Assembly (NCBI GenBank): GCA_017523785.1
Contig: JAFWVX010000025.1
Coordinates: forward strand, 9,255-73,254
Direction of reading: 5' to 3'
DNA from: Lachnospiraceae bacterium
Lineage (GTDB): Bacteria; Bacillota; Clostridia; Lachnospirales; Lachnospiraceae
DNA length: 64,000 bases
Under the pieces are notes generated by a model. It did no database searches and had not been told where the DNA came from. It saw only the letters and a list, made by a program, of their open reading frames with translations. This document shows, one piece after another, positions 1 through 64,000 of this stretch (within the stretch, counting starts at the first letter, position 1; every line of letters starts with the position of its first letter). The translations under genes were made by a program, and so were the position numbers.

Positions 1-1600
1 ACAAATAAAAAGCATTAAAAATTATTATGAATGTGGCACATATAATAAAAATTATAATTATCTTTTTTTTGACATTCATTCTTGCGATACAGTTTTATTT
101 GGAAAATACGAACAAGATAATAATTTTGAAAATGGAAAAGAAGATATTGAATGGATAATAATAGATGTAAAAGACGGAAAAGTTAAATTACTTAGCAAAT
201 ATATATTGGATAGAATAGCGTTTAAAACAAGCAAAAAAGATAAATTATACGAAGATAGTTATTTTAGATATTGGTTAAATAATATATTTTACAATATTGC
301 GTTTGAAAAAGAAGAAAAGGAAAAAATATTGTACGAAAAATATGATGAAAGAAAAAATATTTATGATTATATTTTGCTATGTGGGGATACAAAAATAAGA
401 GATGAAACATATTATACAAAATATGCCTATCAAAAAAACTTTAATCATTTTAAGGATCTTAATAAATCGGTAACTTATACAAAATCTGATTATTGGCGAA
501 AAGGAATTGATGGAAGTAGTAATGGTGTTAGACCTGCAATATGGATAAAAGTTGATGATATAAAAGATATAAACATTGAAAAAATAATTGAAGACAAGAA
601 AAGTACTATTCCAGATGAATATGAGGATATTATAGTTTATAATGCATCTGATAATTATGAAATACTAAATAGAAAAACAGAAAAGCAAAGGTATAATTTG
701 TGCGAAATTAATAAAGCCAAACTTGTTAGTGAATATGATGAAAAATCAAATGTAGAGCAATATGATACGGTTGTGTTTGGAAGCTATGAGCAAGATAATA
801 ACATTGAAAATGGCAAAGAAGATATAGAGTGGTTAGTGCTTGATAGAAATGAAGATAGAGCACTTTTGATAAGTAAATATATACTTGATGATGCTATTTA
901 CAATATGAGTGAAAATAAGGTAGGCTATATGAGTGAAAAAATAGTAGGTTGGGATCAAGCTGCTGTTCGTTTTTGGTGTAACTCCTATTTTTTGGATGAA
1001 GCATTTGAAAATGACAAGGATATTATTTTAGAGACTTATATAAAAAATTTAACATATCCTATAAAGGAATATTTAGATGGCGGAATGGCAGAAGGTTTTG
1101 AATCTAAAAGACTTAAAGACACAAAAGACAAAGTATTTTTACTTGGTATAGACGAAGCAAGAAAATATTTTGATTATAACACAAATTATCATATTGAAAA
1201 TGTAAAAATCGCAACTACAAAAACGGAATTTGCAAAAAGTAATAATAGCGATGGAGAAGTAAAGGCTGATATATGGAGCTATGGAAATTTTCCGTATATG
1301 TTAAGGACGGTGGGTTACTCGTGGGCCTGGGGTGGAAATGATAGAAATTGGGGAGCCGATATCTATTCTGTATATGGAAATGGATCGATAAATAGTATTG
1401 GATATTATGGAGCAGGTCAGTGGTGGGGAGATGGCGATGTGCCAAATCTTCCAAGACCTATAGATAGTGATTATTATAAAAGAGGTGTACGTCCGATGAT
1501 ATGGGTTGATTTGAAGAATGTTGAAAGATTAAAAAATGTGAAAACATCAAAACCTTATGTGAAAAAATATGAAAAGAACGAATCAAATCTTAAAAATTAG
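1..1600 (+). CDS. DUF6273-like repeat protein, 5' end cut by window edge
   Basis: The frame of the listed 206..1600 ORF stays open back to nt 2, with no stop and no ATG/GTG/TTG before 206, so the gene starts upstream of the window. It has two copies of FG(K/S)YEQDNN.ENGKEDIEW..(I/L)D...LLSKYILD (nt ~91-205 and ~775-890). Each domain ends with GVRP(A/M)IW(I/V). Confidence 0.75.
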   Translation, partial: QIKSIKNYYECGTYNKNYNYLFFDIHSCDTVLFGKYEQDNNFENGKEDIEWIIIDVKDGKVKLLSKYILDRIAFKTSKKDKLYEDSYFRYWLNNIFYNIAFEKEEKEKILYEKYDERKNIYDYILLCGDTKIRDETYYTKYAYQKNFNHFKDLNKSVTYTKSDYWRKGIDGSSNGVRPAIWIKVDDIKDINIEKIIEDKKSTIPDEYEDIIVYNASDNYEILNRKTEKQRYNLCEINKAKLVSEYDEKSNVEQYDTVVFGSYEQDNNIENGKEDIEWLVLDRNEDRALLISKYILDDAIYNMSENKVGYMSEKIVGWDQAAVRFWCNSYFLDEAFENDKDIILETYIKNLTYPIKEYLDGGMAEGFESKRLKDTKDKVFLLGIDEARKYFDYNTNYHIENVKIATTKTEFAKSNNSDGEVKADIWSYGNFPYMLRTVGYSWAWGGNDRNWGADIYSVYGNGSINSIGYYGAGQWWGDGDVPNLPRPIDSDYYKRGVRPMIWVDLKNVERLKNVKTSKPYVKKYEKNESNLKN

Positions 1601-2387
1601 TGTATTAATGTTTTTAACAATATTTACTTGTTCCTGTAATGTAAGTATAGAAAATATAGAAGAAACAACGATAGATATTTCTTCTAAAGTTTACGATACA
1701 AAAAAAGAAGAAACATCAAAAATTAGTCCTCCTAACTACAGTGTAGACAATATATATAATGATTATTATGATGTATTTAAAAATGTAAAATCTATAAGTG
1801 AGTATGAACAAAGTGAGCTAAAAAATATCGATGAGATAGAAACCTTTACATTTGGTAAAGCTGGAGATAATAGTATTGAGTGGTTTATACTTGAAAAGCA
1901 AGTAGATAAAGTTTTACTTATTAGTAAATATATAGTTGATGTTGTGCCATTTAATAATAGGCTAGATATGAAATTGAGTTTAGAAGTTATAAAAGATGAT
2001 GAAGATATTACATGGGATACATCATATATAAAGCATTATTTAGAGAAAGATTTTATAAATAAATTTTTTAATGAAAATGAAAAGAATGTGATTTGTAGAA
2101 ACGAGTTAGGAGAATTTGTAACCTTATTAACAAATAGAGAGTATTTTAATTTTTTTGGCACAAATTTTGATTATTATAAAGCAAAAAATATTTATACAAA
2201 CACCTACCAGCCTTACTGGCTTTATTATATATATCTTACAGAATATCCTGGTTATATAGATGAAAATGGAAGGATAAAAGAAGTTAATGATATTTCAGAT
2301 ACAATGGTAGAAAGAGGGATAAGACCAGTAATATATGTTGATTTAATAAATAGAAAAGAGATTCCAGCATATGAAGACGAACAATAG
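1569..2387 (+). CDS. Lipoprotein with one DUF6273-like domain
   Basis: N-terminal signal peptide with a Cys-containing lipobox-like end (LTIFTCSCN). Carries the motif FGKAGDNSIEWFILEKQVDKVLLISKYIVD and a C-terminal GIRPVIYVDL. Overlaps the previous gene by 32 nt. Confidence 0.75.
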   Translation: MKRTNQILKISVLMFLTIFTCSCNVSIENIEETTIDISSKVYDTKKEETSKISPPNYSVDNIYNDYYDVFKNVKSISEYEQSELKNIDEIETFTFGKAGDNSIEWFILEKQVDKVLLISKYIVDVVPFNNRLDMKLSLEVIKDDEDITWDTSYIKHYLEKDFINKFFNENEKNVICRNELGEFVTLLTNREYFNFFGTNFDYYKAKNIYTNTYQPYWLYYIYLTEYPGYIDENGRIKEVNDISDTMVERGIRPVIYVDLINRKEIPAYEDEQ

Positions 2388-2433
2388 AGTGGTGACTCGG
2401 TGCTACTGGTATATCTTAAGAAGTAAAAAAATT

Positions 2434-2610
2434 ATGAAGAGAAATGATTTAGATTCTATCGGCTACAAAGGCTATAGAAGTTGTGCCCGAAAGAAAAGGT
2501 ATAAAACTGAAAAAGAAGTTATGGCGAAGGCAAAGGAATATAGAATGCAATATTATTTTTGTGACATTTGCAAAGGCTATCATTTGACAAGTCAGAATGT
2601 TAAAAAGTAG
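2434..2610 (+). CDS. Small basic CxxC protein, unknown function
   Basis: ATG at 2434 (MKRNDLDS...) inside the listed 2371..2610 ORF. Contains a C-x2-C motif (YFCDICKGYHLTS). The SD is weak. Confidence 0.4.
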   Translation: MKRNDLDSIGYKGYRSCARKKRYKTEKEVMAKAKEYRMQYYFCDICKGYHLTSQNVKK

Positions 2611-2702
2611 TAAAAGAGATTTCGATTTTAACAAAATGTTTTTATTGATTTTATTTTTCAAAGTGCTATAATTTATGAAGATATAAGTTTTTGGAGGCAT
2701 AT

Positions 2703-2885
2703 ATGAAAAATATCAATTCTGTTAAAAATATTGCTATTTTGCTTGATTTTGCAGTATCTATTATTGCTTCAGCAATACAAAAAACAAATCCAAACCTCTC
2801 TGGAATGTTATTTGGATTATCTGCAGTAATTTTACTAGTTGCAGTTATCTGCGTAATAGTTGAATTAGTTAAAAAGAAAAAGTAA
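2703..2885 (+). CDS. Small two-helix membrane protein
   Basis: GGAGG at 2693-2697 lies 5 nt before the ATG at 2703. The 60-aa product has two hydrophobic stretches. Confidence 0.5.
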   Translation: MKNINSVKNIAILLDFAVSIIASAIQKTNPNLSGMLFGLSAVILLVAVICVIVELVKKKK

Positions 2886-2913
2886 ATACATCTGAGAACA
2901 AGGAGTAAGAAAC

Positions 2914-3156
2914 ATGAGTAAAAAAGTTGCTAAGAAAAAAACCACTACTAAGACTGTAAAGAAAAAAGCAGCAAAAACAGCTAAGGCTAAGAAAAAGGCA
3001 ATAAAGGCTAATAAACCTGTTAAAAGAACAGAGAAAAAGGTTTCTAAAAAAGTAAAGGCAAACTCAAAGAAACCTTCTACAAAGCCTAAAAAGTCTGGTG
3101 CAAAAGAGAAAAAAGAGGTTCCAGCACCAAACCCATCAAAGTGGTTCTTTTTCTAA
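2914..3156 (+). CDS. Lys/Ala-rich highly basic protein (histone H1-like composition)
   Basis: AAGGAG lies 7 nt upstream of the ATG. The 80-aa product is dominated by K/A/T and ends in PSKWFFF. A hairpin plus T-run follows the stop. Confidence 0.6.
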   Translation: MSKKVAKKKTTTKTVKKKAAKTAKAKKKAIKANKPVKRTEKKVSKKVKANSKKPSTKPKKSGAKEKKEVPAPNPSKWFFF

Positions 3157-3256
3157 ATATAAAAAAGCAAGGCGAAAACCTTGTTTTTTTATTTATAAAA
3201 TATTTTATTTTTTTAATAAATGTGGTATATTATTAAGATATAGAATGTGAGGTTTT

Positions 3257-3733
3257 ATGGAAAAAGTCATTTTGAAAATTTTTTTAGCATCAATTTGTGG
3301 CGGTGCTATTGGACTTGAAAGAGAAAGTAAAAATCGAAATGTCGGAATCAGAACTTATATGACAGTGTGTCTCAGCACGGCTGTAGTTATGATTATCGCA
3401 ACGCAGTGTTATAACGATACTCATAGCGGCGACATTACCCGTATGGCTTCTGCGTCTTTGCAAGGCATAGGTTTTCTTGGTGCCGGGCTAATCATCCAAA
3501 AAGATGACAACCTTAAAGGCATAACTACTGCTGCCATCTTGTGGGGAACAGCAATTATTGGTCTTGCCATAGGATACGGTCTTTATTTTGTCGGAATCGC
3601 TTCTACTATTGCGATGATAGTTATTGGAAATATTTTAATCAAGCGTAAATATTTTGAGGGCAATAAAAATAATCCTAAACTTAAGAATGAAAACAGCAAT
3701 AAAGATCAAGTAAAACAGAAAATACAGAAATAA
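3257..3733 (+). CDS. MgtC/SapB family membrane protein
   Basis: N-terminal signature GGAIGLERE...VGIRTYMTV and a four to five TM profile typical of the MgtC family. Confidence 0.85.
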   Translation: MEKVILKIFLASICGGAIGLERESKNRNVGIRTYMTVCLSTAVVMIIATQCYNDTHSGDITRMASASLQGIGFLGAGLIIQKDDNLKGITTAAILWGTAIIGLAIGYGLYFVGIASTIAMIVIGNILIKRKYFEGNKNNPKLKNENSNKDQVKQKIQK

Positions 3734-3740
3734 TTTTGAA

Positions 3741-3766
3741 ACGCGTTTTTATAAACGCGTATTTTT
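3741..3766 (+). terminator. Hairpin (ACGCGT / ACGCGT) plus T-run after the mgtC-like gene
   Basis: ACGCGT at 3741-3746 pairs with ACGCGT at 3755-3760. ATTTTT follows and abuts the rsmG ATG. Confidence 0.5.
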
Positions 3767-4504
3767 ATGGAACATAGCGAGTTTAAAAATTTAATTAGTG
3801 ACAAGTTTAAATCTATTATTGGTTATGAACTTAATGATAGCCAGATAGAAATGTTTTTTGATTACATGAATTTATTAATCGAAAAAAATAAAGTTATGAA
3901 CTTGACAGCAATCACAGAGCCAGAGGAAATAGTCATTAGACATTTTGTTGACTCTTCTATTTTGGTTAAGATTTATGGTAAAGACATTTTTGATGAAAAG
4001 AAGGTTGTGGATGTTGGAACAGGGGCAGGCTTTCCTGGACTTCCTTTGGCAATCATTTGTCCAAATGGAAGATTTGTTTTAACAGATACTTTAGGTAAAA
4101 GGATAAACTTCTTAAAAGAAGTTCTTGATGCAACAAAGCTATCCAATGTTGAGCTCATAAAAGCTAGGGCCGAGGATTTTGCCCATGATAAGATGTATAG
4201 AGAGAGTTTTGACTACTCTCTGTCAAGGGGAGTTGCAAAGATTTCGGTTTTATCCGAATACTCTCTCCCACTCTTAAAGGTTGGAGGAAAGATGTTGGCC
4301 TACAAGATGGATGACTGTGATTCGGAACTCAAAGAGGGAGAAAAAGCAATTGACATTCTCGGTGGAAAGTTTCACGTGAAACATTCATATGACTTAATTC
4401 CAGATGAGCCAAAAAGATGTATTTTGGAAATTGAAAAGGTTAAACACACTCCAAGCAAGTACCCAAGAAAAGCTGGAACACCATCTAAGGAACCATTGCA
4501 GTAA
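3767..4504 (+). CDS. rsmG: 16S rRNA (guanine527-N7)-methyltransferase RsmG (GidB)
   Basis: Motifs NLTAI, RHFVDS and VVDVGTGAGFPGLPLAI, and a position directly upstream of parAB. Confidence 0.9.
   Translation: MEHSEFKNLISDKFKSIIGYELNDSQIEMFFDYMNLLIEKNKVMNLTAITEPEEIVIRHFVDSSILVKIYGKDIFDEKKVVDVGTGAGFPGLPLAIICPNGRFVLTDTLGKRINFLKEVLDATKLSNVELIKARAEDFAHDKMYRESFDYSLSRGVAKISVLSEYSLPLLKVGGKMLAYKMDDCDSELKEGEKAIDILGGKFHVKHSYDLIPDEPKRCILEIEKVKHTPSKYPRKAGTPSKEPLQ
4368..4383. promoter_or_regulatory. parS-like site inside the rsmG 3' region
   Basis: AGTTTCACGTGAAACA. The 14-nt core GTTTCACGTGAAAC is a perfect palindrome and matches the parS core. Confidence 0.6.
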
Positions 4505-4601
4505 ACCTAACAAACAAGCAACAAAATTATAACAAAATGTTAAAAGTAGCCCCAAAGGGGCTATTTTTATATACGCATATGCAAAAATCGGCAAAAACTA
4601 T

Positions 4602-4617
4602 TGTTTCACGTGAAACA
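4602..4617. promoter_or_regulatory. Canonical parS centromere site
   Basis: TGTTTCACGTGAAACA is a perfect 16-nt palindrome matching the Firmicutes parS consensus TGTTNCACGTGAAACA. It sits just upstream of the parA promoter. Confidence 0.85.
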
Positions 4618-4623
4618 TTTTGC

Positions 4624-4652
4624 TTGACAATCTCGCACTAAAGATATATAAT
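4624..4652 (+). promoter_or_regulatory. Consensus sigma-A promoter of parAB
   Basis: TTGACA (4624-4629), 17-nt spacer, TATAAT (4647-4652). AAGAGG SD precedes the ATG at 4684. Confidence 0.7.
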
Positions 4653-4683
4653 CAACAAGACAAAAAATTAAAGAGGTATAACT

Positions 4684-5451
4684 ATGTCAAAAGTAATTGC
4701 AATAACAAATCAAAAAGGTGGAGTTGGAAAGACAACCTCTGCCATAAATCTTTCTGCAGCACTTGCAGAAGCAAACCAAAAAATTTTGCTTGTGGACTTT
4801 GACCCACAGATAAATGCAACGGCTGGAGTTGGTGTTGAATTGGGTGATGACGATAAAACCATTTATGATGCCATCCATGATAAAACAAAAACCAAAGACA
4901 TCATCATTAATGATGTAATTCAAAATATGGATTTGCTTCCGGGAGCAATCGAATTGTCAGGTCTCGAAACAGAATTGCTTAACAAACCAAACAGAGAATC
5001 TGAGCTTAAGAAAGTCATTGAGCAAGTTAAAGAGGACTATGATTATGTGATTATTGACTGCCCTCCCGCTGTTGGAATACTAACCGTAAACGCGTTAGTT
5101 GCTTCAGACGCGTGTATAATTCCTGTTCAATGTGAGTATTTTTCACTCGAAGGACTTAACCAAGTGTTAAATGCAATCGAACTTGTCAGAAGCAACATGA
5201 ACCCAAGTTTAAAAATTGAAGGTCTTCTCTTCACTATGTATGATGCAAGAACAAGACTTGGTCAAGATGTTGTTTCAGTTGTAAAAAATAATATGAAGGT
5301 AAAAGTTTTTGAAACAATGATTCCAAGAAACATTCGTCTTGCAGAGGCACCAAGTAATGGCAAAAGCATTTTAGAATATGACAGCGCTTCTGTCGGTGCA
5401 GATAGATATAGAAAATTAGCAAGTGAAATTTTGAGAAATAGCGAGGTCTAG
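4684..5451 (+). CDS. parA: ParA/Soj chromosome partitioning ATPase
   Basis: Deviant Walker A NQKGGVGKTT and typical ParA length. Confidence 0.9.
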   Translation: MSKVIAITNQKGGVGKTTSAINLSAALAEANQKILLVDFDPQINATAGVGVELGDDDKTIYDAIHDKTKTKDIIINDVIQNMDLLPGAIELSGLETELLNKPNRESELKKVIEQVKEDYDYVIIDCPPAVGILTVNALVASDACIIPVQCEYFSLEGLNQVLNAIELVRSNMNPSLKIEGLLFTMYDARTRLGQDVVSVVKNNMKVKVFETMIPRNIRLAEAPSNGKSILEYDSASVGADRYRKLASEILRNSEV

Positions 5452-5452
5452 T

Positions 5453-6493
5453 ATGGCAAATGTAAAAAGAGGTTTAGGAAAATCTTTTGGACAAATATTC
5501 GGCGAGGACAAAGTGCAAAATGAAAATGTTGCTGTCACAGAGCCAGAGGTTCAAGTTGTCGAAAAGGTTGTTGAAAAAATAGTTGAGGTTCCGGTTGAGA
5601 AAGTTGTTGAAAAAGTTGTAGAGGTTCCTGTAGAAAAAGTGGTGGAGAAAATCGTTGAAGTTCCATCTGGTAAAAACCAAACAGGAGAGCCACTTCAAGT
5701 CAACATCAACTTTGTGCAACCAAACCCAAATCAGCCAAGAAAGAATTTTGATGAGGAAAGGCTGAACGAACTTGCCGAGTCAATCAAAAATTATGGTGTG
5801 ATAGAGCCAATTGTTGTAAGAAAAGTTGGACCTGTTCACTATGAAGTAATTGCCGGTGAAAGAAGACTTCGTGCATCAAAGATTGCGGGACTCTCTCAGG
5901 TTCCGGTAATCGTAAAAGAATACACAGATGATGAAAGAAAGGTAATAACCCTTCTTGAAAACGTTCAAAGAGAGGACTTAAATTCAGTAGAAAAAGCGCT
6001 CGGCTATAAGGCACTTATCGATGAGTTTAATTTGACTCAGGATGAGGTCGCTGAAAAGGTTGGAAAAAGCCGTTCAGCAATCACTAATACCTTAAGAATT
6101 TTATCTCTTGATGAGAAACTTCTTGAAATGATTAAGGAAGGGGTTTTGAGCGAAGGCCACGCAAGAGCCCTTCTTAGCATTGAAAATGAAGAAATCAGAG
6201 ATAAGATTGTTAAAGAGGTAGTTGAAAAAAAGCTTAGTGTTAGAAAAATTGAGGATATGGTTCGCCTTGAGAAACTTGCTAGAGATAGGAAGGAAAAAGA
6301 GGAAGCCTTAAACACAGAGAGTTTCAAGCGCTTAAAAATTCAGTTAAAAGACATAGAAAAACAAATGAGAGCTAGGCTAAATGCAGCACTCAAAATTCTT
6401 CCAAAAAATGAAAGCGCTGGTACTATCGAAATCAAATATACTACTCAAGAAGAACTCGACAGAATTTATTTACTTATTAATTCTATAAGATAA
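5453..6493 (+). CDS. parB: ParB/Spo0J with repeat-expanded N-terminal linker
   Basis: ParB box GERRLRA, an HTH segment (LTQDEVAEKVGKSRSAITNTLR), and a start 2 nt after the parA stop. Confidence 0.9.
   Translation: MANVKRGLGKSFGQIFGEDKVQNENVAVTEPEVQVVEKVVEKIVEVPVEKVVEKVVEVPVEKVVEKIVEVPSGKNQTGEPLQVNINFVQPNPNQPRKNFDEERLNELAESIKNYGVIEPIVVRKVGPVHYEVIAGERRLRASKIAGLSQVPVIVKEYTDDERKVITLLENVQREDLNSVEKALGYKALIDEFNLTQDEVAEKVGKSRSAITNTLRILSLDEKLLEMIKEGVLSEGHARALLSIENEEIRDKIVKEVVEKKLSVRKIEDMVRLEKLARDRKEKEEALNTESFKRLKIQLKDIEKQMRARLNAALKILPKNESAGTIEIKYTTQEELDRIYLLINSIR
5558..5665 (+). repeat. 3 x 36-bp in-frame tandem repeat in parB
   Basis: Encodes VEKVVEK(I/V)VEVP three times (aa 36-71). Confidence 0.85.
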
Positions 6494-6509
6494 TAAAAGG
6501 GAGCGACAA

Positions 6510-7016
6510 ATGATATTATTTGACAACCCAATATTATTTATAATAATTGTGATCCTTGTTGCTATGTCAGCTGCAGCAATTATATTTGCAATTATTGCAT
6601 TTGGAAAATATAGTGAATTAAATAAAAGATATGAAATGTTCATGACTGGTAAAGATGCAGAAAGTCTTGAAGAGTATTTTCTTGACTTGCAACAGGACAT
6701 AGACCATCTTATAGAAGATAACAACAAGAATAAAGACAGCATAAGAAAATTAAACCGTATTACAAAAAGAACCTTCCAAAAGGTTGGCTTCTATAAATAT
6801 GATGCATTTGAAGAAAAAACTGGAAAGAGATCATTTGCTCTCGCGCTTCTTGATTTTACAAATACAGGATTTGTGGTAACCTGTCAATCTCATGGAGATG
6901 GAACAATTATATTTATTAAGGATGTAGAAGTTGGAACAACGAGCACTAAACTTGGACCTGAAGAGGAAAAAGCTCTCGAGATAGCTATGGGTCAAAGAGA
7001 TAAGTATGAAGATTAG
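6510..7016 (+). CDS. DUF4446 family protein
   Basis: N-terminal TM helix and the C-terminal motif QKVGFYKYDAFEE..GKRSFALALLD. It has the usual position after parB in Clostridia-type genomes. Confidence 0.8.
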   Translation: MILFDNPILFIIIVILVAMSAAAIIFAIIAFGKYSELNKRYEMFMTGKDAESLEEYFLDLQQDIDHLIEDNNKNKDSIRKLNRITKRTFQKVGFYKYDAFEEKTGKRSFALALLDFTNTGFVVTCQSHGDGTIIFIKDVEVGTTSTKLGPEEEKALEIAMGQRDKYED

Positions 7017-9522
7017 AAACATTTTACCAATAAATAGCAGAAAGAAAAAGCGGCCAATAAACCCAGTAATATTGGGCATTTTAGCGTTTTTAATTGCAGC
7101 AGTCGCTTTCAACATATATACATATAATAGACTTAGACCAAAAGAACTCTATTATATGGACACGCTCGATGCGACATTTCCGATAATCTACCAGGTGAGA
7201 AACAATAGAAAGATTAACGAGATGAGGGGCTTCGTGGACGAACGATATAATCTTGTATCAAATGATACGATAACGATGCTTGAGGCTGAGCGTAAACTTG
7301 AATTATTAATTAACAACAACCACAATATTATTAACTCACTCGAATACGAAGTTAGAGACAGGACAAGTAATAGTTTGCTAGAGAGAACTAAGATTGAAAT
7401 TTCTGAAGAGAACCGTGATAAGGAAAATGACGAGACAAAGGTAGTGCTCAACATTCAAAACTTGATAAAGCAAAATACTTCTTACCTGCTCACGATCAAA
7501 ATTAATATTAATAGAAGAAGTGCATACTACTTTACAAATATAATATATAGACCAAGAAACAAACTGGACGATGCAATAGCTCAGACCGAGTGGTTTACGG
7601 AGTTGACATTTGACCCAGTGACAGCCGGTGATTACGAAAAAGGTATCGTCAAATATCTCGAAACGAGTATCAACCGAGATATGAGGGAAATGCATACGAT
7701 CACATTGCAGCAGAGTTTTGAGCAGTTGACATTTGCAGACACAAAGATGAAAAGGGCGAGCGACTACTACTTTAGCATTTATCAGGCGCAGGAATACAGC
7801 TACACGATAGCGATAAACTACCTTACGAAAAGTGGAAAAGACTCTAAAAATGAGTATTTCATAAACCGTGATGAATATGTGCTAAGATGGGACGGAAAAA
7901 GATGGTATTTTATGAAGTTTACGAGGAGTACTGAAGAGCTTGTAAATCTTGAGGATAACCCGTTTAACGAGACAAATGACCGCTTTTATACTGGTGTCAC
8001 AAATCCTAATAATATAGTAAAAATCGAGTCAGAGAATAAAAAGTTTTTCGCCTTCTGCAAAGAGCGAGAAATTTATAGATATGATGTCGATACAAAAACT
8101 ATGACGAACATTTTCTCTTATCATATCCAGAGCAAAGAGACATTTGCAAATGTTGCGAAAGATTTCGCGATAAAACTTATGGATGTAAATGACAATGGCG
8201 ATGTGACTTATATTGTTTACGGCTACAACATGACGGGTCTCAATGAAGGTAACATGGGTATCGGCGTTTTCACATATCACTCTGAGACAAACGAGTCGGA
8301 GGAAAACATTTTTATTCCGATTTACACTACTTACCAAAGTTTGAAATATGATATTGAGAGACTCTGTGTTTATAAAAACAATCGACTGATTTTTAAGAGT
8401 TACAACAAAGTTTATTCTATAGATATTAACACAGCAGAAATCTTGACACTCGCTGACGGATTTGAAGAGACAAAGTTTGCCGCAAGTTCAAATAGTAGAT
8501 ATTTCGCATTTAACAACGACAAGGAAGATGTTTCAAAACACATAAACATTTACAACATCGAAGACGGTAGGGTAATCACAATTGATGCAAATGAAGGCGA
8601 AAACATCGAGGTTGTGACATTTATGAATGATGACCTCTTCTACGGAGTCTTCAGTGACGAAAATGTCTGGCGAGAAATCAACAAGGTGATAGGACGTCCG
8701 AGCCACGAGATACGAGTTATAAATGCGGTGACTGGAAAAGAGGATTTATTTAAGGAGAAAGACCGCTATCTCTACAATTTCGTTAATCAGCAAAATGTCC
8801 TTCGATATAACAAATATAAAAGAGAGGGAACGCACTACACCTATCTTACAAATGACGTTATAGTTAATAACTACTCTGCGGAAAATACAAATGTTTTCAA
8901 TTACCGAGAAGAACTGACGAAAGAAAAACTTAGGGTTGGATATTTTGAAATTCCGATGGAGAAAAACGATAAGCTTAGATATTCAAAGAGTGCGGGTGTT
9001 TCACGTAAGCAGGTTGAGGAGACCGCACTTGAATCTACCAATGAGCACGAGGAAACGCTCTACTATGTGTATGACAGCGGAAATTTAAAGGCGAAACTTA
9101 AGAACCTTTCAGATGGTATCAACGAAATCAGAGACAACTACGGTTACGTGAAACTTAATGATAGAATCACTTGCTACAACAGGGCGAACAAGGGAAATGT
9201 CTCGTACTTAAGACAGGCTGATAGCATACTTGAAAACCTTGAGGGTTTCGAGGAAAATGTCTATATAAAAAATAACGAAATACTTGTGATGAATGTTACA
9301 GGTGTTACTGAGAGAGATCTTGAATACTATATGAGCTTGAATGAGAAAATTGCGGTGTATAAACATGATACATTCCAGTTTTTTATAACGGGTTACGATA
9401 ATAATAACTATGTGCTAGAGTACGCAAATAAGGAAAGAATTTTGACACCGAGGGATGAGGTGCATGAGGCGGTGGTATTTGGGGGGTATGTGCTATTTGC
9501 GCAGCTTGAGAGCCTTGAATAA
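7006..9522 (+). CDS. Membrane-anchored 838-aa protein, unknown function
   Basis: Long ORF overlapping the DUF4446 stop by 11 nt. It has one N-terminal TM helix (ILGILAFLIAAVAFNIY). No motif was recognised. Confidence 0.7.
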   Translation: MKIRNILPINSRKKKRPINPVILGILAFLIAAVAFNIYTYNRLRPKELYYMDTLDATFPIIYQVRNNRKINEMRGFVDERYNLVSNDTITMLEAERKLELLINNNHNIINSLEYEVRDRTSNSLLERTKIEISEENRDKENDETKVVLNIQNLIKQNTSYLLTIKININRRSAYYFTNIIYRPRNKLDDAIAQTEWFTELTFDPVTAGDYEKGIVKYLETSINRDMREMHTITLQQSFEQLTFADTKMKRASDYYFSIYQAQEYSYTIAINYLTKSGKDSKNEYFINRDEYVLRWDGKRWYFMKFTRSTEELVNLEDNPFNETNDRFYTGVTNPNNIVKIESENKKFFAFCKEREIYRYDVDTKTMTNIFSYHIQSKETFANVAKDFAIKLMDVNDNGDVTYIVYGYNMTGLNEGNMGIGVFTYHSETNESEENIFIPIYTTYQSLKYDIERLCVYKNNRLIFKSYNKVYSIDINTAEILTLADGFEETKFAASSNSRYFAFNNDKEDVSKHINIYNIEDGRVITIDANEGENIEVVTFMNDDLFYGVFSDENVWREINKVIGRPSHEIRVINAVTGKEDLFKEKDRYLYNFVNQQNVLRYNKYKREGTHYTYLTNDVIVNNYSAENTNVFNYREELTKEKLRVGYFEIPMEKNDKLRYSKSAGVSRKQVEETALESTNEHEETLYYVYDSGNLKAKLKNLSDGINEIRDNYGYVKLNDRITCYNRANKGNVSYLRQADSILENLEGFEENVYIKNNEILVMNVTGVTERDLEYYMSLNEKIAVYKHDTFQFFITGYDNNNYVLEYANKERILTPRDEVHEAVVFGGYVLFAQLESLE

Positions 9523-9549
9523 TAACAATATATTAAATAAATTAAAAAT

Positions 9550-10155
9550 ATGATAAACATAAAAATTAAAAATAGAATAATATTATTATTTATCACAGCT
9601 GTGCTTTTGTTTGCTTGCGATAGTAAGATTAAAAAGATTAACATTCACGGCACTTATAAAGGAACGGGAATGATGGGCTACGAGGCGGTTGTGGATGCGG
9701 GGACTATTACCATTTACTCTACAAGTTTTTTTGAGAAATCAGTTTACTGGTATGGGACTTGCAACTCTTATGAATTGGATTCAAATAATAAACTAATCTC
9801 TAAAAAACTTGATACTGGAAGAAGCAATAGTTGGTTCTCTTTTGATTTTGGAATGGATAGAAGCGGTGTGACTGAAAAAGAGATTTTATTTACTGACAAC
9901 TCTTTGACCTTCATCTATGATATGAGTGGCATGGCGATAAGTCAGGTGACTTTATATAAAGAAGGTAGCGAAAAGAAGCATAACGAATATGATTCAAATG
10001 CCGAGAAGGCTGACCCAAATTATGTTGAGCCAAGTAAGCCACTACCTCATGAAATTCCAAGAGGTCAAGAGGCGCCAACGACTGAGGCACCTACCGAAAA
10101 GCCAACCGAGAACCCAAATGTCACAGTGCCGGAGGGGAATAACTACTCTTTATAG
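9550..10155 (+). CDS. Lipoprotein with Pro/Thr/Glu-rich tail
   Basis: Signal peptide ending in the lipobox LLFAC and a low-complexity C-terminus (APTTEAPTEKPTENP). Confidence 0.7.
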   Translation: MINIKIKNRIILLFITAVLLFACDSKIKKINIHGTYKGTGMMGYEAVVDAGTITIYSTSFFEKSVYWYGTCNSYELDSNNKLISKKLDTGRSNSWFSFDFGMDRSGVTEKEILFTDNSLTFIYDMSGMAISQVTLYKEGSEKKHNEYDSNAEKADPNYVEPSKPLPHEIPRGQEAPTTEAPTEKPTENPNVTVPEGNNYSL

Positions 10156-10156
10156 G

Positions 10157-10217
10157 TTTTTAAAGTACACTTTAAAAAAATGAAAATTTTTAAGTTTTTA
10201 AAGTTAACTTTAAAAAC
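10157..10217. repeat. Two all-A/T palindromes
   Basis: TTTTTAAAGT-AC-ACTTTAAAAA (10157-10178) and the perfect 24-nt palindrome GTTTTTAAAGTTAACTTTAAAAAC (10194-10217). Confidence 0.7.
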
Positions 10218-10225
10218 TTGAAAAA

Positions 10226-10262
10226 ATAGGACTGACTAAATATCAAGGCCAGTCCTATTTTT
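10226..10262 (+). terminator. Intrinsic terminator
   Basis: ATAGGACTG (10226-10234) pairs with CAGTCCTAT (10250-10258), followed by a T-run. Confidence 0.7.
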
Positions 10263-10266
10263 ATGG

Positions 10267-10291
10267 AAAAAGTGGTGAAAGCCACTTTTTT
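10267..10291. terminator. Second, bidirectional hairpin terminator
   Basis: AAAAGTGG-TGAAAG-CCACTTTTTT, with an A-run before the hairpin and a T-run after it. Confidence 0.6.
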
Positions 10292-10292
10292 G

Positions 10293-10321
10293 TTGCGCAA
10301 AAATAGTTAATGTGGCATAAT
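10293..10321 (+). promoter_or_regulatory. Extended -10 promoter of the structured RNA
   Basis: TTGCGC (10293-10298), 17-nt spacer ending in TGg, CATAAT (10316-10321). Confidence 0.6.
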
Positions 10322-10325
10322 AGTA

Positions 10326-10526
10326 GTTGCGACATCAACTAAATATTATTATGGGGAAACTATGCCTAAATATAGTTTCTCTATCAACGAAATATCTCAC
10401 AAGAACTCATTTTTATAATGGTAAAAATGTGAGTTCTTGAACTAAAATCTTGTGAGATAGTTTAGTTGGTGTCGCAACCTGAGAGCTCGCAATTTTCAGT
10501 CGTAGCTTTCGGGCTGCGGCTTTTTT
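10326..10526 (+). ncRNA. Unclassified ~200-nt structured RNA (three-way junction) ending in an intrinsic terminator
   Basis: P1 is 19 bp: 10326-10344 with 10460-10478 (17 Watson-Crick pairs plus 2 GU). P2 is the hairpin 10356-10363/10372-10379. P3 is 10393-10399/10453-10459 and encloses the long hairpin 10400-10409/10430-10439. The terminator is GTCGTAGC-TTTCGG-GCTGCGGC plus T6 (10499-10526). Confidence 0.55.
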
Positions 10527-10558
10527 AGTTTTAAAAAATATTAAGGAGGAGGAACTTC

Positions 10559-10735
10559 ATGAGTAGGAGTTTATATAATTCACATGTAAGAAAAATAACA
10601 AAAATGAGTGACGGAACATATTTTTCACAAAGATATTCTGTTGGGTTTTATCTTTTTTTAGAATTATGCAAATTGTTTTTTAAATTATTATTCTTTTGGA
10701 TTTATATTCCATACAAGCTTTTGTCTAAAAAATGA
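10559..10735 (+). CDS. 58-aa small protein with hydrophobic C-terminal helix (below the ORF-track cutoff)
   Basis: Strong SD AAGGAGGAGG (10543-10552) lies 6 nt before the ATG. Product: MSRSLYNSHVRKITKMSDGTYFSQRYSVGFYLFLELCKLFFKLLFFWIYIPYKLLSKK. Confidence 0.5.
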   Translation: MSRSLYNSHVRKITKMSDGTYFSQRYSVGFYLFLELCKLFFKLLFFWIYIPYKLLSKK

Positions 10736-10827
10736 TATATCTTATCTTATTTAAATATTAAGAAAATAATTAAATTAAGAAAATTATAGTCAACTATAAT
10801 AATATGATATTTTGTTGGATGTGACAA

Positions 10828-11073
10828 ATGAAAAAAATTAAAAAGACGATTATCGTTGCAAATGACTCAAGAAAATCTGGTGTATCCGTAGTAGGGAGAG
10901 CTGCAATTGGAGCAATAGTTTTAGGTCCAATAGGATTATTAGCAGGGGCGACAGGTAAAAACAAACAGACAACAACTTTTCAAATCATTTATGAAGATAG
11001 CACACAAGAGACAAAAGTTGTGAACAACAATTCTAAAGAATTTAAGGAGTATTGTAAATATTTATATGAATAA
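10828..11073 (+). CDS. Small protein with Gly-zipper-like hydrophobic segment
   Basis: 81-aa ORF containing GRAAIGAIVLGPIGLLAGATG. Overlaps the next gene by 8 nt. Confidence 0.55.
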   Translation: MKKIKKTIIVANDSRKSGVSVVGRAAIGAIVLGPIGLLAGATGKNKQTTTFQIIYEDSTQETKVVNNNSKEFKEYCKYLYE

Positions 11074-11869
11074 ACAAAAAGTTATATTATTTATTACGTT
11101 AATTGCAATATTTATGAGCACTAAGTTATACGCTGGTAAGTGGGAACAAGATGAGTTTGGGTGGAAGTACCAAAATGATGATGGGACATACCAAAATGCG
11201 GGGTGGTTTAAAGATGAAGATAACAAGTTTTATTATTTTACTGCATTTGGATATGCAATGACAAACACAGTTACACCAGATGGTGCTTTAGTTGGTGCTG
11301 ACGGAGCATGGATGTTCGATTATAACTTGGCAAGTTTATTGACCGAAACTGAGGACAAACCAAATTATAAAATTGTGGCAGAAGGTTTTAAAACATATTA
11401 TGCAGGAACCGATTTTCCGGCAGGTGACTATATGTTGTTTGTACATCATGAAAACAATACACTTGGGACGGGGTATTATAATTTGGGCAACAAAAAACCA
11501 ATACAAGACATTATTCCATTCGAGCATAGATTTACATATAACTCTATAGTAAGAATTTATGATTATGAGTTTATTAATCTTGTGAACTGTGAGATGATAC
11601 CTATTTCGTTAGTGCAACGACTTAATTATAATAAAGCAAATATGTATTGGGGAGGTTATAATTTAGCACCCGGGCAATATATGGTTGAAACAATTGATAA
11701 ATCAAAAAATGGAGCTATTACATATTTGTCAATACCAAGAGATAATGGCTATCATACAAAATCAGACACACCAGGATGGATAGAAGATGTAAAGTTTAGA
11801 CAATATGGTATTTTGAATGTTCAAGCTGGCCAATATATTAAGTTATATAATTGTAGAATAGTAAAATAA
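11066..11869 (+). CDS. Secreted protein with cell-wall-binding (CW_binding_1-like) repeat
   Basis: Signal peptide, then GWKYQNDDGTYQNAGWFKDEDNKFYYFTAFGYAMTN, which is typical of choline-binding/glucan-binding repeats. Confidence 0.7.
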   Translation: MNKQKVILFITLIAIFMSTKLYAGKWEQDEFGWKYQNDDGTYQNAGWFKDEDNKFYYFTAFGYAMTNTVTPDGALVGADGAWMFDYNLASLLTETEDKPNYKIVAEGFKTYYAGTDFPAGDYMLFVHHENNTLGTGYYNLGNKKPIQDIIPFEHRFTYNSIVRIYDYEFINLVNCEMIPISLVQRLNYNKANMYWGGYNLAPGQYMVETIDKSKNGAITYLSIPRDNGYHTKSDTPGWIEDVKFRQYGILNVQAGQYIKLYNCRIVK

Positions 11870-11893
11870 TTTTAATATTGGGAGAAATTGAAT

Positions 11894-12343
11894 ATGTTCA
11901 ATAGAAAGGATTTAATTTATATATTATGCTACAGTATAATATTGTTATTTGGATGCAATAAACAAAAAGATGTGTTACATGAAAAAAGCGCGTTATTAGT
12001 CGAAAATAAAATGAAAGAAGTTGCACAAGAAGAAGAAAATTTGAAAGAGTATGCAACAGACAAAAAAGAAGTGTTAGAAAAAATAGGAATAGACTTAGAA
12101 AAATTATTGACTGAAGATATATTATTAAAATATGGTGAAATTGGTAAGTATGGAAAAGAAGAGATATATGATGGCGAAAAATATATAAGTTATTATATAC
12201 CGGCAGGGGAGTATACTGTTACAAATATGTCATATAAGTTGTCTTGTGTTTTTATAGAATCAAATAGAATGTATAAAAATAATGACGGGTATTGGGATAA
12301 TGATATTATTAAAAGTATTTGTTTAAAGAAAATGAATGAATAA
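11894..12343 (+). CDS. Lipoprotein, unknown function
   Basis: GGGAG lies 8 nt before the ATG at 11894. Lipobox LLFGC. Confidence 0.65.
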   Translation: MFNRKDLIYILCYSIILLFGCNKQKDVLHEKSALLVENKMKEVAQEEENLKEYATDKKEVLEKIGIDLEKLLTEDILLKYGEIGKYGKEEIYDGEKYISYYIPAGEYTVTNMSYKLSCVFIESNRMYKNNDGYWDNDIIKSICLKKMNE

Positions 12344-12359
12344 CAAATATTTGTCATAG

Positions 12360-12725
12360 GGGAGGATATGCATATTTCGTTGTCAATGAATTCACATGTA
12401 AAATTTTGTAATACTGGTAAGATAATAGAATAAATTGATGGAGGTCGGATTCTAGAGAAGAGACTCTAAAAGATGTTATAACCAAACTTTAACCATATTT
12501 ATTTAAAAGAGTGACAGGGCTTTTGGTTAAAGATTTTGAACTTCTTGTATCACTCGGATTATTTAAAGAAGGCATAATGAATGAAGCAGTATATAAATTT
12601 AGAAGATATGAAGATTCAAGTCTGTCTATACTGGCATAGATAGACATATCAATGAAAAGGTTGGGCTATATTCTACAGTGCTTACTAGGAAAGAGTATGA
12701 GATGATAGTTAATCAAGACTAAAGT
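12360..12725 (+). pseudogene. Decayed gene remnants (frame-shifted fragments)
   Basis: Only short open pieces in different frames, e.g. ...KDFELLVSLGLFKEGIMNEAVYKFRRYEDSS... then RFKSVYTGIDRHINEKVGLYSTVLTRKEYEMIVNQD. A terminator hairpin follows at ~12729-12757. The family was not recognised. Confidence 0.3.
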
Positions 12726-12795
12726 AAAAAACAAGTCGCCTTCGCAGGTGGCTTTTTATTGTAAAGACTCGACTTTATCTGTTCGATATACGAAA

Positions 12796-12824
12796 TTGAC
12801 AAATCCTATTAAATAGGATATAAT
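12796..12824 (+). promoter_or_regulatory. Consensus promoter with operator palindrome in the spacer (TA autoregulation type)
   Basis: TTGACA (12796-12801), 17-nt spacer, TATAAT (12819-12824). The spacer holds ATCCTAT-TAA-ATAGGAT (12803-12819). The ATG at 12832 is only 7 nt past the -10 element and has no SD. Confidence 0.65.
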
Positions 12825-12831
12825 ATAATAT

Positions 12832-13179
12832 ATGTTTAGCGAGTTTGTACAAACAAAAATATTTACAAAAAAATGGGATACATTAGGTTACAATGATGAT
12901 GATTTAAGACTCTTAGAAATTGATTTGTTAGAAAAAGGTGATAAGTATCCTGTTATCAAAGGAACTGGCGGATTAAGAAAATGTAGGTTGAAATTACAAA
13001 ATAAAGGGAAAAGTGGTGGCAGCAGAGTTTTATTTGTGAATTTTGTTAAACTCGAAACTATATATTTGATAATGGTGTATAGTAAAAATGAGCAAGAAGA
13101 TATTTCAGAAGAAGATAAAAAAGATTTTAAGAAGTTAATTATTGAATTAGAAGAAGAGGTAAAGAAAAAACATGAGTAA
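12832..13179 (+). CDS. RelE/HigB-type toxin (DUF1044/PF06296-like)
   Basis: Motif GTGGLRKCRL....GKSGGSRVLF...IYLIMVYSKNEQEDIS. The toxin-first gene order is typical of HigBA. Confidence 0.85.
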   Translation: MFSEFVQTKIFTKKWDTLGYNDDDLRLLEIDLLEKGDKYPVIKGTGGLRKCRLKLQNKGKSGGSRVLFVNFVKLETIYLIMVYSKNEQEDISEEDKKDFKKLIIELEEEVKKKHE

Positions 13180-13483
13180 GATGGGTGAAGAAATAAAACA
13201 AGGGCTTAGAGAAGCAATTGAAGATGCAAAAAAGCATAACTTAAAAAGGAACTATATTTATATTGAGCCAGTAAAAAAATATACGCCTAAAGAAGTTAAA
13301 CAAATTCGAAATAAAGTTGGATTAACACAAAAACTATTTGCGAGTTTCTTAGGGGTTTCTAATAAGACTATAGAGGCATGGGAAGAAGGTATAAATACAC
13401 CATCTGGTGCTGCAAGTAGAATGCTAACTATAATTGAAAAAGATAAAAATGCACTAAAGAATTATCCATTTGTCGTAGCTTAA
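13172..13483 (+). CDS. XRE-family HTH antitoxin (HigA/MqsA-like)
   Basis: GLTQKLFASFLGVSNKTIEAWEEGINTPSGAASRML. Overlaps the toxin stop by 8 nt. Confidence 0.85.
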   Translation: MSKMGEEIKQGLREAIEDAKKHNLKRNYIYIEPVKKYTPKEVKQIRNKVGLTQKLFASFLGVSNKTIEAWEEGINTPSGAASRMLTIIEKDKNALKNYPFVVA

Positions 13484-13527
13484 GTATAATATATAAATTA
13501 AGAAAAGTAATGAACAATAGAAAATAG

Positions 13528-13555
13528 GAAGAACAGAGTTTAGTTCTTCTTTTTT
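13528..13555 (+). terminator. Intrinsic terminator after the TA pair
   Basis: GAAGAAC-loop-GTTCTTC followed by T6. Confidence 0.7.
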
Positions 13556-13615
13556 ATTTATGACCTATATGATATAATGATAAAAAAAGTTTTGAGAAAG
13601 GAGAAAACAGTTAAT

Positions 13616-14047
13616 ATGATTTGCTTGACACCGTATAAAGAACTAAATAGTGGGGAAGAAAGTATTTTTGACCATGTTAAAGAAGGATACAAAGTTCCTG
13701 ATAAAGTGATAGCATATCTAAGAACAAGAAAACCATTTATGATGAGTCCAGGTATTTACAATCATCCATTTAAAAAAGATAAAAGTATGACAGGACCATA
13801 CTTATATACAGATGATATTTATTTCTGGGATAGAGATACTTGGAAATATGTAGTTAAATATGGATTAGAATTACCACAAGAATTTATTGACCATGTTATG
13901 TCAGAAGCAGGAACAGAATTTATAGATAAGCAAATTGAAGAGAATGAGTCGTGGTCAAAAGTTTTAGAAGAGTGGAAAGAGAATAGAAAGAATATTTTTG
14001 TATTGATGGATCCTAACGAAGATGATGATTCGATAGAAGATTTTTAA
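13616..14047 (+). CDS. Hypothetical 143-aa protein
   Basis: AAGGAG lies 9 nt before the ATG at 13616, inside the listed 13577 ORF. No motif was recognised. Confidence 0.6.
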   Translation: MICLTPYKELNSGEESIFDHVKEGYKVPDKVIAYLRTRKPFMMSPGIYNHPFKKDKSMTGPYLYTDDIYFWDRDTWKYVVKYGLELPQEFIDHVMSEAGTEFIDKQIEENESWSKVLEEWKENRKNIFVLMDPNEDDDSIEDF

Positions 14048-14195
14048 GTTTATTTCTGATTGAATCAAATACTTCTTCATGAGTGTATCTAGTAGGATTA
14101 TTTTTAGCATCAAAATCAGCAGCATCAAGAGCATCCTCAATATCTGCAAATTTGTCCTTAAAGTCTAAAACAGGTTTTGTTCGAATCATAAACAT
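14013..14195 (-). CDS. Small 60-aa acidic protein, possible orphan antitoxin-like gene
   Basis: Minus-strand promoter TTGTAT-16-TGgTATAAT (-35 at 14245-14250). AAGGG SD precedes ATG(M18) at 14195. Overlaps the convergent 13616..14047 gene by 35 nt. The functional call is speculative. Confidence 0.35.
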   Translation of the reverse strand: MFMIRTKPVLDFKDKFADIEDALDAADFDAKNNPTRYTHEEVFDSIRNKLKNLLSNHHLR

Positions 14196-14271
14196 TATTA
14201 CCCTTATCATTATTTTATTATAATTATACCAAAAATATGGAAGCATACAAAATTTATATTGTATACTTCCG

Positions 14272-14328
14272 TAAAATTACTTGAAAAAACTGCACATTTA
14301 CGCATAAAATTACTTGAAAAAACTGCAC
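14272..14328. repeat. 24-nt direct repeat x2 at 33-bp period
   Basis: TAAAATTACTTGAAAAAACTGCAC occurs at 14272-14295 and again at 14305-14328. Confidence 0.85.
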
Positions 14329-14336
14329 TTTTGACA

Positions 14337-14360
14337 AAATCCCCATAAATGGGGATTTTT
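14337..14360. terminator. Bidirectional hairpin terminator
   Basis: AAAATCCCC-ATAAAT-GGGGATTTT. Confidence 0.7.
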
Positions 14361-14395
14361 GTTTAGGAAAAAGTACACAAAAAGTTCATAAATAA

Positions 14396-14422
14396 TTAGC
14401 ACTCAACACTTGACAGTGCTAA
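14396..14422. promoter_or_regulatory. CIRCE (HrcA operator)
   Basis: TTAGCACTC-N9-CAGTGCTAA, against the consensus TTAGCACTC-N9-GAGTGCTAA (one mismatch). Confidence 0.8.
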
Positions 14423-14438
14423 CAATTTATGCTATAAT
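14410..14438 (+). promoter_or_regulatory. Consensus sigma-A promoter of hsp20 embedded in CIRCE
   Basis: TTGACA (14410-14415), 17-nt spacer, TATAAT (14433-14438). Confidence 0.75.
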
Positions 14439-14525
14439 GTCGTCAGAACAAAGGAAAAGAGAAGATGATCGAATCTAAACACTCCATTCTTTGCTCCAAT
14501 ATAAAGGAATAAGGAGGAAAAGATT

Positions 14526-14975
14526 ATGTTATTACCTAGTATTTTTGGAGAAAACTTACTTGACGATTTTATGGACTTTGGAAAAATGAGAGATTTTGAG
14601 GACATTGACAGAAAGTTGTATGGAAAGAGAGCATCAAGGGTTATGAAAACGGATGTTCGCGAACACGAGGGAAGTTACGAACTAGCTGTTGACCTTCCTG
14701 GATTTAAGAAAGATGAGATTAATATCACATTAAATGATGGCTACATTACTATTGCAGCAGCAAAAGGACTTGATAAGGACGAGAAAGACCATAAGGGCAG
14801 GATTATTCGCCAGGAGAGATATGCAGGTTCTATGCAAAGAAGTTTCTTTGTAGGTGACAATCTCAAAGAAGAAGACATTAAAGCAAAATTTGAAAATGGA
14901 CTTCTAAAACTCGACATACCAAAGGTTGATGCAAAGAAAATTCCAGAAAAGAAAACCATAATGATAGAAGGTTAA
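14526..14975 (+). CDS. Hsp20/alpha-crystallin small heat-shock protein
   Basis: Alpha-crystallin domain pattern (MKTDVRE..YELAVDLPGFKKDEI...GLLKLDIPK). AAGGAGG SD. Confidence 0.9.
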   Translation: MLLPSIFGENLLDDFMDFGKMRDFEDIDRKLYGKRASRVMKTDVREHEGSYELAVDLPGFKKDEINITLNDGYITIAAAKGLDKDEKDHKGRIIRQERYAGSMQRSFFVGDNLKEEDIKAKFENGLLKLDIPKVDAKKIPEKKTIMIEG

Positions 14976-14987
14976 TCCACTAAAAAA

Positions 14988-15015
14988 GACTCGGAGACAA
15001 ACTCCGGGTCTTTTT
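14988..15015 (+). terminator. Intrinsic terminator of hsp20
   Basis: GACTCGGAG-ACAAA-CTCCGGGTC followed by T5. Confidence 0.7.
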
Positions 15016-15081
15016 AATTATTGAAAACTTGTAGAAAAAAAATCAATAAAATATGAAAAAGTTATATGATTATGAAAAAAT

Positions 15082-16077
15082 TTATAAATTATGAAAAAAT
15101 GTTAACAGACGTTTGTAATCATCAAGCGAAAGATTCTCCGCCCTTACATTTTCATCAAAGCCAAGTTCTAAAAGGGCATTAGATACAATATTTTTATCGT
15201 AACCAGCGTTGGTTAAAGAATTTAAAAGCTTTTTTCGCCTTTGAGCGAAAGAGGCTTTTATTAATTTGAAAAGTTGGTCGTAATCGGGCTCGTAAAACTC
15301 GCCCGTGCGAGGGCTCGCAGTGCTCGCCCCTACAGTTGTCGGGCTCGCAAACTTCGCCCCTACAGGTGCTGATCCCGCAGTGAGGTGCTTTTTGAAATGG
15401 ACGACTGCAGAGTCGACCTTTGGTTTAGGGAAGAAGCAATCTTTTGAGACTACCATTATCATTTTTGTGTCGGCAAAATAATTGCAAGCAAGAGTCAATA
15501 TGCCATAATCTCTACCGCCTGGAGTTGCTACAATTCTTTCTGCTACTTCTTTTTGGACCATTAGGGTCATTTCTGATACATATGGATTTTGTAGAAGAAT
15601 GTTGATAATGGGAGAGGTTATATAGTAGGGAAGATTTGCTACAACTTTGATATGAAAACCGGACTCGCAGTGCTCGCCCCTACGGGTCTCATTGGGCTTG
15701 CAGTGCTCATCCATATAATTGGCATTTGCCCCTACTTGGGACGACAAAATGTCGTCCCCTACATTTGAAAATTCATCTAGTATGGTTTGGAAGTCGAGCT
15801 CCATGAAATTGGCATTTATGATAGTGACATTTTCATATTCTTTGAGATTACTTTTGAGAAGTGGAATTAAACTCTTGTCGATTTCTACAGCGACAACATG
15901 GCGAGCCCTATCGCATAGACATCTGGTGAGAGCACCATTTCCAGGACCAATCTCAAGAACGAAATCATCTTTAGTGATTTTACTTTCATCAGCGATATCC
16001 TCAAGCAAAAATTCATCTATGATAAAATTTTGACCGAGCGAATGTTTAAATTTAAAATTTTTATTATTTGTTTTCAC
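15082..16077 (-). CDS. rsmA: 16S rRNA dimethyladenosine transferase RsmA/KsgA carrying two in-frame repeat insertions
   Basis: Motifs LGQNFIID, EIGPGNGALT, ANLPYYITSPII and FAQRRKKLLNSL. At 331 aa it is longer than usual because of two GC-rich insert blocks. Confidence 0.85.
   Translation of the reverse strand: MKTNNKNFKFKHSLGQNFIIDEFLLEDIADESKITKDDFVLEIGPGNGALTRCLCDRARHVVAVEIDKSLIPLLKSNLKEYENVTIINANFMELDFQTILDEFSNVGDDILSSQVGANANYMDEHCKPNETRRGEHCESGFHIKVVANLPYYITSPIINILLQNPYVSEMTLMVQKEVAERIVATPGGRDYGILTLACNYFADTKMIMVVSKDCFFPKPKVDSAVVHFKKHLTAGSAPVGAKFASPTTVGASTASPRTGEFYEPDYDQLFKLIKASFAQRRKKLLNSLTNAGYDKNIVSNALLELGFDENVRAENLSLDDYKRLLTFFHNL
15286..15370 (-). repeat. GC-rich hairpin repeat, 3 tandem copies inside rsmA
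   Basis: Plus strand reads GGGCTCGTAAAACTCGCCCGTGCGA / GGGCTCGCAGTGCTCGCCCCTACA / GGGCTCGCAAACTTCGCCCCTACA. These encode ...APVGAKFASPTTVGASTASPRTGEFYEP... Confidence 0.85.
15661..15763 (-). repeat. GC-rich hairpin repeat, 3 further copies inside rsmA
   Basis: GGACTCGCAGTGCTCGCCCCTACG; GGGCTTGCAGTGCTC..(insert CCATATAATTGG)..GCCCCTAC; GGGACGACAAAATGTCGTCCCCTACA (perfect 8-bp hairpin). These encode ...NVGDDILSSQVGANANYMDEHCKPNETRRGEHCES... Confidence 0.85.
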
Positions 16078-16080
16078 GAA

Positions 16081-16728
16081 CTATCTATTAAATATTTTTC
16101 CAGCCTCGTCAATTTTAGCAACAACAATTAAATCTTCATTATCTTTAAGCAAAAAGTTAGGACCAAGTATTATTTTGGTTTTACCATTTACTTTGACACC
16201 GACGATACTTACATTGTATTTCCTTCTCAAATCAAGCTCGACGAGAGTTTTTCCAACCCATTCTTTAGGAACATTTACTTCAAACACACCATAGCCATCA
16301 TCTAAATCCATAAAGTCATAGATGGAATTAGTGCCGCATCTAAGAGCCGTCCATTTGCCCATCTGCTTTTCAGGATAGACAACAAAGTCAACGCCAAGCT
16401 TGAGTAAAACTTTTTCCTGCGACTCTTGAGCAGCTCTAGCAACTATTCTTTTTGCACCAAGCTCTTTCAGATTTAAAACAGTCTCTATAGAATCTTGGAA
16501 ATTATTTCCAATAGCAACTATACACTCGTCAAAAGTGTTGACGCCGATTGTTTTCATAAAGTCAAGATTTTTACAATCACCGATAAATGTTTTTGTGACA
16601 TAGTCGCTTATCATCTTAAGTGATTCCTCGCGCGTGTCGATTGCTAATATTTCGACATCTAAGGTGCTTAGTTCCTTTGCGATGTGATAACCGAAACGAC
16701 CAATTCCTATTAATAAAATACTTTTCAT
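16081..16728 (-). CDS. KtrA/TrkA-type K+ uptake regulatory subunit (RCK domain)
   Basis: N-terminal Rossmann motif LLIGIGRFG, about 215 aa, adjacent to the TrkH/KtrB gene. Confidence 0.85.
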   Translation of the reverse strand: MKSILLIGIGRFGYHIAKELSTLDVEILAIDTREESLKMISDYVTKTFIGDCKNLDFMKTIGVNTFDECIVAIGNNFQDSIETVLNLKELGAKRIVARAAQESQEKVLLKLGVDFVVYPEKQMGKWTALRCGTNSIYDFMDLDDGYGVFEVNVPKEWVGKTLVELDLRRKYNVSIVGVKVNGKTKIILGPNFLLKDNEDLIVVAKIDEAGKIFNR

Positions 16729-16737
16729 AAGTCCTCC

Positions 16738-18051
16738 TTAACCTACCGCCACATTTTCACTTATGTAGCCAGGTTCGCTATTTAGCGATGGTATGATTGC
16801 ATATATAAATGTTAATGCTCCAACTCTTCCAAGGAACATAAGTATTATGATAAATACCATTGAAAGAGAAGAGAGTTTTGTAGTAATACCTAAAGTTAGT
16901 CCAACAGTTCCAAGAGCAGATGCAGTTTCAAACAGCGTATCCATCAACTCAAAACCGCAGAGATTGCAAATCAAGAATGCAAAAATTAAAAACATATTCA
17001 GATACATCATAAAAATTGTCATCGCATTCTTAATAATTTGCATTCCAATTCTTCTGTTAAAAATATGTGGCTCGTTCTGCCTTTTAAATACAGAGATTGT
17101 TGAAATGATAAGTATTGCAATGGTTGTCGTTTTCATACCGCCTGCAGTAGAACCTGGCGAGCCACCTATAAGCATTAACATCATACTTATGGATTTTCCG
17201 ACATCAGTCATATCATTAAAGTCTGCAGTGTTAAAGCCTGCCGTTCTTGTAGTCACTGATTGAAATAGTGAACTTAAAACTCTTGTCTTTGTTGGAAGAG
17301 TTTGGAATTCATAAAAATAAAAATAGATGGCAGGTAGCAAAATTAAGAAAAGAGTTGTAAAGAACACTATTTTACTTTGTAATTTATATTTTCTAAAATG
17401 GAATCTTCTAGTTATTATATCATCCCAAACTGAAAAACCGATACCGCCAAAAACTATGAGAAACATTACGACGACATTTACCAAAGTATTTGATTGATAA
17501 AATGTCAAAGATGAAAATGGCTCCCTTGCTCCCATCAAATCAAAGCCAGCATTACAAAAGGCTGAGATAGAATGAAAGAAAGAATACCAGATGGCAGTTG
17601 GCAGATCAAAGTCTTTAACGAATTGGAAAAACAATAGAAAAGCTCCAGACAATTCAAATATTATGACAAGTCTAATAACAAACATTACAAGTTTTATTAT
17701 GCCGCCAACTTTTTGCACTGATAAGGCTTCTTGCAATGTTGTCCTTTGCCAAAATGAAATCTTTTGACCTAAGAAAATTGCTATGAGTGAAGTCACAACA
17801 ATTACACCGAGACCGCCGACCTGTATTAAAATTAAAATTATTAACTGACCAAAAAAAGACCAGTGAGTAGCAGTGTCAACTACTACAAGACCAGTCACAC
17901 AGAGTGATGAGGTTGCTGTAAAGAGGCAGCTTAAAAAATCAGTTGAATTACCATCTTTACTTGCGAAAGGTAGAGAAAGTAAAAGTGTACCGATAATAAC
18001 CGCGATAAAAAAGCTACCAAGTATTATTTTTGTTGAATTAAGTTTTGCCAT
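16738..18051 (-). CDS. TrkH/KtrB family K+ transporter membrane subunit
   Basis: Polytopic 437-aa protein with repeated pore-loop-like GG/GF motifs (VTGL, NAGFD, RTAGFN, GGSPGSTAGG). Confidence 0.85.
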   Translation of the reverse strand: MAKLNSTKIILGSFFIAVIIGTLLLSLPFASKDGNSTDFLSCLFTATSSLCVTGLVVVDTATHWSFFGQLIILILIQVGGLGVIVVTSLIAIFLGQKISFWQRTTLQEALSVQKVGGIIKLVMFVIRLVIIFELSGAFLLFFQFVKDFDLPTAIWYSFFHSISAFCNAGFDLMGAREPFSSLTFYQSNTLVNVVVMFLIVFGGIGFSVWDDIITRRFHFRKYKLQSKIVFFTTLFLILLPAIYFYFYEFQTLPTKTRVLSSLFQSVTTRTAGFNTADFNDMTDVGKSISMMLMLIGGSPGSTAGGMKTTTIAILIISTISVFKRQNEPHIFNRRIGMQIIKNAMTIFMMYLNMFLIFAFLICNLCGFELMDTLFETASALGTVGLTLGITTKLSSLSMVFIIILMFLGRVGALTFIYAIIPSLNSEPGYISENVAVG

Positions 18052-18154
18052 AAAGTTTTAAGTTTATACTATTAATAATTTTATCAAAAAAGATAAATTT
18101 TATCAAATCAATAAAAAAGAGTGGCAAAGGCCACTCTATGTAAAAATTATATTT

Positions 18155-19360
18155 TTAATTAACCGCTAAATCTTCGGTGGTTGCAATTTTACCAAACTCA
18201 AGAAGTTTTTTGGTATCACCGAATTGACTACCTTCTGCCTTTAAAACAACGGCGATTATATTATTGTTATAATAACTCATCATTGATGCGATACACCATT
18301 TTGAAGCATTTGTAAATGCGAGACGACTTGCAGCAACATCGGCGTTGTAAGTTGAATTATCTTTATTTAACTGAGTGTTCTTTGACCAGATGTGAAGTTT
18401 GTCTCTTCTTGTAGCTGCAGGAAGTTCATACTCGTGAAGAGATAAAAGTTTAACGAGCTCTGGATTTTCACAAACCTTAGCCATGATGATTGCCATATCA
18501 AGTGCAGTGCTTTCGTTTTTGCCAATTCCAGATGGGTCTACGAAATGAGTGTTTGTAAGACCAAGGCTTGTGGCAGTCACATTCATCAGATTAACGAATT
18601 CCCCTATACTATTTGAAACATTTTCGGCCACGACATTTGCAGAATCCACACAACCTTTTACAAACATAGATGCAAGGGCATCCTTAAGTGTGATAGTGTC
18701 ACCGGCATCAAGAGCTGCTATAGATGCATCCTTTTCAATGCCTCTAACGGCTGATTTATTTACCTTAAGAAGTGAGTCCATCTTAAGATATTGGGTCGCA
18801 ATATAGGCGGTCATCAAGTTTGTGAGACCTGATGGGTTATATTTTGTATTTTCGTTCTTTGCCGCATAAATGTGCCTTGTATTGGCATTTATGAGGGCAA
18901 ATGTTGGTGCAGATGTGTCTTGAACCTTTGCAGTATTTATGGTTTTTGTGGTAAAATTAGAGAGGTTAATATTGTTCGCAATACTTACCCCAGCGCTATA
19001 TGCAGCAGTTCCTGTAAGCGGTGCAGCAAGTTGTTGAGTAGCTTGTGCGACAGGACTTGCAACTGGTGTTGCGACATTTGGAACAGTTGTTGATGCTTTT
19101 GGTTCAGCAATGACAATTTGTTTTATAGCAGCAATGTCACCACTTGTTATTTGACCTGTTCCATTGATTTGATTAAAATCATAATCAGAAAGCACATTTG
19201 CATTAGCGTCAAATGTAACTTTGTTAGCAGCTTCTTCAAATGCAGCAGGACCATAGAGCTCGGTTGAACTAAGTGGCTCATCTGCAAAAGTGATTGATGA
19301 AAATGTTAAAACAACAGCTGCAACGACAATATTCAATTTTAATAAATTCATATTTTTCAT
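18155..19360 (-). CDS. Secreted PBP5/S11 D-Ala-D-Ala carboxypeptidase homologue with substituted catalytic motifs
   Basis: Signal peptide and fold-typical context (...INANTRHIYAAKNENTKYNPSGLTNLMTAYIA...; ...DSANVVAENV...). The SxxK box reads SGLTN and the KTG box reads FTN. Confidence 0.75.
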   Translation of the reverse strand: MKNMNLLKLNIVVAAVVLTFSSITFADEPLSSTELYGPAAFEEAANKVTFDANANVLSDYDFNQINGTGQITSGDIAAIKQIVIAEPKASTTVPNVATPVASPVAQATQQLAAPLTGTAAYSAGVSIANNINLSNFTTKTINTAKVQDTSAPTFALINANTRHIYAAKNENTKYNPSGLTNLMTAYIATQYLKMDSLLKVNKSAVRGIEKDASIAALDAGDTITLKDALASMFVKGCVDSANVVAENVSNSIGEFVNLMNVTATSLGLTNTHFVDPSGIGKNESTALDMAIIMAKVCENPELVKLLSLHEYELPAATRRDKLHIWSKNTQLNKDNSTYNADVAASRLAFTNASKWCIASMMSYYNNNIIAVVLKAEGSQFGDTKKLLEFGKIATTEDLAVN

Positions 19361-19421
19361 AATAAAATAATTTTAATATAAAAACAAAAAAATGTAAAGT
19401 ATATCATAAAAGTAAATGTAA

Positions 19422-19487
19422 AAAATGTAAGGGCTATAATAAAATGTAGGGGCAACAATAAAATGTAGGGGCGAGCACTACGAGCCC
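19422..19487 (+). repeat. 19-nt tandem units ending in a full GC-rich hairpin repeat (inverse orientation)
   Basis: AAAATGTAAGGGCTATAAT / AAAATGTAGGGGCAACAAT / AAAATGTAGGGGCGAGCACTACGAGCCC. Confidence 0.8.
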
Positions 19488-19512
19488 GAAAATAAATTAA
19501 AAGAGGTATGTT

Positions 19513-20739
19513 ATGATTAAATTAAATTTTGAAAAAGCTGAGGAAGTAAAAAATCTAAGTAAGCATGTGGCTGCTGCTAAATCATATATTAGTGATTTGC
19601 TTGCGGGTAAAATTGATATGACTGGCTGGGTCAATCATCCAATAAAATATGACAAAGAAGAGTTTAGTCGTATCATTGAAGTAGCAAATGAAATAAAGAG
19701 CGAGGCAGAGGTTCTAGTATCAATTGGAATTGGCGGTTCATATCTTGGAGCAAAAGCAGCGATTGAGTATTTGTCAGACTACTATAGTAATAAAGGTGTA
19801 GAGGTAATCTTTGCTGGCAATGGTCTATCAGAAAAATATTTAAAAGAAACCCTTGACTATGTCGAAGACAAAAACTTCTATATAAATGTCATAAGTAAAA
19901 GTGGCGGAACACTTGAACCAGCCACTGCCTTTGATAAGTTCAAAGAACTCTGCGAAAAGAAATATGGAAAAGAAGGTGCAAAGAAAAGAATTATTGCAAC
20001 CACTGACAAGGCGAAGGGGATTTTGAAAGAGGAAGCTGATAGAGAAGGTTATAGAACATTTGTAGTTCCTGATGATATCGGTGGAAGATATTCAGTGCTT
20101 TCTGCTGTTGGACTTTTGCCAATTGCAGCAGCTGGTTTTGACATAGAAAAACTAATGAAAGGTGCTGAGGCAGCAAGAAACATTTACACACTTGATGATG
20201 AAAATAAAAATGATGCGATGAAATATGCAATCGTTAGAAATTTATATTATGAAAATGGAAAAGACATAGAAGTATTTTCAACCTTAAGTCCAAACATGCA
20301 GTACTTTGCAGAGTGGCTCAAACAACTCTTTGGTGAGTCAGAGTGTAAAGGCAACAAAGGAATTTTTCCAGCATCACTTAGTATGACGGCCGACCTTCAC
20401 TCTATGGGTCAACTTATGCAAGAAGGAAAGCGAAATATGTTTGAGACCTTTATCATGATTGAAAACGACTTTGACAAAGACAGAGTTAAGTATAACGACA
20501 AATTTTTTGTAAATGATTTAAATGACATCGCACTTCGTGCAACAGAAAAAGCTCACCACACTGGAAATGTTCCAGTCATTGAAGTAAAAGTCCCTGAGCA
20601 AAATGAAACCACACTCGGCGAACTTTTCTATTTCTTTGAGATGAGCTGCGCAATTTCTGCACTCATTCTTGGTGTAAACCCATTTAACCAGCCAGGGGTG
20701 GAGGAGTATAAGAAAAACATTAAAGAATTGCTTAAATAA
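19513..20739 (+). CDS. pgi: Glucose-6-phosphate isomerase
   Basis: SIGIGGSYLGAKA, DIGGRYSVLSAVGLLP, and a short Firmicutes-type PGI length. Confidence 0.9.
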   Translation: MIKLNFEKAEEVKNLSKHVAAAKSYISDLLAGKIDMTGWVNHPIKYDKEEFSRIIEVANEIKSEAEVLVSIGIGGSYLGAKAAIEYLSDYYSNKGVEVIFAGNGLSEKYLKETLDYVEDKNFYINVISKSGGTLEPATAFDKFKELCEKKYGKEGAKKRIIATTDKAKGILKEEADREGYRTFVVPDDIGGRYSVLSAVGLLPIAAAGFDIEKLMKGAEAARNIYTLDDENKNDAMKYAIVRNLYYENGKDIEVFSTLSPNMQYFAEWLKQLFGESECKGNKGIFPASLSMTADLHSMGQLMQEGKRNMFETFIMIENDFDKDRVKYNDKFFVNDLNDIALRATEKAHHTGNVPVIEVKVPEQNETTLGELFYFFEMSCAISALILGVNPFNQPGVEEYKKNIKELLK

Positions 20740-20787
20740 TTAAGAAATAAAAAACGCGCTGTAAGAAAGAATCTATAAGGAAGGATA

Positions 20788-22380
20788 ATGATAAAAGAAG
20801 ACAGCAAAATAGAATATGAAAAGTTTTTAGAGACTGATCTTGATAAATACATAAAAGAGTATCAAGAAATTAAAACCTTCAAATTAATTGTAAGTGAGCA
20901 GTTTAAAAACAAGATGTTCACCGAAAATGCTTTTGTAAAGCATGATTTGAAGGGGTTTGTTGTAGATGAGAATGGTTTTTTTGTTAAAGATGAAAATGCT
21001 TCTGCAGAAGTATTTTTAGTTGATGTAACATTTAAAGAGCTACTTAAATATCAAAGAGTTATAAATGTAGCAGCACTAAACGAAGAAGTTCTAAGCGATG
21101 AAGGCGTTGATAAAATACTATATTATAAAAATAGAAACACAAATGAACCTGATGTCAATTATGAAAATGATTGTTTAACAAAACTCCAAAATTTAAATGA
21201 TGTTGAAATGGAAATTAGTTTTGACACATATGTTTTGATACCGCTTGAGAGAATTAAAAGTAAAGAATTTAAAGGTAGCGACGCAACAAGTAAAATAGAA
21301 ACATTTAAATATAAATATTTATCAAGTTTGCTTGACGAGTATTACAAAAACACATTTGAAAGTAAAATTGATAGAATCAATCACAGTTTTGTAGGAAAAA
21401 TTAATTTTAGGATTTCACATGATGGAGATTTTGCAGGGAAATATATAACAGCATCTGTTGTTCTTGGACAAGATTCTATAAGTAAATGCGGAGTTCTAAT
21501 TCTCATAATGAATAACCCATATGTGCCAGCAAGTTACATTATAGAAAACATGCTTCAATGCAATATTGAAATATATGATGAAAATGACAAAGAATGGAAG
21601 AGTTTCAATAAGTTTATTGGGGAAAACTACGGTGTAGAAAAAAGAGGCATTCCAAATGTTTTACAACTGGTTTTTTCTGAAAAAGATGATATCCCTGAAG
21701 CAATATTAACAAGTTGGTTAATGGGAGAATCATATTTCAAAAAAGGACAAGGTCTTGGTGAAATTAAACTTGGCGAAAACAAAAGCACAAAAGATTACAA
21801 ACTGGACATTCCAATGTATGAAAACGCCGTTGCAATATATGCATCACGAGATGTAGTTGTAGAATATAATAAAAGACAGAGAATGATTTTTGGCAGACTT
21901 GAAAATGTGGTTTCAACGCTTTCGGCAATCGAACTTATCTTATTTGAAGAGGCTGCTATAAGCACTTGTGAATATAAATACCAAAGTGTAATAGATAATA
22001 AAAAATTAGGAACTTTGTCGCTAGTCAGCCAAATGAAAAACATTCAAGAAGAGTTTATCCGCACAATAGATTTCTGGAATCCGAATATGAGATATATGGG
22101 AAGCGAACTTGTCGAAGAAGAACTTAGAAAGAAATTTGAGATTGACAAACATAAAAAGAAGTTAATTGAAAAACAAGAAAAGTTTAATACATATTTTATG
22201 CTTAGAAGAGATAAGAGAAACACAATGGAATCCATTTTCTTATCAATAGTTGGTTGTGTATTAACAGCAAGTTCTATTTACGATATAACATCAAATGGTT
22301 TTACATTGAAAACATTGGTTCTCTTAGTTGTCATTGTGCTATATATAATATATAGATTCATATTTACGAGGTTGGTATGA
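20788..22380 (+). CDS. Unknown 530-aa protein with C-terminal coiled coil plus two TM helices
   Basis: No motif was recognised. The C-terminus has a KKFEIDKHKKKLIEKQEKF charged helix, then IFLSIVGCVLTASSIY and LVLLVVIVLYIIYRFIF. Confidence 0.65.
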   Translation: MIKEDSKIEYEKFLETDLDKYIKEYQEIKTFKLIVSEQFKNKMFTENAFVKHDLKGFVVDENGFFVKDENASAEVFLVDVTFKELLKYQRVINVAALNEEVLSDEGVDKILYYKNRNTNEPDVNYENDCLTKLQNLNDVEMEISFDTYVLIPLERIKSKEFKGSDATSKIETFKYKYLSSLLDEYYKNTFESKIDRINHSFVGKINFRISHDGDFAGKYITASVVLGQDSISKCGVLILIMNNPYVPASYIIENMLQCNIEIYDENDKEWKSFNKFIGENYGVEKRGIPNVLQLVFSEKDDIPEAILTSWLMGESYFKKGQGLGEIKLGENKSTKDYKLDIPMYENAVAIYASRDVVVEYNKRQRMIFGRLENVVSTLSAIELILFEEAAISTCEYKYQSVIDNKKLGTLSLVSQMKNIQEEFIRTIDFWNPNMRYMGSELVEEELRKKFEIDKHKKKLIEKQEKFNTYFMLRRDKRNTMESIFLSIVGCVLTASSIYDITSNGFTLKTLVLLVVIVLYIIYRFIFTRLV

Positions 22381-22790
22381 TTAAGTATAGAAAAATGCGA
22401 ATGGGTGATTACAAAGATATACTTGAGTTGTATAAAAGCAGTGAAAAAATTGTGTTGTATTCAACCGATGATAAAAAGGGCTATAAGTTATTTCTAACAA
22501 AGAATAAAGACATGTGTTTTGTTGCAACTGATGGTGACAAGATTATAGCAAGTATTCAGGGAGCGACGGATTATAAAAGGGGATACATACATCATCTTAT
22601 AGTACACGAAGAATATAGAAAGAAAGGAATAGGAAAAAAATTAGTTTCACTTGTGATAGAAGCATTAAAAAAATTAAAACTTTCCGATGTTGTCATTTTA
22701 GTAAATAATAAAAACAAAAGTGTAAAGAGTTTTTACAAGAAAATAGGCTTTCAGTTTTTGACGGTTAATTTTGGCTATGTTGAGTGGTAG
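22377..22790 (+). CDS. GNAT family N-acetyltransferase
   Basis: ATGA start/stop overlap with the previous gene. Acetyl-CoA motif HEEYRKKGIGKKLV. Confidence 0.8.
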   Translation: MIKYRKMRMGDYKDILELYKSSEKIVLYSTDDKKGYKLFLTKNKDMCFVATDGDKIIASIQGATDYKRGYIHHLIVHEEYRKKGIGKKLVSLVIEALKKLKLSDVVILVNNKNKSVKSFYKKIGFQFLTVNFGYVEW

Positions 22791-22814
22791 GAAAATTAAG
22801 GAGGTATAGAGAAA

Positions 22815-24020
22815 ATGAAAACAAAAGAATTAATACTAGGGTTTGTAAAAAAGTATAAAATTGAGTCAGTTGCAGTTTTGATATTTTCAGTTTTGTCTGC
22901 TGTCGCATTTGACACATATGTGACGAAGCCAATGCCGCTATTTGAAGTGATAGCAGTTTTTGCATTTGTCGCAGCAGGAACCTTTCTTGTTGATAAGATT
23001 TTTATAGTATATGAGAATGAAATAAGGCAGAATGTTGGAAATAAAGAGACTAGTTTTAAGGTGGCAAGACAGATAGCATATTCGGTAGTATTGGTGCTTG
23101 AGTATTTGCTATGCATGTGGGCGGTTTATCTTATGAATCATGCACAAATATTAAGAGAGGCGACAGTATTTTCACCCTATGAACAAATACACGCTTTGAT
23201 AGTTGCAGCAGCCATCGTTTTAGAAGTCGTGTTGCCAATTGTTATCTATCTAGTGATTAAAGAAAAAAGACTTTCGCTGAAAGAATATATGCTTAAATTA
23301 TTTATGAATTCAATTTTTGTTTTCGTTATATGTTGTGTGGTGCTTGCAGGAATACTTGTACTTTATCTGATTTGCGAAGCTCTGCTTGGAACAATTCCGT
23401 ATTATATAATTAGTAGAATAATTGTTTTCTTGCTTTCAATGATTTCTTTTATGGGACTTTTTGTTAGTATAGAAAATGTGGACGGAAGGCAAAGCCTATT
23501 TTCTAAAATACTTGTGAGATATATAATGCAGATAATGGTGTTTATCGGTTTTGTGATTTTCTATATTTATCTTGTTAAAATAATTGTAAAACTTGAATTG
23601 CCATCAAATCAGGTGTTTGTGGTGTGTACAACACTATTTTCGATAGGGCTTATGACTTCGCTTATGAGTCTCGGAGTTAATGAAGAATCAAAATACAATA
23701 TTGCTACAAAGTTTTTGCCAGTAGCATTTATACCTGCACTTATTTTACAAATCATTTCACTCGGACTTAGAATAGGACAGCACGGATTAACACAAAATAG
23801 ATATGTTGGAGTTATGATTATAATCTTTGAAATAGTTTATCTAGTATTTTATATTAGAAATGAGATATTGAATAAAGAAAGAGTAAAATTAGAGAAAGTT
23901 TTACTTGTAGCGAGCTTGCTAATTTTAATATCTTGCTTCGTGCCAAAGATAAATATGTATGAGTTGCCGGGGATATGTAATAAAGTTTTTAATGTTAAAA
24001 ATATTGATGTTAACGAATAA
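22815..24020 (+). CDS. Polytopic membrane protein (possibly DUF4153-like)
   Basis: 401 aa with about 10 hydrophobic helices. AAGGAGG SD. The family assignment is tentative. Confidence 0.6.
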   Translation: MKTKELILGFVKKYKIESVAVLIFSVLSAVAFDTYVTKPMPLFEVIAVFAFVAAGTFLVDKIFIVYENEIRQNVGNKETSFKVARQIAYSVVLVLEYLLCMWAVYLMNHAQILREATVFSPYEQIHALIVAAAIVLEVVLPIVIYLVIKEKRLSLKEYMLKLFMNSIFVFVICCVVLAGILVLYLICEALLGTIPYYIISRIIVFLLSMISFMGLFVSIENVDGRQSLFSKILVRYIMQIMVFIGFVIFYIYLVKIIVKLELPSNQVFVVCTTLFSIGLMTSLMSLGVNEESKYNIATKFLPVAFIPALILQIISLGLRIGQHGLTQNRYVGVMIIIFEIVYLVFYIRNEILNKERVKLEKVLLVASLLILISCFVPKINMYELPGICNKVFNVKNIDVNE

Positions 24021-24047
24021 AGATAAACTAAGAGAGTAGAGGAAAGT

Positions 24048-24497
24048 ATGATTAGAAAAGCAACGGATAAAGATGTAGAAAAGATATTGCATTTCATCAA
24101 AGAACTTGCAAAATATGAAAAGATGGAAAATGATGTGGCTGCAACTTCAGAATTGATTAGAGAGTGGATATTTGAAAAGAAAAAGGCAAATGTCATCTTT
24201 GTAATGGATGGTGAAAAAGAAGTTGGGTATGCACTTTATTTTTATAATTACTCAACATTTACTGGAAAGGCAGGCATATATTTAGAGGATTTGTTCGTCT
24301 TGCCTGAATATCGTGGTAAAGGATATGGAAAAGAATTATTTAATGAATTAAAGAGGATTTGCAAGGATGAGAAACTTGGACGAATTGATTGGCAATGTCT
24401 CGACTGGAACGAGCCAAGTATAAAGTTTTATGATAGCCTCAGCGCTAAGAAGCATAGCCAGTGGTTGAATTATAGGTTGGAAGAAAAAGATTTTTAA
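24048..24497 (+). CDS. GNAT acetyltransferase, spermidine/spermine (diamine) N-acetyltransferase-like
   Basis: LAKYEKM..., YLEDLFVLPEYRGKGYGKELF, and a length of about 150 aa. Confidence 0.8.
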   Translation: MIRKATDKDVEKILHFIKELAKYEKMENDVAATSELIREWIFEKKKANVIFVMDGEKEVGYALYFYNYSTFTGKAGIYLEDLFVLPEYRGKGYGKELFNELKRICKDEKLGRIDWQCLDWNEPSIKFYDSLSAKKHSQWLNYRLEEKDF

Positions 24498-24550
24498 AAG
24501 TAATTATATATAGTGGATTTGCTTTTAGCAGATGATGATACAAAAATGCA

Positions 24551-26737
24551 ATGAGTAAGCGAGTTAAAAAAGGAATAGATGATTTAGAAACTTTGTATCC
24601 TGAACTAGCAAAAGAATGGCACCCAACACTTAATGGAACTTTACTCCCAAGTGATGTTTTGCCGGGTAGTAATAGGAAAGTTTACTGGAAATGTTTAAAG
24701 TGTAATTATGTTTGGAAAGCCGAAATTTGTAATAGGGCTAAACTAAAAAGAGGATGTCCGTGCTGTGCAAATAAAGTTACTGTAAAAGGAGTTAATGATT
24801 TAGCAACAACCCATCCAGAAATAGCAAAAGAGTGGTACCAGCCTTTAAATGGAGATATAACACCAAGCGATGTTACACATGGTTGTGGAAAGAAGTTTGG
24901 TTGGATATGCCCAAGAGGTCACATATATACAGCAACAGTATTACACAGGACAAATGGTGCGGGAACTAAATGTCCTATATGCAATTCTGGTAGACAAACA
25001 TCTTTTGCGGAGCAAGCGTTATATTATTATATAAAGCAGATTTTTCCTGACGCAATAAATAGTTATAAAGATATTTTTGAAAATTCTATGGAATTAGATA
25101 TTTACATTCCTTGCTTAAAAGTTGGAATCGAATATGATGGAGTATATTGGCATCACAAAAAAGAAGCAATATATGAAAGAGAAAAACGAAAATATGATGT
25201 TTGTAAAAACAACGGAATAAAACTAATTCGCGTAAGAGAAAAAAGAAAGTATGAAAATGAGAAGCCAGCAGCAGACTTGTGTTTTTATTTGCAAAATGAC
25301 AAAAATGATGAAAAGGCACTAAACGGAATTATTAATATTGTGTTTAAAAACATTTTTTTTATAGCAAATGAAAATAAAGAAAATATTATTCCCAATATTG
25401 ATATAACAAGAGATAAATTTGAAATATTATCATATTTAAAAGGTCCAGTGAAGAATTCTCTTCAAGAAGTTGCACCAGAACTTGTTAAAGAATGGGATTT
25501 TGAAAAAAATGGAAACTTAAAGCCAGATATGATAGCTAGTGGATCTTCACAATCAGTATATTGGGTTTGTCAAACATGCGGATATAGTTGGAAAGCAACT
25601 ATTTATAATCGAGTAAAGATGCACAGGGGTTGTCCAAAGTGTGCAGGGTTTGTTTTTGAAAAGTGTGTAAATGATTTAAAAACTAAGAACCCAGAGTTAC
25701 TTGTTGATTGGGATTATGAAGCAAATAATAAAAACAATATCTATCCAGATAAAATAATATTTAATAGTACTAAAAAAGTGAAATGGATATGTCACACTTG
25801 TGGACATAAATGGTCAACTCAATTAAACCTTAGAACAGTTCAAGGAAGAGGTTGTATAAATTGCGGATATAAAGTTGGAAAAAAAATAAAACAAAAAAGA
25901 TTGCTTGAGCAACAAGGCTGTATAAGCGATAAATTATTATTGAAAGAATGGGATTATGACAAGAATAGTAAAATAGGTTTATTTACAAATGAGCTAACTG
26001 CAGGAAGCAATAAATCAGCATTTTGGATTTGTTCAAAATGTGGTTATAAATGGAAAGCACCTATAGCTCGCAGAAGTAAGGGGGCAGGATGTAGAAAGTG
26101 TGCGGATAAAGCAAACCCAGACTTAAAAAGAAAATTGCTTATAAAAAAAGGACATGTATTAAATGATAAATTATTACTAAAAGAGTGGGACTACGATAAG
26201 AATGTTAAGAAGCCACAAGAATATACTTTTGGAAGTGGGGAAAAGGTACATTGGATATGTTCTAAGTGTGGTTATAAATGGAGTGCAATAATTAGTTCAC
26301 GACACAAAGGGGCAGGTTGTCCAGCTTGTGCTGGAAACATATTAATAAAAGGAAAGAATGATTTAGCGACGGTAAAACCTCAACTTGCAAAAGAGTGGGA
26401 TTATCAAAAGAATAAAAAATTGAAACCTAATAAAGTAGCATACTCGTCTGCTAAAAAGTATTGGTGGATATGTCCAAAAGGACATGATAGTTATTTAGCT
26501 TCGCCATCACATAGAATAAATGGGACAGGGTGTCCTATATGTGGGAACATAAGAGCCGGAGAGAAAAATAGTAGAGCAGTTGATCAATTATCATTAGATG
26601 GAACTTATATTAAAACATTTAAAAGTCTTAGAGCAGCTTCAGATGCATGCAGTTTATCATATGGCGCTATATCTAATGCTATTAGAAACAATGCAACATC
26701 CGGTGGATATAGATGGCGACACCATGAAAGTAATTAA
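24551..26737 (+). CDS. Multi-zinc-ribbon (DUF4379-like x7) protein with PD-(D/E)XK nuclease-like core and C-terminal NUMOD/IENR-like HTH
   Basis: Seven repeats of L.KEWD...N....P......S..KV.W.C.KCGY.W.A....R.....GCP.C. Nuclease-like segment ELDIYIPCLKVGIEYDGVYWHHKK...KLIRVRE. Tail ...FKSLRAASDACSLSYGAISNAIRNNATSGGYRWRH. Confidence 0.75.
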   Translation: MSKRVKKGIDDLETLYPELAKEWHPTLNGTLLPSDVLPGSNRKVYWKCLKCNYVWKAEICNRAKLKRGCPCCANKVTVKGVNDLATTHPEIAKEWYQPLNGDITPSDVTHGCGKKFGWICPRGHIYTATVLHRTNGAGTKCPICNSGRQTSFAEQALYYYIKQIFPDAINSYKDIFENSMELDIYIPCLKVGIEYDGVYWHHKKEAIYEREKRKYDVCKNNGIKLIRVREKRKYENEKPAADLCFYLQNDKNDEKALNGIINIVFKNIFFIANENKENIIPNIDITRDKFEILSYLKGPVKNSLQEVAPELVKEWDFEKNGNLKPDMIASGSSQSVYWVCQTCGYSWKATIYNRVKMHRGCPKCAGFVFEKCVNDLKTKNPELLVDWDYEANNKNNIYPDKIIFNSTKKVKWICHTCGHKWSTQLNLRTVQGRGCINCGYKVGKKIKQKRLLEQQGCISDKLLLKEWDYDKNSKIGLFTNELTAGSNKSAFWICSKCGYKWKAPIARRSKGAGCRKCADKANPDLKRKLLIKKGHVLNDKLLLKEWDYDKNVKKPQEYTFGSGEKVHWICSKCGYKWSAIISSRHKGAGCPACAGNILIKGKNDLATVKPQLAKEWDYQKNKKLKPNKVAYSSAKKYWWICPKGHDSYLASPSHRINGTGCPICGNIRAGEKNSRAVDQLSLDGTYIKTFKSLRAASDACSLSYGAISNAIRNNATSGGYRWRHHESN

Positions 26738-26750
26738 TAATAATCTTATA

Positions 26751-26951
26751 TTATAAATTTTGATTCTTTCGAGTCGCTTTTATTATTCTATTTATTTCTT
26801 TTAGTGACATTCCAGAGATATTGTTCTTTTTTGCTTCATTTCTTAAAGTATTAACAACGTCAATAAATTCATCGTTGAGAGATGAAAAACTTTTTGATGA
26901 AGTCTTATTTAAAGCATTATAGTTTTTAACATTCATAGTTTTTGTTGACAT
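26751..26951 (-). CDS. Small 66-aa protein, third gene of the ParE/Phd operon
   Basis: Starts 9 nt after the toxin gene. No motif was recognised. Confidence 0.45.
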   Translation of the reverse strand: MSTKTMNVKNYNALNKTSSKSFSSLNDEFIDVVNTLRNEAKKNNISGMSLKEINRIIKATRKNQNL

Positions 26952-26959
26952 AAAAATCT

Positions 26960-27280
26960 TTATTGGCTGTTCAATATTGATGCAATATCCATTTTTGAGT
27001 AGAGAAATCTTACTATTACAATTTGTTTTGATTCTATTTGGAAAAACAAAATATAATTCTTTACTTTGACTCTTCTAACAGTTTCATCTTCGATACCATA
27101 ATATCTACAATCTTTAGATATCATTGGGTCATCACATACTGCATCTAGTTTATCGTTAATAGCATTATATAATTTTGTTGCAGCCTGTGTGTTCTTTAAA
27201 TTATTTGTAATATAATCTATTGTATTATCAATATCTATTTTTGCAGTGTCTGATATTGAGAGTTTATATTTAGAGTCCAT
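26960..27280 (-). CDS. RelE/ParE family toxin
   Basis: Pattern Y.L.IS..A..DI...IDYI...L....AA..L...I......L...P, then RRVKVKNYILFFQIE...IVIVRFLY. Confidence 0.8.
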   Translation of the reverse strand: MDSKYKLSISDTAKIDIDNTIDYITNNLKNTQAATKLYNAINDKLDAVCDDPMISKDCRYYGIEDETVRRVKVKNYILFFQIESKQIVIVRFLYSKMDIASILNSQ

Positions 27281-27530
27281 ACTTTTCTTTCAATTCCTTC
27301 ATGAACTTTTTGCCGTCGCTAACCTTGCCGTTTTTAATATCATCTAAACCTTCCATGATTTGATGTTTTACTATCAGCTTTTCAAATACTTTGTTATAGT
27401 AGTCAACATTCATTACTACCATATTGCCATATCCATTTTTGGTTACATAAATTGGCTCGTTTGCATTTTCGCACATAGTCGAAAACTTATTAGTGTCTTT
27501 TAGTTCTTTAATTGGTACAATTATAGCCAT
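27270..27530 (-). CDS. Phd/YefM family antitoxin
   Basis: N-terminus MAIIVPIKELKDTNKFSTMCENANEPIYVTKNGYGNMVVM. Overlaps the toxin start by 11 nt. Confidence 0.8.
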   Translation of the reverse strand: MAIIVPIKELKDTNKFSTMCENANEPIYVTKNGYGNMVVMNVDYYNKVFEKLIVKHQIMEGLDDIKNGKVSDGKKFMKELKEKYGL

Positions 27531-27595
27531 AGTTTAATCCTCCTAATTGTGGTATAATTATACCATAATTATCTTTAATAATCAATCAATATCTT

Positions 27596-29352
27596 TTAAA
27601 TGAAAGCCCCTTCTTTTAAAATTTTTATTGTACACCCTGCAGTGTTTTTATGTTCTTTGTTGTGTGTAGATAGGATTATGGTTTTGTTGTAGGTTGTTGT
27701 TAATTTTGTCAGTGTGGAAATCACCAATTCTTGATTATCACTATCAAGTGATGCAGTAGGCTCATCAAAAATAAGAATGGAAGAATTTTGTAAAAGAGAT
27801 TGGCAAATTGCAACTAACTGTTTTTCGCCACCACTTAACTCAGAAAACTTTTTATCAAGAAATTTTGCGATGCTAAGTTCATTTGCAAATTTTTCTACAT
27901 TTTTCATTTGCTCTTTTGTGGGTTTTTCGTAAAACTTTAATTCATTAACCATTCCAAGAATTAAATAGTCTCTAACCAATATGTTACTGATATTATAAAA
28001 ATCTTGCCTCACATATGAAATGTATTTACTTCTATCTAACAAACTTAACTTGTTAATATCAACAAAGATATCTTTTTGCAATTTGTCTGAAAATTTAATT
28101 AAAACATTTCCAAATGTTGGTTTTAAAATACCTGCAATTAGTTTTAGGAGTGTAGTTTTGCCAGAGCCATTTGCACCATATAAAAGAATAAAGTCATTTT
28201 GTTTTATGCAAAGTGAAATGTTATTTAAAATATATTCACTCTGCTTATTATATTTATAATATAAATTACTTATGCAGAGTAAAGAAACAGCATCATTTTT
28301 AATAGAGACATTTTCAGAGTTTTCTGCAAATTTTATATTATCAATAACATTAATGTCGTTTTTTGTGATGCCTTTTTGATTGTATCTATTAAACAAAATA
28401 ATAGTGAAAATTATTGAGCCTAAAACACCTGTTATTGCTGAGATTGGTATTTCGCTTTGAGCAAGAGATCTTGATAAGGCATCAGCGATAAGTGTAAAAG
28501 TAGCGCCAAACACTGTGCAGAAAGGTAGCGTTCTATTTACATTTCGCCCCAAAAGAACACGTACTATGTGTGGGGTTATTAGACCTACCCAACTGATAGT
28601 TCCGCAAATTGAGACAATAGTTGCAGTGAGCAATGTTGCAATTGCAACAATTAGATTTCTATATAAAATATAATTAACACCTTTTGTTTCGGTTTCCTCT
28701 TTGCCAAGTGCAACAAGATTGATGCGATGGCTTATAAAGAAAAGGATAGCAGATAGTATAAGAACTATAGGAAAAACGAATAGTATGTTTTGATATGTGA
28801 CATTAGCAAAACTTCCCATTAGCCAATATACGATAGTTGCAAGTTGTGTTTCAGGATTTACAAGATATTTAATAGAGGTAAGAATGCTTGACATAAAACT
28901 GCCAACTATAATGCCGGACAAAATTAAAGTAATGTTATTTTTGTTTTTAAAAATGTTAGAAATTAAAACAGTGAGTAATACAGTTAAAATGCCAAACGAA
29001 AAAGACAAAGAGATAATAAAGAAATTTGACAATCCAAAAACAATCCCGATAGCTGCACCGATGCCTGCACCCTGCGACACACCAAGTAGATCTTGAGAAA
29101 TTAAATCATTTTGGAATGTTTCTTGGTAAATGAGACCTGATAATGAAAGACTTATACCAGCAAGACTCGCAATAATTGCACGTGGCAATCGCAAATTAAA
29201 AATTATGTTTTTTCTAGTTGAAAGCTGTGAAAGTTTAAATTGAAAATATCATTAAGATTGATTTCATATCTACCTATAAAAAGAGATGAAATAAAAATTG
29301 TTATGTAGATTATTATTGAAAATGTTAAATATTTTTTATATCTACTGCTCAT
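27596..29352 (-). pseudogene. Fused FecCD-type permease + ABC ATPase gene interrupted by a frameshift in an A6 tract
   Basis: The N-terminal 49 codons (29352..29206, MSSRYKKY...FQLEKT) stop at 29203-29205. The remaining ORF (from 29194) continues in the -1 frame with ...NLRLPRAIIASLAG (FecCD signature), then Walker A GANGSGKTT, LSGGEKQ and Walker B ILIFDEP. One extra A in the run at 29208-29213 would give a single ORF. Confidence 0.6.
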
Positions 29353-30397
29353 TACTAATACTTCTTCCATTAGGACCTTTTCCTTCAAGCATATAACCAA
29401 TTTGTTTTTCTGTAAGATCTACATTAAAATATTCTTTAAATGTTGATTTTATCATATTTGAAACATTAAAATTTGTATTGTTAAGAATATTTGACATGTC
29501 GTAAAAGAAAATAGGAGTTGTGATAGAAAGTTGTTCAAAACTTGTCAAACCAAAAGGAATTTGGTAAATGTTGTTATTTTTGACTGCATCCAAATCTTTA
29601 TAAATATCATCATTTTTTAATTTTTCTTTTAATATATTTTGAAAGATACCACCAATAACAAAGACATCGGGATTATATTTACAAATTTCTTCCTTTGAAG
29701 GTTTGGTTGTATTAAAAAATTTTCCAGCATAGTCAAAGCCCAATTTTCTAAAAGCAAACTCAGTGAAAGAGCCTTTGGTGTCAGTATATTCTATACCTTT
29801 GTTTTTATCGCCACGAACATAAAATAGTTTTTTATATTCTATTCTATTGTCATTTGAGTTGCTACATTTTTCTATAGCATCAATTACATCTTGCTTCCAC
29901 GTTAAAACTTTTTTATGAACTTCTTTGTCATCCCATATGTTCATAATCATGTCTGCAAAAAAGAATAAATAGTCATCGTAAGTTGGATTACCATATAAAG
30001 ATATGCAGAGAGAGTTTATTCCGTGTGCCTTTAGATTATCCGATATGTATTTTTCTGGTGCAAAAACCAAATCAATTTTTCTAGTTAAAAAAGTTTCATA
30101 GTTTTCTTCATATTCGTATCTATATTCATTTTTAGAATTTGGATAAACAGTTTCAAGCCAAGGATTGTCATAGATGTTTTTATATGCACCATCAATTTTA
30201 TCTGATAATCCGAAAGCAACAAGTAAATCATAAGTGGTTCTTGAGACACAAGCAACCCTTTGAGGATTTTTAGGTATGGTAATAGTGTCACCAAGCATAT
30301 CAGTTATTGTTACTAAATTATTATTTTGAACTTGATATTTGCAAGATGTGGAAATAATTATTATGATTAATGTTAATATAGAACATAGTTTTTTCAT
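29342..30397 (-). CDS. ABC transporter substrate-binding lipoprotein (iron-siderophore/cobalamin type)
   Basis: Lipobox IISTSC. RVACVSRTTYDLLVAFGLSDKIDG is typical of Peripla_BP_2. Sits in an operon with the FecCD permease. Confidence 0.75.
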   Translation of the reverse strand: MKKLCSILTLIIIIISTSCKYQVQNNNLVTITDMLGDTITIPKNPQRVACVSRTTYDLLVAFGLSDKIDGAYKNIYDNPWLETVYPNSKNEYRYEYEENYETFLTRKIDLVFAPEKYISDNLKAHGINSLCISLYGNPTYDDYLFFFADMIMNIWDDKEVHKKVLTWKQDVIDAIEKCSNSNDNRIEYKKLFYVRGDKNKGIEYTDTKGSFTEFAFRKLGFDYAGKFFNTTKPSKEEICKYNPDVFVIGGIFQNILKEKLKNDDIYKDLDAVKNNNIYQIPFGLTSFEQLSITTPIFFYDMSNILNNTNFNVSNMIKSTFKEYFNVDLTEKQIGYMLEGKGPNGRSISNEQ

Positions 30398-30410
30398 AAC
30401 TCTAGAATTC

Positions 30411-31118
30411 CTATTTTATATCAATAATATCATTTGGCTTCATAATAAGTGTAGTTGGAGTTACAAATTTGTTAGCCCTTTCCTCGCTGAATAATTCTCC
30501 TGGAGCCATATGATATGGAATAGTGTGCTTAGCTTTTATTAGCTTCTCGCACTCTATCGCTTCGGCGATGTCCATATTATAAATGCCATCCATTGGTAAA
30601 AATGCATAGTCAATGTCGTATGAAGCAAGGTCTTTCATCTGATTAGTTGTAGAAGTGTCGCCAGCAACATATATCTTTTTGCCATTAGAAGTGATGACAT
30701 AACCAACGCAATCTTTTGGACTGTGATTTTTGTTACTTGCTTCTACAGGTTCGATGTGCATACCCAATTCATCAAAAGTTTTGTATCCATTTTCATCAAA
30801 GCAATCTGCGCTTCTTATGATTTTTGCATTTTCATAATTTGGTATAAGTTCGACTTTCGTGTGGTCGTAATGTTCGTGAGTAATGAGAATTAAATCGCCA
30901 CTTTCTTTATAATCATTTCCAGCAAATGGGTCAATGTAGCAAACTTTCCCATCTCTAAGTAGCAATTTCAAACTCCCGTGTCCTAAGTACTGAATTCTAT
31001 CATATTCCATAATATCACCCTCCGTATTTTTATTTGCATTGCAAGAAAACAAAGATAAACTCATTAAAAGCAATGAGCCAATTAAAATAACATTAAGTTT
31101 TTTAGCAAGTTGTTTCAT
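30411..31118 (-). CDS. MBL-fold metallo-hydrolase lipoprotein
   Basis: Lipobox LSLFSC, HxHxDH motif LITHEHYDH, and later D/H ligands. Confidence 0.75.
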   Translation of the reverse strand: MKQLAKKLNVILIGSLLLMSLSLFSCNANKNTEGDIMEYDRIQYLGHGSLKLLLRDGKVCYIDPFAGNDYKESGDLILITHEHYDHTKVELIPNYENAKIIRSADCFDENGYKTFDELGMHIEPVEASNKNHSPKDCVGYVITSNGKKIYVAGDTSTTNQMKDLASYDIDYAFLPMDGIYNMDIAEAIECEKLIKAKHTIPYHMAPGELFSEERANKFVTPTTLIMKPNDIIDIK

Positions 31119-31241
31119 AGTATTATTATATCATTAAAAAATATTTACGCAATAACAATATGACGCAGTGGGAAATGATGTTGACTAATTAAGAATAGGT
31201 GTTATACTAATATATATTTGCGATTAGAGAAGGAGAAGAAA

Positions 31242-31691
31242 ATGAAATTTGTTATTCAAAGAGTTATAAACTCATCAGTAAAAGTTGATAATGAAGTTGT
31301 TGGAGCAATTGGGAAGGGCTTTATGGTTTTGATTGGTGTGGCGGACGGCGACACTAAAGAGATTGCCGACAAAATGATTGATAAAATGATAAAACTTAGG
31401 ATTTTTGAAGATAGTGAAGGAAAAACAAATTTGTCGCTTAATGATGTAGGAGGCGAGTTACTTCTCGTATCACAATTTACTTTATATGCTGACTGCAAAA
31501 AGGGCAACCGCCCAAGCTTTATTAAAGCCGGTAAACCAGATTTTGCAAATGAGATGTATGAGTACATTATAGATAAATGCAAAACTTATGAGGGTTTGAA
31601 AGTAGAGCGCGGTAAGTTTGGGGCAGATATGAAGGTCGAATTAATAAACGATGGACCATTTACTATCATTCTTGATAGCGACGAGCAGTAG
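31242..31691 (+). CDS. dtd: D-aminoacyl-tRNA deacylase
   Basis: MKFVIQRV... [11 protein letters not shown]...GNRPSF. GAAGGAG SD precedes the ATG at 31242, inside the listed 31218 ORF. Confidence 0.9.
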
Positions 31692-32067
31692 AAGTTTTGT
31701 GATTTAAAATTTCATTTAGCAATTCTTCGTATGTCATTTCTGATGAGGCAACTTTCAAACCAATCTTAACTACTTCGTCATTTGTAAAAGTTGTCTTGAT
31801 TCCACACAACTCTAAAAATGTTAGCATGACAAACATTCCAATTCTTTTATTTCCATCTACAAAGGCATGATTTGAAATTAAACTATATCCAAGGCGAGCA
31901 GCCTTTTCTTCTTTTGTCTTATATAATTCTTCGCCATCAAAAGTTTGATAAACTTGTTGAACACTGCTGTCGAGAAGTTTTATATCTCTAATATTTGGTT
32001 CGCCACCAGTTTCTTCAATCAAAATCTGATGAAGCAAAAGGACTTTGTCGTTATCAATCTTAATCAT
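31666..32067 (-). CDS. doc: Doc (death-on-curing) Fic-fold toxin
   Basis: Fic/Doc motif HAFVDGNKR and an N-terminus [12 protein letters not shown]...IRD..LLDS. Confidence 0.85.
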
Positions 32068-32312
32068 TTCGCTAACTCCTCAAAAGCTTTGTGATATTTT
32101 TTCAAAACTCTTTTACTCGCAATCTGAAACATCTCTTCATCGGTGAGTTCAAATTTTTCATTTTGCTCACTGTCAATGCATTCTAAACAAAATGCAATCT
32201 TGTTATTTTTTAAAATGTAAACCTTTCCAAGTTCTTTGCATTTCCTTGCAACCTCGGAAAAGTTCTGGTTTGCCTTAGTTATAGATATTAAGTTTTCGTT
32301 TAACTCTGCCAT
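32064..32312 (-). CDS. Phd-like antitoxin of Doc
   Basis: AGGAG lies 5 nt before the ATG at 32312 (MAELNENLISITKANQNFSEV...). 4-nt overlap with doc. Confidence 0.7.
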   Translation of the reverse strand: MAELNENLISITKANQNFSEVARKCKELGKVYILKNNKIAFCLECIDSEQNEKFELTDEEMFQIASKRVLKKYHKAFEELAK

Positions 32313-32347
32313 ATGTCTCCTACAATATATCCTATAAATTAACCTAT

Positions 32348-32376
32348 ATTTTAACATTTAATTGCTTAAAAGTCAA
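32348..32376 (-). promoter_or_regulatory. Promoter of phd-doc
   Basis: On the minus strand: TTGACT, 17-nt spacer ending TGt, TAAAAT. Confidence 0.55.
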
Positions 32377-32382
32377 AAGTTA

Positions 32383-32465
32383 GCAAAACTTGTAAATTCT
32401 GACTCAAAAAACCACCCAAAACTTGTAAAATTTGACCATAAAAACCCCTTAAAACTTGTAAATAA
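32383..32465. repeat. 33-bp direct repeat, about 2.6 copies, with phased A-tracts
   Basis: The core AAAACTTGTAAA occurs at 32385, 32418 and 32451, exactly 33 bp apart. The first two copies extend to CAAAACTTGTAAA(T/A)T(C/T)TGAC..AAAAACC. Confidence 0.85.
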
Positions 32466-32556
32466 ATGTGTTATAATACACTATCATGGGCAAAGTCTAT
32501 TTTGCGTGCCCAGGTTTTTGAGTGGATTGATAAAAAGATATTAGAGGTGAAATGAA

Positions 32557-33513
32557 ATGGTTGATGAAAAAGCATTAAACCCTGAGTTAGAGGAATTGAA
32601 AAAACAAATTAATGTTTTAAAGGGAAAGGTTACAACACTCGAATCAGAAAAAAAGAAAATAGAAAATGAAGCTGAAGAAATAATTGGCAAGGCCATATAT
32701 GAAAAGAAAACTGGTCTTGAGAGGTCTTATGGTGAAGTTTTAAAAGAAGCTGAGCAGAGACTTAAGGCAAAAGAAAAAGAGAAGGCGGATGAGAGAAAGA
32801 AAAATTTAGATAGAGTTGTAAATGAAAACACAAAAGAGACAAAAGAAAATAATACTTATTTAAAAAATCACATTAAAAATATTTTAAAAGAAAATAAATT
32901 GCCAGCCTTTGTAAATAGTGATATATACATGGGCATATGGTACCCAGCAACAATAGCTGAAAAGGCAATAGGATTTTTTGCAGCAGTAGCAGTTTTAGCA
33001 ATTCCAACCATAATTGCATTTGGTGTATCAAAAGAAAATTTGATTAAAGCATTTCCAATTGCAATTTTTAGATACATTATCATTGCACTAATTTATCTTG
33101 GCGTGATTTTTATAGCAGGACTCATATGGCTTGCAGTAGAAAAGCTCACAAAGAAAAATGTTTCTGCCTTGAATGACATAAAAGAATTAAGAAAAAATAT
33201 TTCAGACAATGTGAAGAAGATAAAAAAGATTACAGAAGATACAAACAAAGAAATGACTGACGACAAATTTGATTACACAAAACTTGATAGAGAGATTGAG
33301 TCTTGCAAGTTGGAAGTAGAAAACTATAGAAAAAGAAAAGAGGATGCACTTAATCATTTTGAATCAGTGACAGTTGAAGAGATAAAAGAGAAAACTAAAA
33401 AAGAAATCGAAAAGAAAACTAAACCAATTGAAAATGAAATCGATACAGTAAAAAGTGAAATAGATCGCTTGCAAAAAGAGCACGACGAATTAAAACTCTC
33501 ATTAGCTGAATAA
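32557..33513 (+). CDS. Coiled-coil membrane protein, unknown function
   Basis: 318 aa: charged heptad-rich N- and C-terminal parts flank about three TM helices (aa ~125-200). GAGGTG SD. Confidence 0.65.
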   Translation: MVDEKALNPELEELKKQINVLKGKVTTLESEKKKIENEAEEIIGKAIYEKKTGLERSYGEVLKEAEQRLKAKEKEKADERKKNLDRVVNENTKETKENNTYLKNHIKNILKENKLPAFVNSDIYMGIWYPATIAEKAIGFFAAVAVLAIPTIIAFGVSKENLIKAFPIAIFRYIIIALIYLGVIFIAGLIWLAVEKLTKKNVSALNDIKELRKNISDNVKKIKKITEDTNKEMTDDKFDYTKLDREIESCKLEVENYRKRKEDALNHFESVTVEEIKEKTKKEIEKKTKPIENEIDTVKSEIDRLQKEHDELKLSLAE

Positions 33514-33519
33514 CGAATA

Positions 33520-35139
33520 ATGGAAACCTTATATAGAAAATATAGACCCATTGATTTTGATACGGTTGTTGGGCAGGATGTCATAGTAAAAACCTTGAGA
33601 AATCAAATAGTTAAAGGAAGCACTGCCCATGCTTACTTATTTTCTGGTACGAGGGGAACTGGAAAAACCACAGTCGCTAAGATATTTGCAAGGGCGATAA
33701 ATTGCCCAAATGAAATAAATGGCAACCCTTGTAATGAGTGTCCAACCTGCAAAGCGGCTCTTGATGGCACTAATTTAAACATAGTTGAACTTGATGCTGC
33801 ATCAAATAATGGCGTTGATGATATAAGAAAAATTATAGAGCAACTTGAGTATCTACCACGAGATGGCGAAAAGAAAAAAGTATTTATCATAGATGAGGTG
33901 CATGCACTTTCGGGTTCTGCGGCTCAGGCATTTTTAAAATCATTAGAAGAGCCGCCAGAGCACGTAGTATTTATACTTGCAACTACTGATCCAAACAAAC
34001 TTCCTGAGACAGTTTTATCAAGATGCCAAAAATATAATTTTAAAAGAATTAACATAGAGTCAATTGTTGCATACCTAAAAAGAATTAGTGAAGCAGAAAA
34101 AATTGACATAGATGAAGATGCTCTAGTTTTCATCGCAGAGAAAAGTGATGGAAGTATGAGAGAGAGTATAAGTAAACTCGATAGAGTTAGAGCATATGCA
34201 AGCAGTGACAAACTTACAAAAGAAAATGTGCTAGATATTTTAGGAATAGTTGATGACGACGATTTTAGCAAACTCACCAAAGCGATAAATGAATCAGATA
34301 TTGAAACCGCAATTAGTGTTTTAAGTGACTGCCTTGAGAGAGGAAAAGATATAAGTCAATTTACAAATGATTTCATTTGGCATTTGAGAAATTTACTTAT
34401 CGCGAAAGACATAAAAGAACCAATCGAGTCATTAAATATAACTAGATCTAATTTTGAAAAGTTAAAAAAAGAATCAGAACTAATTTCTAAAGATGTATTA
34501 ATATATTTTATTGAAGAGTTGTCACGAACAATTAACCTGATGAAGTATGATGAGAATAGAAGAGTTATACTTGAGACAGCTTTCATAAGACTTGCTAGCC
34601 CTGAGACCAACTTTATGGAGACTGCAGTAATGGCAAGACTTGATAATATTGAGAAGGCCCAAAAAGAAGGGATGGTCTATAAGATTGTAGAAAGAGCCGA
34701 AAATGCCGAAAAACAGGGAGATTCAAAGCCTTCTAATTCTGAAGAAGAAAAGCTAGAAAACAAAATTAAAGAAATGAAACTCACGCCTGTCACCATGGAA
34801 GAAATTACGAAGGTGACAGAAAACTGGAAAACCATTGCAGCATCAACTAGTAAAATATTTAAAACTGTCATGATGGAGAGTAAACCTATACCTGGAAATG
34901 AAAAAGAGCCAGGTCTTATAGAAGTACAGGTTGATGAAAAGGGAACTAGTTTTTTAAGAAAGTTTGATGATTATAAAAGTTTAGAAGAGGCACTTGCTAA
35001 GAGTGCAGAAAAAATTATAAACAAAAAAATTATTTTCAAATTAGTTTTAGCTGATGACAAAAAATATGTTAAGAATGTAACATGGTCACTTGATGATGCG
35101 ATAGAAAAGATTGATGCTGATGTTGGAGAAGAAGAATAG
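33520..35139 (+). CDS. dnaX: DNA polymerase III subunit gamma/tau
   Basis: Walker A GTRGTGKTT, zinc module CNECPTC, Walker B FIIDEVH, sensor SRCQ. Confidence 0.9.
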   Translation: METLYRKYRPIDFDTVVGQDVIVKTLRNQIVKGSTAHAYLFSGTRGTGKTTVAKIFARAINCPNEINGNPCNECPTCKAALDGTNLNIVELDAASNNGVDDIRKIIEQLEYLPRDGEKKKVFIIDEVHALSGSAAQAFLKSLEEPPEHVVFILATTDPNKLPETVLSRCQKYNFKRINIESIVAYLKRISEAEKIDIDEDALVFIAEKSDGSMRESISKLDRVRAYASSDKLTKENVLDILGIVDDDDFSKLTKAINESDIETAISVLSDCLERGKDISQFTNDFIWHLRNLLIAKDIKEPIESLNITRSNFEKLKKESELISKDVLIYFIEELSRTINLMKYDENRRVILETAFIRLASPETNFMETAVMARLDNIEKAQKEGMVYKIVERAENAEKQGDSKPSNSEEEKLENKIKEMKLTPVTMEEITKVTENWKTIAASTSKIFKTVMMESKPIPGNEKEPGLIEVQVDEKGTSFLRKFDDYKSLEEALAKSAEKIINKKIIFKLVLADDKKYVKNVTWSLDDAIEKIDADVGEEE

Positions 35140-35736
35140 ATGTTAAGTAGTTCTGAAAATATAGAAAAGTTAATATCTGAACTTGCAAACCTTCCCGGCG
35201 TTGGTAGAAAGTCTGCAGGTAGACTTGCATACCATATAGCAAATACTCCAAAAGAAAAAATTGATTCACTTATTAGTGCTATAAAAAATGTGAGTGAAAA
35301 TATTAAAAGATGTAAAACTTGTTTCACTCTTTCTGACGGTGACATTTGCAATATCTGTGCAAATGAAAATAGAAATAAAAAACAGATAATGGTCGTAGAA
35401 AATGAGCGAGACCTTTTAGCATATGAAAATGTTGGAGAGTATAAGGGTGTGTATCACGTGCTTGGTGGAGCACTTTCGCCTCTTACTGGTATTGGACCAA
35501 ATGAACTAAAGATAAAAGAACTTATGATGCGACTTAAAGATGATATAGAGGAAGTAATAATTGCTACTAATTCTTCAGTAGAAGGCGAGACAACTGCGAC
35601 CTACTTAGCAAAATTAATTAAACCTTTAAATATAAAAGTTACAAGAATTGCATCAGGCGTGCCTGTGGGCGGAGACATTGAAAATATAGATGAAGTAACA
35701 CTTCTTAGAGCGTTTAATGGGAGATTAACTCTATGA
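35140..35736 (+). CDS. recR: Recombination protein RecR
   Basis: HhH LPGVGRKSA, C4 zinc finger CKTC...CNIC, and a Toprim segment. No ybaB/ebfC gene lies between dnaX and recR here. Confidence 0.9.
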   Translation: MLSSSENIEKLISELANLPGVGRKSAGRLAYHIANTPKEKIDSLISAIKNVSENIKRCKTCFTLSDGDICNICANENRNKKQIMVVENERDLLAYENVGEYKGVYHVLGGALSPLTGIGPNELKIKELMMRLKDDIEEVIIATNSSVEGETTATYLAKLIKPLNIKVTRIASGVPVGGDIENIDEVTLLRAFNGRLTL

Positions 35737-37571
35737 TGGACCAAATAGAATTTGAAAACCTGATTGAAAAAATGAAGAGGCGAAAAGACGAGGGTGATAT
35801 CAAGAGAGCGATGAAAGTTGCTGATAAAATCCCTTGGGATGAGGTTAAGGATGTAAATCTATTAATTTATGTTGCAAGTATTTATGAAGAGGGCGAAAAT
35901 TATAGAGATGCAAAAATGATACTTGAATATGCATATGATATTGCACCAGTAAAAAACAGATTGTATTTTGCACTCAGCCTTGTTAATGCAAAATGCAAAG
36001 AGTTAAAAGATGCAATTAGTTATTTTATAGATTTTGATAAAAGTTTCCCTGAGGATAGCAGAAAAAAATTATTAGAATATTACATAATGAAGGCGAAGGG
36101 CGCAGGGACAGAGCAGTTAAAAAGAATTTTAACAGAGTATCTCGCAGAAGAAAAAGATGAAAAGATGTCATTTGAATTAGCGTTGCTAAGTGACAAACTT
36201 GAAGAAAGAGAAGAGGTGCTCGAAATTTGTAACTTCATAGTTAACTTCTATGGTGTAAAGAGAAATGGTTATGGAAAAAATGCCTTGCTTCTAAAAAAGA
36301 AATATGCAAAATTAACGAACGAGGAAGAAAAACTTTTAGTAGATGCAGAAATTGGATATGTGAGAAACGAAGATGCAGAGATAGAGTATAAGGAACCACC
36401 AAATTTTTATAATGATATCAAACTAGATGAAGAGAAGATAAACATCCCTGTTGAAAAAGTTGAGCGAATAAGTGGCGAAGAACCAAGTCATATAAAAGAA
36501 TTATTGGAAAAGAATGAAGATGAGTTAAATGAAAATCAAGTTCCGCAGAGCATAAACATTTCATACACACCCGATGAGGAGAGTTATGCGGAAAAAGAAA
36601 AAAACAAAATGGCTTTTCTTAGTGAGGAACGAAACGACAAAGATAAATTAAAAAAGTTAATCAATGAATTGAAAGAGGAAGAGCGGTTAAACAATAGTGA
36701 GTTCAACAAGTTTAGACAAAAGAGTTTTGAAAAGCAAAGGAGATTTAAGAAAATGAAATTGAGTGAGACAAAACTTCATATGATTATCGAGGCACATTCA
36801 AAAGAAGAGGGAACCGATATTGCGAAAAAAGAACTGGAATACATTCACAACATCTTAGGTGAAAAAGCTGTTATCGCAAAAGCCTCTGCTTACAACATGA
36901 ATGAGAAAGACTTTGCTTTTTATGAAGGGAAAATAAGCGGCAAAGATTTAATTATTGAAAATGCTGGGCAGTTGAAAAATGAGTTAATCGATGAGATTGA
37001 AGAATTCATCATAAATAAAAAAGGAAAAACTCTTTTTGCTTTGGTTGATGTTATAAATAACTTTGATAAACTTGCTACTGAGAGACCTTCTTTTGTGGGA
37101 AGATTTGATATCTACTCAGTGCTTTCAAGTAGACCTCAAGAAAGTTTAGATGTGACTAAAGAAGAGGTTGAAGAATTTAAGGCAACTCAGATGGGTGAAG
37201 TGGAAATGAATGAGGTAAAAGATAGAGTTGCTACACCAAAGAACCCACCTGAGAAGCAAATGAATCTGAAGAATGAAAGACCGGCGAGACATGAGAGAGG
37301 AAATGGATCAGATTTGTCTGTAGACGAGTTTGTAGAAGAGTGCAAAAAGTATGCAGCAGACATAGACTGTGTCATACCAAGCGAGGCAATTCCTGCACTC
37401 TATGAAAAGGCAGAAGAAATGCAAGAGAGCAAAATGCCTTTGAATAAAGAGAATGCCGAAGCTCTCATAGAAGAAGTTGCTGATAGAGCAGAGAAGCCAA
37501 AAATGTTTAAGAAGCCAAAATATGATAAAGAGGGTTGTTTAATTTTATCAGAGGAGCACTTTAATTTCTAA
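35733..37571 (+). CDS. TPR-like N-domain + SpoVK/CbbX-type AAA+ domain with degenerate Walker motifs
   Basis: LHMIIEAHSKEEGTDIAKK aligns to LHM(V/I)F.GNPGTGKTTVAR. GKDLIIENAGQL aligns to GGVLFIDEAYSL. RPSFVGRF aligns to NPGLRSRF. ATGA overlap with recR. Confidence 0.6.
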   Translation: MMDQIEFENLIEKMKRRKDEGDIKRAMKVADKIPWDEVKDVNLLIYVASIYEEGENYRDAKMILEYAYDIAPVKNRLYFALSLVNAKCKELKDAISYFIDFDKSFPEDSRKKLLEYYIMKAKGAGTEQLKRILTEYLAEEKDEKMSFELALLSDKLEEREEVLEICNFIVNFYGVKRNGYGKNALLLKKKYAKLTNEEEKLLVDAEIGYVRNEDAEIEYKEPPNFYNDIKLDEEKINIPVEKVERISGEEPSHIKELLEKNEDELNENQVPQSINISYTPDEESYAEKEKNKMAFLSEERNDKDKLKKLINELKEEERLNNSEFNKFRQKSFEKQRRFKKMKLSETKLHMIIEAHSKEEGTDIAKKELEYIHNILGEKAVIAKASAYNMNEKDFAFYEGKISGKDLIIENAGQLKNELIDEIEEFIINKKGKTLFALVDVINNFDKLATERPSFVGRFDIYSVLSSRPQESLDVTKEEVEEFKATQMGEVEMNEVKDRVATPKNPPEKQMNLKNERPARHERGNGSDLSVDEFVEECKKYAADIDCVIPSEAIPALYEKAEEMQESKMPLNKENAEALIEEVADRAEKPKMFKKPKYDKEGCLILSEEHFNF

Positions 37572-38245
37572 TGCAAGAATTTATTTTAAAAAATTTAATA
37601 AGCATAATTTTTATCTTACTACTAATTTATGGTTTTATGAAAGGCTTTGCAGTAGGTTTCTTAAAAAAAGTTTTGTCGCTTGGAAGCATAATAGTTGCGA
37701 TAATTGCAACAAGATTTTTCACACCAGTGCTAGCAAATTTTGTAAAAGATTTGACAAATATTGAATCAACACTCACGGCAATAATTTACGACTCTATTAT
37801 AAAAAATAATTTTTATGATCAAATTAATATTCCTTGGGTAAGTGGTTCTATAGATACAGGAAATATACAGGAGTCAATTAGAAATGGATTATGCACAAAC
37901 ATTGCAAACGCAATAATTAATTTATTGTGTGGAATAGCTGTGTTCATAATCGTAATCATTTTAATAAAAATAATTTTAAAAGTTTTGGACATAGTAGATT
38001 TTATTCCTGTTGTTGGACAGTTAAATAAAATCTTAGGTGGTGTGTTTGGAATATTTGAAATAATTGTAGTTGTGTGCATTGTGTTTACAATTTTCAAAGC
38101 ACTTGAAAACATTCCACAGATAAAAATTATCACAGACAATATAAAAGCATCACCAATAATTGGTGGTCTTTATAATAACAATTTTATATTTAACTTTTTT
38201 GCTAATTTATTTTCTGCATTTACTGCAGGTGGTAAGGCAGCTTAA
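37571..38245 (+). CDS. CvpA family membrane protein
   Basis: N-terminus IIFILLLIYGFMKGFAVGFLKKVLSLGSIIVAIIA is typical of CvpA. Four TM helices. Confidence 0.65.
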   Translation: MQEFILKNLISIIFILLLIYGFMKGFAVGFLKKVLSLGSIIVAIIATRFFTPVLANFVKDLTNIESTLTAIIYDSIIKNNFYDQINIPWVSGSIDTGNIQESIRNGLCTNIANAIINLLCGIAVFIIVIILIKIILKVLDIVDFIPVVGQLNKILGGVFGIFEIIVVVCIVFTIFKALENIPQIKIITDNIKASPIIGGLYNNNFIFNFFANLFSAFTAGGKAA

Positions 38246-38271
38246 AATATAATTATTTAGGAGGAATAAAA

Positions 38272-38619
38272 ATGGGATTTTTAAATGACATGTTCGGTCA
38301 TGGAACTGAAGAAAAAGTATCAGTCGTAGTAGATGAGACTGTTAAGAAGGGCAAAGCTATAGGAAAAAAAGTTGTTGCTAAGGGAAAAGTAGCAGCAAAA
38401 GCAGCTAAAGAGAAGGCAGAACTTGCTAAATATAAGATTCAAATAGAGAATCTTAAGCTCAAAGTTGGAAATGAAGTGGTAAAAGCAGGGCTTCCAATAG
38501 CTAAAAATGATGCTAAAATCAAGCCATTACTTGATAAAATCAAGGAATTAGAGAAAAAGTCAAAAGAAGTAGGCAAAAACAGCTCTAATAGCAAGGCAAA
38601 AAAATCAAGTAAAAAATAA
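38272..38619 (+). CDS. Lys-rich coiled-coil small protein
   Basis: AGGAGG SD. The 115-aa product is K/A/E-rich. Confidence 0.6.
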   Translation: MGFLNDMFGHGTEEKVSVVVDETVKKGKAIGKKVVAKGKVAAKAAKEKAELAKYKIQIENLKLKVGNEVVKAGLPIAKNDAKIKPLLDKIKELEKKSKEVGKNSSNSKAKKSSKK

Positions 38620-38629
38620 AAAAAAATAC

Positions 38630-38658
38630 TTGCAAAAAAAAGATATTTATAGTAAAAT
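38630..38658 (+). promoter_or_regulatory. Promoter of the tRNA operon
   Basis: TTGCAA (38630-38635), 17-nt spacer, TAAAAT (38653-38658). Confidence 0.6.
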
Positions 38659-38689
38659 CAATAAGCCTATCTTTAGGTAGGCTTAAAAT

Positions 38690-38763
38690 GGCCCGGTGGC
38701 TCAGATGGTTAGAGCGCTGCCCTGTCACGGCAGAGGTCAGGGGTTCGAGTCCCCTTCGGGTCG
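38690..38763 (+). tRNA. tRNA-Asp (GTC)
   Basis: Manual cloverleaf: acceptor GGCCCGG/TCGGGTC, anticodon loop CTGTCAC, T-loop TTCGAGT. CCA is not encoded. Confidence 0.85.
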
Positions 38764-38791
38764 CAGTGGGCGGATAATATCCGCCCCTACA
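38764..38791 (+). repeat. GC-rich hairpin repeat copy between tRNA-Asp and tRNA-Tyr
   Basis: ...CAGTGGGCGGATAATATCCGCCCCTACA. Hairpin GGGCGGA/TCCGCCC plus the family tail CCCCTACA. The shared TCGCAGTG head overlaps the tRNA-Asp 3' end. Confidence 0.7.
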
Positions 38792-38798
38792 ATTTTAT

Positions 38799-38880
38799 GG
38801 ATGGGTTCCCGAGTGGCCAAAGGGGGCAGACTGTAAATCTGTTAGCATCGCTTTCGGTGGTTCGAATCCACCCCCATCCA
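38799..38880 (+). tRNA. tRNA-Tyr (GTA)
   Basis: Acceptor GGATGGG/CCCATCC, anticodon loop CTGTAAA, long variable arm, T-loop TTCGAAT. CCA is not encoded. Confidence 0.85.
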
Positions 38881-38889
38881 AGGTTTTTC

Positions 38890-38962
38890 GGGGTGTTAGC
38901 TCAGCTGGGAGAGCATCTGCCTTACAAGCAGGGGGTCATAGGTTCGAGCCCTATACGCCCCA
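38890..38962 (+). tRNA. tRNA-Val (TAC)
   Basis: Acceptor GGGGTGT/ACGCCCC, anticodon loop CTTACAA, T-loop TTCGAGC. CCA is not encoded. Confidence 0.85.
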
Positions 38963-38986
38963 TTTTTCTAAAAAAACCCATATTAT

Positions 38987-39060
<74 letters not shown>

Positions 39061-39063
39061 CGC

Positions 39064-39092
39064 AAAAAGAAGGCAAAATAGCCTTCTTTTTT
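39064..39092 (+). terminator. Intrinsic terminator of the tRNA operon
   Basis: AAAGAAGGC-AAAATA-GCCTTCTTTTTT. Confidence 0.75.
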
Positions 39093-39416
39093 GTTATGTA
39101 ATAATTTAAATATTAATAATACATAATATAAAAATATGAATAATAATAAAAATAATGTATACCACAATACAACATATAGTAGTTTTATGTCAAATAAAAC
39201 ACACCTTGTAGGGTTTTCTCATTAAAAGAAATTTAATAAAATCGCCAAAAAGTGGCAAAAAATCAATAAAATAAGTATTAAGATTTTATTAAGATTACTT
39301 AAGACTTATTGAGAAAATAAGGGCTTTTTAGTAAAATTATTATGCATAAGTTTAATAGGAGTGGAGGGCCTATTATATTATTTTAGTGTGCAATTTTATA
39401 TTGCAGAGGAAAGAAT

Positions 39417-42400
39417 ATGAAAGAGCAATTTAAAAAACTCATATCTATTATTTTAATAGTCGCAATGACTATTACTAATAATGGTTTATTTGTTTTGGCT
39501 GACAGTGTTGATAATATTGTCGACCAGAGTTTGAGTACTGCTCAAGAAACTCCAAACTATTATTACTATGAGGAAACAACGACAGTTGAAGATTATCAAG
39601 CATACCTTGAGTCAGAAAATCCAGGTGTCTATGACGAAGAAGTAGAGACAAAGGACTATGCTGACAAAAGTGAAGAGGATGAGATTGAATCATCTGAGAC
39701 TTTTGATGTGGAAGAAACCAGTAAAGAAGAATCAGATGAAGTAGAGGATACAAGTGAATCTACAGAGAACGAAGATGAGGAGGAAACAACTACTGTTCGT
39801 GAGGAAACAGAGAAAGAGACAGTAAATGAAAAAGGGGAAGCTGCAACAGAATCTAACGCTGAAGAAATAATAGAGCAAGATGAGGAAGAAGAGATTGCAA
39901 CAAGTTCAGAAATAGAAACTGAAGAGGTGATAGAAGAGAATATAGCAACTGAGTCAGAAATTTTACCTGAAGAAGAAAACAATGTTGAAAACCTTGCGAC
40001 AGAATCAGATATTAACAAAGTAGTTGCGACAGAGTCTGAGTTAGAAGAAAATATTTCTACAAATTCTGAAGCAATGATTGAAAAAGAAATTATCGTTGCT
40101 ACAGTTTCAAAAATATCTTGGAAGGTTAAAAAAGTTTTGATTGCGACATTTGCATCGATAAATGTTAAAGCAAGCGAGACTGAGAAAGAAAGAGTGGCAA
40201 GACTTGCAACTTATGCAAATGTTATCATCGTAAATGATAAAGGTGATGAAAAGATATTTAAAGTAAATCTCAAGTGGAAATTATTTAAGAAATATGATGT
40301 AAACGCAAGATCAGATAAGCAAGAAGCTCCTATACCAAAAGAAGAGTGGAGAAAAACTCTTAAGGTAGATGAGTTCATAAAAGATCAAGAAGAAGTAGTG
40401 GTTTCAACTAGAAATATCGCATTAGTTGAAGAGAGAGTTAAAGAAGAAAATGCAAAATATGAAGATAAAGAATTCGTAGTTAAGTTCCAAAACGATAGTG
40501 AAACTCAAGAAACTACAGTAAACCCAGCTGTAGAAGAAAGCAATGAAAACCCTGCTGAAAATATAGAAACAATAGAAACTACAGTAGTTATTGATGAGAC
40601 TGAAGGTGAGACTTATGAAGAAACTATTGAGACAATTATAGAGACAAGTATTGAAGAGACAAGTAATGAGATTATTGAAGAAGCAACTAAGGAAAATGAA
40701 ATTGATGAACCTACTGTTGCTGGATTTAATAATTCTGAAGACATCGCAAGTAGCAGCGATGTAGAAGAAAGTAAAGAAGTAGAGACAGAAGAAACAGAAA
40801 CTGAAGAAGTAGAAACAGTTGAGTCACAAGAAGAAAGTGAATCAGTAGATCAAAATGAAGAAGTAGAAATTCAAGAAGAACTTGCAACAGCATCTACATT
40901 AGTTGAAGAAGAAATCTCAAATGTTGATACTATGACAACAAATGGTGAAGAAATTTCTGATGAGACAATTGACTATTATGATTTACAAACAATTTATCTC
41001 TATAAAGTTGATGTACCTGCACTCGGTGATGAGATAATAGATATTATCAACAAAGAAAATTCTAATGTTGAAGAGAAAGATGAGACTGAAGAGTTGCTTG
41101 AAGAAAAACCAGAAGGAATAATCGGCGGACTCATGAAACTCTTTGGACTTGGTTCAACTGAAAGTAATGAACAAAATGATGTAGAAGAAACTAAGGAAGA
41201 AGAATTAGAAACATATTTAGAAAATGCAGAGGTTGATATCATTGATGAATCAAGGCTAGAGCCAATGGTTGCAGAGTTTGATGCACATCTTTTAGGAAGT
41301 GGTGCAACTCACGAGCAACATCAGATTTCAGTTTTTGTAAATGGCACAGTTCTGACACCAGACAATATTTTCAATTCTGTAATCGGTGGCGATGAATCAG
41401 ATATGTTAGATTTATCTGAAAATAATAGAAGAATTAAAGCAACAGGGTCAAACATATTCATTGCGGGAACTTATTATTTGCCAAGCGATATAAAAATATC
41501 AAATCAGTGGATAGTTGAAAAAAATAATACTTTGACACTTTGCTTAAATGGGCATGATGTGAAATTTGCAACAGCTGGTTGTGTAAAAGGTGAAGGAAGA
41601 GTGGTTGTATGTAACTGTGGAGGAAGCGCAACTATTTCAACTGATGGACCTACATATAATTGGCATGACAAGTGGTATGCAAGTACATCTGAGACATATA
41701 CTAAGTGGAATGAGCATTCGTTAATAGCAGGAGATGAAGTTGGAGTATATGCAAATGATAATAATATAACATTTTCAAATGTTGTAATTAAGAATCAGTA
41801 TAACGGAAGAAAAGCCGCAGCACAGATGGAAAACACGGAAATAGATGAAGCAGAGTTATCAGGTGATGGTTCTATTCTTTGGGGTAAAAAAGAAATACAA
41901 GTTTATGGAGCAAAATTCGCAAATAATAGAGCAACTAGATCAAATGGTGTTGCTGTAAATGCACAACTTGGAAAGATGACTCTTGAAGACTGCTCGTTTG
42001 TTGATAATAGAAATTTAACAAATAGAGGTGGAGCAGTAGCATTTAACCCTAAAGCAACTATTATAAATAATTGTGTGTTTAAAGATAATATTTCATTTAC
42101 TAATGGTGGGGCACTTTTTGGCAGGTCATATACAAATTCTGTTGAAAGTGTTGAAATTGGAACAAAGATTTCAAAGAGTACATTTGAAAATAATGTAGCA
42201 CTGATAGATGGCGGAGCTATATTTATGGACTATCTTTGCGAAAAAGGAGTGACAATAGAGGGAACGGAAGCAGATAAGGTAGTATTTAAAAATAATTATG
42301 CCGGTGCATCAGGTGGTGCAATATCAGTTAGACATATGAGATCGGTAGATGGACAAGAAGAAAATGCATACTCATATGAAGATCCTACAAGTAGGGGAAG

Positions 42401-45400
42401 GCTTTTAAATATTAATTATGCAGTATTTGAAGGAAATGAAGCAAAGGCACTAATTATAAATAAAAATACAGGAGCCATATCAGAAAATCCCCTTTCTTTA
42501 AAGGAAAATTTTGGTGGTGCAATAAATTTAAATTCTCAGACGATAGTATATAGAACATTCCCTACAGACAGTCCAGTAAAAGAAGTAAATATTAAAAATA
42601 GCTCGTTTAAGAATAATATAGCTAAAGGATTTAAACTTGATATTAAATCAAAAGATATAACAGGAAACTTTACAGGTGAGACATTAGCGACATACTATGC
42701 AGGAAATGCAGGTGGTGCAATTTATGCAAACAAGTTAAATAAGATAAACATAGAAGATTCAGAATTTACAGATAATAAATCTATGACAGGAGCAAACCTT
42801 TGTATAAAAGAAGCTTCGGTAAGTTTTATTGGTGGAAAATTATTAAATGGTAAAGCATATAATAATAGTTATAGTGCATCAGAGTTTTATAAGAGAGTAG
42901 TATCACCTGGCGGTGGTGCAGCATATCTTATGAACGATGCCCATCTTTCTATATCAAAAGAAACTAAGATAGAAACAAATGAAAATGCATTTTATCTTGA
43001 TGGAGGCTCTATTGATTTAGGGGCTGGAACTGTAACAGGAAATACAGGAGAATACTTAATCGGATATGCAAACTATAAGTCAAACAGAATATTGTTTAGT
43101 GGTGTAGATATTAAAGATCATACATTTAATGAGATGAGAAAGGACTATACTTCTACAAGATCTGACGCTGCAACAGGTAAGAGAAATTTTAAAGATGGAT
43201 ATTATCAGACATCTTATATTTCATTTAAAGGAACAAACCTCATAACAAATAATAAAAGAAACTTCTACACAAAAACTGGAACAACATACACAAGTAAGAA
43301 TGAAGAAGCAAATATTGTTATGACAGCATCTGATTCTAATTTACAAATGGATTTGAGCAAATATTTATTTGATGTTCCATTCACAGACCAAGATGTAAGT
43401 CAGGGAATTGGACTTTATTATGACTTTGACCCTGACCCAAATAAAGATCAGATTACCGCATATGATAGATGGACTTATGAAAATGTAAAAGTTATAGACG
43501 AGGGTGGTCTTTGGACAAACTACTTTGAGATAGATAACTCAAGTAAAGGTGAGTGGGCAGAAAACTGGAAGTTTTATATAGAAAAGAATGAGATAAGAAT
43601 GAGTCCGCACATTGTGCAGGTTAAGTTTGACTCCTATATAGAAAATGTTCCAAGAATAAAACCACAGTTCTACAATTTTAGAAAAGGTGGTGGAACGACA
43701 TTAAAAATTGCAACCCCAACAGAGATTGTAAGAAGAGACATTCATACACCAGGAAAGACTTTGCTGGGATTCCTTGGAGTAGACAAATCAAAAGATGTCG
43801 AAAATACAAAATATGATATATGGGATTTTGATAAATGTGAAATTGATCCATCAAGAACTGATGGTGATGTAATAGAGATAATCTTAGTATATACAGATGA
43901 TACAATAAAAATAAAACCATGTGGATGTGAAAATGGTAAAGCTTGTGCTCATGAAGGAGTGAGCATTAATCACTCTGATAGAGGAATTGGAACAAGTGAA
44001 GAAGAAAATAGATATTTAAATTACATTGAAGTAGCAACATACCCTCAACTTGCTTATAAATATAAGGGGAGAAAGACTCAGTATGTATTGAGTAAAGACC
44101 TTAGACTTACTGGAAATCAAGCAAAAGATTATATTGATGGTGGTATGGTTCTTAACCTAAATGGAAAAACTCTTACATATGATACAAGAGAGAGTAACGA
44201 TTCACACATCTTAGATACTACAGGAACAGATGTTATGCATACTGCAAATGACTCAAAGATTATGATCTGTGGTATAGCAACACCAGGAGCAGTAGAAAGA
44301 GGTAAGATAGTAGCTAATGGAACACATAAAGGAGCATTTATATATAGCAATACTGATGTATATCTAAGCTACCTTGACATTATGAATGTATCAGCGGTGG
44401 ATGGTTCTGATAAAGCATTTATACAAAGCGCAGATACAAATATCAATACTTATGTGAATACAAAAGAAGTAACATTTACTAACATAAATTTAAAATCAGA
44501 TTTAATTAATGCCGGTTCAAGAGTTGTGTTATCAGACACAAAGATTTCAAATGCTGAATTAGATGGTAGTGTTGTAAAACTTCGTGCTGAAGCAAACAAG
44601 GAAACCGCTTTTGAATTATTAAACACAGATATTACAGGACTTACCAAAGCAAATGCACTTCTTGGTTCGGATTTAACTAGTCCAACAGGAACAAAAGTTA
44701 GAATATCTACATCAAATATTACTAACAGTGTATTTGAAACTCAGTTAATTAAATTGGATGATTCTTCAACAGGTGCTAACTCTGAATTAAAACTTCAAGG
44801 CGAAGTAAAGATAAATGGAAACAAATTAAATTCTGGTTCAGTATTTATTTCAAATGCAGCAACAAATGGAAGCGACGTATTTGGTGTAAGCGTAGATGAC
44901 AGAATTGAAATTAACAACAACACTCTTCCACATAGCGATGGAGTAACACTTCTTACACTTTACCAGAAGTCAGTTACATTTAAGGGTGATGTATCACTCA
45001 CTGGAAATAAGACTGTTGCAAGTGGTAGAGCAACAGAAAAAGTTAGTGCTGTTAAAGCAGGAAATAATACAAGTGTGTTACTTGATGAAGTTGCTATTAG
45101 AGTAACTGATAACTTAACAAAGTATGAGTGGTATGCTGAAAATACAGACGGAACCACACAGACATTTGAGAAAGCAATATTTACTCAGGTTGCTGGAACA
45201 AAACTTAAGGCTTCAGATTCTATAATAAAGATTAGACTTGCTGTAAGTGACGAGGATGAGTCACAAAAGATTTATGAAAATTGGTCAGCAAATAATATTA
45301 TAGGAGAAAAGGAAGCAGAGGCTACATTCTTAAGAGATGATTCTTATTCTGAAGATGAAGTTGAAGATATCTACAAGAAAGGAAAAGATGAAGAAACTTC

Positions 45401-48400
45401 TGATATCTATATGGGATCAACTTATGTTGCAGTTAGATATAGACTATATAATTATAAGGCAAATGTAGATGAGAGGCTAGATGAATCAGCAGGTTATACA
45501 CAAGCAGCAATACAAAGAGTAGAACCTGATGTATATACTTTACTTGATACACCACAATATAAGTTTGATTTTTCAAGAACTTCAGTTATGTGGGAAGCAT
45601 TTGCATACAGAAAATCTGATGGAACTTATGATTATTCTGATGAAAGATTATACCCAGAGAAGACAACACATATAGGAATTAGATCAACAAAGAGTGTATT
45701 GGTATCAGGATATATTTATAACTATAACAATAAGCGACATGTGCATGAAGGAAATATAGAGTTATGGACTGAGGCAAGAAATGAAGGACATTTACAAGCA
45801 ACTAACTCATTTGTCTTCTTGCATAATGACTTAGAAATTACTAGACCACTTAAGTATAAACCAGAGAAGACTTACCACCTATGTTTAAATGGACATAAAC
45901 TCATAGTTAATAATAGTATAGAATGGTTTAAGTCAAGCACTTGTAAATTGATAATTTGTGATTGCCAGAAGACAGGAAGCATTGTCCAAAATAGTGGCGA
46001 AATTGCAAGTAAGTTTATAAATATAAGTGGTGGAGAAATTGATATTAGCGATATCACATTTGGACCATTTAAGAATGTAAATAATACAGAGTTTGTAAAT
46101 GTAGCAGAGACTGTTAAAGTAAACATTGATAATGTAGTGGTAAAAGAAATCAATATGGATAACTTTGTAAAGACTGATAATGCATTTATAAATATTAAGA
46201 CAAATAATTTAGCAAGTATAAGTAATGTGACATTTAGATCAAATAAGATGTTATCTAATGATAAAACCAATGCAATATTCACAGTAGATAACAAGAGCGG
46301 TGGAAGCATTAACATTGATGGTATAAGTTTAGAGAGTAATGAAGTAAACGCTGACACATCTAAAAATATAAATGGATCAGGATATGTAGTTAAAGTTAAT
46401 GGATATGATAGAGTTACACTCAACTCGCCAACATTAAAATCCAATAAGGTTGTTTTAGGTGCCCCTATACAGATAAACGGTAATAGTTCAGCAACATCAT
46501 ACAATAAAATTCTTACCATGACGAATGTTACATTTGAAGAAAACCAAAAGAATTTTGTAAATAGTATGAAACTTGAAGACCAAGCAAAAGATGGAATATC
46601 TGCTAACTATGCAAGTATTAATTTCAATAACATAATCATAAATGGCGGATCTTTTAAAGGAAATAGATTCAATTCAAATGCAGCAACTTTAGCAGGCGAC
46701 GATGGTGCAGTAATTGATTTAACAAACTATGATGCAAATCTTACAGTTAAAGATGTAATGTTTGATGGAACTGGAACAACTGCAAATGATAATGTATTTG
46801 GTATGTTGATTCTTGATAAAGGCGATGACTTGTTTGAGAATGTAACAATTACAAATTACAATATGGGATCAACTGCTTATATGCTTCTTGCAAAAGGAAC
46901 TTCAAATAGTCCTGCTGGAACATATGTGGGTAGAACAACATTTAGAGGAACAACAAAGTTTACAAACAACAAAGCTAAATCAATGGTCAGAGTTGAGAAT
47001 GAAAGAAACGATGTCAACAATGATTATGAAGGATTATTGTTGATTGATGGAACAACATTTACTAACAATACCGCAAATAATCCAAAAGTAACTGGTCTTA
47101 GCGGATTGATAGAAATTGACTCAAATACTATAGTAGTAGCAAGTGGAGCTAATATAGCTAAGACAACAGGAATTGCAGTCTATATCGCTACAAGTGAGTT
47201 TAGAATGTTTAACTCAGAGATTAGTGGCGGATTAGGAAACGATGCGGCTGTATATGTAAAAGATGCTGGAAGACTTGTCCTTGGTGATAAAGTTATAGTA
47301 AAAGATAATAAGATAAATATTTATCTTGACGGCGATGGCAGCATCAATGCTCAAATAAAAGCAATGGATGGACATCCAATATCAGCAACATCAGAAATTT
47401 ATATTACGGTTCCAGACATAGAATATAATTTCTTTAATCAATGGGGAAATAATTATATAAAGAATTATAATTATCATCAAGGCAACACATATGCATATTT
47501 ACCAAATGATTTATTTAAACTTGATGCTGCAATAGCAAGCAACAGAAAGATATATATTAAAGGTGATATTGCTTCAGGAAACCAAGAGTTGTGGGTATCA
47601 TCTAACCAAGCAACATATGAATATGCAACACTTATATTCTTTGATAAAGATATAAAAGGACCTAAAGAGATAGCAAGACAGTATATAAAGATTGGACAAA
47701 AGACAAAACTTGATAGAGTGCAAGTTGATTATATCTCAACATTAAGTCAAGTGTGGATGACAGAAGCAAATGGTGATAAACCAGAAGAACAAACTATGTG
47801 GAGACTTTACAGCAATGGACAATATCACGACTTTGAAGTAGTTAATTATGAAGCAGGAAAAACATATTATGCATATTTAACAAAGAAACATGTTCATAAG
47901 ATTTGTGGACCTGATTCACTTGTGCCTTGTGGTCCAAATCACGCAGATGGAATAGCTCACACAGTCGACTATGAGTTCTTACAAGTAGGAACTAATGATA
48001 ATATAATAATTGAAGCTTCAAGAAGTAACTATATAGGACTTTCAAATAATTTGACTATTAATCAAGCAGCACTTAACTCGTTAAGTAATAGAGAAATAGT
48101 ATTCTGTATAAATGGATATACTTTGACATTTGAAAAAGATGCAATGCTTAATACAAGTCACAGTTTTGCACTTATTAACTGTGAAAGCACAGGTGTTGTA
48201 ACAGTCAATGAAAATGAAAAAACAACCAACTCACTTATTAGTGCAAGTGGGGCGGGAAATACATTTAGTTTATATAATATTAATTTCCATAATTTTGAGA
48301 CAGAAGCATCTGTAATAAAAGTTCAAAATGTAAAAACAGTAAGTGAGAATGTAAAGTTTACAGAGATTGAATCAACAGCACCTAATGGAATATATGATAT

Positions 48401-51400
48401 ACAAAGTGGAACTGTCTATGTTGAGAACTTAGCATTTACCGACAACATAGCATCTGGCTCTTCTCTTCTAGATTTGAGATTTGGAAGCTTTACAGCTGGA
48501 AAGATTGGAAATATAAATATTAACAATAACACTTATACCAACAAACTTTTATCACTTAGTGGCACAGGAAATATGGATTCAATCGTAGTTAACAACAATA
48601 CTATGATAGAAGGTGGAGGAGCAGATTCTTATGGTGCAATCTATGTTGCAAATGGTGCCAATATAACATATGCACATGATGCAGTTATATCAGCAAATGA
48701 TTCATCCATAAATGAAGAGTCAAAAGGAGGAGCACTTACAGTATACGGAAGACTTAACTTTAATGGTAAGATGACTCTTGAAGATAATAAGGCAGGTCTT
48801 GGAGGTGCAATCTATGTAGATAGCACAGGTTCGCTCCATGTGACAGGTGAAGCATACTTTAGAGAAAATGAAGCAAAGGTGGGAGCAGCAATTTATGCTA
48901 AGAACTGGTCAAATATAAATTTCTCAAGTGTAACATATGATGGAAATCGAGCAAAGACTCATGGTGTAGTTGCATTTGGAGGAAATTATAATAGAGGAAT
49001 AGCAACATTTAAGAATCATACAAGAAGTTCAAGAGATCTAATTTATAATATTAATGACAACGGCACTGATAGCTTTACGATAGATAAAGAAACATTGTTC
49101 GTTGATAATACTCTTGCAGATAGCATTATATACTTAAGAAATGTATCAAGTGCAAATGTTGAAATTTCATATTTAAGCACTGGTAATTCTGTAAAGAGTT
49201 TTGTGGAGATTGCAACAAGTTCAATCACTATAGATAATTCAGTTATTACTGAAAACACTTTCAACGATTCGGCATTTATATTTAATAATCCAATTACTGC
49301 AAGAGTTGCAAGTATATCTGTATATGAAAACAAGATTACAAATGCAGTATTAAGTGTTAGCGGAGGAGCTGTAGAGATAGGCAATAGAATGACGTTTAGA
49401 GACAATGTCCCAAGACTAGGAAAGACAAAAGAATTGTATGTAAGCGGAAAAGGTGGATACTTTAAAGCAACTGAAAAGATAACTATGGGTAAGAAGTATT
49501 TGTTCTCTGCTTACACAAATGGAATAAAGGTATTTGAGAAGTGGAATGCAACTTATATTGATAATTATGATAATCCTCAAAGCAAAGAACCAGGACGTTA
49601 TATGGTTACACCTGAAAACTCAGATACAATCAAACTTTCAGATGATGACAAGGAAAGAGGATTAGGATTTTATAAAGTAGGAAGCACCGATAATCAAGAT
49701 ATATACATTGGTAAAGAAGGAATTGACTTTATACAACTTAGATTTATTGGCCCAGAAAAAGATAATGCAGTGTTTGCTTCGCAAAATCTTGAGAAGGGAA
49801 AAGAGACTAAACTTGATAAGGTTGATACTTTAGAATGTGATTTAGCAAAACAAAAATGGGTAGCGACAATGAGTGATGGAACAGCTAAGACATTGATATT
49901 TACTTCAACTCAAACTGCTTCATCATCAGATACAATCAATATACTTTATACAAGACCTCACTTACATAAGATTTGTGGAATAACAAGAAATGAAACTTGC
50001 AACCATACAAATGGAGCAAGTCATACTGAAATAGAATATCAAATAGTGGCTAATGCAGCAGAGTTTGCAAGCACTACAAATCAATATGTATATATTAAAG
50101 ATAATATAACAGTTGATTCTACAATTAACCTTGCAAGTGGAATAATAGGCATTTGTTTAAATGGGTATACATTAAAGATAACAGGAGGAGCAAACTCATT
50201 ATTCAATACAAATAATGAGCTTAGTATTTGTAATTGTAAGCCAAAAGGCGGTATCACAACAGGTGATGAAGTTCAGGAAGCTGCAATTATTAACTACACA
50301 GGAACAAGTTTAGCAGTTTATAATGTTGACTTCTTCGGAATTAATACAAATAAGTCAGTAATTAAACTACCAAATACAGGAACAACAACTCTATACACTG
50401 AGAACTTAAGATTTAGAAACAATAAAGATTTAGGTTATGACACAGTAATAGATAGTGTTGGAAATAATACAATTTACATTAATGATGTGACATTTGCAGA
50501 TAATAAAAATGAAAGCGACAACAATATGCTTGATATAGATAGCGGATATATTGTAAGCACATTGTCATTTATCAATAATGATACACACTCAAGATTAATG
50601 TGGTTCTGCAATAGTAATCTCGTGAATATAAAGTCATTAATTGTAAAGAACAATAAAATAACTGACGATAGTATGCTTGCATATGTTGATAGTGGTGCAA
50701 AGGTAAATGTTGCTAACGATGTGCTATTTGAAAACAACATAGTTGATGGAGAAGCACTCCTTGCAATGGATACAAGAATAGAGTTTGCAGTGCTTGGCAC
50801 AATGTCGTTTATCAACAATGTAGCAAAGAAGCACGCTGCTATGGAAATTGAAGATAACACAACTATCTCAGCAAGAAACATGTTATTTGACGGAAATAAG
50901 AATTTAGAAGCAAATAATGCAATTGTTGAATGGTCAGAATCAACACTTAGACTTGATAATGTCGTATTTAAGAATCATACAAATGCAAGTGACATACTTC
51001 TTGGAAATGTAGATAATAATGGAACTAGTAAGATTTATTTGTCGAGTCCATCATTTATAAACAACAAGGGAATTGCAATAAAACTTGACGGTATAGAAGA
51101 TGGTTATATAACTGGAATAAAACTTACTAAAGATTTAAATAATAACTTCACTAATGTATTAAATATTAGAAACAGCTCAGTTTCAATTACTGATTTTGTA
51201 GTAAAAGATAATAATTTAGTAAATAGTGCAGTAGCGGTTAGCGAATCAGATAAAGTAGAACTTAAAGACATAGAGATTAACAACAACTCTATAACAACTA
51301 GTGGAGCATCAGCACTATCATTAAATGGTAATGGAAGTATCCTTAAAGTAAAAGGCTTAATAAGTGTTGACGGCAATACTAGCGACATTTCATTAAGTGA

Positions 51401-54400
51401 TAATTCATACCTAAAAGCAAGCGGAATGGTAAGCGGAAAGTCTAAGATGAGTTTTGCTATAAATGGAACAACACAAAAAGTGTTTGAAGGTTGGGATAAG
51501 AATCATATAGAGACTTTTGGAATGACTGCTTCTAAGTCAACTCCAAAGAGATATACATATACACCAGAGAATTCAGGCTTATTTGCAGCTAAGTCACCAA
51601 GTGGATATGCAATTTATAAAGGTGGAACAGGTGATAATTTAAGCATATATGCAGGAAATAGAGATTCATATAGTGTCCTTTCATTTATCTATGTGGATGA
51701 GGATTATGTAGAGTCAACTCTTGAGACACAGAATGTCATAAAGGGAGCAACAGCAATTGATACTCTTCTTGATGTAGTAGATACTTTTGAATATGAGTTA
51801 GAGCATCAAACTTGGTATGCTCCAAATCCATCAACAGGTGCACATGATGTAAAATGGGAGTTTAAGAATGATGTAATTTCAAATATCAATAACGATGCAC
51901 AAATTAAATATGTGAGAAAACATATTCATAGAGTATGTGGAACTAAATACGAAGATACTTGTGACCACAAAGAGACAAATGTTAGACATGCAAATACAGT
52001 TATCTATGTAGATGCTACAAGTTCAAATCCAACATATTGGCCACGTAGTGCAGAGTATATAAATCTTTTAAATGATATAGAGTTTAATAATAGACTCGAT
52101 TTAGAGAATCTTAAAGGTATATGTTTGAACGGACATAAGCTCATTGTTGGAAATATGCATAACAACTTTATGTCAATTAGCTCTGAACTAAATATCTGTG
52201 ACTGCAAACATAAAAAGACTACAAACGGAGCTATAACGATAAAGAACGGAGTGACATTACAAGATAGTTTAATCTATGTTGGGTCAGGCGGAACATTCAA
52301 TGCATACAATATCAACTTTGAAAATATAACTTTGAAAGATTATGTTGACTTTACTACTACATATACATTTGCAATAGAGAATTCAAATAATGGTACAGTA
52401 TATCTTGAAAGACCAGTATTTAGAGGACCAACTGAAGCTGGTGAAAATGGACTATTAAAGAATAGAGGTGGTGCAAGTCAGTTTAAAGTTATTGAGGCAT
52501 TGATTACAGATGTTACTCTTAACAGCCCATCACCATTACTTACACTTACAGGTAGCTTTAATATATCGACTATATCAGTAATTAAGAATTATGGTTATAC
52601 TGTTCCACTTATAAAAGTGACAGATGATGTTTCAGTAGGAAGCTTTGTGCTATCAAATAACTCAGGCTCAACTGGTCAAGGTCTTATATCTGTAGATGAA
52701 GGTGTAACATTAACACTTACTAATAATAATACATTTGAAGGAAATGAGTCACAAGGTGGAGGAGTTATAAAGGTTGCTGGAACTCTTGTAGCTGAAAAAG
52801 ATTTGATATTTAAAGACAATGTGACAGTAAAAGGAAGCGGAAATGGTGGAGCTCTTTATGTCAATGCAACTGGTAAAGTAATAACAAAAGGAAAGACTAA
52901 ATTTATAGGCAATGAGGCAATGCATGGTTCTGCAATTTATGCTGAGAATATAACTGAAGAAGCACTTAAAAATTTGAATGAACCTTATTTTGAAGCAAAC
53001 ACAGCAATAACAAGTGGTGTTGTATATTGGTCAGGAGAACTTAGACTTTCTACTCCAACGATAGTTAAACATGAACCATATAATAAGACAACTCTTAAAG
53101 GTGTAAGAAGTGGTATATTCATAAATGAAAAATCTGGAGATAAGTTAATACTTGAAAATCCAGTGTTTGCAGACAACAATATAGTAGGAAATGATGATAG
53201 TGCATCAGCAATAAAACTACATGGTGTTGTTGATGGAAGTAGAGTTGTAGGCTTTGATGAAAAATCTAAGAATAACTCTATGAATGACTTTATCTTCTTA
53301 GAAGATAGTGATATGGAGATCAGTGGTGAAATCAACAGGACATCATTAAATAATAATTTTAAAGAGACTGTAATTAGCATTAAGAATGCTGGAAAAGTAA
53401 TGCTTAAAGATTTGTCTATTGAAGAGCAGACAGTAGGAAATGCAGCTCTTTACATATCAGGTGCACCGGTATCTATAGATGGCAAGATAAGAGTTACTTC
53501 TAATAGTACTGCAGAACGTATAGATGCTAAGAATATTTACTTAACTGATGAGTTAGCATATTTTATAGCATCAGGAAAAGAAGGTGCTGTATCTTACATT
53601 GATGAATCGTCAATTATGGACATTTCAACTTCTGGACAAAAAGAGGCAAAGGTGTTTGAAGGATGGAATGAGTATAATTTTGAGCATTATGACAAACCAT
53701 ATGTTGATAGCAGCACGAATAAATATATGTATACTCCAGAGAACTCAGGTATATTCGCAGTGGGCAACGACTTAGAGGAAAAAGGATATGAGTTCTTTAA
53801 GAAAGGTTATGCTGGAGATGGTGATGGAAATGGAGACATTTATCTTGGCACAGATGAAAAATTTGTAAAACTTAAATACTATAATGATGTAGAAGAAGTT
53901 GAAGACTATGAAGAGAAAGATGGCGACAAGGAATATTATGGCAATCAGAACATAGCAAAAGATATTCCAACAAAACTTGATAAGGTAGATTCTCAAGAGT
54001 ATGAGATCGAGAAGCAAGAGTGGTATGTAGGATATCAAAGTAAGGATACTTATGACCACCTTGAGAAGTTCAACCCAGCTAATCCTCAACCAACGATTGC
54101 AGGAGTAAATGGTGTTGTAGAAGAGTTTTCAACAAACCAAGAGATTAAATATCATCAGTTCCATATTCATAAAATATGTGGATTAAAATTAAGTGAAGAA
54201 TGTGAACATGAAGGACATGCGGACCATGTTGGAACAGTAGAGTTTAATGATGTAAATACTATAGCTGAACTTGAGGCAGCAACTGGATATGCAGTGCTAG
54301 TAAAAGACTTAGATATTGCAAATATGCAAAGAGCACTAAGATTAAATCCTGGTCTCACAGGCATTTGTCTAAATGGCCATACAATAATGGGTGATGGTAG

Positions 54401-57400
54401 ATATGGATTAATGAATATAGACCATGCATTCACGATTTGTGATTGTAAGTTAGAAAAAGGAACAGGAGCAATTACATCTGATGAATCATTTACTCAAGCA
54501 TTTGATGTAATCAACATTAACACAAGTGCAGAAGTAGGTATCTATAGAGTAAGAATAAAAGATATAGCATTTGCAGCAGGTTATGCAGTAAATGTAGAAC
54601 AAGGAAATGTATATATCGGATCATTAATCATAAGCGAATGCACAAGAGTAGGTTCAAATGGTGTTATAAGAGCAAATGCTAATGTAGTTATTGACCACTT
54701 GTCGTTTGAATCTAATAAGATTTCGGTTGCAAATCCTATGCTAAGAATTAATGACAAGATGAACATCAAGAATCTGAATATTAGTGAAAACGAGGTAGAG
54801 GACTCTATAGTAATAGTTGATTCAAATACATCTTTAGGTAACCTCATAGCTAATAGCAATAAGAGCACTGGACGAGGTGTGATAAATATAAACTCTGGTA
54901 AAACTTTGACTGTCGATTATCAAGAGTATAGTGATAACGAAGCAAGACTAGGTGGAGCTTTATATGTCTCTGGAACATATATAAATAGAGATAAGGGATT
55001 ATCTTGGAACAATAACATTGCAACAGAAAAAGGCGGAGCTATCTATATTGCTGAAGGCGGAAAGATTAACTTATCACAAGAGAATTCATTTATTACAAAT
55101 CAAGCAGCAGAAGGTGCCGCAATATATGCTGAGAAATTAAGTAGCACAGACTTAGGAATACCTAAAGCAGAGTTTATTGATAATAAAGCAACAAGTGGTG
55201 GCGTAGTATCATTTGGTGGAGAACTTGAAATTTCGGATGTTAAGTTCACTGACACTAATCAGAGTACTGCCTTTATAGATAATATTAATAAAAACACAAC
55301 TATAGATAAGGCAATTATATCATCTGTATCATTTGTGAGAAATGCAACTGGCGGAAAAGGTATAACTCTTACAAATGTTAGAAATGGATCAAAGGTAGAA
55401 AATATTACTGGAAATGATAACACACTTGATACTTTAATAGAATTCAATAATGTGACAAGTGGCAACAGAGTTTATGTAACCAACGTAACAGGAGTTTCTT
55501 CTAATACGTTTGGTGGTGCTGCTATATCATTTAATAATGTTGCTGATGCAGTATTAAACAATGTAACGCTAAGTGGAAATACATCTAATGGATTTGGTGC
55601 AATGCTTATATATGGCAGCAACACAAAAGTTTACTCAGTAGGAGAATTGAGGCTTATAAATAATACAAATACTGGAGCATATGGTGCAGCCATAACAATT
55701 CTTGATAAAGCTAATCTTGAAGAGGACGGCGGATTAATAGTGACAGGAAATAGATCTAACCAAGGCGGAGCAATCTATCTTGATGGAACTATGGGAGTTG
55801 AGTCACAAGGTTCAAAACCACTCAAGGTATCAGTAAACTATATTAATTCAACTAACGATACAAAGAACATATATGTAGCTAATGTAAACTCTTATGTATA
55901 TGCAACTGGAAGATTGAGCGATGATACACAACTTGGATTTACTGCTGGCGATGTAAATGTTACTGCATTTAAATATTGGAATAGTAGTTATATAAGTAAG
56001 ATTGGAAGCACTGATAAATTCACTTATACTCCTGAAAATTGTGGAATGTTCTTAGTCGATACACTGTCAGCTAATGCAAAACAAGAATTATATAAGAGCG
56101 GAACTGGAAATGACATAGTAGTGAAACTTGGAGTAAACTTTACAAAACTTCGTTTCGTATCTGCAGATAAGAAGACAGAGTATCTAACTCAAAATATTGA
56201 AAGAGGTGTAAATACAAAACTTGATAAAGTGCTAGTAGAGACTGTAACAGAGAAGTGGATAGCACCAAATAAACAATCAGCATCAGATTATAAGTGGCAG
56301 TTTAATAGATCAGATATCGTTGCTAACTATAGTTCTGAAGAAGAATATATATATAAACTATTCACATATTCAATAGTATATACAGGCGGGTCAAAAGGTG
56401 GCTCAAGAACTTATAACAACATAGAATATGGAGAAGCAGTATATGCAATAGAGAATCCTTTTGGCGGTGATGGATTTAAGTCTTGGAAACTTAGAAATGT
56501 TATATCGGGATTACCAAGAGAATATGCAGTTGGTGATTTGATTAAAAATGTCTGCCAAAATGACGGAGGTATTGCATACTTTGATGCAAGATGGAGCGGG
56601 GAAGTATGGGTTAAGATAGATCCAAATGCAGAGAGATACGGATTACAAATAGAATATAATGCAATATATGATTTTTATGGCAATGCAAATTCAGGAATAA
56701 GACTTTCTGCAACATACCCTTATTCGTTAGGTGGCTCATATAATACATATAGCTACAATACAAAGCCAGATGGAAGTGGAACAAGCTATGCAGTAGGAAC
56801 AACAGCATCATTTAATGATGATGTAGTGCTCTATGTAATCTGGGGAAGAGGAAGCAGTCCACATAGTGGTGGAGGCGGAACTAGCGGTGGTGGTGGCACT
56901 GGAGGCGGCGGAGGCGGCCGTGGAGGTGCTAGAATTAGTGGTGGCACAATTAGACCAGAGGACTTATTAACTGGACCTGGAGTAGAAATGGCTGTAGAAC
57001 CACTACCTGTAAATGTTGGAGTATTCACAGTTGACGAATATGGAAATATAAGAGACAAGGATCAAAATATAGTTGGTAATATTTACATAGGTGACAGAGT
57101 AAATGCCGATGGAAGTTTTACAGCCGTTAATGGCATAACGGTTTATCCTAACGGAGTTATAGTAGACATGTTTGGAAATATTTATAACACAGATGGAACT
57201 ATAATCACAGCTACAGGAAACAAATATTTCGTAAACGGTGATGTGATGGATCCAACTGGAGCTATCTATCATCCAGATGGATCAATAACTCTTCCTAATG
57301 GTGTTGTGAAAGATGCAGATGGCATAATTCATTATCCAGATGGATCAATAATGTTACCAGATGGAACAACATATTTGGTTGATGGAACGACAATATCTCC

Positions 57401-58118
57401 AGGAGGAATACAAGTAAATCAATTGGGAGAAATTATTCCTTCTGAAAGTGATGGAAATCAAGATACACCTGGTGCTTGGAACTATGACCCTGCAACTAAT
57501 AATTGGAAGTTTGAATTAATTAATGCAGATGGAAGTAGGATAACATATAAAGATCAATGGATTAGAACTAAGAATGCCCAAGGCGAATCTACTTGGTACA
57601 CAGTTGATAGAGAAGGTAATATGATTACTGGATGGTTAAAGAGTGAGGGAGAATATTACTACATGTCAACTAACCCTAACTCAAGAGGTGAGATTGTCAA
57701 AGGAACTGTAACTATAGATGGAAAGAGTTATACATTTGATGCAGACACAGGTGCTCTTAAGTCAGGGGATGTTCCAACTAAGAACCTAAGTGTATTGGGT
57801 GCAGTAAATCATGTATCGGGAGTAGATGGAACTTGGAAGAAGTACGACACTGGTGAGACTTACTTCGTATCATTCTTCGAGATGCCAGACGGAAGTATCT
57901 TAGAGGTTCCACCATCAAGCTGGTATATGTTAGACGGAAAATATTATTTCTTTGACGAATACGGCATACCTAAGACAGGACTTGTAGTATTTGATGAAAA
58001 ATATTATTACTTCAACACTGACGGCACTATGCTTGAAGGAGGAGAGGTCTTGATTGATGGCATAACTTATGTATTTGACAAAGCGACTGGTGCATGTAGG
58101 ACAATGAGGCTTAACTAA
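39417..58118 (+). CDS. Giant (6233 aa) secreted modular beta-helix surface protein with Pmp-type repeats and C-terminal cell-wall-binding repeats
   Basis: Uninterrupted 18,702-nt ORF with a GAGGAAAG SD. Layout: Sec signal peptide (MKEQFKKLISIILIVAMTITNNGLFVLADS); acidic E/T/S tract; seven divergent modules with many GGAI(Y)/FxxN repeats; two Listeria-Bacteroides-type repeats; a poly-Gly tract; DG-rich short repeats; GW../YYF cell-wall-binding repeats. No LPXTG. Confidence 0.9.
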   Translation: MKEQFKKLISIILIVAMTITNNGLFVLADSVDNIVDQSLSTAQETPNYYYYEETTTVEDYQAYLESENPGVYDEEVETKDYADKSEEDEIESSETFDVEETSKEESDEVEDTSESTENEDEEETTTVREETEKETVNEKGEAATESNAEEIIEQDEEEEIATSSEIETEEVIEENIATESEILPEEENNVENLATESDINKVVATESELEENISTNSEAMIEKEIIVATVSKISWKVKKVLIATFASINVKASETEKERVARLATYANVIIVNDKGDEKIFKVNLKWKLFKKYDVNARSDKQEAPIPKEEWRKTLKVDEFIKDQEEVVVSTRNIALVEERVKEENAKYEDKEFVVKFQNDSETQETTVNPAVEESNENPAENIETIETTVVIDETEGETYEETIETIIETSIEETSNEIIEEATKENEIDEPTVAGFNNSEDIASSSDVEESKEVETEETETEEVETVESQEESESVDQNEEVEIQEELATASTLVEEEISNVDTMTTNGEEISDETIDYYDLQTIYLYKVDVPALGDEIIDIINKENSNVEEKDETEELLEEKPEGIIGGLMKLFGLGSTESNEQNDVEETKEEELETYLENAEVDIIDESRLEPMVAEFDAHLLGSGATHEQHQISVFVNGTVLTPDNIFNSVIGGDESDMLDLSENNRRIKATGSNIFIAGTYYLPSDIKISNQWIVEKNNTLTLCLNGHDVKFATAGCVKGEGRVVVCNCGGSATISTDGPTYNWHDKWYASTSETYTKWNEHSLIAGDEVGVYANDNNITFSNVVIKNQYNGRKAAAQMENTEIDEAELSGDGSILWGKKEIQVYGAKFANNRATRSNGVAVNAQLGKMTLEDCSFVDNRNLTNRGGAVAFNPKATIINNCVFKDNISFTNGGALFGRSYTNSVESVEIGTKISKSTFENNVALIDGGAIFMDYLCEKGVTIEGTEADKVVFKNNYAGASGGAISVRHMRSVDGQEENAYSYEDPTSRGRLLNINYAVFEGNEAKALIINKNTGAISENPLSLKENFGGAINLNSQTIVYRTFPTDSPVKEVNIKNSSFKNNIAKGFKLDIKSKDITGNFTGETLATYYAGNAGGAIYANKLNKINIEDSEFTDNKSMTGANLCIKEASVSFIGGKLLNGKAYNNSYSASEFYKRVVSPGGGAAYLMNDAHLSISKETKIETNENAFYLDGGSIDLGAGTVTGNTGEYLIGYANYKSNRILFSGVDIKDHTFNEMRKDYTSTRSDAATGKRNFKDGYYQTSYISFKGTNLITNNKRNFYTKTGTTYTSKNEEANIVMTASDSNLQMDLSKYLFDVPFTDQDVSQGIGLYYDFDPDPNKDQITAYDRWTYENVKVIDEGGLWTNYFEIDNSSKGEWAENWKFYIEKNEIRMSPHIVQVKFDSYIENVPRIKPQFYNFRKGGGTTLKIATPTEIVRRDIHTPGKTLLGFLGVDKSKDVENTKYDIWDFDKCEIDPSRTDGDVIEIILVYTDDTIKIKPCGCENGKACAHEGVSINHSDRGIGTSEEENRYLNYIEVATYPQLAYKYKGRKTQYVLSKDLRLTGNQAKDYIDGGMVLNLNGKTLTYDTRESNDSHILDTTGTDVMHTANDSKIMICGIATPGAVERGKIVANGTHKGAFIYSNTDVYLSYLDIMNVSAVDGSDKAFIQSADTNINTYVNTKEVTFTNINLKSDLINAGSRVVLSDTKISNAELDGSVVKLRAEANKETAFELLNTDITGLTKANALLGSDLTSPTGTKVRISTSNITNSVFETQLIKLDDSSTGANSELKLQGEVKINGNKLNSGSVFISNAATNGSDVFGVSVDDRIEINNNTLPHSDGVTLLTLYQKSVTFKGDVSLTGNKTVASGRATEKVSAVKAGNNTSVLLDEVAIRVTDNLTKYEWYAENTDGTTQTFEKAIFTQVAGTKLKASDSIIKIRLAVSDEDESQKIYENWSANNIIGEKEAEATFLRDDSYSEDEVEDIYKKGKDEETSDIYMGSTYVAVRYRLYNYKANVDERLDESAGYTQAAIQRVEPDVYTLLDTPQYKFDFSRTSVMWEAFAYRKSDGTYDYSDERLYPEKTTHIGIRSTKSVLVSGYIYNYNNKRHVHEGNIELWTEARNEGHLQATNSFVFLHNDLEITRPLKYKPEKTYHLCLNGHKLIVNNSIEWFKSSTCKLIICDCQKTGSIVQNSGEIASKFINISGGEIDISDITFGPFKNVNNTEFVNVAETVKVNIDNVVVKEINMDNFVKTDNAFINIKTNNLASISNVTFRSNKMLSNDKTNAIFTVDNKSGGSINIDGISLESNEVNADTSKNINGSGYVVKVNGYDRVTLNSPTLKSNKVVLGAPIQINGNSSATSYNKILTMTNVTFEENQKNFVNSMKLEDQAKDGISANYASINFNNIIINGGSFKGNRFNSNAATLAGDDGAVIDLTNYDANLTVKDVMFDGTGTTANDNVFGMLILDKGDDLFENVTITNYNMGSTAYMLLAKGTSNSPAGTYVGRTTFRGTTKFTNNKAKSMVRVENERNDVNNDYEGLLLIDGTTFTNNTANNPKVTGLSGLIEIDSNTIVVASGANIAKTTGIAVYIATSEFRMFNSEISGGLGNDAAVYVKDAGRLVLGDKVIVKDNKINIYLDGDGSINAQIKAMDGHPISATSEIYITVPDIEYNFFNQWGNNYIKNYNYHQGNTYAYLPNDLFKLDAAIASNRKIYIKGDIASGNQELWVSSNQATYEYATLIFFDKDIKGPKEIARQYIKIGQKTKLDRVQVDYISTLSQVWMTEANGDKPEEQTMWRLYSNGQYHDFEVVNYEAGKTYYAYLTKKHVHKICGPDSLVPCGPNHADGIAHTVDYEFLQVGTNDNIIIEASRSNYIGLSNNLTINQAALNSLSNREIVFCINGYTLTFEKDAMLNTSHSFALINCESTGVVTVNENEKTTNSLISASGAGNTFSLYNINFHNFETEASVIKVQNVKTVSENVKFTEIESTAPNGIYDIQSGTVYVENLAFTDNIASGSSLLDLRFGSFTAGKIGNININNNTYTNKLLSLSGTGNMDSIVVNNNTMIEGGGADSYGAIYVANGANITYAHDAVISANDSSINEESKGGALTVYGRLNFNGKMTLEDNKAGLGGAIYVDSTGSLHVTGEAYFRENEAKVGAAIYAKNWSNINFSSVTYDGNRAKTHGVVAFGGNYNRGIATFKNHTRSSRDLIYNINDNGTDSFTIDKETLFVDNTLADSIIYLRNVSSANVEISYLSTGNSVKSFVEIATSSITIDNSVITENTFNDSAFIFNNPITARVASISVYENKITNAVLSVSGGAVEIGNRMTFRDNVPRLGKTKELYVSGKGGYFKATEKITMGKKYLFSAYTNGIKVFEKWNATYIDNYDNPQSKEPGRYMVTPENSDTIKLSDDDKERGLGFYKVGSTDNQDIYIGKEGIDFIQLRFIGPEKDNAVFASQNLEKGKETKLDKVDTLECDLAKQKWVATMSDGTAKTLIFTSTQTASSSDTINILYTRPHLHKICGITRNETCNHTNGASHTEIEYQIVANAAEFASTTNQYVYIKDNITVDSTINLASGIIGICLNGYTLKITGGANSLFNTNNELSICNCKPKGGITTGDEVQEAAIINYTGTSLAVYNVDFFGINTNKSVIKLPNTGTTTLYTENLRFRNNKDLGYDTVIDSVGNNTIYINDVTFADNKNESDNNMLDIDSGYIVSTLSFINNDTHSRLMWFCNSNLVNIKSLIVKNNKITDDSMLAYVDSGAKVNVANDVLFENNIVDGEALLAMDTRIEFAVLGTMSFINNVAKKHAAMEIEDNTTISARNMLFDGNKNLEANNAIVEWSESTLRLDNVVFKNHTNASDILLGNVDNNGTSKIYLSSPSFINNKGIAIKLDGIEDGYITGIKLTKDLNNNFTNVLNIRNSSVSITDFVVKDNNLVNSAVAVSESDKVELKDIEINNNSITTSGASALSLNGNGSILKVKGLISVDGNTSDISLSDNSYLKASGMVSGKSKMSFAINGTTQKVFEGWDKNHIETFGMTASKSTPKRYTYTPENSGLFAAKSPSGYAIYKGGTGDNLSIYAGNRDSYSVLSFIYVDEDYVESTLETQNVIKGATAIDTLLDVVDTFEYELEHQTWYAPNPSTGAHDVKWEFKNDVISNINNDAQIKYVRKHIHRVCGTKYEDTCDHKETNVRHANTVIYVDATSSNPTYWPRSAEYINLLNDIEFNNRLDLENLKGICLNGHKLIVGNMHNNFMSISSELNICDCKHKKTTNGAITIKNGVTLQDSLIYVGSGGTFNAYNINFENITLKDYVDFTTTYTFAIENSNNGTVYLERPVFRGPTEAGENGLLKNRGGASQFKVIEALITDVTLNSPSPLLTLTGSFNISTISVIKNYGYTVPLIKVTDDVSVGSFVLSNNSGSTGQGLISVDEGVTLTLTNNNTFEGNESQGGGVIKVAGTLVAEKDLIFKDNVTVKGSGNGGALYVNATGKVITKGKTKFIGNEAMHGSAIYAENITEEALKNLNEPYFEANTAITSGVVYWSGELRLSTPTIVKHEPYNKTTLKGVRSGIFINEKSGDKLILENPVFADNNIVGNDDSASAIKLHGVVDGSRVVGFDEKSKNNSMNDFIFLEDSDMEISGEINRTSLNNNFKETVISIKNAGKVMLKDLSIEEQTVGNAALYISGAPVSIDGKIRVTSNSTAERIDAKNIYLTDELAYFIASGKEGAVSYIDESSIMDISTSGQKEAKVFEGWNEYNFEHYDKPYVDSSTNKYMYTPENSGIFAVGNDLEEKGYEFFKKGYAGDGDGNGDIYLGTDEKFVKLKYYNDVEEVEDYEEKDGDKEYYGNQNIAKDIPTKLDKVDSQEYEIEKQEWYVGYQSKDTYDHLEKFNPANPQPTIAGVNGVVEEFSTNQEIKYHQFHIHKICGLKLSEECEHEGHADHVGTVEFNDVNTIAELEAATGYAVLVKDLDIANMQRALRLNPGLTGICLNGHTIMGDGRYGLMNIDHAFTICDCKLEKGTGAITSDESFTQAFDVININTSAEVGIYRVRIKDIAFAAGYAVNVEQGNVYIGSLIISECTRVGSNGVIRANANVVIDHLSFESNKISVANPMLRINDKMNIKNLNISENEVEDSIVIVDSNTSLGNLIANSNKSTGRGVININSGKTLTVDYQEYSDNEARLGGALYVSGTYINRDKGLSWNNNIATEKGGAIYIAEGGKINLSQENSFITNQAAEGAAIYAEKLSSTDLGIPKAEFIDNKATSGGVVSFGGELEISDVKFTDTNQSTAFIDNINKNTTIDKAIISSVSFVRNATGGKGITLTNVRNGSKVENITGNDNTLDTLIEFNNVTSGNRVYVTNVTGVSSNTFGGAAISFNNVADAVLNNVTLSGNTSNGFGAMLIYGSNTKVYSVGELRLINNTNTGAYGAAITILDKANLEEDGGLIVTGNRSNQGGAIYLDGTMGVESQGSKPLKVSVNYINSTNDTKNIYVANVNSYVYATGRLSDDTQLGFTAGDVNVTAFKYWNSSYISKIGSTDKFTYTPENCGMFLVDTLSANAKQELYKSGTGNDIVVKLGVNFTKLRFVSADKKTEYLTQNIERGVNTKLDKVLVETVTEKWIAPNKQSASDYKWQFNRSDIVANYSSEEEYIYKLFTYSIVYTGGSKGGSRTYNNIEYGEAVYAIENPFGGDGFKSWKLRNVISGLPREYAVGDLIKNVCQNDGGIAYFDARWSGEVWVKIDPNAERYGLQIEYNAIYDFYGNANSGIRLSATYPYSLGGSYNTYSYNTKPDGSGTSYAVGTTASFNDDVVLYVIWGRGSSPHSGGGGTSGGGGTGGGGGGRGGARISGGTIRPEDLLTGPGVEMAVEPLPVNVGVFTVDEYGNIRDKDQNIVGNIYIGDRVNADGSFTAVNGITVYPNGVIVDMFGNIYNTDGTIITATGNKYFVNGDVMDPTGAIYHPDGSITLPNGVVKDADGIIHYPDGSIMLPDGTTYLVDGTTISPGGIQVNQLGEIIPSESDGNQDTPGAWNYDPATNNWKFELINADGSRITYKDQWIRTKNAQGESTWYTVDREGNMITGWLKSEGEYYYMSTNPNSRGEIVKGTVTIDGKSYTFDADTGALKSGDVPTKNLSVLGAVNHVSGVDGTWKKYDTGETYFVSFFEMPDGSILEVPPSSWYMLDGKYYFFDEYGIPKTGLVVFDEKYYYFNTDGTMLEGGEVLIDGITYVFDKATGACRTMRLN
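41334..56360 (+). repeat. Seven divergent protein-level modules (about 600-860 aa each) inside the giant ORF
   Basis: Module starts are marked by Cys/His motifs at nt 43920, 45738, 47889, 49959, 51921 and 54162; the first module has CLNGH at 41541. Each module has (L/I)C(L/I)NGH/Y, then IC(D/N)C, then GGAI/FxxN repeats, then (V)FE(K/G)WN..YTPENSG(I/L)F..DIY(I/L)G..TKLDKV. Confidence 0.75.
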
Positions 58119-58249
58119 CATTAATATATAGATTATATGTTAACGAATGCAGGCGAAGCTCTTCGCTTCGCTTGTAGGGTTGCCATATAATTGGCAAAAA
58201 AATTTAATAAAGGCAAGAATTAGAGAGGGAATTCTTCAGGGGAAAAATT

Positions 58250-61200
58250 ATGAAGAAGCAATTTAATTTTAAGAGAGTAATTGCAATCACACTAGTGGTG
58301 GCAAATGTTTTTGCATCCACAGGATTTTCTGTGCTTGCAAACAGTGTAGCAAATATCGTATATGATAGTGCTATGAATGAAAAGGAGCTAAAGAACTACT
58401 ATTATCTTTATCAGGAGGAGAAGTATCGCTATGAAGAACAGACACGATACTACGCGGAATATAACGCAGAAGATAATATTAGCGATGAGCTGAAGGAAAA
58501 GGTCAAGAACAGGCTTGATGAAGCTCTAGAGCAAGAAGGGGAAGTTGAAGAAACTACCTCTATTAATGATGCAACCCTTGAAGAAAAAAATGATGAAGAA
58601 ACAAACGATGAAAATTCCCTTGAAGATAATGATAATATAGAAGAGAAAGAAGACGAAGAAGAACCAGAGGATGATAAGACTGAGACTAGTGAAGAAGTTG
58701 TAGGAGAAAACTCTGAAGAAGAAAGCACTACAAGTGCTGAAGAGACAAGCATTGATGAGACTAAAGAAGAGTCTGAAGAGGAAAGCACTACAAGCACTCA
58801 AGAGACTAGTGAAGAAGAGACTACAGAAGAAGTAAAAGAAGAGAGCACTACAGCGACAGAAGAGTCAAGCGAAACAACAGTAGAGACAACCACAATAAGT
58901 GTTGAAACTAGCACAATTAGCGAGACAGACATAGTTGAAGAAGAAAAAGTTGCAAGTGAGAGTGAAGTAGTTGTTGAAGAAGAAAAGGTTGCAACAGATT
59001 CAGAAGTTGAGCATGTTGAAGTAGCTACAGAGAGTGAAGTTGAAAATATTGCAACTGATAGTGAGGCTGAAGTAGCGACTGATAGTGAAGTAGAAAAGGC
59101 AACAAGCAGTGAGTTAGAAGAATTGGTAGCAACAAAGTCAATAGTTGTTATTGCGACGGTTCCAGTTGTTAAATGGGAAATTGCAAAAATTTATTTGACT
59201 ACTTATTCAGAGATTGATTTAGCAAAAGAAGAAGGAAAAGACTCTGATGATTATATCAAGAATAAACTTGCTAAGGCTGCTAAAGTTTTAGTTAAGAATA
59301 ATCTTGGAGAGAGCAAGTTATTAACTATAAGAATTAAGTGGAAATTACAAAAGAAGATAGTTATAGCAACTCGTGCAGAAGCGAGAACTATGCCATTCAA
59401 AAAGTCTAAGTGGAAAAAAGATTTTGGAGTAGGAAAAGTTAATGCAACTACTGAGATAGTAAAAGCAACAAGCGATAAGATAACAGTGGTTGATAATTTG
59501 AAGGAAGAATTGCAGGCAGCACATGGTGATGAAGCCCTAGTTATAATAAAAGTCACAACTGCAAGTATTTTGAATGACAATTTCAAAGTAAAAACCAGTG
59601 TAGTAGAGTTAGATGAAAATAAAGTTGAAGAGATTAAGACTCAAGATGAAACCGAAGCAAAGGTAGAGGCTGAAGAGACTAAAGAGACAGCAACTGAAAC
59701 AGATACAGTAGCTGAAATAGAGATAGTAGAGCCAACAGTAGCAGGTTTCGCTAATTCAGATGTAGCAACAGATTCAGATGCAGAACCTGAGTCAGTTGAA
59801 GATACTATAGAAGAGAGTAGCGATGTAGCAGATGTAGACGACAATGCAGAGACTGAAGACAACGCAGAGAATGAAGAATATGCCGAGACAAACGAGAATG
59901 TTGAGTTAGATGACAATGCAGATACTGTTGTATTAGATGAAGCAACAGCAAGTGAGGCAGATAGTATAGCTACTGTTTCAGATGCAGAAAACATCGATGA
60001 TTCATCTCTTTATAAGGATGCTGCAGCTGGAACTACTGGAACAGATGAAGAAGGTATAAAATTAGATGGAAACTATGATTTATCAGAAATGAGTGTATAC
60101 ACGCCAGATATGGAAGATCTTGTAAATCAAGTATTAAATAAATTAAACGGAACAGATACTGAAGAAGTAATTGAAGAAGAGATAATAGATGATGAAATAA
60201 ATGATGATGAGGATGGAGGAGTTTTGCAATCTATTACTAATTTCTTTGGAAATTTATTCTCAAACGATTCTGACGAAGAGTTAGAAGAAAGTGAGGAGAC
60301 AGAGGAGACTGCGACAGAAAACAATGAAGAAGAAGACATAGTTTTAGAAGAATTAAAAGAGATTAACTTATCAAAACTTGACAATGCAAAACTTGATTTG
60401 AAGGGTGCTGCAAATGAAGTTGAGTTGGGAGAACTTCCTTTGCCAGAAGTTGAGATAAATAAATTTGACTTGTTTGGTTCTGGCTATAATGAAGGACATG
60501 GTTCACCAACTTCAACAAATCGACACCCTATATGTGGACTTGAAGAATCTACTGATGGTTCAACATGTACAGGTCACACAATTGATGGAACAACATTTTA
60601 TCATGATAAATTATCAGGAACAAATACATCTTATAGAGGAATAGAAGTTAGACTTCCTGATTTGGCTAAAAAAGATGCTTCAACTGTCAGTGTAACAACT
60701 GATATGGCGGTAGTAATTTTTAAAGATGCAGGAAAAGATAATTATACATTAAATAGCAGTATAAAAGTAGAAGATGGTGTAAACTTCTACATATGTACAA
60801 ATGGAGTAGACATAGTATTTGCATCTTACAGTAGAATCTATGGTAATGGCAACATTTACCTTTGTAACTGCATGGAAGATGATGCATCTGTTTCAAATAG
60901 AAATGTTTCTCACATAACAACAGAAAATGATTTCACAGTTTATGATAGATATGGACAGAAGTGGCCAGCAACAATGTCAAGACCAAACGAGCAAAGAGAA
61001 GACCCTTTATTCTCGGGCCAAAGTGTCTACATCTACGGAACAGATACTGCAAATAGATGTAATATAATGTTTGAAAATATAAAGATAAGAGGTAACTTTA
61101 GAAACACAATTGCACTTGAACAGATGGAAGATCCAACAATAGTTAAGAACTGGTCTCCTTATCATGGATATGGTTCATTGGTAGATGCAACAACTGATTT

Positions 61201-64000
61201 GCATGTGTTTAATATAAAGTTTAACAATATAAAAGCAACAAGGTCAAATGGAATACTAAATGGTGGAACGGGAACCAATTATGTGTCCAAAGTAGATTTT
61301 GAAGATATATTTGTATCAGAAAATGGTGGAGCAATTTGCATAGGAAATGAGTCTGCGGTGACAACTACAGCGATTAAGATTTTAGATACGAATTTTGAAA
61401 ACTGCACAGCTGATCAAAATGGTGGAGCAATCTATTTGCAAAATGTAAATGCACCTGCGGAAGATAAACCATTTAAGATTAGAAACTGTAACTTTAATAA
61501 TAACACCGCACTTATTGGTGGTGCGATTTATTTAAACGGAGTTGGCTTATTAAAGATTTCTAATTCGACATTTATTGGAAATGAATCATATAATAGTGGT
61601 GGTGCAATTGCAGTTCATGGAAACGAAAAACTCGCATCAAAAATTTATGTTGTAAAAGAGAAAGAATCTGATAGAAATACTGTATTTGAAGACAACGAAA
61701 CAGTATATAATGGAGGAGCTGTATCACTAAACGACTCTTATTACGACAATGAAACAAGAGGCAATAAAGGATTAAAGCAAGGAAATAGTATAGAGTTTAA
61801 TCTTGGTAATGTTGAATTTACAAGGAATATAGCTAATGGTGTTGTAAGTAATTATGGCGGAAAGAATTATAGATATAATTCATTTGGTGGAGCGATATAT
61901 TCAAAGGGAGCAAGTAAAATATATGCTGGTATTGGACCTGATTTAAATGTTAGTAAAAATGCAAAAGTTAACTTCATAAACAATGAAGCATCAAATGGTG
62001 GAGCAGTATTTACTTCAAGCTACAATATATTTGATTTGAGCCTTAGTAAGACAGAGATTTATCCAAATGCTTATGAAAATACATTTAGTCTTTACTATGG
62101 TGAGATGAGAGGAAATGGTTCAGCCAACAAATCAAGTTCAGACCCAGATGCTTGGAAGTATGTAAGCTGGGGTGGCGGAGCAATTTATGCATCAGGTAAG
62201 TCGGTTATAAATATTGAAAAGGGATATGAGCTTTCAAATAACGACGATGCAGTTTATGCTTGTGATGCAAAAATTAATATTGCAGGAACCATAACACAAA
62301 ATACTGGAAGATATGTTCTTGCTTATGCAAATGATAAATCAAATGAAATTAAGTTTAAAGATGGTGCGAATATAAAACTTAATTTCACACCAAATGCATC
62401 ATATGATAGTGACTATGTAGAATATTATGATGACCCAGCAACAAAAGAAAAAGAACCAAGTGTTCAACCTCATGACGAAGTTTATATGTGTGATGGACCA
62501 ACATTCAATGCCCTTATGACCAATAAAGGGATAACTGGTGTTAAGAATGCTGCGGTTAAGAAGGTTGCATGGACTAATACATTACCAACAACACAAGTAA
62601 TTGGTTATGAGTTAAATCCTTATCTTACATCAACAACAACTACAAAGCAAAATGATAAATATGGCATTGCAACAATTTCAGATATTATAAGTTTTGATGA
62701 TAGAGCTGTCCTTGCTTGGGTGGATTCGGATAAGACATTAAATTTATATTCAAAATACAAAGTAAATGTAGCCGACGGAAATCTTCAAGATATGTTTTAC
62801 GGCTTTACTAGTCTTGAGTCAATAGATTTTGGAAACTTCTCAAGTTCAGCATACAACTGGGACAATTTATACGGTATGTTTAGGGGATGTACGAAGCTTA
62901 AGAGTGTAGATTTATCTAATATAGAGTGGAGAGAGCGTCCAACTAAAATAAGAAGTATGTTTGATAGCTGTGAAGCTCTTACAAGTGTAAACTTATCAAG
63001 CATGATAACAAAGCACGAAAAGAATGGTAAAGTATATTATACAACAAGCTTGGAAAGAATGTTCTATTCATGTAAATCACTTACTGATCTTGATTTGAGT
63101 AATTTTGATACAACTGGTGTGACTGATATGTCACATACATTTGCATATACACCAGCACTTAAGAAATTAAATATATCAACCTGGGATACAAGTAACTGTC
63201 AATATATGGATGGATTCTTATTAGGCTCAGGACTAGAGAATGTTGATTTATCACACTTTGATGTATCAACAGTATCAAATATGCAAAGTATGTTTGCACA
63301 GTCAAAACTAAAAGTCATTGACTTATCAAACTGGAATATGAGAAGTGTGAAAGGCAGAACTAGTATAAATATGACAAGTATGTTTAATGGCTGTACTGAA
63401 TTAAAAACTATATATGTAACACCTGACTTTAAGTGTGATTTTAATAGTGCAACAGTATTTACTAATTCAACAAAGATAGTTGGAGGTAATGGAACAACTT
63501 ACAATTCAAGTAATGTGACAGGACAGTATCTTGCAGCATATGAAAAGGGAGCTACAGGTGTAGGTTATGCTACAAAAGTTGGTGAAGCATTAAGAAAACC
63601 ACTTCCTGTTAAAGCTGCAGAAGTAAAAGAAATTAAATTCAATGAAGAAAATAGAAATTATTATAACTGGGATTTTGTAAATAATAGATATAAATCAACT
63701 AAGTTAATATTTGACAGCAGTAATGTCAACATAACACAAAACTATGATTCGTCGACAGCTGATAAGTCAAAAGAGAGAAACATAAAACTGGATACTAAAA
63801 ATATGGAAATAGAGTTTGGTGATATTGATAAAGTTGCAACTACAAGTATAGGAATATTTGTAGATGAACCTGAGACTGCAATAATTGAAGACCTTACTCA
63901 ATATAATTTTAGATACTCATTAAATGATAGATTTAAGGCAGATGCAAATGGAGATGGTGATGAATTTGACGGATATCAATTCTATAGAAAAGGTGATATG
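58250..64000 (+). CDS. Second giant secreted surface protein (paralogous N-terminus, Pmp-type beta-helix, DUF285/BspA-like LRR), 3' end beyond window
   Basis: Not in the ORF track because no stop occurs before the window end. The frame from the ATG at 58250 is open for 1917 codons to nt 64000. It has a signal peptide MKKQFNFKRVIAITLVVANVFASTGFSVLANS, an acidic tract with VAT(D/E)SE repeats, HPICG...C.GH then YLCNC, GGAIY repeats, and repeated F..C..L..(V/I)DLS(N/H)(W/F)(D/N) units at ~62790-63430. Confidence 0.85.
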   Translation, partial: MKKQFNFKRVIAITLVVANVFASTGFSVLANSVANIVYDSAMNEKELKNYYYLYQEEKYRYEEQTRYYAEYNAEDNISDELKEKVKNRLDEALEQEGEVEETTSINDATLEEKNDEETNDENSLEDNDNIEEKEDEEEPEDDKTETSEEVVGENSEEESTTSAEETSIDETKEESEEESTTSTQETSEEETTEEVKEESTTATEESSETTVETTTISVETSTISETDIVEEEKVASESEVVVEEEKVATDSEVEHVEVATESEVENIATDSEAEVATDSEVEKATSSELEELVATKSIVVIATVPVVKWEIAKIYLTTYSEIDLAKEEGKDSDDYIKNKLAKAAKVLVKNNLGESKLLTIRIKWKLQKKIVIATRAEARTMPFKKSKWKKDFGVGKVNATTEIVKATSDKITVVDNLKEELQAAHGDEALVIIKVTTASILNDNFKVKTSVVELDENKVEEIKTQDETEAKVEAEETKETATETDTVAEIEIVEPTVAGFANSDVATDSDAEPESVEDTIEESSDVADVDDNAETEDNAENEEYAETNENVELDDNADTVVLDEATASEADSIATVSDAENIDDSSLYKDAAAGTTGTDEEGIKLDGNYDLSEMSVYTPDMEDLVNQVLNKLNGTDTEEVIEEEIIDDEINDDEDGGVLQSITNFFGNLFSNDSDEELEESEETEETATENNEEEDIVLEELKEINLSKLDNAKLDLKGAANEVELGELPLPEVEINKFDLFGSGYNEGHGSPTSTNRHPICGLEESTDGSTCTGHTIDGTTFYHDKLSGTNTSYRGIEVRLPDLAKKDASTVSVTTDMAVVIFKDAGKDNYTLNSSIKVEDGVNFYICTNGVDIVFASYSRIYGNGNIYLCNCMEDDASVSNRNVSHITTENDFTVYDRYGQKWPATMSRPNEQREDPLFSGQSVYIYGTDTANRCNIMFENIKIRGNFRNTIALEQMEDPTIVKNWSPYHGYGSLVDATTDLHVFNIKFNNIKATRSNGILNGGTGTNYVSKVDFEDIFVSENGGAICIGNESAVTTTAIKILDTNFENCTADQNGGAIYLQNVNAPAEDKPFKIRNCNFNNNTALIGGAIYLNGVGLLKISNSTFIGNESYNSGGAIAVHGNEKLASKIYVVKEKESDRNTVFEDNETVYNGGAVSLNDSYYDNETRGNKGLKQGNSIEFNLGNVEFTRNIANGVVSNYGGKNYRYNSFGGAIYSKGASKIYAGIGPDLNVSKNAKVNFINNEASNGGAVFTSSYNIFDLSLSKTEIYPNAYENTFSLYYGEMRGNGSANKSSSDPDAWKYVSWGGGAIYASGKSVINIEKGYELSNNDDAVYACDAKINIAGTITQNTGRYVLAYANDKSNEIKFKDGANIKLNFTPNASYDSDYVEYYDDPATKEKEPSVQPHDEVYMCDGPTFNALMTNKGITGVKNAAVKKVAWTNTLPTTQVIGYELNPYLTSTTTTKQNDKYGIATISDIISFDDRAVLAWVDSDKTLNLYSKYKVNVADGNLQDMFYGFTSLESIDFGNFSSSAYNWDNLYGMFRGCTKLKSVDLSNIEWRERPTKIRSMFDSCEALTSVNLSSMITKHEKNGKVYYTTSLERMFYSCKSLTDLDLSNFDTTGVTDMSHTFAYTPALKKLNISTWDTSNCQYMDGFLLGSGLENVDLSHFDVSTVSNMQSMFAQSKLKVIDLSNWNMRSVKGRTSINMTSMFNGCTELKTIYVTPDFKCDFNSATVFTNSTKIVGGNGTTYNSSNVTGQYLAAYEKGATGVGYATKVGEALRKPLPVKAAEVKEIKFNEENRNYYNWDFVNNRYKSTKLIFDSSNVNITQNYDSSTADKSKERNIKLDTKNMEIEFGDIDKVATTSIGIFVDEPETAIIEDLTQYNFRYSLNDRFKADANGDGDEFDGYQFYRKGDM

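Follow-up and report, generated by a model that had tools for sequence, protein, structure and literature searches.

The window analysed here, a stretch of 64,000 nucleotides from a Lachnospiraceae bacterium, carries in its origin-proximal region, where nearly all genes lie on the + strand, the succession rsmG, parA, parB, a DUF4446 gene, genes for proteins of 838 and 201 amino acids, a structured RNA element, open reading frames (ORFs) of 58, 81, 267 and 151 amino acids, a RelE/HTH pair and an Hsp20 gene, beyond which ksgA and trkAH are found on the opposite strand. The element is present once in the window. The four ORFs downstream of it (10559–12343, + strand) begin 32 nt past its terminator, T1, with a strong Shine–Dalgarno (SD) sequence; the first of them, of 58 aa (10559–10735, + strand), is preceded by AAGGAGG, and the 267-aa ORF contains a choline-binding repeat. 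Positions 12448–12734 of the same strand share 88% nucleotide identity by blastn with the 3′ end of a T5orf172/type IIG-like gene found at two related loci (L017 and L001) and contain no intact frame. This remnant of a restriction–modification (R-M) gene indicates that the small ORFs of the window displaced an R-M cargo.

On its 5′ side the element is preceded by two hairpins with T runs (10222–10262 and 10271–10292, + strand), recognized from the sequence and its inverted repeats, which would insulate the unit from the 201-aa gene. The initial annotation of this DNA took them to be two terminators ending the upstream operon; the hairpins and T runs are indeed present, although neither was called by the terminator scan. 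They are followed by a predicted promoter (10293–10321, + strand) composed of the −35 word TTGCGC (10293–10298), a 17-nt spacer and the extended −10 word TGgCATAAT (10313–10321), with a predicted transcription start at about 10326–10329. The words of the extended −10 promoter proposed earlier are thus in place, but the window promoter was not flagged by a consensus scan, since its −35 hexamer matches the consensus at only three of six positions. All eight variants of the element described below have a TGn(T/C)A(T/A)AAT box with unchanged spacing to the first helix of the RNA, P1, and the promoter of one of them (L018) was flagged by the scan, including the TG. The −35 region and the DNA upstream of it fall into four unrelated types, each with its own hairpin and T run just before the −35. 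A −10 box held in place despite unrelated upstream DNA is what one would expect if selection had favoured transcripts that begin at the base of P1.

The RNA itself, about 200 nt long (10326–10526, + strand) and defined by its fold and by a covariance model (R1), consists of a three-way junction, a single-stranded tail and the intrinsic terminator T1. The + strand of 10320–10530 folds with a minimum free energy (MFE) of −79.7 kcal/mol, compared with −41.2 ± 4.0 kcal/mol for 200 dinucleotide shuffles (z = −9.6), none of which folded as well, while the opposite strand reaches only −57.5 kcal/mol, some 22 kcal/mol worse. The fold bears out the three-way junction recognized in the initial annotation, with its 19-bp closing helix P1 (10326–10344/10460–10478, + strand, including two G·U pairs; 17 pairs modelled) and its long bulged arm P3 (10393–10459, + strand). 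The hairpin P2, previously placed at 10356–10379, is also present but slightly larger, extending over 10351–10364/10371–10384 (+ strand) with a conserved core at 10354–10363/10372–10381. The arm P3 comprises a base helix, P3a (10393–10404/10448–10459, + strand; helix 3 of the alignment), an almost invariant apical helix, P3b (10408–10416/10421–10429, + strand), and a large bulge on its 3′ side. No tandem repeats occur within 10293–10526, and ARAGORN found no tRNA or tmRNA in the element. A conserved ORF starting from the ATG at 10351, in P2, was considered and rejected: the frame runs for 29, 10, 7 and 24 codons across variants and lacks an SD sequence, and from this want of conservation the RNA is taken to be non-coding.

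Eight distinct variants were found, all of them from ruminant or gut Clostridia metagenomes or MAGs. Contigs encoding identical neighbour proteins yielded near-identical copies and one 85%-identical copy with a different downstream context (L001); exact-word scans retrieved two GTDB species genomes with one match each, a Lachnospiraceae MAG from goat reticulum (L017) and an uncultured Clostridia MAG (L018), together with one JGI metagenome contig (L019); and contigs with homologues of the upstream 201-aa protein added L020/L021, L023 and L028. Exact-word scans of viral contigs with three blocks gave no genuine copy, a viral match (L039) that lies inside a 2279-aa ORF and does not match the covariance model having been attributed to chance, and a blastn search of the element against phage and plasmid collections returned no match.

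Covariance model R1, which was built from these variants, scores 231 bits at the window copy and 220–242 bits in the seven others, and the three-way architecture was obtained for each of the eight when folded singly. In the model-guided alignment used for the structure counts (A6), 98.6% of the 503 helix cells are standard pairs, a proportion that drops to 38–46% in a control with partners slid by 1–3 columns, and 11 pairs show changes on both sides; the observed values were reached by none of 500 shuffles. Covariation is concentrated in P3a, where ten of 13 pairs display compensatory changes and five different helix sequences all form 12–13 bp, while hardly any variation is seen in P1, P2, P3b, the tail and T1: in P1, 16 of the 17 modelled pairs are constant, 100% of the cells are paired and compensatory changes number zero. 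This concentration in a single helix follows from a sample of only eight close variants from one clade, in which conservation of the junction and loops is inseparable from recent common ancestry or horizontal gene transfer. The one-sided changes, including three pairs of P2 that go from G–C to G·U and are tolerable on the + strand only, all convert G–C or A–U to G·U on the + strand; none gives A·C and none would be tolerable on the − strand, from which it follows that the selected structure is that of a + strand RNA. The comparison of homologues and their covariation suggested in the initial annotation has therefore yielded a conserved structure.

A search of the element against Rfam 15 (4227 models) gave no family at the gathering threshold, the hits in the window being four tRNAs elsewhere. 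At E ≤ 10 the best match over 10100–10800, which lay on the wrong strand, scored 23.9 bits where 48 would be required, and none of the matches was credible; the L028 copy likewise had no credible match. The earlier statement that no T-box, SRP, 6S or recognized riboswitch class is represented agrees with this search, and full-text searching of the literature found no description of such an RNA. The element is a structured, covariation-supported RNA with a predicted promoter and terminator, previously uncatalogued and narrowly distributed.

The 3′ end of the RNA offers two alternative pairings. The single-stranded tail, CCTGAGAGCTCGCAATTTTCA (10479–10498, + strand), within which lies the segment CCUGAGAG, varies at one position, one variant having a G at the last A. 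T1 (10498–10526, + strand), with a stem formed by 10498–10507/10511–10521 followed by a T run, is kept in all variants and is the only + strand terminator-like site reported by the scan in 9500–11500; the scan places it at 10498–10521 with the T run reaching 10526, in accordance with the GC-rich terminator initially annotated at 10499–10526. The RNAalifold consensus omits T1 and gives a 13-bp helix between CCUGAGAGCUCGC of the tail (10479–10491) and the 5′ half and loop of T1, GUCGUAGCUUUCGGG (10499–10513). The energy of this antiterminator helix is −15.7 kcal/mol, compared with about −12 to −14 kcal/mol for T1 (the value of about −12 being the evaluation of an 8-bp stem), and it is the local MFE structure in five of the eight variants. 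Terminator and antiterminator helices are mutually exclusive by computation, and both are invariant. Since the 5′ strand of the antiterminator is made first, it should pre-empt T1 unless the tail is occupied. A different switch had been envisaged in the initial annotation, in which the 5′ strand of P1 pairs with the 5′ arm of T1 (8 bp, two of them G·U); this pairing must displace the 19-bp P1, and the better competitor is the tail at 10479–10491. What stands of the riboswitch or attenuator logic proposed there is the existence of exclusive helices, those of the tail and T1, whereas a classical metabolite riboswitch is not indicated, given the near-constant sequence of the RNA, to which neither strand of P1 is an exception, and the strong second terminator of most variants.

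A possible partner for the tail is found in P3, where the bulge sequence GAGTTCT (10431–10437, + strand) is complementary to AGAGCTC of the tail (10482–10488). Over the eight variants this candidate pseudoknot is 96% paired, with three one-sided compatible changes in L017 and L019: the bulge of these two reads GGGCUUA in place of GAGUUCU, and pairing with the tail is kept in all three substitutions. In the window variant most of the GAGUUCU bulge is paired inside an extended P3. A pseudoknot between the P3 bulge and the tail is put forward as tentative, as seven base pairs could occur by chance.

The second terminator, T2, begins some 20–30 nt past T1 in six of the eight variants, the window copy and L019 being the two without it. 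Its hairpin of 17 bp, followed by a U tract, has a folding energy of about −25 kcal/mol. As T2 aligns to positions 150–204 of the RNA profile, it is a diverged copy of the 3′ strand of P1, a short tail and the terminator. With the T1 antiterminator enforced T2 is still the MFE structure, and little read-through is therefore expected into the R-M genes where T2 is present. A relay from T1 to T2, in which the free 3′ arm of T1 captures the 5′ arm of T2, was rejected on the same calculation, in which the long hairpin of T2 persists. The single terminator of L019 resembles a recombinant of T1 and T2.

Every copy of the RNA sits in one variable slot after the parB, DUF4446, 838-aa and 201-aa genes. 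In more distant relatives ksgA, trkA and trkH come immediately after the 201-aa gene, and a covariance-model search found no RNA there; being absent where the island is absent, the RNA belongs to the variable slot and is not a housekeeping gene. Furthermore, toxin–antitoxin genes intervene between the 201-aa gene and the RNA in L023 and L020/L021, showing that the RNA keeps with the cargo side and not with the fixed flank. The first gene after the RNA is co-oriented with it in all variants, which is weak evidence because nearly all genes nearby are on the + strand. In six of the eight variants this gene encodes the DNA methyltransferase of an R-M system: co-oriented MmeI_Mtase/Eco57I/T5orf172 cargo, type IIG-like according to PADLOC, in L001, L017 and L023; a co-oriented split Dcm with an HNH nuclease (type II) in L018; and co-oriented type III Mod and Res in L019 and L028. 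The L021 contig stops before the cargo, and the window variant is the only one heading non-R-M genes. The strong SD sequence and 58-aa ORF noted in the initial annotation are present, but since relatives have this RNA in front of other, unrelated genes, namely R-M operons belonging to three types, the 58-aa ORF is not its specific partner, and to call the RNA an orphan, as was done there, is misleading.

The spacing between RNA and cargo differs among loci. The 32 nt after T1 in the window hold only the SD sequence, and in L001 the ATG lies 4 nt past the T run of T2, so that these two loci leave no space for a separate cargo promoter; in several others T2 and the start codon are 85–320 nt apart, and the repeat-rich DNA separating them could accommodate a cargo promoter. 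An HTH–M78 (capH/capP-like) flank was considered as a co-evolving partner and rejected, as the L028 pair is unrelated to those of L017 and L018 and six loci with this module lack the RNA. A tblastn search of the first cargo gene against plasmids gave only matches below 50% identity, in unrelated taxa.

Flank, RNA and cargo have different histories. Between the window and L001 the 201-aa gene is 96.9% identical and the variable part of the RNA 45%, while between L018 and L023 the flanking gene is 74% identical and the RNA 96.5%; overall, the approximately 155 'constant' positions of the RNA are 91–97% identical among variants and the neighbouring 201-aa gene 71–97%. RNA of the L018 type heads Dcm/HNH, MmeI-type and type III cargo, and that of the L017 type MmeI-type and type III cargo. 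The mismatched identities and the uncoupled cargo show horizontal exchange: RNA variant and cargo type are independent of each other, and the module is passed among strains and species, the breakpoints falling to either side of it. In a strain of the window's species, a 33-nt deletion removes the −10 box and the 5′ strand of P1.

The reading that we favour, if tentatively and at somewhat less than an even chance, is that this is a new, narrowly distributed leader or attenuator RNA heading a defence-gene slot in a clade of rumen Clostridia, its function being only predicted. The extended −10 promoter would start the transcript at the foot of P1, and the transcript would fold into the three-way junction of P1, P2 and the long P3, leaving the 3′ tail to pick between two partners. 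In one state, the tail would pair with the 5′ half of T1 as an antiterminator and transcription would run into the cargo genes. In the other, the tail would be engaged with something else, the GAGUUCU bulge of P3 and a bound factor being possible candidates, and T1 would be free to form and to release a stable RNA of about 200 nt. The unit would thus serve as promoter and attenuator of the slot, keeping toxic cargo low, possibly conditionally, and at loci with R-M genes T2 would be a fail-safe terminator. We infer that the RNA is transcribed, that read-through feeds the cargo and that the choice between the two helices is regulated, the bulge or a bound factor being the candidate regulators.

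Several features argue for such a leader. The RNA strictly adjoins and co-orients with the cargo and is missing together with the island; neither in the window nor in L001 is there room for a separate promoter before the first gene; the antiterminator is about equal in energy to T1 and is the structure chosen by the RNAalifold consensus; and the window variant, with its non-R-M cargo, is devoid of T2 and has its bulge sequestered in P3. The 33-nt promoter/P1 deletion in one strain of the window variant is also in line with it. The main rival explanation, possible but appreciably less probable, is a stand-alone, trans-acting small RNA, either base-pairing or protein-binding, that happens to border a recombination hot spot. 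In that case T1 and T2 would be tandem terminators insulating the neighbours, and the invariant tail and loops would be functional surfaces. Indeed, the conserved extended −10, the upstream insulating hairpin, T1 and the very strong T2 of six variants make up an independent unit by sequence, and the T2 of these variants is as compatible with a self-contained RNA gene as with a fail-safe. Leaders seldom show such near-total invariance, which here extends to both strands of a 17-bp helix and hints at a partner that recognizes the sequence. The identity of the constant positions when set against that of the neighbouring 201-aa gene, the heterogeneous cargo, the finding of one match per genome in the two GTDB species and the room for a separate cargo promoter in the 85–320 nt gaps also favour a small RNA, while the co-orientation counts for little in a mostly + strand region, the leader is drawn from eight variants of one clade and its pseudoknot from 7 bp with three one-sided changes. 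On the other hand, a small RNA would not need to adjoin and co-orient with the first cargo gene at every locus, even where toxin–antitoxin genes separate it from the fixed flank, nor to leave that gene without promoter space in the window and L001. An isoenergetic competitor of T1 would be needless for a dedicated terminator, a duplex scan of the tail against the DNA around it found nothing better than moderate matches to REP-like repeats, and the deletion indicates that one strain can dispense with the RNA. The two explanations are compatible, in that a terminated leader can also act in trans, and the choice between a cis-regulatory leader and a stand-alone small RNA posed by the initial annotation is still the right frame, both having survived.

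The remaining explanations are considerably less probable. It is unlikely that the RNA is a true sensor, that is, a riboswitch-like or protein- or RNA-responsive attenuator gating one strong promoter into the R-M or defence cassette of the slot; its cue could be, for example, methyl-donor status, DNA damage or phage infection. More doubtful is a role at the DNA level, in which the element would be a homology anchor or recombination site for exchange of R-M cassettes, with inverted repeats and repeated TTGCGA-like words, its transcription being incidental. The decoupling of the RNA phylogeny from the flank (window and L001, L018 and L023), the independent shuffling of RNA variants and cargo types, the partial duplication of the 3′ end in T2, the recombinant-like terminator of L019 and the good folding of the strand as DNA (z = −9.8) would all suit an anchor. 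However, compensatory changes keep intramolecular helices, one-sided changes are G·U-compatible on one strand only, and the −10 box and U-tract terminators are held in register; moreover, the loci contain no recombinase, no second copy of the 3′ end exists on the far side of the cargo, and the P1-flanked segment is inverted in no contig. About as improbable, and if anything slightly more so, is processive antitermination in the manner of HK022 put or EAR, the RNA modifying the very RNA polymerase that transcribes it and making it ignore T1, T2 and the terminators within the long cargo operons. The location between a promoter and tandem terminators, ahead of operons of 3–6 kb, and the invariant two-hairpin core inside P1 would be in keeping with this, but the RNA has no similarity to the Rfam put or EAR models, and bypass of T1 is already explained by the antiterminator helix. 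Least credible is that the RNA works together with a defence system, either in the manner of a retron msr/msd or like a type III antitoxin placed before a leaky terminator and a toxic gene, an idea that the genes present at the loci already largely refute. The end-to-end helix, small hairpin and long variable hairpin do resemble a retron RNA, and the order promoter, RNA, terminator and toxic gene is that of toxIN, in a defence-island setting; against this, reverse transcriptase and ToxN/AbiE-like genes are absent from all loci, the RNA has no tandem repeats inside it, and R-M systems of three types that differ in mechanism follow one and the same RNA.

R-M systems are toxic when mis-expressed, and the controls known for them include C proteins, promoter methylation and antisense RNAs. 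A terminator/antiterminator RNA that is kept while type II, IIG-like and III systems are swapped behind it would be a different and portable means of taming acquired defence genes and, if it proved to be a sensor, would constitute the first RNA-based control module dedicated to R-M or defence islands, constant while the cargo is exchanged. The RNA would also help to locate slots of this kind in uncultured Clostridia. Even as a plain small RNA it would represent a new covariation-supported RNA family of the rumen microbiome, with an unusual pattern of about 150 nearly invariant positions surrounding one freely covarying helix.

Comparison with known systems brings out both likenesses and differences. 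In size and in the possession of its own promoter and terminator, the RNA is similar to 6S RNA, SRP RNA, tmRNA, T-box and other such RNAs of Firmicutes, but it has a three-way junction instead of the central bubble of 6S RNA and, unlike housekeeping RNAs, is absent from related species without the island. Mobile or invertible DNA elements were considered and rejected: an inverton, as a single orientation is found in about 20 contigs and in the eight variants and the promoter lies outside P1; a tRNA-like attB, as there is no copy of the 3′ end beyond the cargo and no integrase in the loci, the sole extra copy being T2; and an integron attC. With the retron msr-msd the RNA shares a length of about 200 nt, paired 5′ and 3′ ends, a small hairpin followed by a long locus-variable one and a defence-island location; a retron, however, needs an adjacent reverse transcriptase, which does not accompany this RNA in the eight loci, and the RNA ends in an intrinsic terminator. 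The type III toxin–antitoxin system toxIN has the same order of promoter, RNA, terminator and toxic gene, and the idea of a ratio of RNA to toxic product set by the terminator applies here as well; toxIN features tandem repeats and a ToxN-like endoribonuclease, whereas here neither is found and the cargo consists of R-M genes.

The 5′ regions of acr-aca operons combine a promoter inverted repeat and a structured 5′-UTR RNA motif with variable cargo and an HTH gene at the end of the operon (PMC13551039). The likeness lies in a regulatory head with an RNA motif right after the start, followed by variable acquired cargo (PMC13551039), and in the HTH gene found on the 3′ side in L017, L018 and L028. 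The acr-aca RNA motifs are short hairpins that block the ribosome-binding site (PMC13551039), while the present RNA is a 150-nt junction with terminators, and the conserved HTH of acr-aca operons contrasts with an HTH–M78 pair that is not kept with the RNA and is absent from the window. Of the known systems, terminator/antiterminator leaders come closest to the RNA in their way of working. With attenuation leaders and riboswitch platforms the RNA has in common a promoter-proximal, co-oriented location and a P1-closed domain followed by a near-isoenergetic choice between terminator and antiterminator. Riboswitch leaders have a known aptamer and a metabolic regulon, but in this RNA no known aptamer was recognized, its cargo is made up of horizontally swapped R-M systems, and no ligand is implied. 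The switching P1 of leaders is marginal in stability; that of the present RNA, with 17–19 bp and an invariant sequence, is not a marginal switching helix, and a second, apparently constitutive terminator in most variants sets this RNA further apart from attenuation leaders.

The R-M history of the window's island can be read from a remnant within it. The 3' end of a T5orf172/type IIG-like gene, which encodes 855 aa in the RNA-carrying locus L017, is recognizable at window 12448-12734 with 88% identity, and this stretch contains no intact reading frame; the island therefore once carried T5orf172/type IIG-like R-M cargo. At 12832-13483 a toxin gene of the RelE family overlaps the gene of an HTH/MqsA-like antitoxin. 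The placement of this pair relative to the structured RNA varies among strains, being 3' of the cargo in the window and 5' of the RNA in L020, L021 and L023. Elsewhere in the window, four tRNA genes clustered at 38690-39060 precede a single ORF of 6233 aa (39417-58118).

The RNA itself has suffered a natural 33-nt deletion in two loci of the same species as the window, L003 (3739-3947) and L010. It takes out the -10 box together with the greater part of the closing helix P1 on its 5' side, while the 58-aa ORF, the first gene 3' of the intrinsic terminator T1, and its adjoining genes are undamaged. On the promoter side, palindromic, operator-like words with TTGCG/CGCAA overlap the -35 element or stand 5' of it, namely TTGCGCAA at window 10293-10300 and TTGCGAAATTT-4 nt-AAATTTTGCAA on the minus strand of L018 (5768-5794), the latter being the same in L019 and L023. 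Further upstream, two AT-rich tandem units of 38 nt, also self-complementary, start directly 3' of the stop codon of the 201-aa gene (10149-10224).

The TTGCGA word of the promoter palindromes is found again in P1, in the single-stranded tail and in T1 and a second terminator, T2. The latter is a diverged, incomplete copy of the 3' part of the RNA, comprising the P1 3' strand, a short tail and a terminator; T2 folds into a hairpin of 17 bp plus a U tract (about -25 kcal/mol). T2 occurs in L001 (3966-4012), L021 (about 2996-3040), L023 (6525-6571) and L028 (8441-8488), as well as on the minus strand of L017 (about 7062-7110) and L018 (5462-5508), and is missing from the window and L019. In L028, a MITE-like segment of ~225 bp (8488-8712) with long inverted repeats at its borders is inserted after T2, ahead of the type III mod gene; one end of this segment is also found in L017 and L019.

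A REP-like repeat with the core GTAGGGGCGAG, often arranged as two ~27-nt units with a GAGCCC end, borders the RNA module at several of the loci, and it also occurs in L017-L027. The core is over-represented (four matches against 0.12 expected), at window 15323-15333, 15353-15363 and 15673-15683 on the minus strand and 19465-19475 on the plus strand; three of the copies lie within the window's predicted ksgA ORF.

Whether or not the RNA is present, an HTH_31 gene paired with an M78-peptidase gene is repeatedly found beside the R-M systems of these rumen Clostridia, as in L017 (908-1820) and L018 (2060-2948), both on the minus strand, and in L040-L047. DUF4417 usually comes after this pair, which is capH/capP-like according to PADLOC.

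Follow-up and report, generated by a model that had tools for sequence, protein, structure and literature searches.

The six GC-rich repeat units that lie in frame within the rsmA gene of the window (the whole 64-kb stretch of DNA analysed here) are very probably, at a probability of roughly 0.8, GTAG-superfamily REPs belonging to a REP/RAYT system ("REPtron") of a low-GC clade among rumen Lachnospiraceae and Clostridia. In-frame REPs are known from other phyla (Verrucomicrobia, Proteobacteria, Rickettsia) and are apparently new for this host group: the literature search found no paper on in-frame REPs in Lachnospiraceae, Clostridia or other Firmicutes. The first-pass annotation of the window had called such behaviour rare and undescribed for this kind of organism; it is undescribed for the host group only, since in-frame REPs in housekeeping genes of other bacteria are already on record.

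The rsmA gene and its REP units

The rsmA gene, called as an open reading frame of 331 aa with a GTG start, encodes a product that matched Pfam RrnaAD at E=1.6e-62. Mapping of the units together with the ORF call bore out the six in-frame copies in two blocks noticed earlier: the units are 23-42 nt each, all have the same orientation and preserve the frame. Their GTAG tag lies on the coding (minus) strand and is intact in five of the six, unit f being mutated to GCAC.

15082..16077, minus strand: rsmA/ksgA, 16S rRNA (A1518/A1519) dimethyltransferase, host of the six REP units
15738..15762, minus strand: REP unit a, perfect-hairpin subfamily, GTAG + GGGACGAC-ATTTT-GTCGTCCC, predicted peptide VGDDILSS
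15694..15735, minus strand: REP unit b, 42-nt composite of GTAGGGGC, the 19 nt AAATGCCAATTATATGGAT and the main-REP 3' half GAGCACTGCAAGCCC, predicted peptide VGANANYMDEHCKP
15661..15683, minus strand: REP unit c, main type, GTAG + GGGCGAGC-ACT-GCGAGTCC, second open frame, RRGEHCES
15341..15363, minus strand: REP unit d, GTAG + GGGCGAAG-TTT-GCGAGCCC, predicted peptide VGAKFASP
15311..15333, minus strand: REP unit e, exact main-type consensus, GTAG + GGGCGAGC-ACT-GCGAGCCC, predicted peptide VGASTASP
15286..15308, minus strand: REP unit f, old degenerate copy, GCAC + GGGCGAGT-TTT-ACGAGCCC, frame reads RTGEFYEP

The plus-strand consensus proposed earlier, GGGCTCGCAGTGCTCGCCCCTACA, is present exactly at 15311-15334, with two mismatches at 15661-15684 and with a single mismatch at 19464-19487, and was matched in 0 of 100 shuffled sequences; its core CGCCCCTAC, with at most one mismatch allowed, was observed 9 times against 1.4 expected. 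The REP profile gave 27.1 bits for unit e, whose variant accounts for 57 of 192 units in other genomes, more than any other, and recognised the 3' half of unit b. The subfamily of unit a, which is the perfect-hairpin copy of the earlier description (15762-15738), was also found in six other rumen loci (L037, L042, L071, L085, L102, L104). Unit f reads RTGEFHEP or RTGEFHET in most relatives, and even P0033, at 273 aa the shortest allele, has it. The spacings between units within rsmA are 25, 27, 30 and 52 nt. Digestion of RsmA with trypsin is predicted to yield insert-spanning peptides such as FASPTTVGASTASPR, TGEFYEPDYDQLFK and GEHCESGFHIK. The gene is conserved universally, yet E. coli can dispense with it, so that its description as an essential-type gene was overstated.

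Element anatomy and folding

Each unit consists of a 5' GTAG followed by a hairpin of about 19 nt with a GGG/CCC foot. Two features by which REPs are recognised were thus found in the elements, namely a conserved 5' tetranucleotide, GT[AG]G, sitting right at the stem-loop foot, and a perfect or imperfect palindrome of 20-50 nt, foldable as single-stranded DNA. The dominant subfamily is an interrupted palindrome with a stem of 4+2 bp and a conserved tandem G.A/A.G mismatch, while other subfamilies have perfect stems. The earlier description of the element as a hairpin stands for the perfect-stem copies: the two perfect-stem subfamilies reached about -10 kcal/mol (z -3.3 to -4.5; unit a as DNA, -10.2 kcal/mol, z -4.5), whereas the main-type unit is weak by nearest-neighbour energy (-4.2 kcal/mol, z -0.5), no better than shuffled sequences. 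Since the energy gives no support, the main-type hairpin is supported by covariation and by the perfect-stem subfamilies. Compensatory changes were seen at stem pairs 4, 7 and 8 (CG/TA, GC/AT/CG), and pairs 5 and 6 take one of two forms, GA+AG or GC+GC. Two sense frames of the REP are stop-free, the VGASTASP-type and the RGEHCEP-type, and the third starts with a TAG stop.

Several other classes of repeat were considered and rejected. MITEs are 70-300 bp long with TIRs of 15-30 bp and TSDs, while the present units are single hairpins of 23-42 nt, and neither TIR nor TSD was seen when filled and empty sites were compared. An intein or intron does not fit 23-nt units lacking splicing signatures and using two reading frames, a CRISPR array would have spacers and a regular period, both absent here, and a simple contingency repeat does not agree with units dispersed across the genome.

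Copies elsewhere in the window

In total, 9 REP units were counted in the 64-kb window. The intergenic copies noticed at 19422-19487 and 38764-38791 were confirmed, at 19465-19487 and 38790-38768, respectively, and both open with GTAG and then GGG.

19465-19487, plus strand: intergenic REP, preceded by two 5' fragments 19 nt apart, GTAAGGGC at 19427 and GTAGGGGC at 19446
38768..38790, minus strand: perfect-hairpin REP, GTAG + GGGCGGAT-ATT-ATCCGCCC
58174..58197, plus strand: GTAG-tagged candidate hairpin whose stem is AT-rich, GTAGGG-TTGCCA-TATAAT-TGGCAA, directly after a giant ORF, membership uncertain

The region 19427..19487 occupies a divergent spacer upstream of a phosphoglucose-isomerase-like gene, and the orthologous spacer in a related locus (L054) is without REP and represents an empty site. 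The copy at 38768..38790 takes up the whole 33-nt spacer that separates tRNA-Asp from tRNA-Tyr, antisense to both tRNAs, and its subfamily recurs in L003, L042, L051 and L096. Among the two degenerate copies suggested earlier, the one at ~39204 was discarded as a bare GTAGGG at chance level without a GGG-footed hairpin; seven non-REP GTAGGG hexamers are present on both strands of the window, about the chance number by a rough base-composition estimate. The one at ~58171 is doubtful: no other copy of the hairpin at 58174..58197 was found among 105 loci, although the 13-mer CCATATAATTGGC is common to 58182-58194 and the composite unit b. An Rfam scan of the whole window returned four tRNAs and nothing else, which places the repeat outside the described RNA families.

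Dispersal across rumen genomes

The expectation of a dispersed family is supported by copies in other genomes. In a genome scan the same 23-mer turned up in rumen Lachnospiraceae and Clostridia, in at least 100 stretches of their genomes; at least nine low-GC species-level genomes had multiple exact copies, with 4-18 stretches per MAG in nine MAGs. By a structural definition, 192 REP-like units, all of them bearing the GTAG tag by construction, were counted in 725 kb against two in shuffled sequence. This census is biased in that the loci were picked for holding an exact copy and the genes were called by an ORF proxy. The high-GC matches of the genome scan (L008, L024, L066, L074, L099) were left out of it, since long ORFs in such DNA are no evidence of coding. 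A scan of viral contigs for the 23-mer gave a single match, in a giant-virus MAG and at chance level, and thus no sign of phage carriage. A concatemer of REP peptides found no match at E<=1e-3 in a protein database of 5.8 billion sequences, the query being too short for a database of this size.

The units are mainly extragenic, as is usual for REPs: 137 of the 192 are intergenic, though ORFs make up 86% of the DNA, and the density outside genes is ~17-fold higher than inside. The 49 intragenic units (~25% of the sampled copies) are used in the V-G-A frame (29), in the R-G-E frame (14) or in antisense (6), which means sense orientation for 43 of the 49. This intragenic share is high, although the literature accepts that REPs may lie within genes. 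Lagging-strand genes hold only four intragenic units, two of which lie in the window's rsmA. Among the host proteins, Pfam confirmed MnmA, RNase HII, GrpE, argininosuccinate lyase, QueA, a tyrosine recombinase, a branching enzyme and a MiaB-like enzyme. The MnmA units occupy different sites in L001 and L027, each protein being without the other's insert. Neighbouring units no more than 120 nt apart were direct in 36 cases and inverted in 14, and all six rsmA units are direct; the inverted-pair organisation of BIMEs and REPINs was therefore not found, the units being mostly singletons or members of direct arrays.

RAYT-like genes and REPtron layout

Genes for RAYT/TnpAREP-like proteins of 142-146 aa, with inverted REPs flanking them, were found in three related genomes (L034, L069 and L090, from three different MAGs), which is the layout of a REPtron. 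The window itself is without a RAYT gene.

L069 6352-6785: RAYT-like gene, REP 10-30 nt upstream, inverted REPs directly downstream; this copy is broken by a frameshift
L034 5480-5917: RAYT-like gene, REP 10-30 nt upstream
L090 2560-2994: RAYT-like gene, REP 10-30 nt upstream, inverted REPs directly downstream

The RAYT-like protein matched Pfam Y1_Tnp at 1.1e-5, and its best PDB match was E. coli TnpAREP (4ER8, 1.9e-6), with the pairs PNHLHII/PEHMHCI, LWQKNYYERVIRD/IWQPRFWEHAIRN and YIAENP/YIYINP in the alignment, so that the HUH, the WQ, the E and R residues and Y-x-x-x-NP all align to 4ER8. In 14 homologues H77, H79, W113, Q114, Y134, N138 and P139 are invariant. In E. coli TnpAREP the residues of the W-Q...E-[HR]...R series contact the GTAG (PMC6006769), and the protein cleaves single-stranded REPs with GTAG as a guide and, for group 2, with an obligatory bulge (PMC8266576). 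The NCBIfam model REP_Tyr_transpos (NF047646) scored 61.0 and 65.4 bits (E 1e-16 to 5e-18), which falls short of its curated equivalog cut-off of 80 bits, against 18-21 bits for the IS200 model. Homologues are labelled by JGI as "REP element-mobilizing transposase RayT", in clusters on 1-6 contigs each.

RsmA loops and allelic variation

Alignment with KsgA/RsmA and mapping on a structure, both proposed in the first-pass annotation, located the inserts in loops. The match to B. subtilis KsgA (6IFS, 2.2e-53) fell into three aligned blocks with breaks exactly at both inserts, which add ~33 aa before IKVVANLPYY and ~25 aa before LFKLIKASFAQRRK, close to the ~30 and ~25 aa estimated before. The two sites correspond to the short helix-to-beta4 loop and the interdomain linker of KsgA. 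Disorder is predicted for the inserts: residues 111-140 and 232-263 of the AF2 model have pLDDT <50 and no secondary structure.

The relatives of this RsmA are 273-369 aa long, with a core 68-99% identical and differences in length only within these two loops, where the alleles differ at the DNA level by whole REP units; the presence/absence differences between strains that had been suggested as a check are thus real. The window allele differs from P0002 by two units at a dS of 0.155, and the content, number and frame of units vary between strains at dS 0.07-0.22. All relatives examined, with overall identity as low as 58%, have REP-derived sequence at both sites, while the outgroup proteins (P0094, P0112) and B. 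subtilis KsgA are without inserts. The gene is under purifying selection, with a core dN/dS of 0.06-0.23 (~0.1) for the window allele against five relatives, and GPGNGALT, NLPYY and FAQRRK, the catalytic motifs, do not vary among the relatives. Three observations had been named beforehand as speaking against the insertion of mobile repeats, namely long loops of unrelated sequence in relatives, a lack of recurrence elsewhere and a pseudogene; none of the three was made.

An artefact, either misassembly at repeats in MAGs or decay of rsmA, is barely credible. All the data do come from metagenome assemblies, in which repeats are a known source of errors, and the RAYT copy of L069 is frameshifted. 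The independent ENA assembly P0001, however, encodes a 331-aa protein, 99% identical and with the same inserts, and dozens of independent assemblies hold the frame open with differing arrays, while the low dN/dS and the invariant motifs contradict a pseudogene.

One allele (P0028) carries a 27-nt in-frame head-to-tail array that encodes RTGECLQSP three times, and neither clean insertion junctions nor target duplications were seen in the rsmA alleles or in the 19.4-kb spacer compared with L054, as deletions and divergence blur the junctions. Together with the excess of direct over inverted neighbours, this is what would be expected if no transposase were involved and a GC-rich segment of the rsmA loops changed by slippage or unequal recombination, similarity elsewhere being due to gene conversion or convergent composition. 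Such a purely local origin is very improbable in view of the identical 23-mers, which occur in unrelated genes and spacers (at least nine genomes and at least 100 unrelated stretches), of the inverted copies flanking RAYT genes, and of the unequal spacings within rsmA, which do not make one tandem period. Slippage probably contributes to array turnover, but the origin and dispersal of the units are beyond what it can explain.

Persistence of REP sequence at the same two sites in all relatives examined and the strong sense bias of the intragenic units would also agree with arrays kept for a function, either through mRNA hairpins causing translation to pause or be attenuated at domain boundaries or through Cys- and acid-rich loop peptides that modify the interaction with the 30S subunit; REPs in other bacteria serve as RNA stabilisers or terminators. 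This explanation appears very improbable, because unit content, number and frame differ between close strains, the same peptides turn up in many unrelated enzymes, the inserted segments are predicted to be disordered, and the outgroup and B. subtilis proteins manage without them; a general leading-strand bias explains the sense bias equally well. Most likely, the insert-encoded peptides would be neutral, disordered loop filler.

Proposed mode of spread

If the repeats are REPs of a REP/RAYT system, they would be mobile in the rumen clade, although the mechanism of REP dissemination is unsolved even for E. coli (PMC8266576). The RAYT would recognise the folded GTAG-bearing single strand, cut and rejoin it, and thereby seed copies at fresh sites or beside existing REPs. 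Selection would retain only those copies that add a multiple of three nucleotides in total, are stop-free and lie in permissive surface loops. A REP established in a loop might then attract further units alongside, and slippage or recombination between direct units would grow, shrink and swap the array, which would explain the spread of RsmA lengths among close strains.

As an unlikely extension of this scheme, the sense (non-template) strand of transcribed genes may be the target of the REP/RAYT system, or its preferred site of survival, with single-stranded DNA exposed by transcription as the point of entry and the arrays as a standing source of in-frame loop variation in housekeeping proteins. 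This may be contrasted with entry only via the lagging-strand template at replication forks. The window's rsmA, a lagging-strand gene with six sense-oriented units, fits transcription-linked entry, but the data as a whole agree with an ordinary replication-strand bias too.

Comparison with known systems

The elements share with the GTAG REPs and REPtrons (E. coli REP/TnpAREP; GTAG-1 to GTAG-24, PMC3733652) a 5' GTAG at the foot of a GC-rich stem-loop, several subfamilies within a genome, scattered copies and a Y1/HUH gene between inverted REPs, and the conserved stem irregularity of the dominant rumen subfamily recalls group 2 REPs. GTAG REPs have been reported from Proteobacteria, Cyanobacteria, Chloroflexi and PVC, Firmicutes being absent (PMC3733652), whereas the rumen host is a Firmicute with ~32% GC. 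In contrast to BIME-type inverted pairs, most of its units stand alone or in direct arrays; REPs typically show inverted pairing, which the families of Di Nocera et al. 2013 do not strictly require (PMC3733652, Table 1). The rumen system differs from the known GTAG REPtrons also in its share of intragenic copies and in its short RAYT, which stays below the NCBIfam equivalog cut-off.

In Proteobacteria, inverted doublets (BIME/REPIN) are regarded as the mobile form. The rumen elements resemble the REPINs of Pseudomonas fluorescens in being non-autonomous REP-derived populations tied to a single-copy RAYT; REPINs, however, are inverted doublets and nearly all extragenic (PMC6006769, background), while inverted neighbours are a minority in the rumen clade and many copies are coding. 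REP copies also occur inside tnpAREP genes themselves (PMC6006769). With TnpAREP subclass 2.4/RAYT group 4 (Quentin et al. 2018, PMC6006769), which is plentiful among Cyanobacteria and Bacteroidetes, at least one feature is shared, seen in L017 and suggested by homologues of 180-193 aa; the Lachnospiraceae RAYTs are without the variable insertion region.

A precedent for coding insertions is Opitutus terrae, with ~70 in-frame REP sites including one in QueA, and such sites are also on record in Thauera, Pseudomonas putida and Rickettsia conorii (PMC3733652). As in the rumen clade, in-frame singles or groups of GTAG-17, -18 and -19 add 7-50 aa to housekeeping proteins (PMC3733652, Additional file 3), QueA is a host in both, and the peptides often begin with V-G or V-A, since the tag's GTA encodes Val. 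The REP sequences themselves are not related, and Opitutus is a GC-rich member of the Verrucomicrobia. In the rumen clade the same two loops of one gene vary among near-identical strains, while the Opitutus study is without a population-level comparison of alleles.

The likeness to Rickettsia palindromic elements (RPEs) proposed for the repeats holds for their behaviour, since conserved proteins tolerate both kinds of palindromic repeat in frame, presumably in surface loops, but not for the family: the present units are set apart by the GTAG tag and a cognate RAYT-type gene. RPE-1 is about 100-150 bp long. The present units are 23-42 nt, are tagged with GTAG rather than CGTC and have no sequence relationship to RPEs, whose hosts are obligate intracellular alphaproteobacteria, unlike the rumen clade. 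RPE-4 and RPE-6 are short CGTC-tagged REPs with no dedicated transposase (PMC3733652).

Implications

For annotation, stretches of the VGASTASP and RGEHCEP kind inflate and diversify protein lengths in catalogues of rumen MAGs, and REP-derived stretches could pass for real domain differences or for assembly errors. Most work on REPs has been done in Proteobacteria, on GC-rich elements in GC-rich genomes and almost all extragenic; GC-rich REPs in genomes of 32% GC make every copy and relic easy to see. Many related genomes have been assembled independently, and the RAYT, at ~145 aa, is small and open to biochemical tests. In rsmA and mnmA, strains only a few percent apart carry differing sets of units, and the rumen alleles naturally record how REPs are gained, lost and duplicated and how they decay at individual sites.

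REP units in the rsmA gene

The product of the minus-strand ORF was identified as a KsgA/RsmA 16S rRNA adenine dimethyltransferase (Pfam RrnaAD, E=1.6e-62), whose closest solved structure is KsgA of B. subtilis (6IFS, 2.2e-53). Within this gene two GC-rich blocks are conspicuous in a window of 27–38% GC, and they are built of six in-frame units. On the coding strand a unit consists of GTAG followed by a hairpin with a GGG...CCC foot, the tag being degenerate in unit f. Repetitive extragenic palindromes (REPs) of the GTAG superfamily are defined by this tetranucleotide at the base of a short, GC-rich stem-loop (PMC3733652, PMC8266576).

rsmA and its repeat units
15082–16077, minus: rsmA/ksgA ORF, 331 aa, GTG start
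15762–15738, minus: unit a, GTAG-GGGACGAC-ATTTT-GTCGTCCC, peptide VGDDILSS
15735–15694, minus: unit b, composite, 42 nt, peptide VGANANYMDEHCKP
15683–15661, minus: unit c, GTAG-GGGCGAGC-ACT-GCGAGTCC, peptide RRGEHCES
15363–15341, minus: unit d, GTAG-GGGCGAAG-TTT-GCGAGCCC, peptide VGAKFASP
15333–15311, minus: unit e, GTAG-GGGCGAGC-ACT-GCGAGCCC, peptide VGASTASP
15308–15286, minus: unit f, GCAC-GGGCGAGT-TTT-ACGAGCCC, degenerate, peptide RTGEFYEP

The units are read in two sense frames; the third would open with the stop codon TAG. The core CGCCCCTAC occurred nine times in the window with at most one mismatch versus 1.4 expected, and the consensus quoted in the first-pass annotation was found exactly at 15311–15334 and recurred with two mismatches at 15661–15684 and one at 19464–19487 (0 of 100 shuffles matched). 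The 3' end of rsmA also carries a 19-nt AT-rich tandem repeat (15037–15100, 3.4 copies, AAAAAATTTATAAATTATG), which overlaps the stop codon and lies between rsmA and a convergent Hsp20-like gene (14526–14975).

The alignment of the protein with 6IFS was interrupted exactly at both inserts:

Query residues 7–109: 6IFS 19–121
Query residues 142–227: 6IFS 121–207
Query residues 269–324: 6IFS 224–283

Approximately 33 additional residues are thereby placed in the loop leading into beta4, the strand with the NLPY motif, and approximately 25 in the linker that joins the C-terminal domain; these are the two insertion points proposed from the sequence. In an AlphaFold2 model computed from the alignment, residues 111–140 and 232–263 lacked secondary structure and had pLDDT values under 50, most of the fold being at 70–90. 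Class-I methyltransferase topology would put the first insert at the far end of beta4 from the catalytic NLPY loop.

Comparison with 34 aligned relatives (core identity 68–99%, length 273–369 aa) showed that length varied wholly at the same two positions, with the loop words VGDDILSS, RRGEHCEP, VGASTASP, RTGECLQSP and TGELCEP recurring. At the DNA level, alleles of five relatives differed each time by whole REP-like units; relative P0028 had an in-frame tandem array with a 27-nt period, and the shortest allele, P0033, yet retained one degenerate REP relic in each loop. The distant RsmA proteins P0094 and P0112 and B. subtilis KsgA had short, unrelated loops. The core dN/dS of 0.06–0.23, together with invariant SAM-binding and NLPY motifs, indicates that rsmA is functional, while the different unit content of alleles only dS 0.07–0.22 apart points to a fast turnover of the units. 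The earlier claim of in-frame repeats inside rsmA was thus borne out by an open frame and a core under purifying selection, and the ortholog alignment confined the inserts to two loops made of REP-like units.

Copies elsewhere in the window

A window-wide search with a profile from related copies detected the main-type REP, the commonest subfamily (units c and e), outside rsmA only at 19465–19487. Both intergenic copies named by the first-pass annotation were present:

19427–19487: intergenic REP, one full unit (from 19465) and two 5' fragments, 19-nt spacing
38790–38768, minus: perfect-stem REP in the tRNA-Asp/tRNA-Tyr spacer

In the first, the full REP at 19465 follows a 19-nt tandem repeat (19422–19472, 2.7 copies) that combines the REP 5' end with A-rich filler (AAAATGTAGGGGCAACAAT); these tandem fragments, truncated to the 5' part of a REP, may be abortive copies. 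The second nearly fills, in antisense, the 33-nt Asp-Tyr spacer of a cluster of four tRNA genes (38690–39061; Asp-GTC, Tyr-GTA, Val-TAC, Met-CAT), which raises the question of an effect on tRNA-precursor processing. Two further degenerate copies had been suggested: the one near 39204 proved to be a bare GTAGGG at chance level, and for the one near 58171 membership is doubtful despite a 13-mer in common with unit b.

Among other features, the plus-strand ORF at 39417–58118 (6233 aa) probably encodes a giant cell-wall-anchored surface protein: its first 3000 aa had no Pfam match, and the remainder matched only at its very end, to choline-binding repeats (residues ~6187–6226). Downstream, 58450–60400 contains tandem repeats of 9, 15, 18 and 60 nt rich in GAA/GAG/ACT codons, which would be Glu-, Lys- and Thr-rich if read on the plus strand; the ORFs listed there are all on the minus strand. 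A 33-nt tandem repeat (32384–32463, 2.4 copies, 83% matches) occupies the spacer of ORFs 32064–32357 (minus) and 32557–33513 (plus).

Distribution and structure of the REP family

A scan with GTAGGGGCGAGCNNNNCGAGCCC against one genome per prokaryotic species found exact matches in at least 100 stretches, confirming that the repeat recurs outside this locus; nearly all of those listed belonged to rumen Lachnospiraceae or Clostridia MAGs, and nine MAGs had 4–18 stretches each among the matches listed. One stretch, L054, was syntenic with 14.3–23.1 kb of the window (identity 76–88%), and its orthologous spacer lacked the intergenic REP of 19427–19487. The same 23-mer was present in MAGs labeled Acetivibrionales (L085), "Bacillota Lab288P1bin55" and Acidaminococcales (L017), suggesting either horizontal spread or binning errors.

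Under a structural definition (GTAG, then a hairpin on a GGG foot, with 6 bp or more in the stem and no more than 2 mismatches), 192 units were counted in 725 kb of low-GC loci and the window, versus 2 in shuffled sequence. The dominant unit was GGGCGAGC-AYT-GCGAGCCC with a conserved tandem G.A/A.G interruption, accompanied by perfect-stem subfamilies (GGGACGAC..., GGGCGGAT... and GGGCGGCA...). Compensatory changes were observed at stem pairs 4, 7 and 8. Nearest-neighbour folding backed the perfect-stem REPs, at −10 kcal/mol (z −3.3 to −4.5), but not main-type units, which reached −4.2 kcal/mol (z −0.5). The conserved stem irregularity of the main type recalls, by analogy only, the bulge that group 2 REPs of E. 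coli require.

Cognate RAYT genes

In three different MAGs the REPs flanked a small gene (protein 142–146 aa), which is a REPtron arrangement:

L069, 6352–6785: RAYT-like gene, frameshift-split; REP 10 nt upstream, two inverted REPs directly downstream
L034, 5480–5917: RAYT-like gene; REP 15 nt upstream
L090, 2560–2994: RAYT-like gene; REP upstream, three inverted REPs downstream

The proteins matched Pfam Y1_Tnp, and their sole significant solved relative was E. coli TnpAREP (4ER8, 1.9e-6), the alignment covering the HUH motif, the GTAG-contacting W-Q...E-R...R residues and the catalytic Tyr. The NCBI model for REP-associated tyrosine transposases scored 61–65 bits, under its curated 80-bit cut-off, and the IS200 model 18–21 bits. 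JGI names the homologues "REP element-mobilizing transposase RayT", with only 1–6 contigs per cluster. In the L069 gene (MAG RUG816), a frameshift within an A-run immediately ahead of the HUH motif leaves two ORFs of 70 and 73 aa, which reflects either decay of this copy or an error of sequencing. No RAYT gene was found within the 64-kb window.

A distant homologue with 31% identity (L017, 1782–2135, minus; Acidaminococcales MAG JAVBME010000034.1) carried the same REP in frame and antisense (peptide GSQCSPL) between the HUH and Tyr motifs, and a REP-like sequence near its 5' end. The three-G-C hairpin foot, the RAYT without C-terminal extension and this in-frame REP inside a RAYT gene match features of TnpAREP subclass 2.4 (PMC6006769), to which these enzymes may belong.

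Coding copies and orientation

Units were counted as intragenic when at least 10 codons inside an open frame of at least 100–120 codons, a length that chance hardly ever yields at such a GC content. Of 192 units, 49 were intragenic, 6 overlapped gene ends and 137 were intergenic, in loci picked for an exact copy among the matches listed, with genes approximated by ORFs. Since ORFs make up 86% of the DNA, REP density was ~17-fold greater outside genes. The Pfam-confirmed hosts included MnmA, RNase HII, GrpE, argininosuccinate lyase, QueA, a tyrosine recombinase, glycogen branching enzyme, a MiaB-like radical-SAM enzyme and sugar-nucleotide enzymes; in MnmA of two MAGs the REPs occupied different positions, each protein lacking the other's insert.

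The GTAG strand was sense in 43 of the 49 intragenic units (29 in the V-G-A and 14 in the R-G-E frame) and in 57 of 70 unidirectional intergenic cases. Tolerance extends to antisense frames in tandemly expanded units: a 431-codon ORF (L004, 1758–3051, plus) contains an array of about six antisense REP-derived units, five of which code ...GSQCSPL(R/Q)MSD(K/S)K.... According to GC skew, the GTAG strand was the leading strand in ~80% of cases, which puts the active strand on the lagging-strand template, the outcome of replication-coupled single-strand transposition in IS200/IS605 elements. Since almost every gene runs in the direction of replication, replication-linked and transcription-linked bias are inseparable here. 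By cumulative skew the window rsmA lies on the lagging strand and has six sense units, which makes it an exception.

Mechanism and significance

The in-frame REPs in rsmA are real, and their assignment to the REP/RAYT mechanism is well supported. The observations comprise the anatomy and dispersal of the REPs, their REPtron linkage in relatives, their in-frame position in loops, a host gene under purifying selection and polymorphism by whole units. Beyond these, a course of events can be proposed in which a RAYT would process the folded GTAG-bearing single strand and seed copies, selection would pass only stop-free additions with a length in multiples of three in permissive loops, existing units might attract or template further ones, and slippage or recombination between direct units would then remodel the arrays.

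The first-pass annotation had likened the repeats to Rickettsia palindromic elements. This holds for behaviour only; the family is GTAG-REP/RAYT. In-frame REPs have already been reported, with the argument that they occupy linkers or loops (PMC3733652), and also inside tnpAREP genes (PMC6006769). Its view that such behaviour is not described for this kind of organism consequently survives for the host group and not for the phenomenon: PMC3733652 lists GTAG REPs solely from Proteobacteria, Cyanobacteria, Chloroflexi and PVC, and no literature report was found for Lachnospiraceae, Clostridia or Firmicutes. What appears to be new is the host group (Lachnospiraceae/Clostridia), the high intragenic share in this sample, the excess of direct arrays over inverted pairs and the strain-level hypervariability in two loops of one conserved gene. 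The rsmA case is a favourable natural system for REP dynamics, and REP-derived coding calls for caution with protein catalogues built on rumen MAGs.

Follow-up and report, generated by a model that had tools for sequence, protein, structure and literature searches.

Within the window, by which we mean the whole 64,000-nucleotide stretch of DNA analysed here, a single open reading frame (ORF) at positions 39417-58118 encodes a protein of 6233 amino acids (aa) in an uncultured Lachnospiraceae bacterium of the rumen. The product is probably a giant surface fibre that is attached to the cell wall by a non-covalent tether and serves most likely as an adhesin (the ORF, as well as the promoter-like site and the coding features given below, lie on the forward strand). 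From N- to C-terminus, the protein comprises a signal peptide, a conserved N-module between two acidic stretches, seven consecutive modules (M1-M7), two weak InlB-B-repeat-like units, a Gly-rich linker, a run of 7-residue repeats and a set of choline-binding (CROP-type) repeats. Each module is composed of a Cys/His-rich head, a beta-helix region and a tail of about 150 aa. An earlier note, made from the sequence alone, had presented the protein as a giant adhesin or host-interaction fibre; a genuine giant secreted modular protein it is, whereas the adhesive or host-directed role is one that we infer solely from the architecture.

The HMM of the head matches the protein at aa 665, 1498, 2088, 2823, 3513, 4167 and 4914, in agreement with the seven divergent tandem modules proposed before, but only M4-M7 are clearly alike (25-26% identity, E-values from 1e-32 to 1e-46), M3 being more weakly similar and M1 and M2 marginally detectable. 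M1 (aa 641-1495; 41337-43901) combines a degenerate head (CLNGH and CNC; head HMM iE 1.4e-6) with a Pmp-repeat region, assumed to form a beta-helix, in which four stretches match the Pfam model Chlam_PMP (PF02415) with 22.1 bits (cut-off 20.6). M1 is also the best conserved module among orthologues (74% identity to P0177 and 69% to P0002) and aligns with the paralogue encoded downstream (g2). The most divergent module, M2 (aa 1496-2108; 43902-45740), has a degenerate head (HMM iE 6.5e-5) and a weak tail (iE 5e-6), and is matched by the module profile with iE 3.5e-6. In M3 (aa 2109-2822; 45741-47882), a head devoid of the two N-terminal Cys residues is followed by a beta-helix region and a tail. 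A full head, a beta-helix region and a tail are present in M4 (aa 2823-3512; 47883-49952), M5 (aa 3513-4166; 49953-51914), M6 (aa 4167-4913; 51915-54155) and M7 (aa 4914-5647; 54156-56357); structures were modelled for the M5 tail and for M6, the beta-helix of which is predicted to be right-handed.

Repeat signatures of the chlamydial Pmp type had been ascribed to every module. Both motifs are indeed enriched in the protein, with 13 occurrences of GGA[ILV] against 0.4 expected from shuffles and 44 occurrences of FxxN against 20.0 ± 4.2, and the NCBIfam model TIGR01376 matches with 30.3 bits (cut-off 15), but GGA[ILV] is missing from M2, M3 and M5. Searches of Pfam and NCBIfam (E ≤ 10) with single modules, the head, the N-module and C-terminal sub-regions retrieved only Chlam_PMP, Choline_bind and a sub-threshold DUF3659, and neither the module profile nor the junction profile had any match among PDB sequences. 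The view that the module matches no characterised family is thus upheld, weak Pmp repeats being all that Pfam, NCBIfam and PDB return for it.

The AF2 model of M6 (pLDDT 81.7, pTM 0.82) displays a long right-handed beta-helix of about 49 short strands, continuous over approximately aa 48-582 of the module, so that M6 can be predicted with confidence to adopt a right-handed parallel beta-helix (pectin-lyase-like) fold. The parallel beta-helix anticipated for the modules is therefore supported by a model in the case of M6 and assumed by homology for the others. In Foldseek searches with M6, 49 of the 50 highest-ranking matches in PDB were beta-helix proteins, and so were most of those in BFVD. 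The best BFVD match had an E-value of 2e-4, whereas the PDB structural search with M6 and one junction model gave no match at E ≤ 1e-3, the PDB matches of M6 being weak (E ≥ 5.6e-3, TM 0.1-0.3). Enzymes of the families PL6 (alginate lyases), GH28 and GH55 ranked at the top along with phage tailspike depolymerases and the lyase RbmB, and the adhesins Ag43, pertactin and PfbA were also among the structural matches.

That lyases and tailspikes score best would suit a wall-anchored multi-enzyme, in which some or all of the beta-helix modules act as lyases or hydrolases on plant-wall or microbial polysaccharides and are displayed by the C-terminal repeats in the manner of Butyrivibrio Pel1A and Pme8B. 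Comparable proteins have been described: in Butyrivibrio proteoclasticus, large enzymes for the degradation of pectin and xylan are anchored by C-terminal PF01473 repeats (PMC2914790), and a 6869-residue beta-helix protein of Ca. Epulopiscium has been interpreted as a glycosyl hydrolase of the cell surface (PMC10756260). However, the Foldseek matches show no more than a common fold, Pfam assigns none of the modules to a lyase, hydrolase or Beta_helix/NosD family even at E ≤ 10, and in a comparison of 21 modules the invariant residues of the helix body proved to be Asn and Phe, none of them acidic or basic. Furthermore, GGAI/FxxN repeats of the Pmp type are typical of adhesins. We regard such a multi-enzyme as unlikely; an enzymatic role of some modules, with module-specific active sites, is conceivable.

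The C-terminal region begins, after the InlB-B-repeat-like units, with the Gly-rich linker (aa 5804-5838; 56826-56930), which in the PDB search yields spurious matches to scFv linkers. It is followed by repeats with a period of 7 residues, (P/A)(D/N)G(S/T/V)(I/V)xx (aa ~5870-6005; 56931-57446), recognised by positions spaced by 7, with a sub-threshold DUF3659 match. The last segment (aa ~6034-6227 plus the stop codon; 57447-58118) consists of tandem repeats of about 20 residues, of the choline-binding type that the earlier note had placed there: PF19127 matches three stretches (E = 2.1e-13), and the CROPs of Clostridioides difficile TcdA (E = 2.5e-30), with those of TcsH and TcdB, are the best matches. 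The choline-binding domain of Cpl-1 (E = 1e-4) and, partially, the glucan-binding repeat TIGR04035 were matched as well. P0006, P0017 and P0029, which are distant relatives, have their C-terminal parts in the same order. Motif, hydrophobicity and Pfam scans agree with the reported absence of LPXTG and of a beta-barrel, in that the lone LPXTG look-alike (IPKTG at aa 6184) sits inside a choline-binding repeat, no C-terminal transmembrane segment or hydrophobic window is present, and neither the autotransporter beta-barrel (PF03797) nor the Pmp middle domain is detected by Pfam anywhere in the protein. Other candidate assignments were rejected, namely a polymorphic toxin (no C-terminal toxin domain), an S-layer protein (no SLH domain) and a prophage tail fibre (housekeeping gene context).

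In clostridial toxins, repeats of the CROP type bind carbohydrates, and in streptococcal proteins they bind glucans; by analogy, the C-terminus could be a ligand-binding end instead of an anchor. The protein would then be a released or bridging glycan-binder, attached through its C-terminus to carbohydrates of plant fibre, microbes or mucus and working as a soluble or matrix cross-linker in aggregation or biofilm formation. The top-ranking TcdA, TcsH and TcdB CROPs and the glucan-binding repeats of glucansucrases are consistent with such a function, as is the occurrence of the giant proteins of Apilactobacillus kunkeei in both cell lysate and supernatant, which suggests loose attachment (PMC12863079). 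Nevertheless, repeats of this type normally serve as wall anchors in Lachnospiraceae and pneumococci (PMC2914790; Cpl-1 match), and the Gly linker and spacer in front of the repeats resemble a wall-spanning arrangement. We consider a released cross-linker unlikely, both readings being compatible with the sequence. For B. proteoclasticus, a member of the rumen Lachnospiraceae, the wall attachment of large cell-associated proteins is attributed to C-terminal PF01473 repeats (PMC2914790), and a wall-tethered adhesin is the reading that we prefer.

A Cys/His motif had been attributed to each module. In its full form (HxHxxCG..C.H..H, CLNGH and CDC) the motif occurs only in M4-M7, whereas it is degenerate in M1-M3. 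The seven heads make up 13% of the protein length, yet they contain 31 of its 42 Cys (P = 5e-19) and 34 of its 72 His residues (P = 2.5e-12). Across 128 heads from 43 proteins, the C(LNG)...(D)C pair, spaced 27 residues apart, is kept in 95-98%. The N-terminal HxH and the next Cys are found together in about 45% of heads, usually along with a second Cys and the following His. The head has no Pfam or NCBIfam model and no PDB sequence match, and a large number of other Clostridia proteins, of 1300-2900 aa, contain it without a tail. Thioester, isopeptide and protease heads were rejected, there being no CxQ or catalytic-triad-like pattern in the sequence. Based on the conserved Cys and His residues, we tentatively propose that the head might be an undescribed metal-binding (Zn or Fe) cap, which would clamp a beta-grasp-like tail to the next beta-helix and stiffen every inter-module joint. 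In giant RTX/SiiE-type adhesins the joints are rigidified by Ca2+, and a metal clamp of this kind could be an anaerobe's counterpart of them. If the heads do bind metal, they would represent a new way to build a rigid segmented fibre; if they do not, the protein would be one more giant adhesin-like protein, mainly of annotation value.

Like the head, the tail matches nothing in Pfam, NCBIfam or PDB sequences. The end piece of the module had been likened to Listeria-Bacteroides repeats, a resemblance that finds no sequence support: the tail has no match to Flg_new (PF09479; TIGR02543) in Pfam at E ≤ 10 or in NCBIfam at E ≤ 0.1, and hhalign of the tail profile gives a probability of 0.1% both against the InlB B-repeat protein P0173 and against the C-terminal repeats of the giant protein itself. 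Among the Foldseek matches of the junction model, which are all non-significant (E ≥ 0.057), are SSL, ubiquitin-like, DIX and MucBP-containing entries. The first three of these we take to be beta-grasp folds, and the tail is possibly a beta-grasp too. Repeats of the InlB B type may be present farther downstream, as two degenerate units between M7 and the Gly linker (aa 5648-5803; 56358-56825), which BLASTP aligns with the repeat region of P0173 (E = 0.003). These units have no Pfam or NCBIfam match, and their equivalents in P0029 produce a sub-threshold match to Flg_new (22.3 bits, cut-off 27).

At the N-terminus, the Sec-type signal peptide recognised in the earlier note is confirmed (aa 1-28; 39417-39500): MKEQFKK is followed by a hydrophobic core and a putative cleavage site, VLA/DS, the most hydrophobic 19-residue windows of the whole protein are at aa 7-13, and this N-terminus recurs in the paralogue and in orthologues. 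What had been regarded as one acidic low-complexity region is present in the form of two stretches, each with 34% Asp and Glu, which flank the N-module. The first (aa 29-221; 39501-40079) contains an NYYY motif and four copies of (V/I/L)A(T/S)xS(E/D), kept in the paralogue and orthologues; in the second (aa 346-640; 40452-41336), the motif EPTVAGF (aa 431-437) is kept in g2, P0177, P0003 and the second ORFs of loci L002-L004. The N-module itself lies where expected (aa 222-345; 40080-40451), aligns with that of the downstream paralogue and has no Pfam or PDB match. Comparison of the N-terminal 640 aa with PDB sequences produced only noise (ferritin, E = 0.1).

Taken together, the parts suggest how a wall-tethered fibre may be built. 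The 28-residue signal peptide would direct export through the Sec pathway, the choline-binding/CROP repeats would keep the protein attached to a polymer of the wall, possibly choline-substituted teichoic acid, which presumably serves as their ligand, and the Gly linker with the 7-residue repeats would act as a spacer. The seven right-handed beta-helix modules in series, M6 as modelled and the others as assumed from homology, would form a segmented rod; with about 20 rungs or about 10 nm per module, the whole rod might have a length on the order of 100 nm. The Cys/His-rich head would cap the N-terminal end of each helix, and the small tail, possibly a beta-grasp, would join each helix to the next. 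The N-terminal cassette (acidic stretches, N-module and M1) would be placed at the distal end, where it may, together with the Asn-rich helix faces, bind ligands, for example glycans of plants or microbes, or other cells.

The ORF is a genuine gene, conserved and under constraint. It starts with ATG, is preceded by a ribosome-binding site, AGAGGAAAG, and has coding-type codon-position composition; the probability of 6233 stop-free codons arising by chance is approximately 1e-242, as estimated from base composition, and each of the five other frames contains 217-893 stops across 39417-58118. A promoter-like site, TTGAGA-17-TAAAAT, found by a consensus scan as a pattern match alone, lies 5' of the gene at 39309-39337 and is in turn preceded by the terminator of a tRNA cluster (39064-39091). 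Colinear intact orthologues of 6186-6253 aa with 56-66% identity are encoded in other assemblies, among them P0002 (56% identity over 5773 aa), P0177 (6230 aa, 62-74% identity per module) and P0175 (6253 aa), and each module pairs with its positional counterpart. In addition, the fragment P0005 from an independent assembly is 99.7% identical to the giant protein. A single uninterrupted ORF of 6233 aa, as described earlier, is what these observations point to. DNA repeats longer than 60 nucleotides are absent, and those found are 60-87% identical; because long repeats are absent, assembly collapse is unlikely. Although the source is metagenome-type sequence, it is hardly conceivable that assembly collapsed or expanded a repeat, or that the gene is dead and open by chance, in view of the chance estimate, of modules that are just ~25% identical as protein, and of orthologues that are intact, colinear and equally long in several independent assemblies, and the pseudogene or mis-assembled repeat once named as a possible refutation is effectively refuted.

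The gene is followed by a second giant paralogue, g2 (58250-64000; at least 1916 aa, running off the window), in which the N-terminal cassette recurs together with a module of the M1 type, ahead of a DUF285 domain. The tandem pair is kept in L002-L004, three rumen Lachnospiraceae/Clostridia MAGs. More widely, the module profile retrieves 176 cluster representatives at an E-value threshold of 1e-30 and 2065 at one of 1e-10, including many multi-kilobase Pmp-like beta-helix proteins of Clostridia. Word-indexed homology searches gave mostly generic Pmp/beta-helix proteins for the module alignment, including the Methanobrevibacter beta-helix protein P0158, one fragment only (P0001) for M6 and no matches for the junction alignment. 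Giant secreted beta-helix proteins of gut Firmicutes and gut methanogens have already been described (PMC10756260, PMC11532034, PMC12863079). The suggestion of a lone undescribed system therefore does not hold: giant surface proteins of this kind are known, the protein is a variant among them, and its family has no name of its own. No described family with its combination of features was found in the literature.

Chlamydial Pmps and type V passengers such as Ag43 and pertactin, which have an adhesin role, share with the giant protein a right-handed beta-helix with GGA(I/L/V) and FxxN motifs, PF02415 and TIGR01376 matching some of its modules. However, they have one helix instead of seven in series, no counterpart of the Cys/His heads and tails, and an autotransporter beta-barrel or Pmp middle domain that is lacking here, where the host is Gram-positive and three of the modules lack GGA[ILV]. 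Adhesin-like proteins of the methanogens Methanobrevibacter and Methanosphaera are likewise large, unannotated, Asn-rich beta-helix surface proteins of the same habitat, with right-handed beta-helical domains and, in some, Chlam_PMP repeats (PMC11532034), but they carry a membrane-anchoring domain or pseudomurein-binding repeats and archaeal Big domains, and have neither the head/tail module nor CROPs. The A. kunkeei proteins Giant1-5 are similar in being elongated rods with a Sec signal peptide, encoded by consecutive giant genes of a Firmicute; they are described as having 3000-8000 aa, a beta-solenoid on the N-terminal side, conserved C-terminal domains, no reported sortase signal and a function that is inferred only (PMC12863079). 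Their rods consist of alpha-helical repeats or beta-sheet domains, with a single beta-solenoid and a DUF5776/SH3b-like C-terminus, in contrast to the seven beta-helices and choline-binding repeats found here, and no sequence relation of the giant protein to Giant1-5 was found.

Among other Gram-positive proteins, those of B. proteoclasticus with PF01473 are also large, secreted and equipped with C-terminal wall-binding repeats in a rumen Lachnospiraceae (PMC2914790), but carry recognisable CAZyme catalytic domains, of which the giant protein has none. Pneumococcal PfbA and the SRRP of Limosilactobacillus reuteri have a right-handed beta-helix as the ligand-binding part of a surface protein; the single helix, the LPXTG anchor and, for SRRP, export by accessory Sec are all features that the giant protein does not share. 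Serine-rich repeat adhesins in general have a KxYKxGKxW signal, an AST domain and Ser-rich repeats, whereas here the 28-residue signal is devoid of that motif and the Ser content is 7.8%. The C-terminal 200 aa are clearly homologous to the CROPs of large clostridial toxins and to pneumococcal choline-binding proteins, yet with the toxins this domain alone is common, there being no glucosyltransferase, protease or translocation region. The giant protein contains 0.7% Cys and 2.5% Arg; depletion of Cys or Arg is named as a signature of giant surface proteins in a passage of PMC10756260 citing Reva and Tummler 2008.

The head and the tail constitute two domain types without a Pfam, NCBIfam or PDB entry. 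Curated as domains, they would give a name to many giant proteins now labelled 'hypothetical', the head being widespread in large Clostridia proteins. Rumen Lachnospiraceae are core plant-fibre degraders, and to our knowledge the way in which their uncultured members attach to fibre, host tissue or partner microbes is largely unknown.

The gene context of the locus is housekeeping, the dnaX-recR genes and the tRNA cluster adjoining the giant pair, and at least 24 kb are given to the two giant secreted proteins. A 612-aa protein encoded upstream had no record in an exact-sequence look-up. RecR of the locus was found on 17 short metagenome contigs, indicating that the species recurs.

The window carries an open reading frame at 39417..58118 (forward strand) whose 6233-aa product, here called the giant protein, is most likely a Gram-positive fibrillar surface protein. 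This 18.7-kb single ORF is real and had been correctly located in the earlier note: it starts with ATG and runs through 6233 codons with zero internal stops. Because stops are expected in 8.5% of codons at this base composition, such a frame would arise by chance with a probability of ~1e-242; the remaining five frames over the same interval contain 217-893 stops each. Codon-position bias is typical of coding sequence (G 35% at position 1, A+T 79% at position 3), and a AGAGGAAAG ribosome-binding site lies immediately 5′ of the ORF. Directly upstream are four forward-strand tRNA genes (Asp-GTC, Tyr-GTA, Val-TAC and Met-CAT; 38690-39061) with a terminator-like hairpin (39064-39091), downstream of which lies a promoter-like site (39309-39337). 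Repeat mis-assembly, which the earlier note had raised as a possible objection, was looked for in the DNA. Direct repeats longer than 60 nt are absent from this stretch, and the shorter ones are 60-87% identical, so that collapse or expansion during assembly is unlikely. The open frame, the repeat check and the conservation described below effectively exclude an artefact or a pseudogene.

The outline drawn in the earlier note is largely right, but four of its points needed correction. The sequence at aa 1-28 fits the proposed Sec signal peptide, ending in VLA followed by DS. The region behind it is acidic as described, but consists of two stretches rather than one (aa 29-221 and aa 346-640, D+E 34% each), and between them lies a conserved N-module (about aa 222-345) with no database match. 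Motifs within the low-complexity acidic sequence (window 39501-41336, aa 29-640) are NYYY, just past the signal peptide, (V/I)AT(E/D)SE, in 4-6 copies, and EPTVAGF; all are found in both window paralogues and most orthologues, and they may serve in processing, glycosylation or docking. At the other end, two weak InlB B-repeat-like units (aa 5648-5803) match such repeats in the InlB B-repeat protein P0173 (BLASTP E 0.003) and have zero profile matches in Pfam and NCBIfam. They are followed by a Gly-rich linker and then by ~20 tandem repeats with a strict period of seven residues, (P/A)(D/N)G(S/T/V)(I/V)xx, e.g. PDGSIxL (window 56931-57446, aa about 5870-6005), whose sole match is a sub-threshold one to DUF3659. 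The final ~200 aa are choline-binding repeats, as proposed before, and are of the clostridial-toxin type (CROP) (PF19127, E 2e-13; TcdA CROPs, E 2.5e-30; Cpl-1, E 1e-4). Scans of the protein found no LPXTG signal, C-terminal hydrophobic segment or autotransporter barrel, in keeping with the claimed absence of LPXTG and β-barrel. Three more distantly related giants, P0006 (4933 aa), P0017 (7300 aa) and P0029 (5614 aa), likewise end in choline-binding repeats; in P0017 and P0029 these are preceded by B-repeat-like units and then a Gly-rich linker, the arrangement seen here.

The central part consists of seven divergent tandem modules (M1-M7), a count borne out by a head HMM that locates seven heads, at aa 665, 1498, 2088, 2823, 3513, 4167 and 4914. 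A canonical module comprises a head of ~120 aa, ~450-550 aa of short β-strands and a tail of ~150 aa with the pattern KVFExWN..YI...YTPENSG...YK.G....IY.G...F..L.F.......QNI.KG..TKLD.VD......Q.W. M4-M7 share 25-26% full-length identity (E 1e-32 to 1e-46), M3 is more weakly similar, and M1 and M2 are marginally related to the other modules. GGAI-type repeats, previously ascribed to each module, are present in some, but GGA[ILV] is missing from three. M6 was modelled with AlphaFold2 on an alignment of 15 module sequences (mean pLDDT 81.7, pTM 0.82). The model contains about 49 short strands in module residues 48-582, mostly with pLDDT >90; confidence is low for the first 30 residues (the HxH...C...C.H...H part) and intermediate for the tail. 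The predicted strand pattern is that of a long parallel β-helix. Foldseek matches in the PDB were almost exclusively right-handed β-helix proteins, including PL6 and other lyases, GH28, phage tailspikes, Ag43, pertactin and PfbA, with TM-scores of 0.1-0.3 and none at E<=1e-3; a viral structure library likewise returned mainly β-helix proteins (best E 2e-4). Model and matches together settle the fold class for M6, and thereby substantiate the suspected β-helix in the module modelled. In a model of the junction between the M5 tail and the M6 head (pLDDT 77, pTM 0.68), HxH lies in a β-strand running on from the last hairpin of the tail and is followed by a low-confidence loop with the next Cys and His residues. 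All PDB matches of the junction were non-significant (E>=0.057); they include MucBP-containing entries and several proteins which we take to be β-grasp folds (staphylococcal superantigen-like proteins, ubiquitin-like and DIX domains). A β-grasp fold of the tail is thus a weak lead from modelling, and the 'Listeria-Bacteroides' label given to this end piece is without sequence support.

The heads follow the pattern HxHxxCG-x(5-7)-C-x-H-x(4-6)-H ... (I/L)CLNG(H/Y) ... (I/L)C(D/N)C ... G-I. A Cys/His motif had been claimed for every module; heads do occur in all seven, but only four carry the full motif. Cys makes up 0.7% of the giant protein, and the seven heads, 13% of its length, contain 31 of 42 Cys and 34 of 72 His residues (binomial P 5e-19 and 2.5e-12). 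In an alignment of 128 heads from 43 proteins, CLNG is strongly conserved (C 98%, L 95%, N 90%, G 97%), as are the D (84%) and second C (95%) of CDC, while an upstream His occurs in 66% of heads and the N-terminal HxH-xx-C block in about 45%, mostly with the second Cys and the following His. The near-universal Cys pair is spaced by 27 residues, about one helical rung, a distance that would suit a stacked pair, a disulfide bond or a metal site common to both. Since the rumen is strongly reducing, we tentatively favour metal coordination over disulfides. A head without a tail recurs every 300-450 residues in many other Clostridia proteins of 1300-2900 aa, among them P0061, P0064, P0069, P0070, P0123, P0139 and P0147 from Lachnospiraceae/Clostridia MAGs. 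Pfam found nothing in four of the five such proteins scanned, and the head has no Pfam or NCBIfam model; it looks like an uncurated domain family.

A five-module profile was scored against 1.84 billion cluster representatives. With a threshold of E<=1e-3 it matched 10184 proteins, of which 2065 also passed E<=1e-10 and 176 passed E<=1e-30. The top matches are colinear orthologues whose regions pair with same-position regions of the giant protein. P0002 (6186 aa) is 56% identical across 5773 residues, P0003 is truncated (66% identity; its cluster-mate P0177 has 6230 aa), P0175 has 6253 aa, and P0005, a fragment found in a different assembly, has 99.7% identity. M1 is the most conserved module (74% and 69% identity) and the acidic N-terminus the least conserved region (47-53%). 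The M6-M7 region is present at 61-62% identity in three GTDB genomes, two rumen Lachnospiraceae MAGs (goat reticulum, water deer rumen) and one 'uncultured Clostridia' MAG; each of these genomes keeps the frame open through the entire 10-kb upstream flank, and in each the counterpart of the giant gene is followed by another open frame (at least 2686 aa). All database relatives come from Lachnospiraceae or Clostridia MAGs and are either unnamed or entered as 'hypothetical protein'.

The fibrillar reading is based on the Sec signal, the proposed serial β-helix rod, the Pmp-type repeats, the wall-binding repeats after a flexible spacer and the absence of a catalytic signature; adhesion fits best as the function. 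The protein would be exported by the Sec pathway with cleavage of the signal peptide, and its C-terminus would hold it on the cell wall, by analogy with pneumococcal choline-binding proteins and the PF01473-repeat proteins of B. proteoclasticus (PMC2914790). Seven helices of ~20 rungs at 4.8 Å, plus linkers, would give a rod of the order of 100 nm, on which the distal N-terminal cassette (acidic stretches, N-module and M1) and the helix faces may bind ligands. It is unlikely that the modules are instead lyases or hydrolases of a multi-enzyme protein: the best fold matches of M6 are such enzymes, and pectinases are anchored by the same repeat type in rumen Lachnospiraceae, but the giant protein matches no enzyme-family profile and the only invariant helix-body residues over 21 modules are Asn and Phe. 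Equally improbable, to our mind, is a released cross-linker whose C-terminus binds foreign glycans, as the toxin CROPs it resembles do.

As a surface fibre, the giant protein resembles Pmp/autotransporter passengers and Gram-positive β-solenoid adhesins in mode of working, but lacks the barrel and middle domain of the former and the LPXTG and accessory-Sec features of the latter, and judged by sequence it is not a member of these families; it belongs to the choline-binding-repeat class by its C-terminus only. Among the closest analogues in concept are right-handed β-helix adhesin-like proteins of gut methanogens (PMC11532034), Giant1-5 of A. kunkeei, whose genes are consecutive (PMC12863079), and a 6869-residue secreted β-helix protein of Ca. 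Epulopiscium, also Lachnospiraceae (PMC10756260). Bacterial proteins >5000 aa are rare; among them, surface attachment/recognition was the second largest functional group after NRPS/PKS in a UniProt-wide survey (PMC11573180). About 0.2% of prokaryotic genes exceed 5 kb (Reva and Tummler 2008, cited in PMC10756260). Rather than the undescribed system suspected earlier, we see an uncurated variant of giant β-helix surface proteins: the kind of protein is already known, and the novelty is in the serial head-helix-tail modules and the conserved Cys/His cap. Its interest would grow if the heads were metal-binding joints.

A second, paralogous giant gene starts at 58250 (forward strand) and continues past the window end at 64000 (at least 1916 aa). 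Both share the signal peptide, NYYY, the (V/I)AT(E/D)SE repeats, the N-module, EPTVAGF and an M1-type module, which in the paralogue is of Pmp type and is followed by a DUF285 domain (PF03382, E 1e-23). As the N-terminal cassette and M1-type module are common to the paralogues and M1 is best conserved, their sequences suggest a common function of the distal end. The tandem pair is kept in three related loci of rumen Lachnospiraceae/Clostridia MAGs (L002-L004). The neighbours are housekeeping genes (rsmG, parA, parB, dnaX, recR, cvpA, tRNAs), and the locus is therefore chromosomal. The rsmG, parA, parB and DUF4446 genes (3767-7016, forward strand) are read as origin-proximal and GC skew is positive over nearly the entire window, so the giant genes would be leading-strand and origin-near.

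Several other forward-strand ORFs have no Pfam match: 7006-9522 (838 aa), 20788-22380 (530 aa), 22815-24020 (401 aa) and 35733-37571 (612 aa); the last overlaps the end of recR and is kept together with its neighbours on other metagenome contigs. A 464-aa protein at the window start (206-1600, forward strand) has a DUF6273 domain (E 1e-16), and a 728-aa protein (24551-26737, forward strand) has seven DUF4379 'treble clef zinc finger' repeats (E 8e-125). On the reverse strand, a 531-aa fusion of a FecCD-type permease and an ABC ATPase (27596-29194), adjoined by a periplasmic-binding-protein gene (29342-30397), is a fused importer of the iron-siderophore/B12 type.
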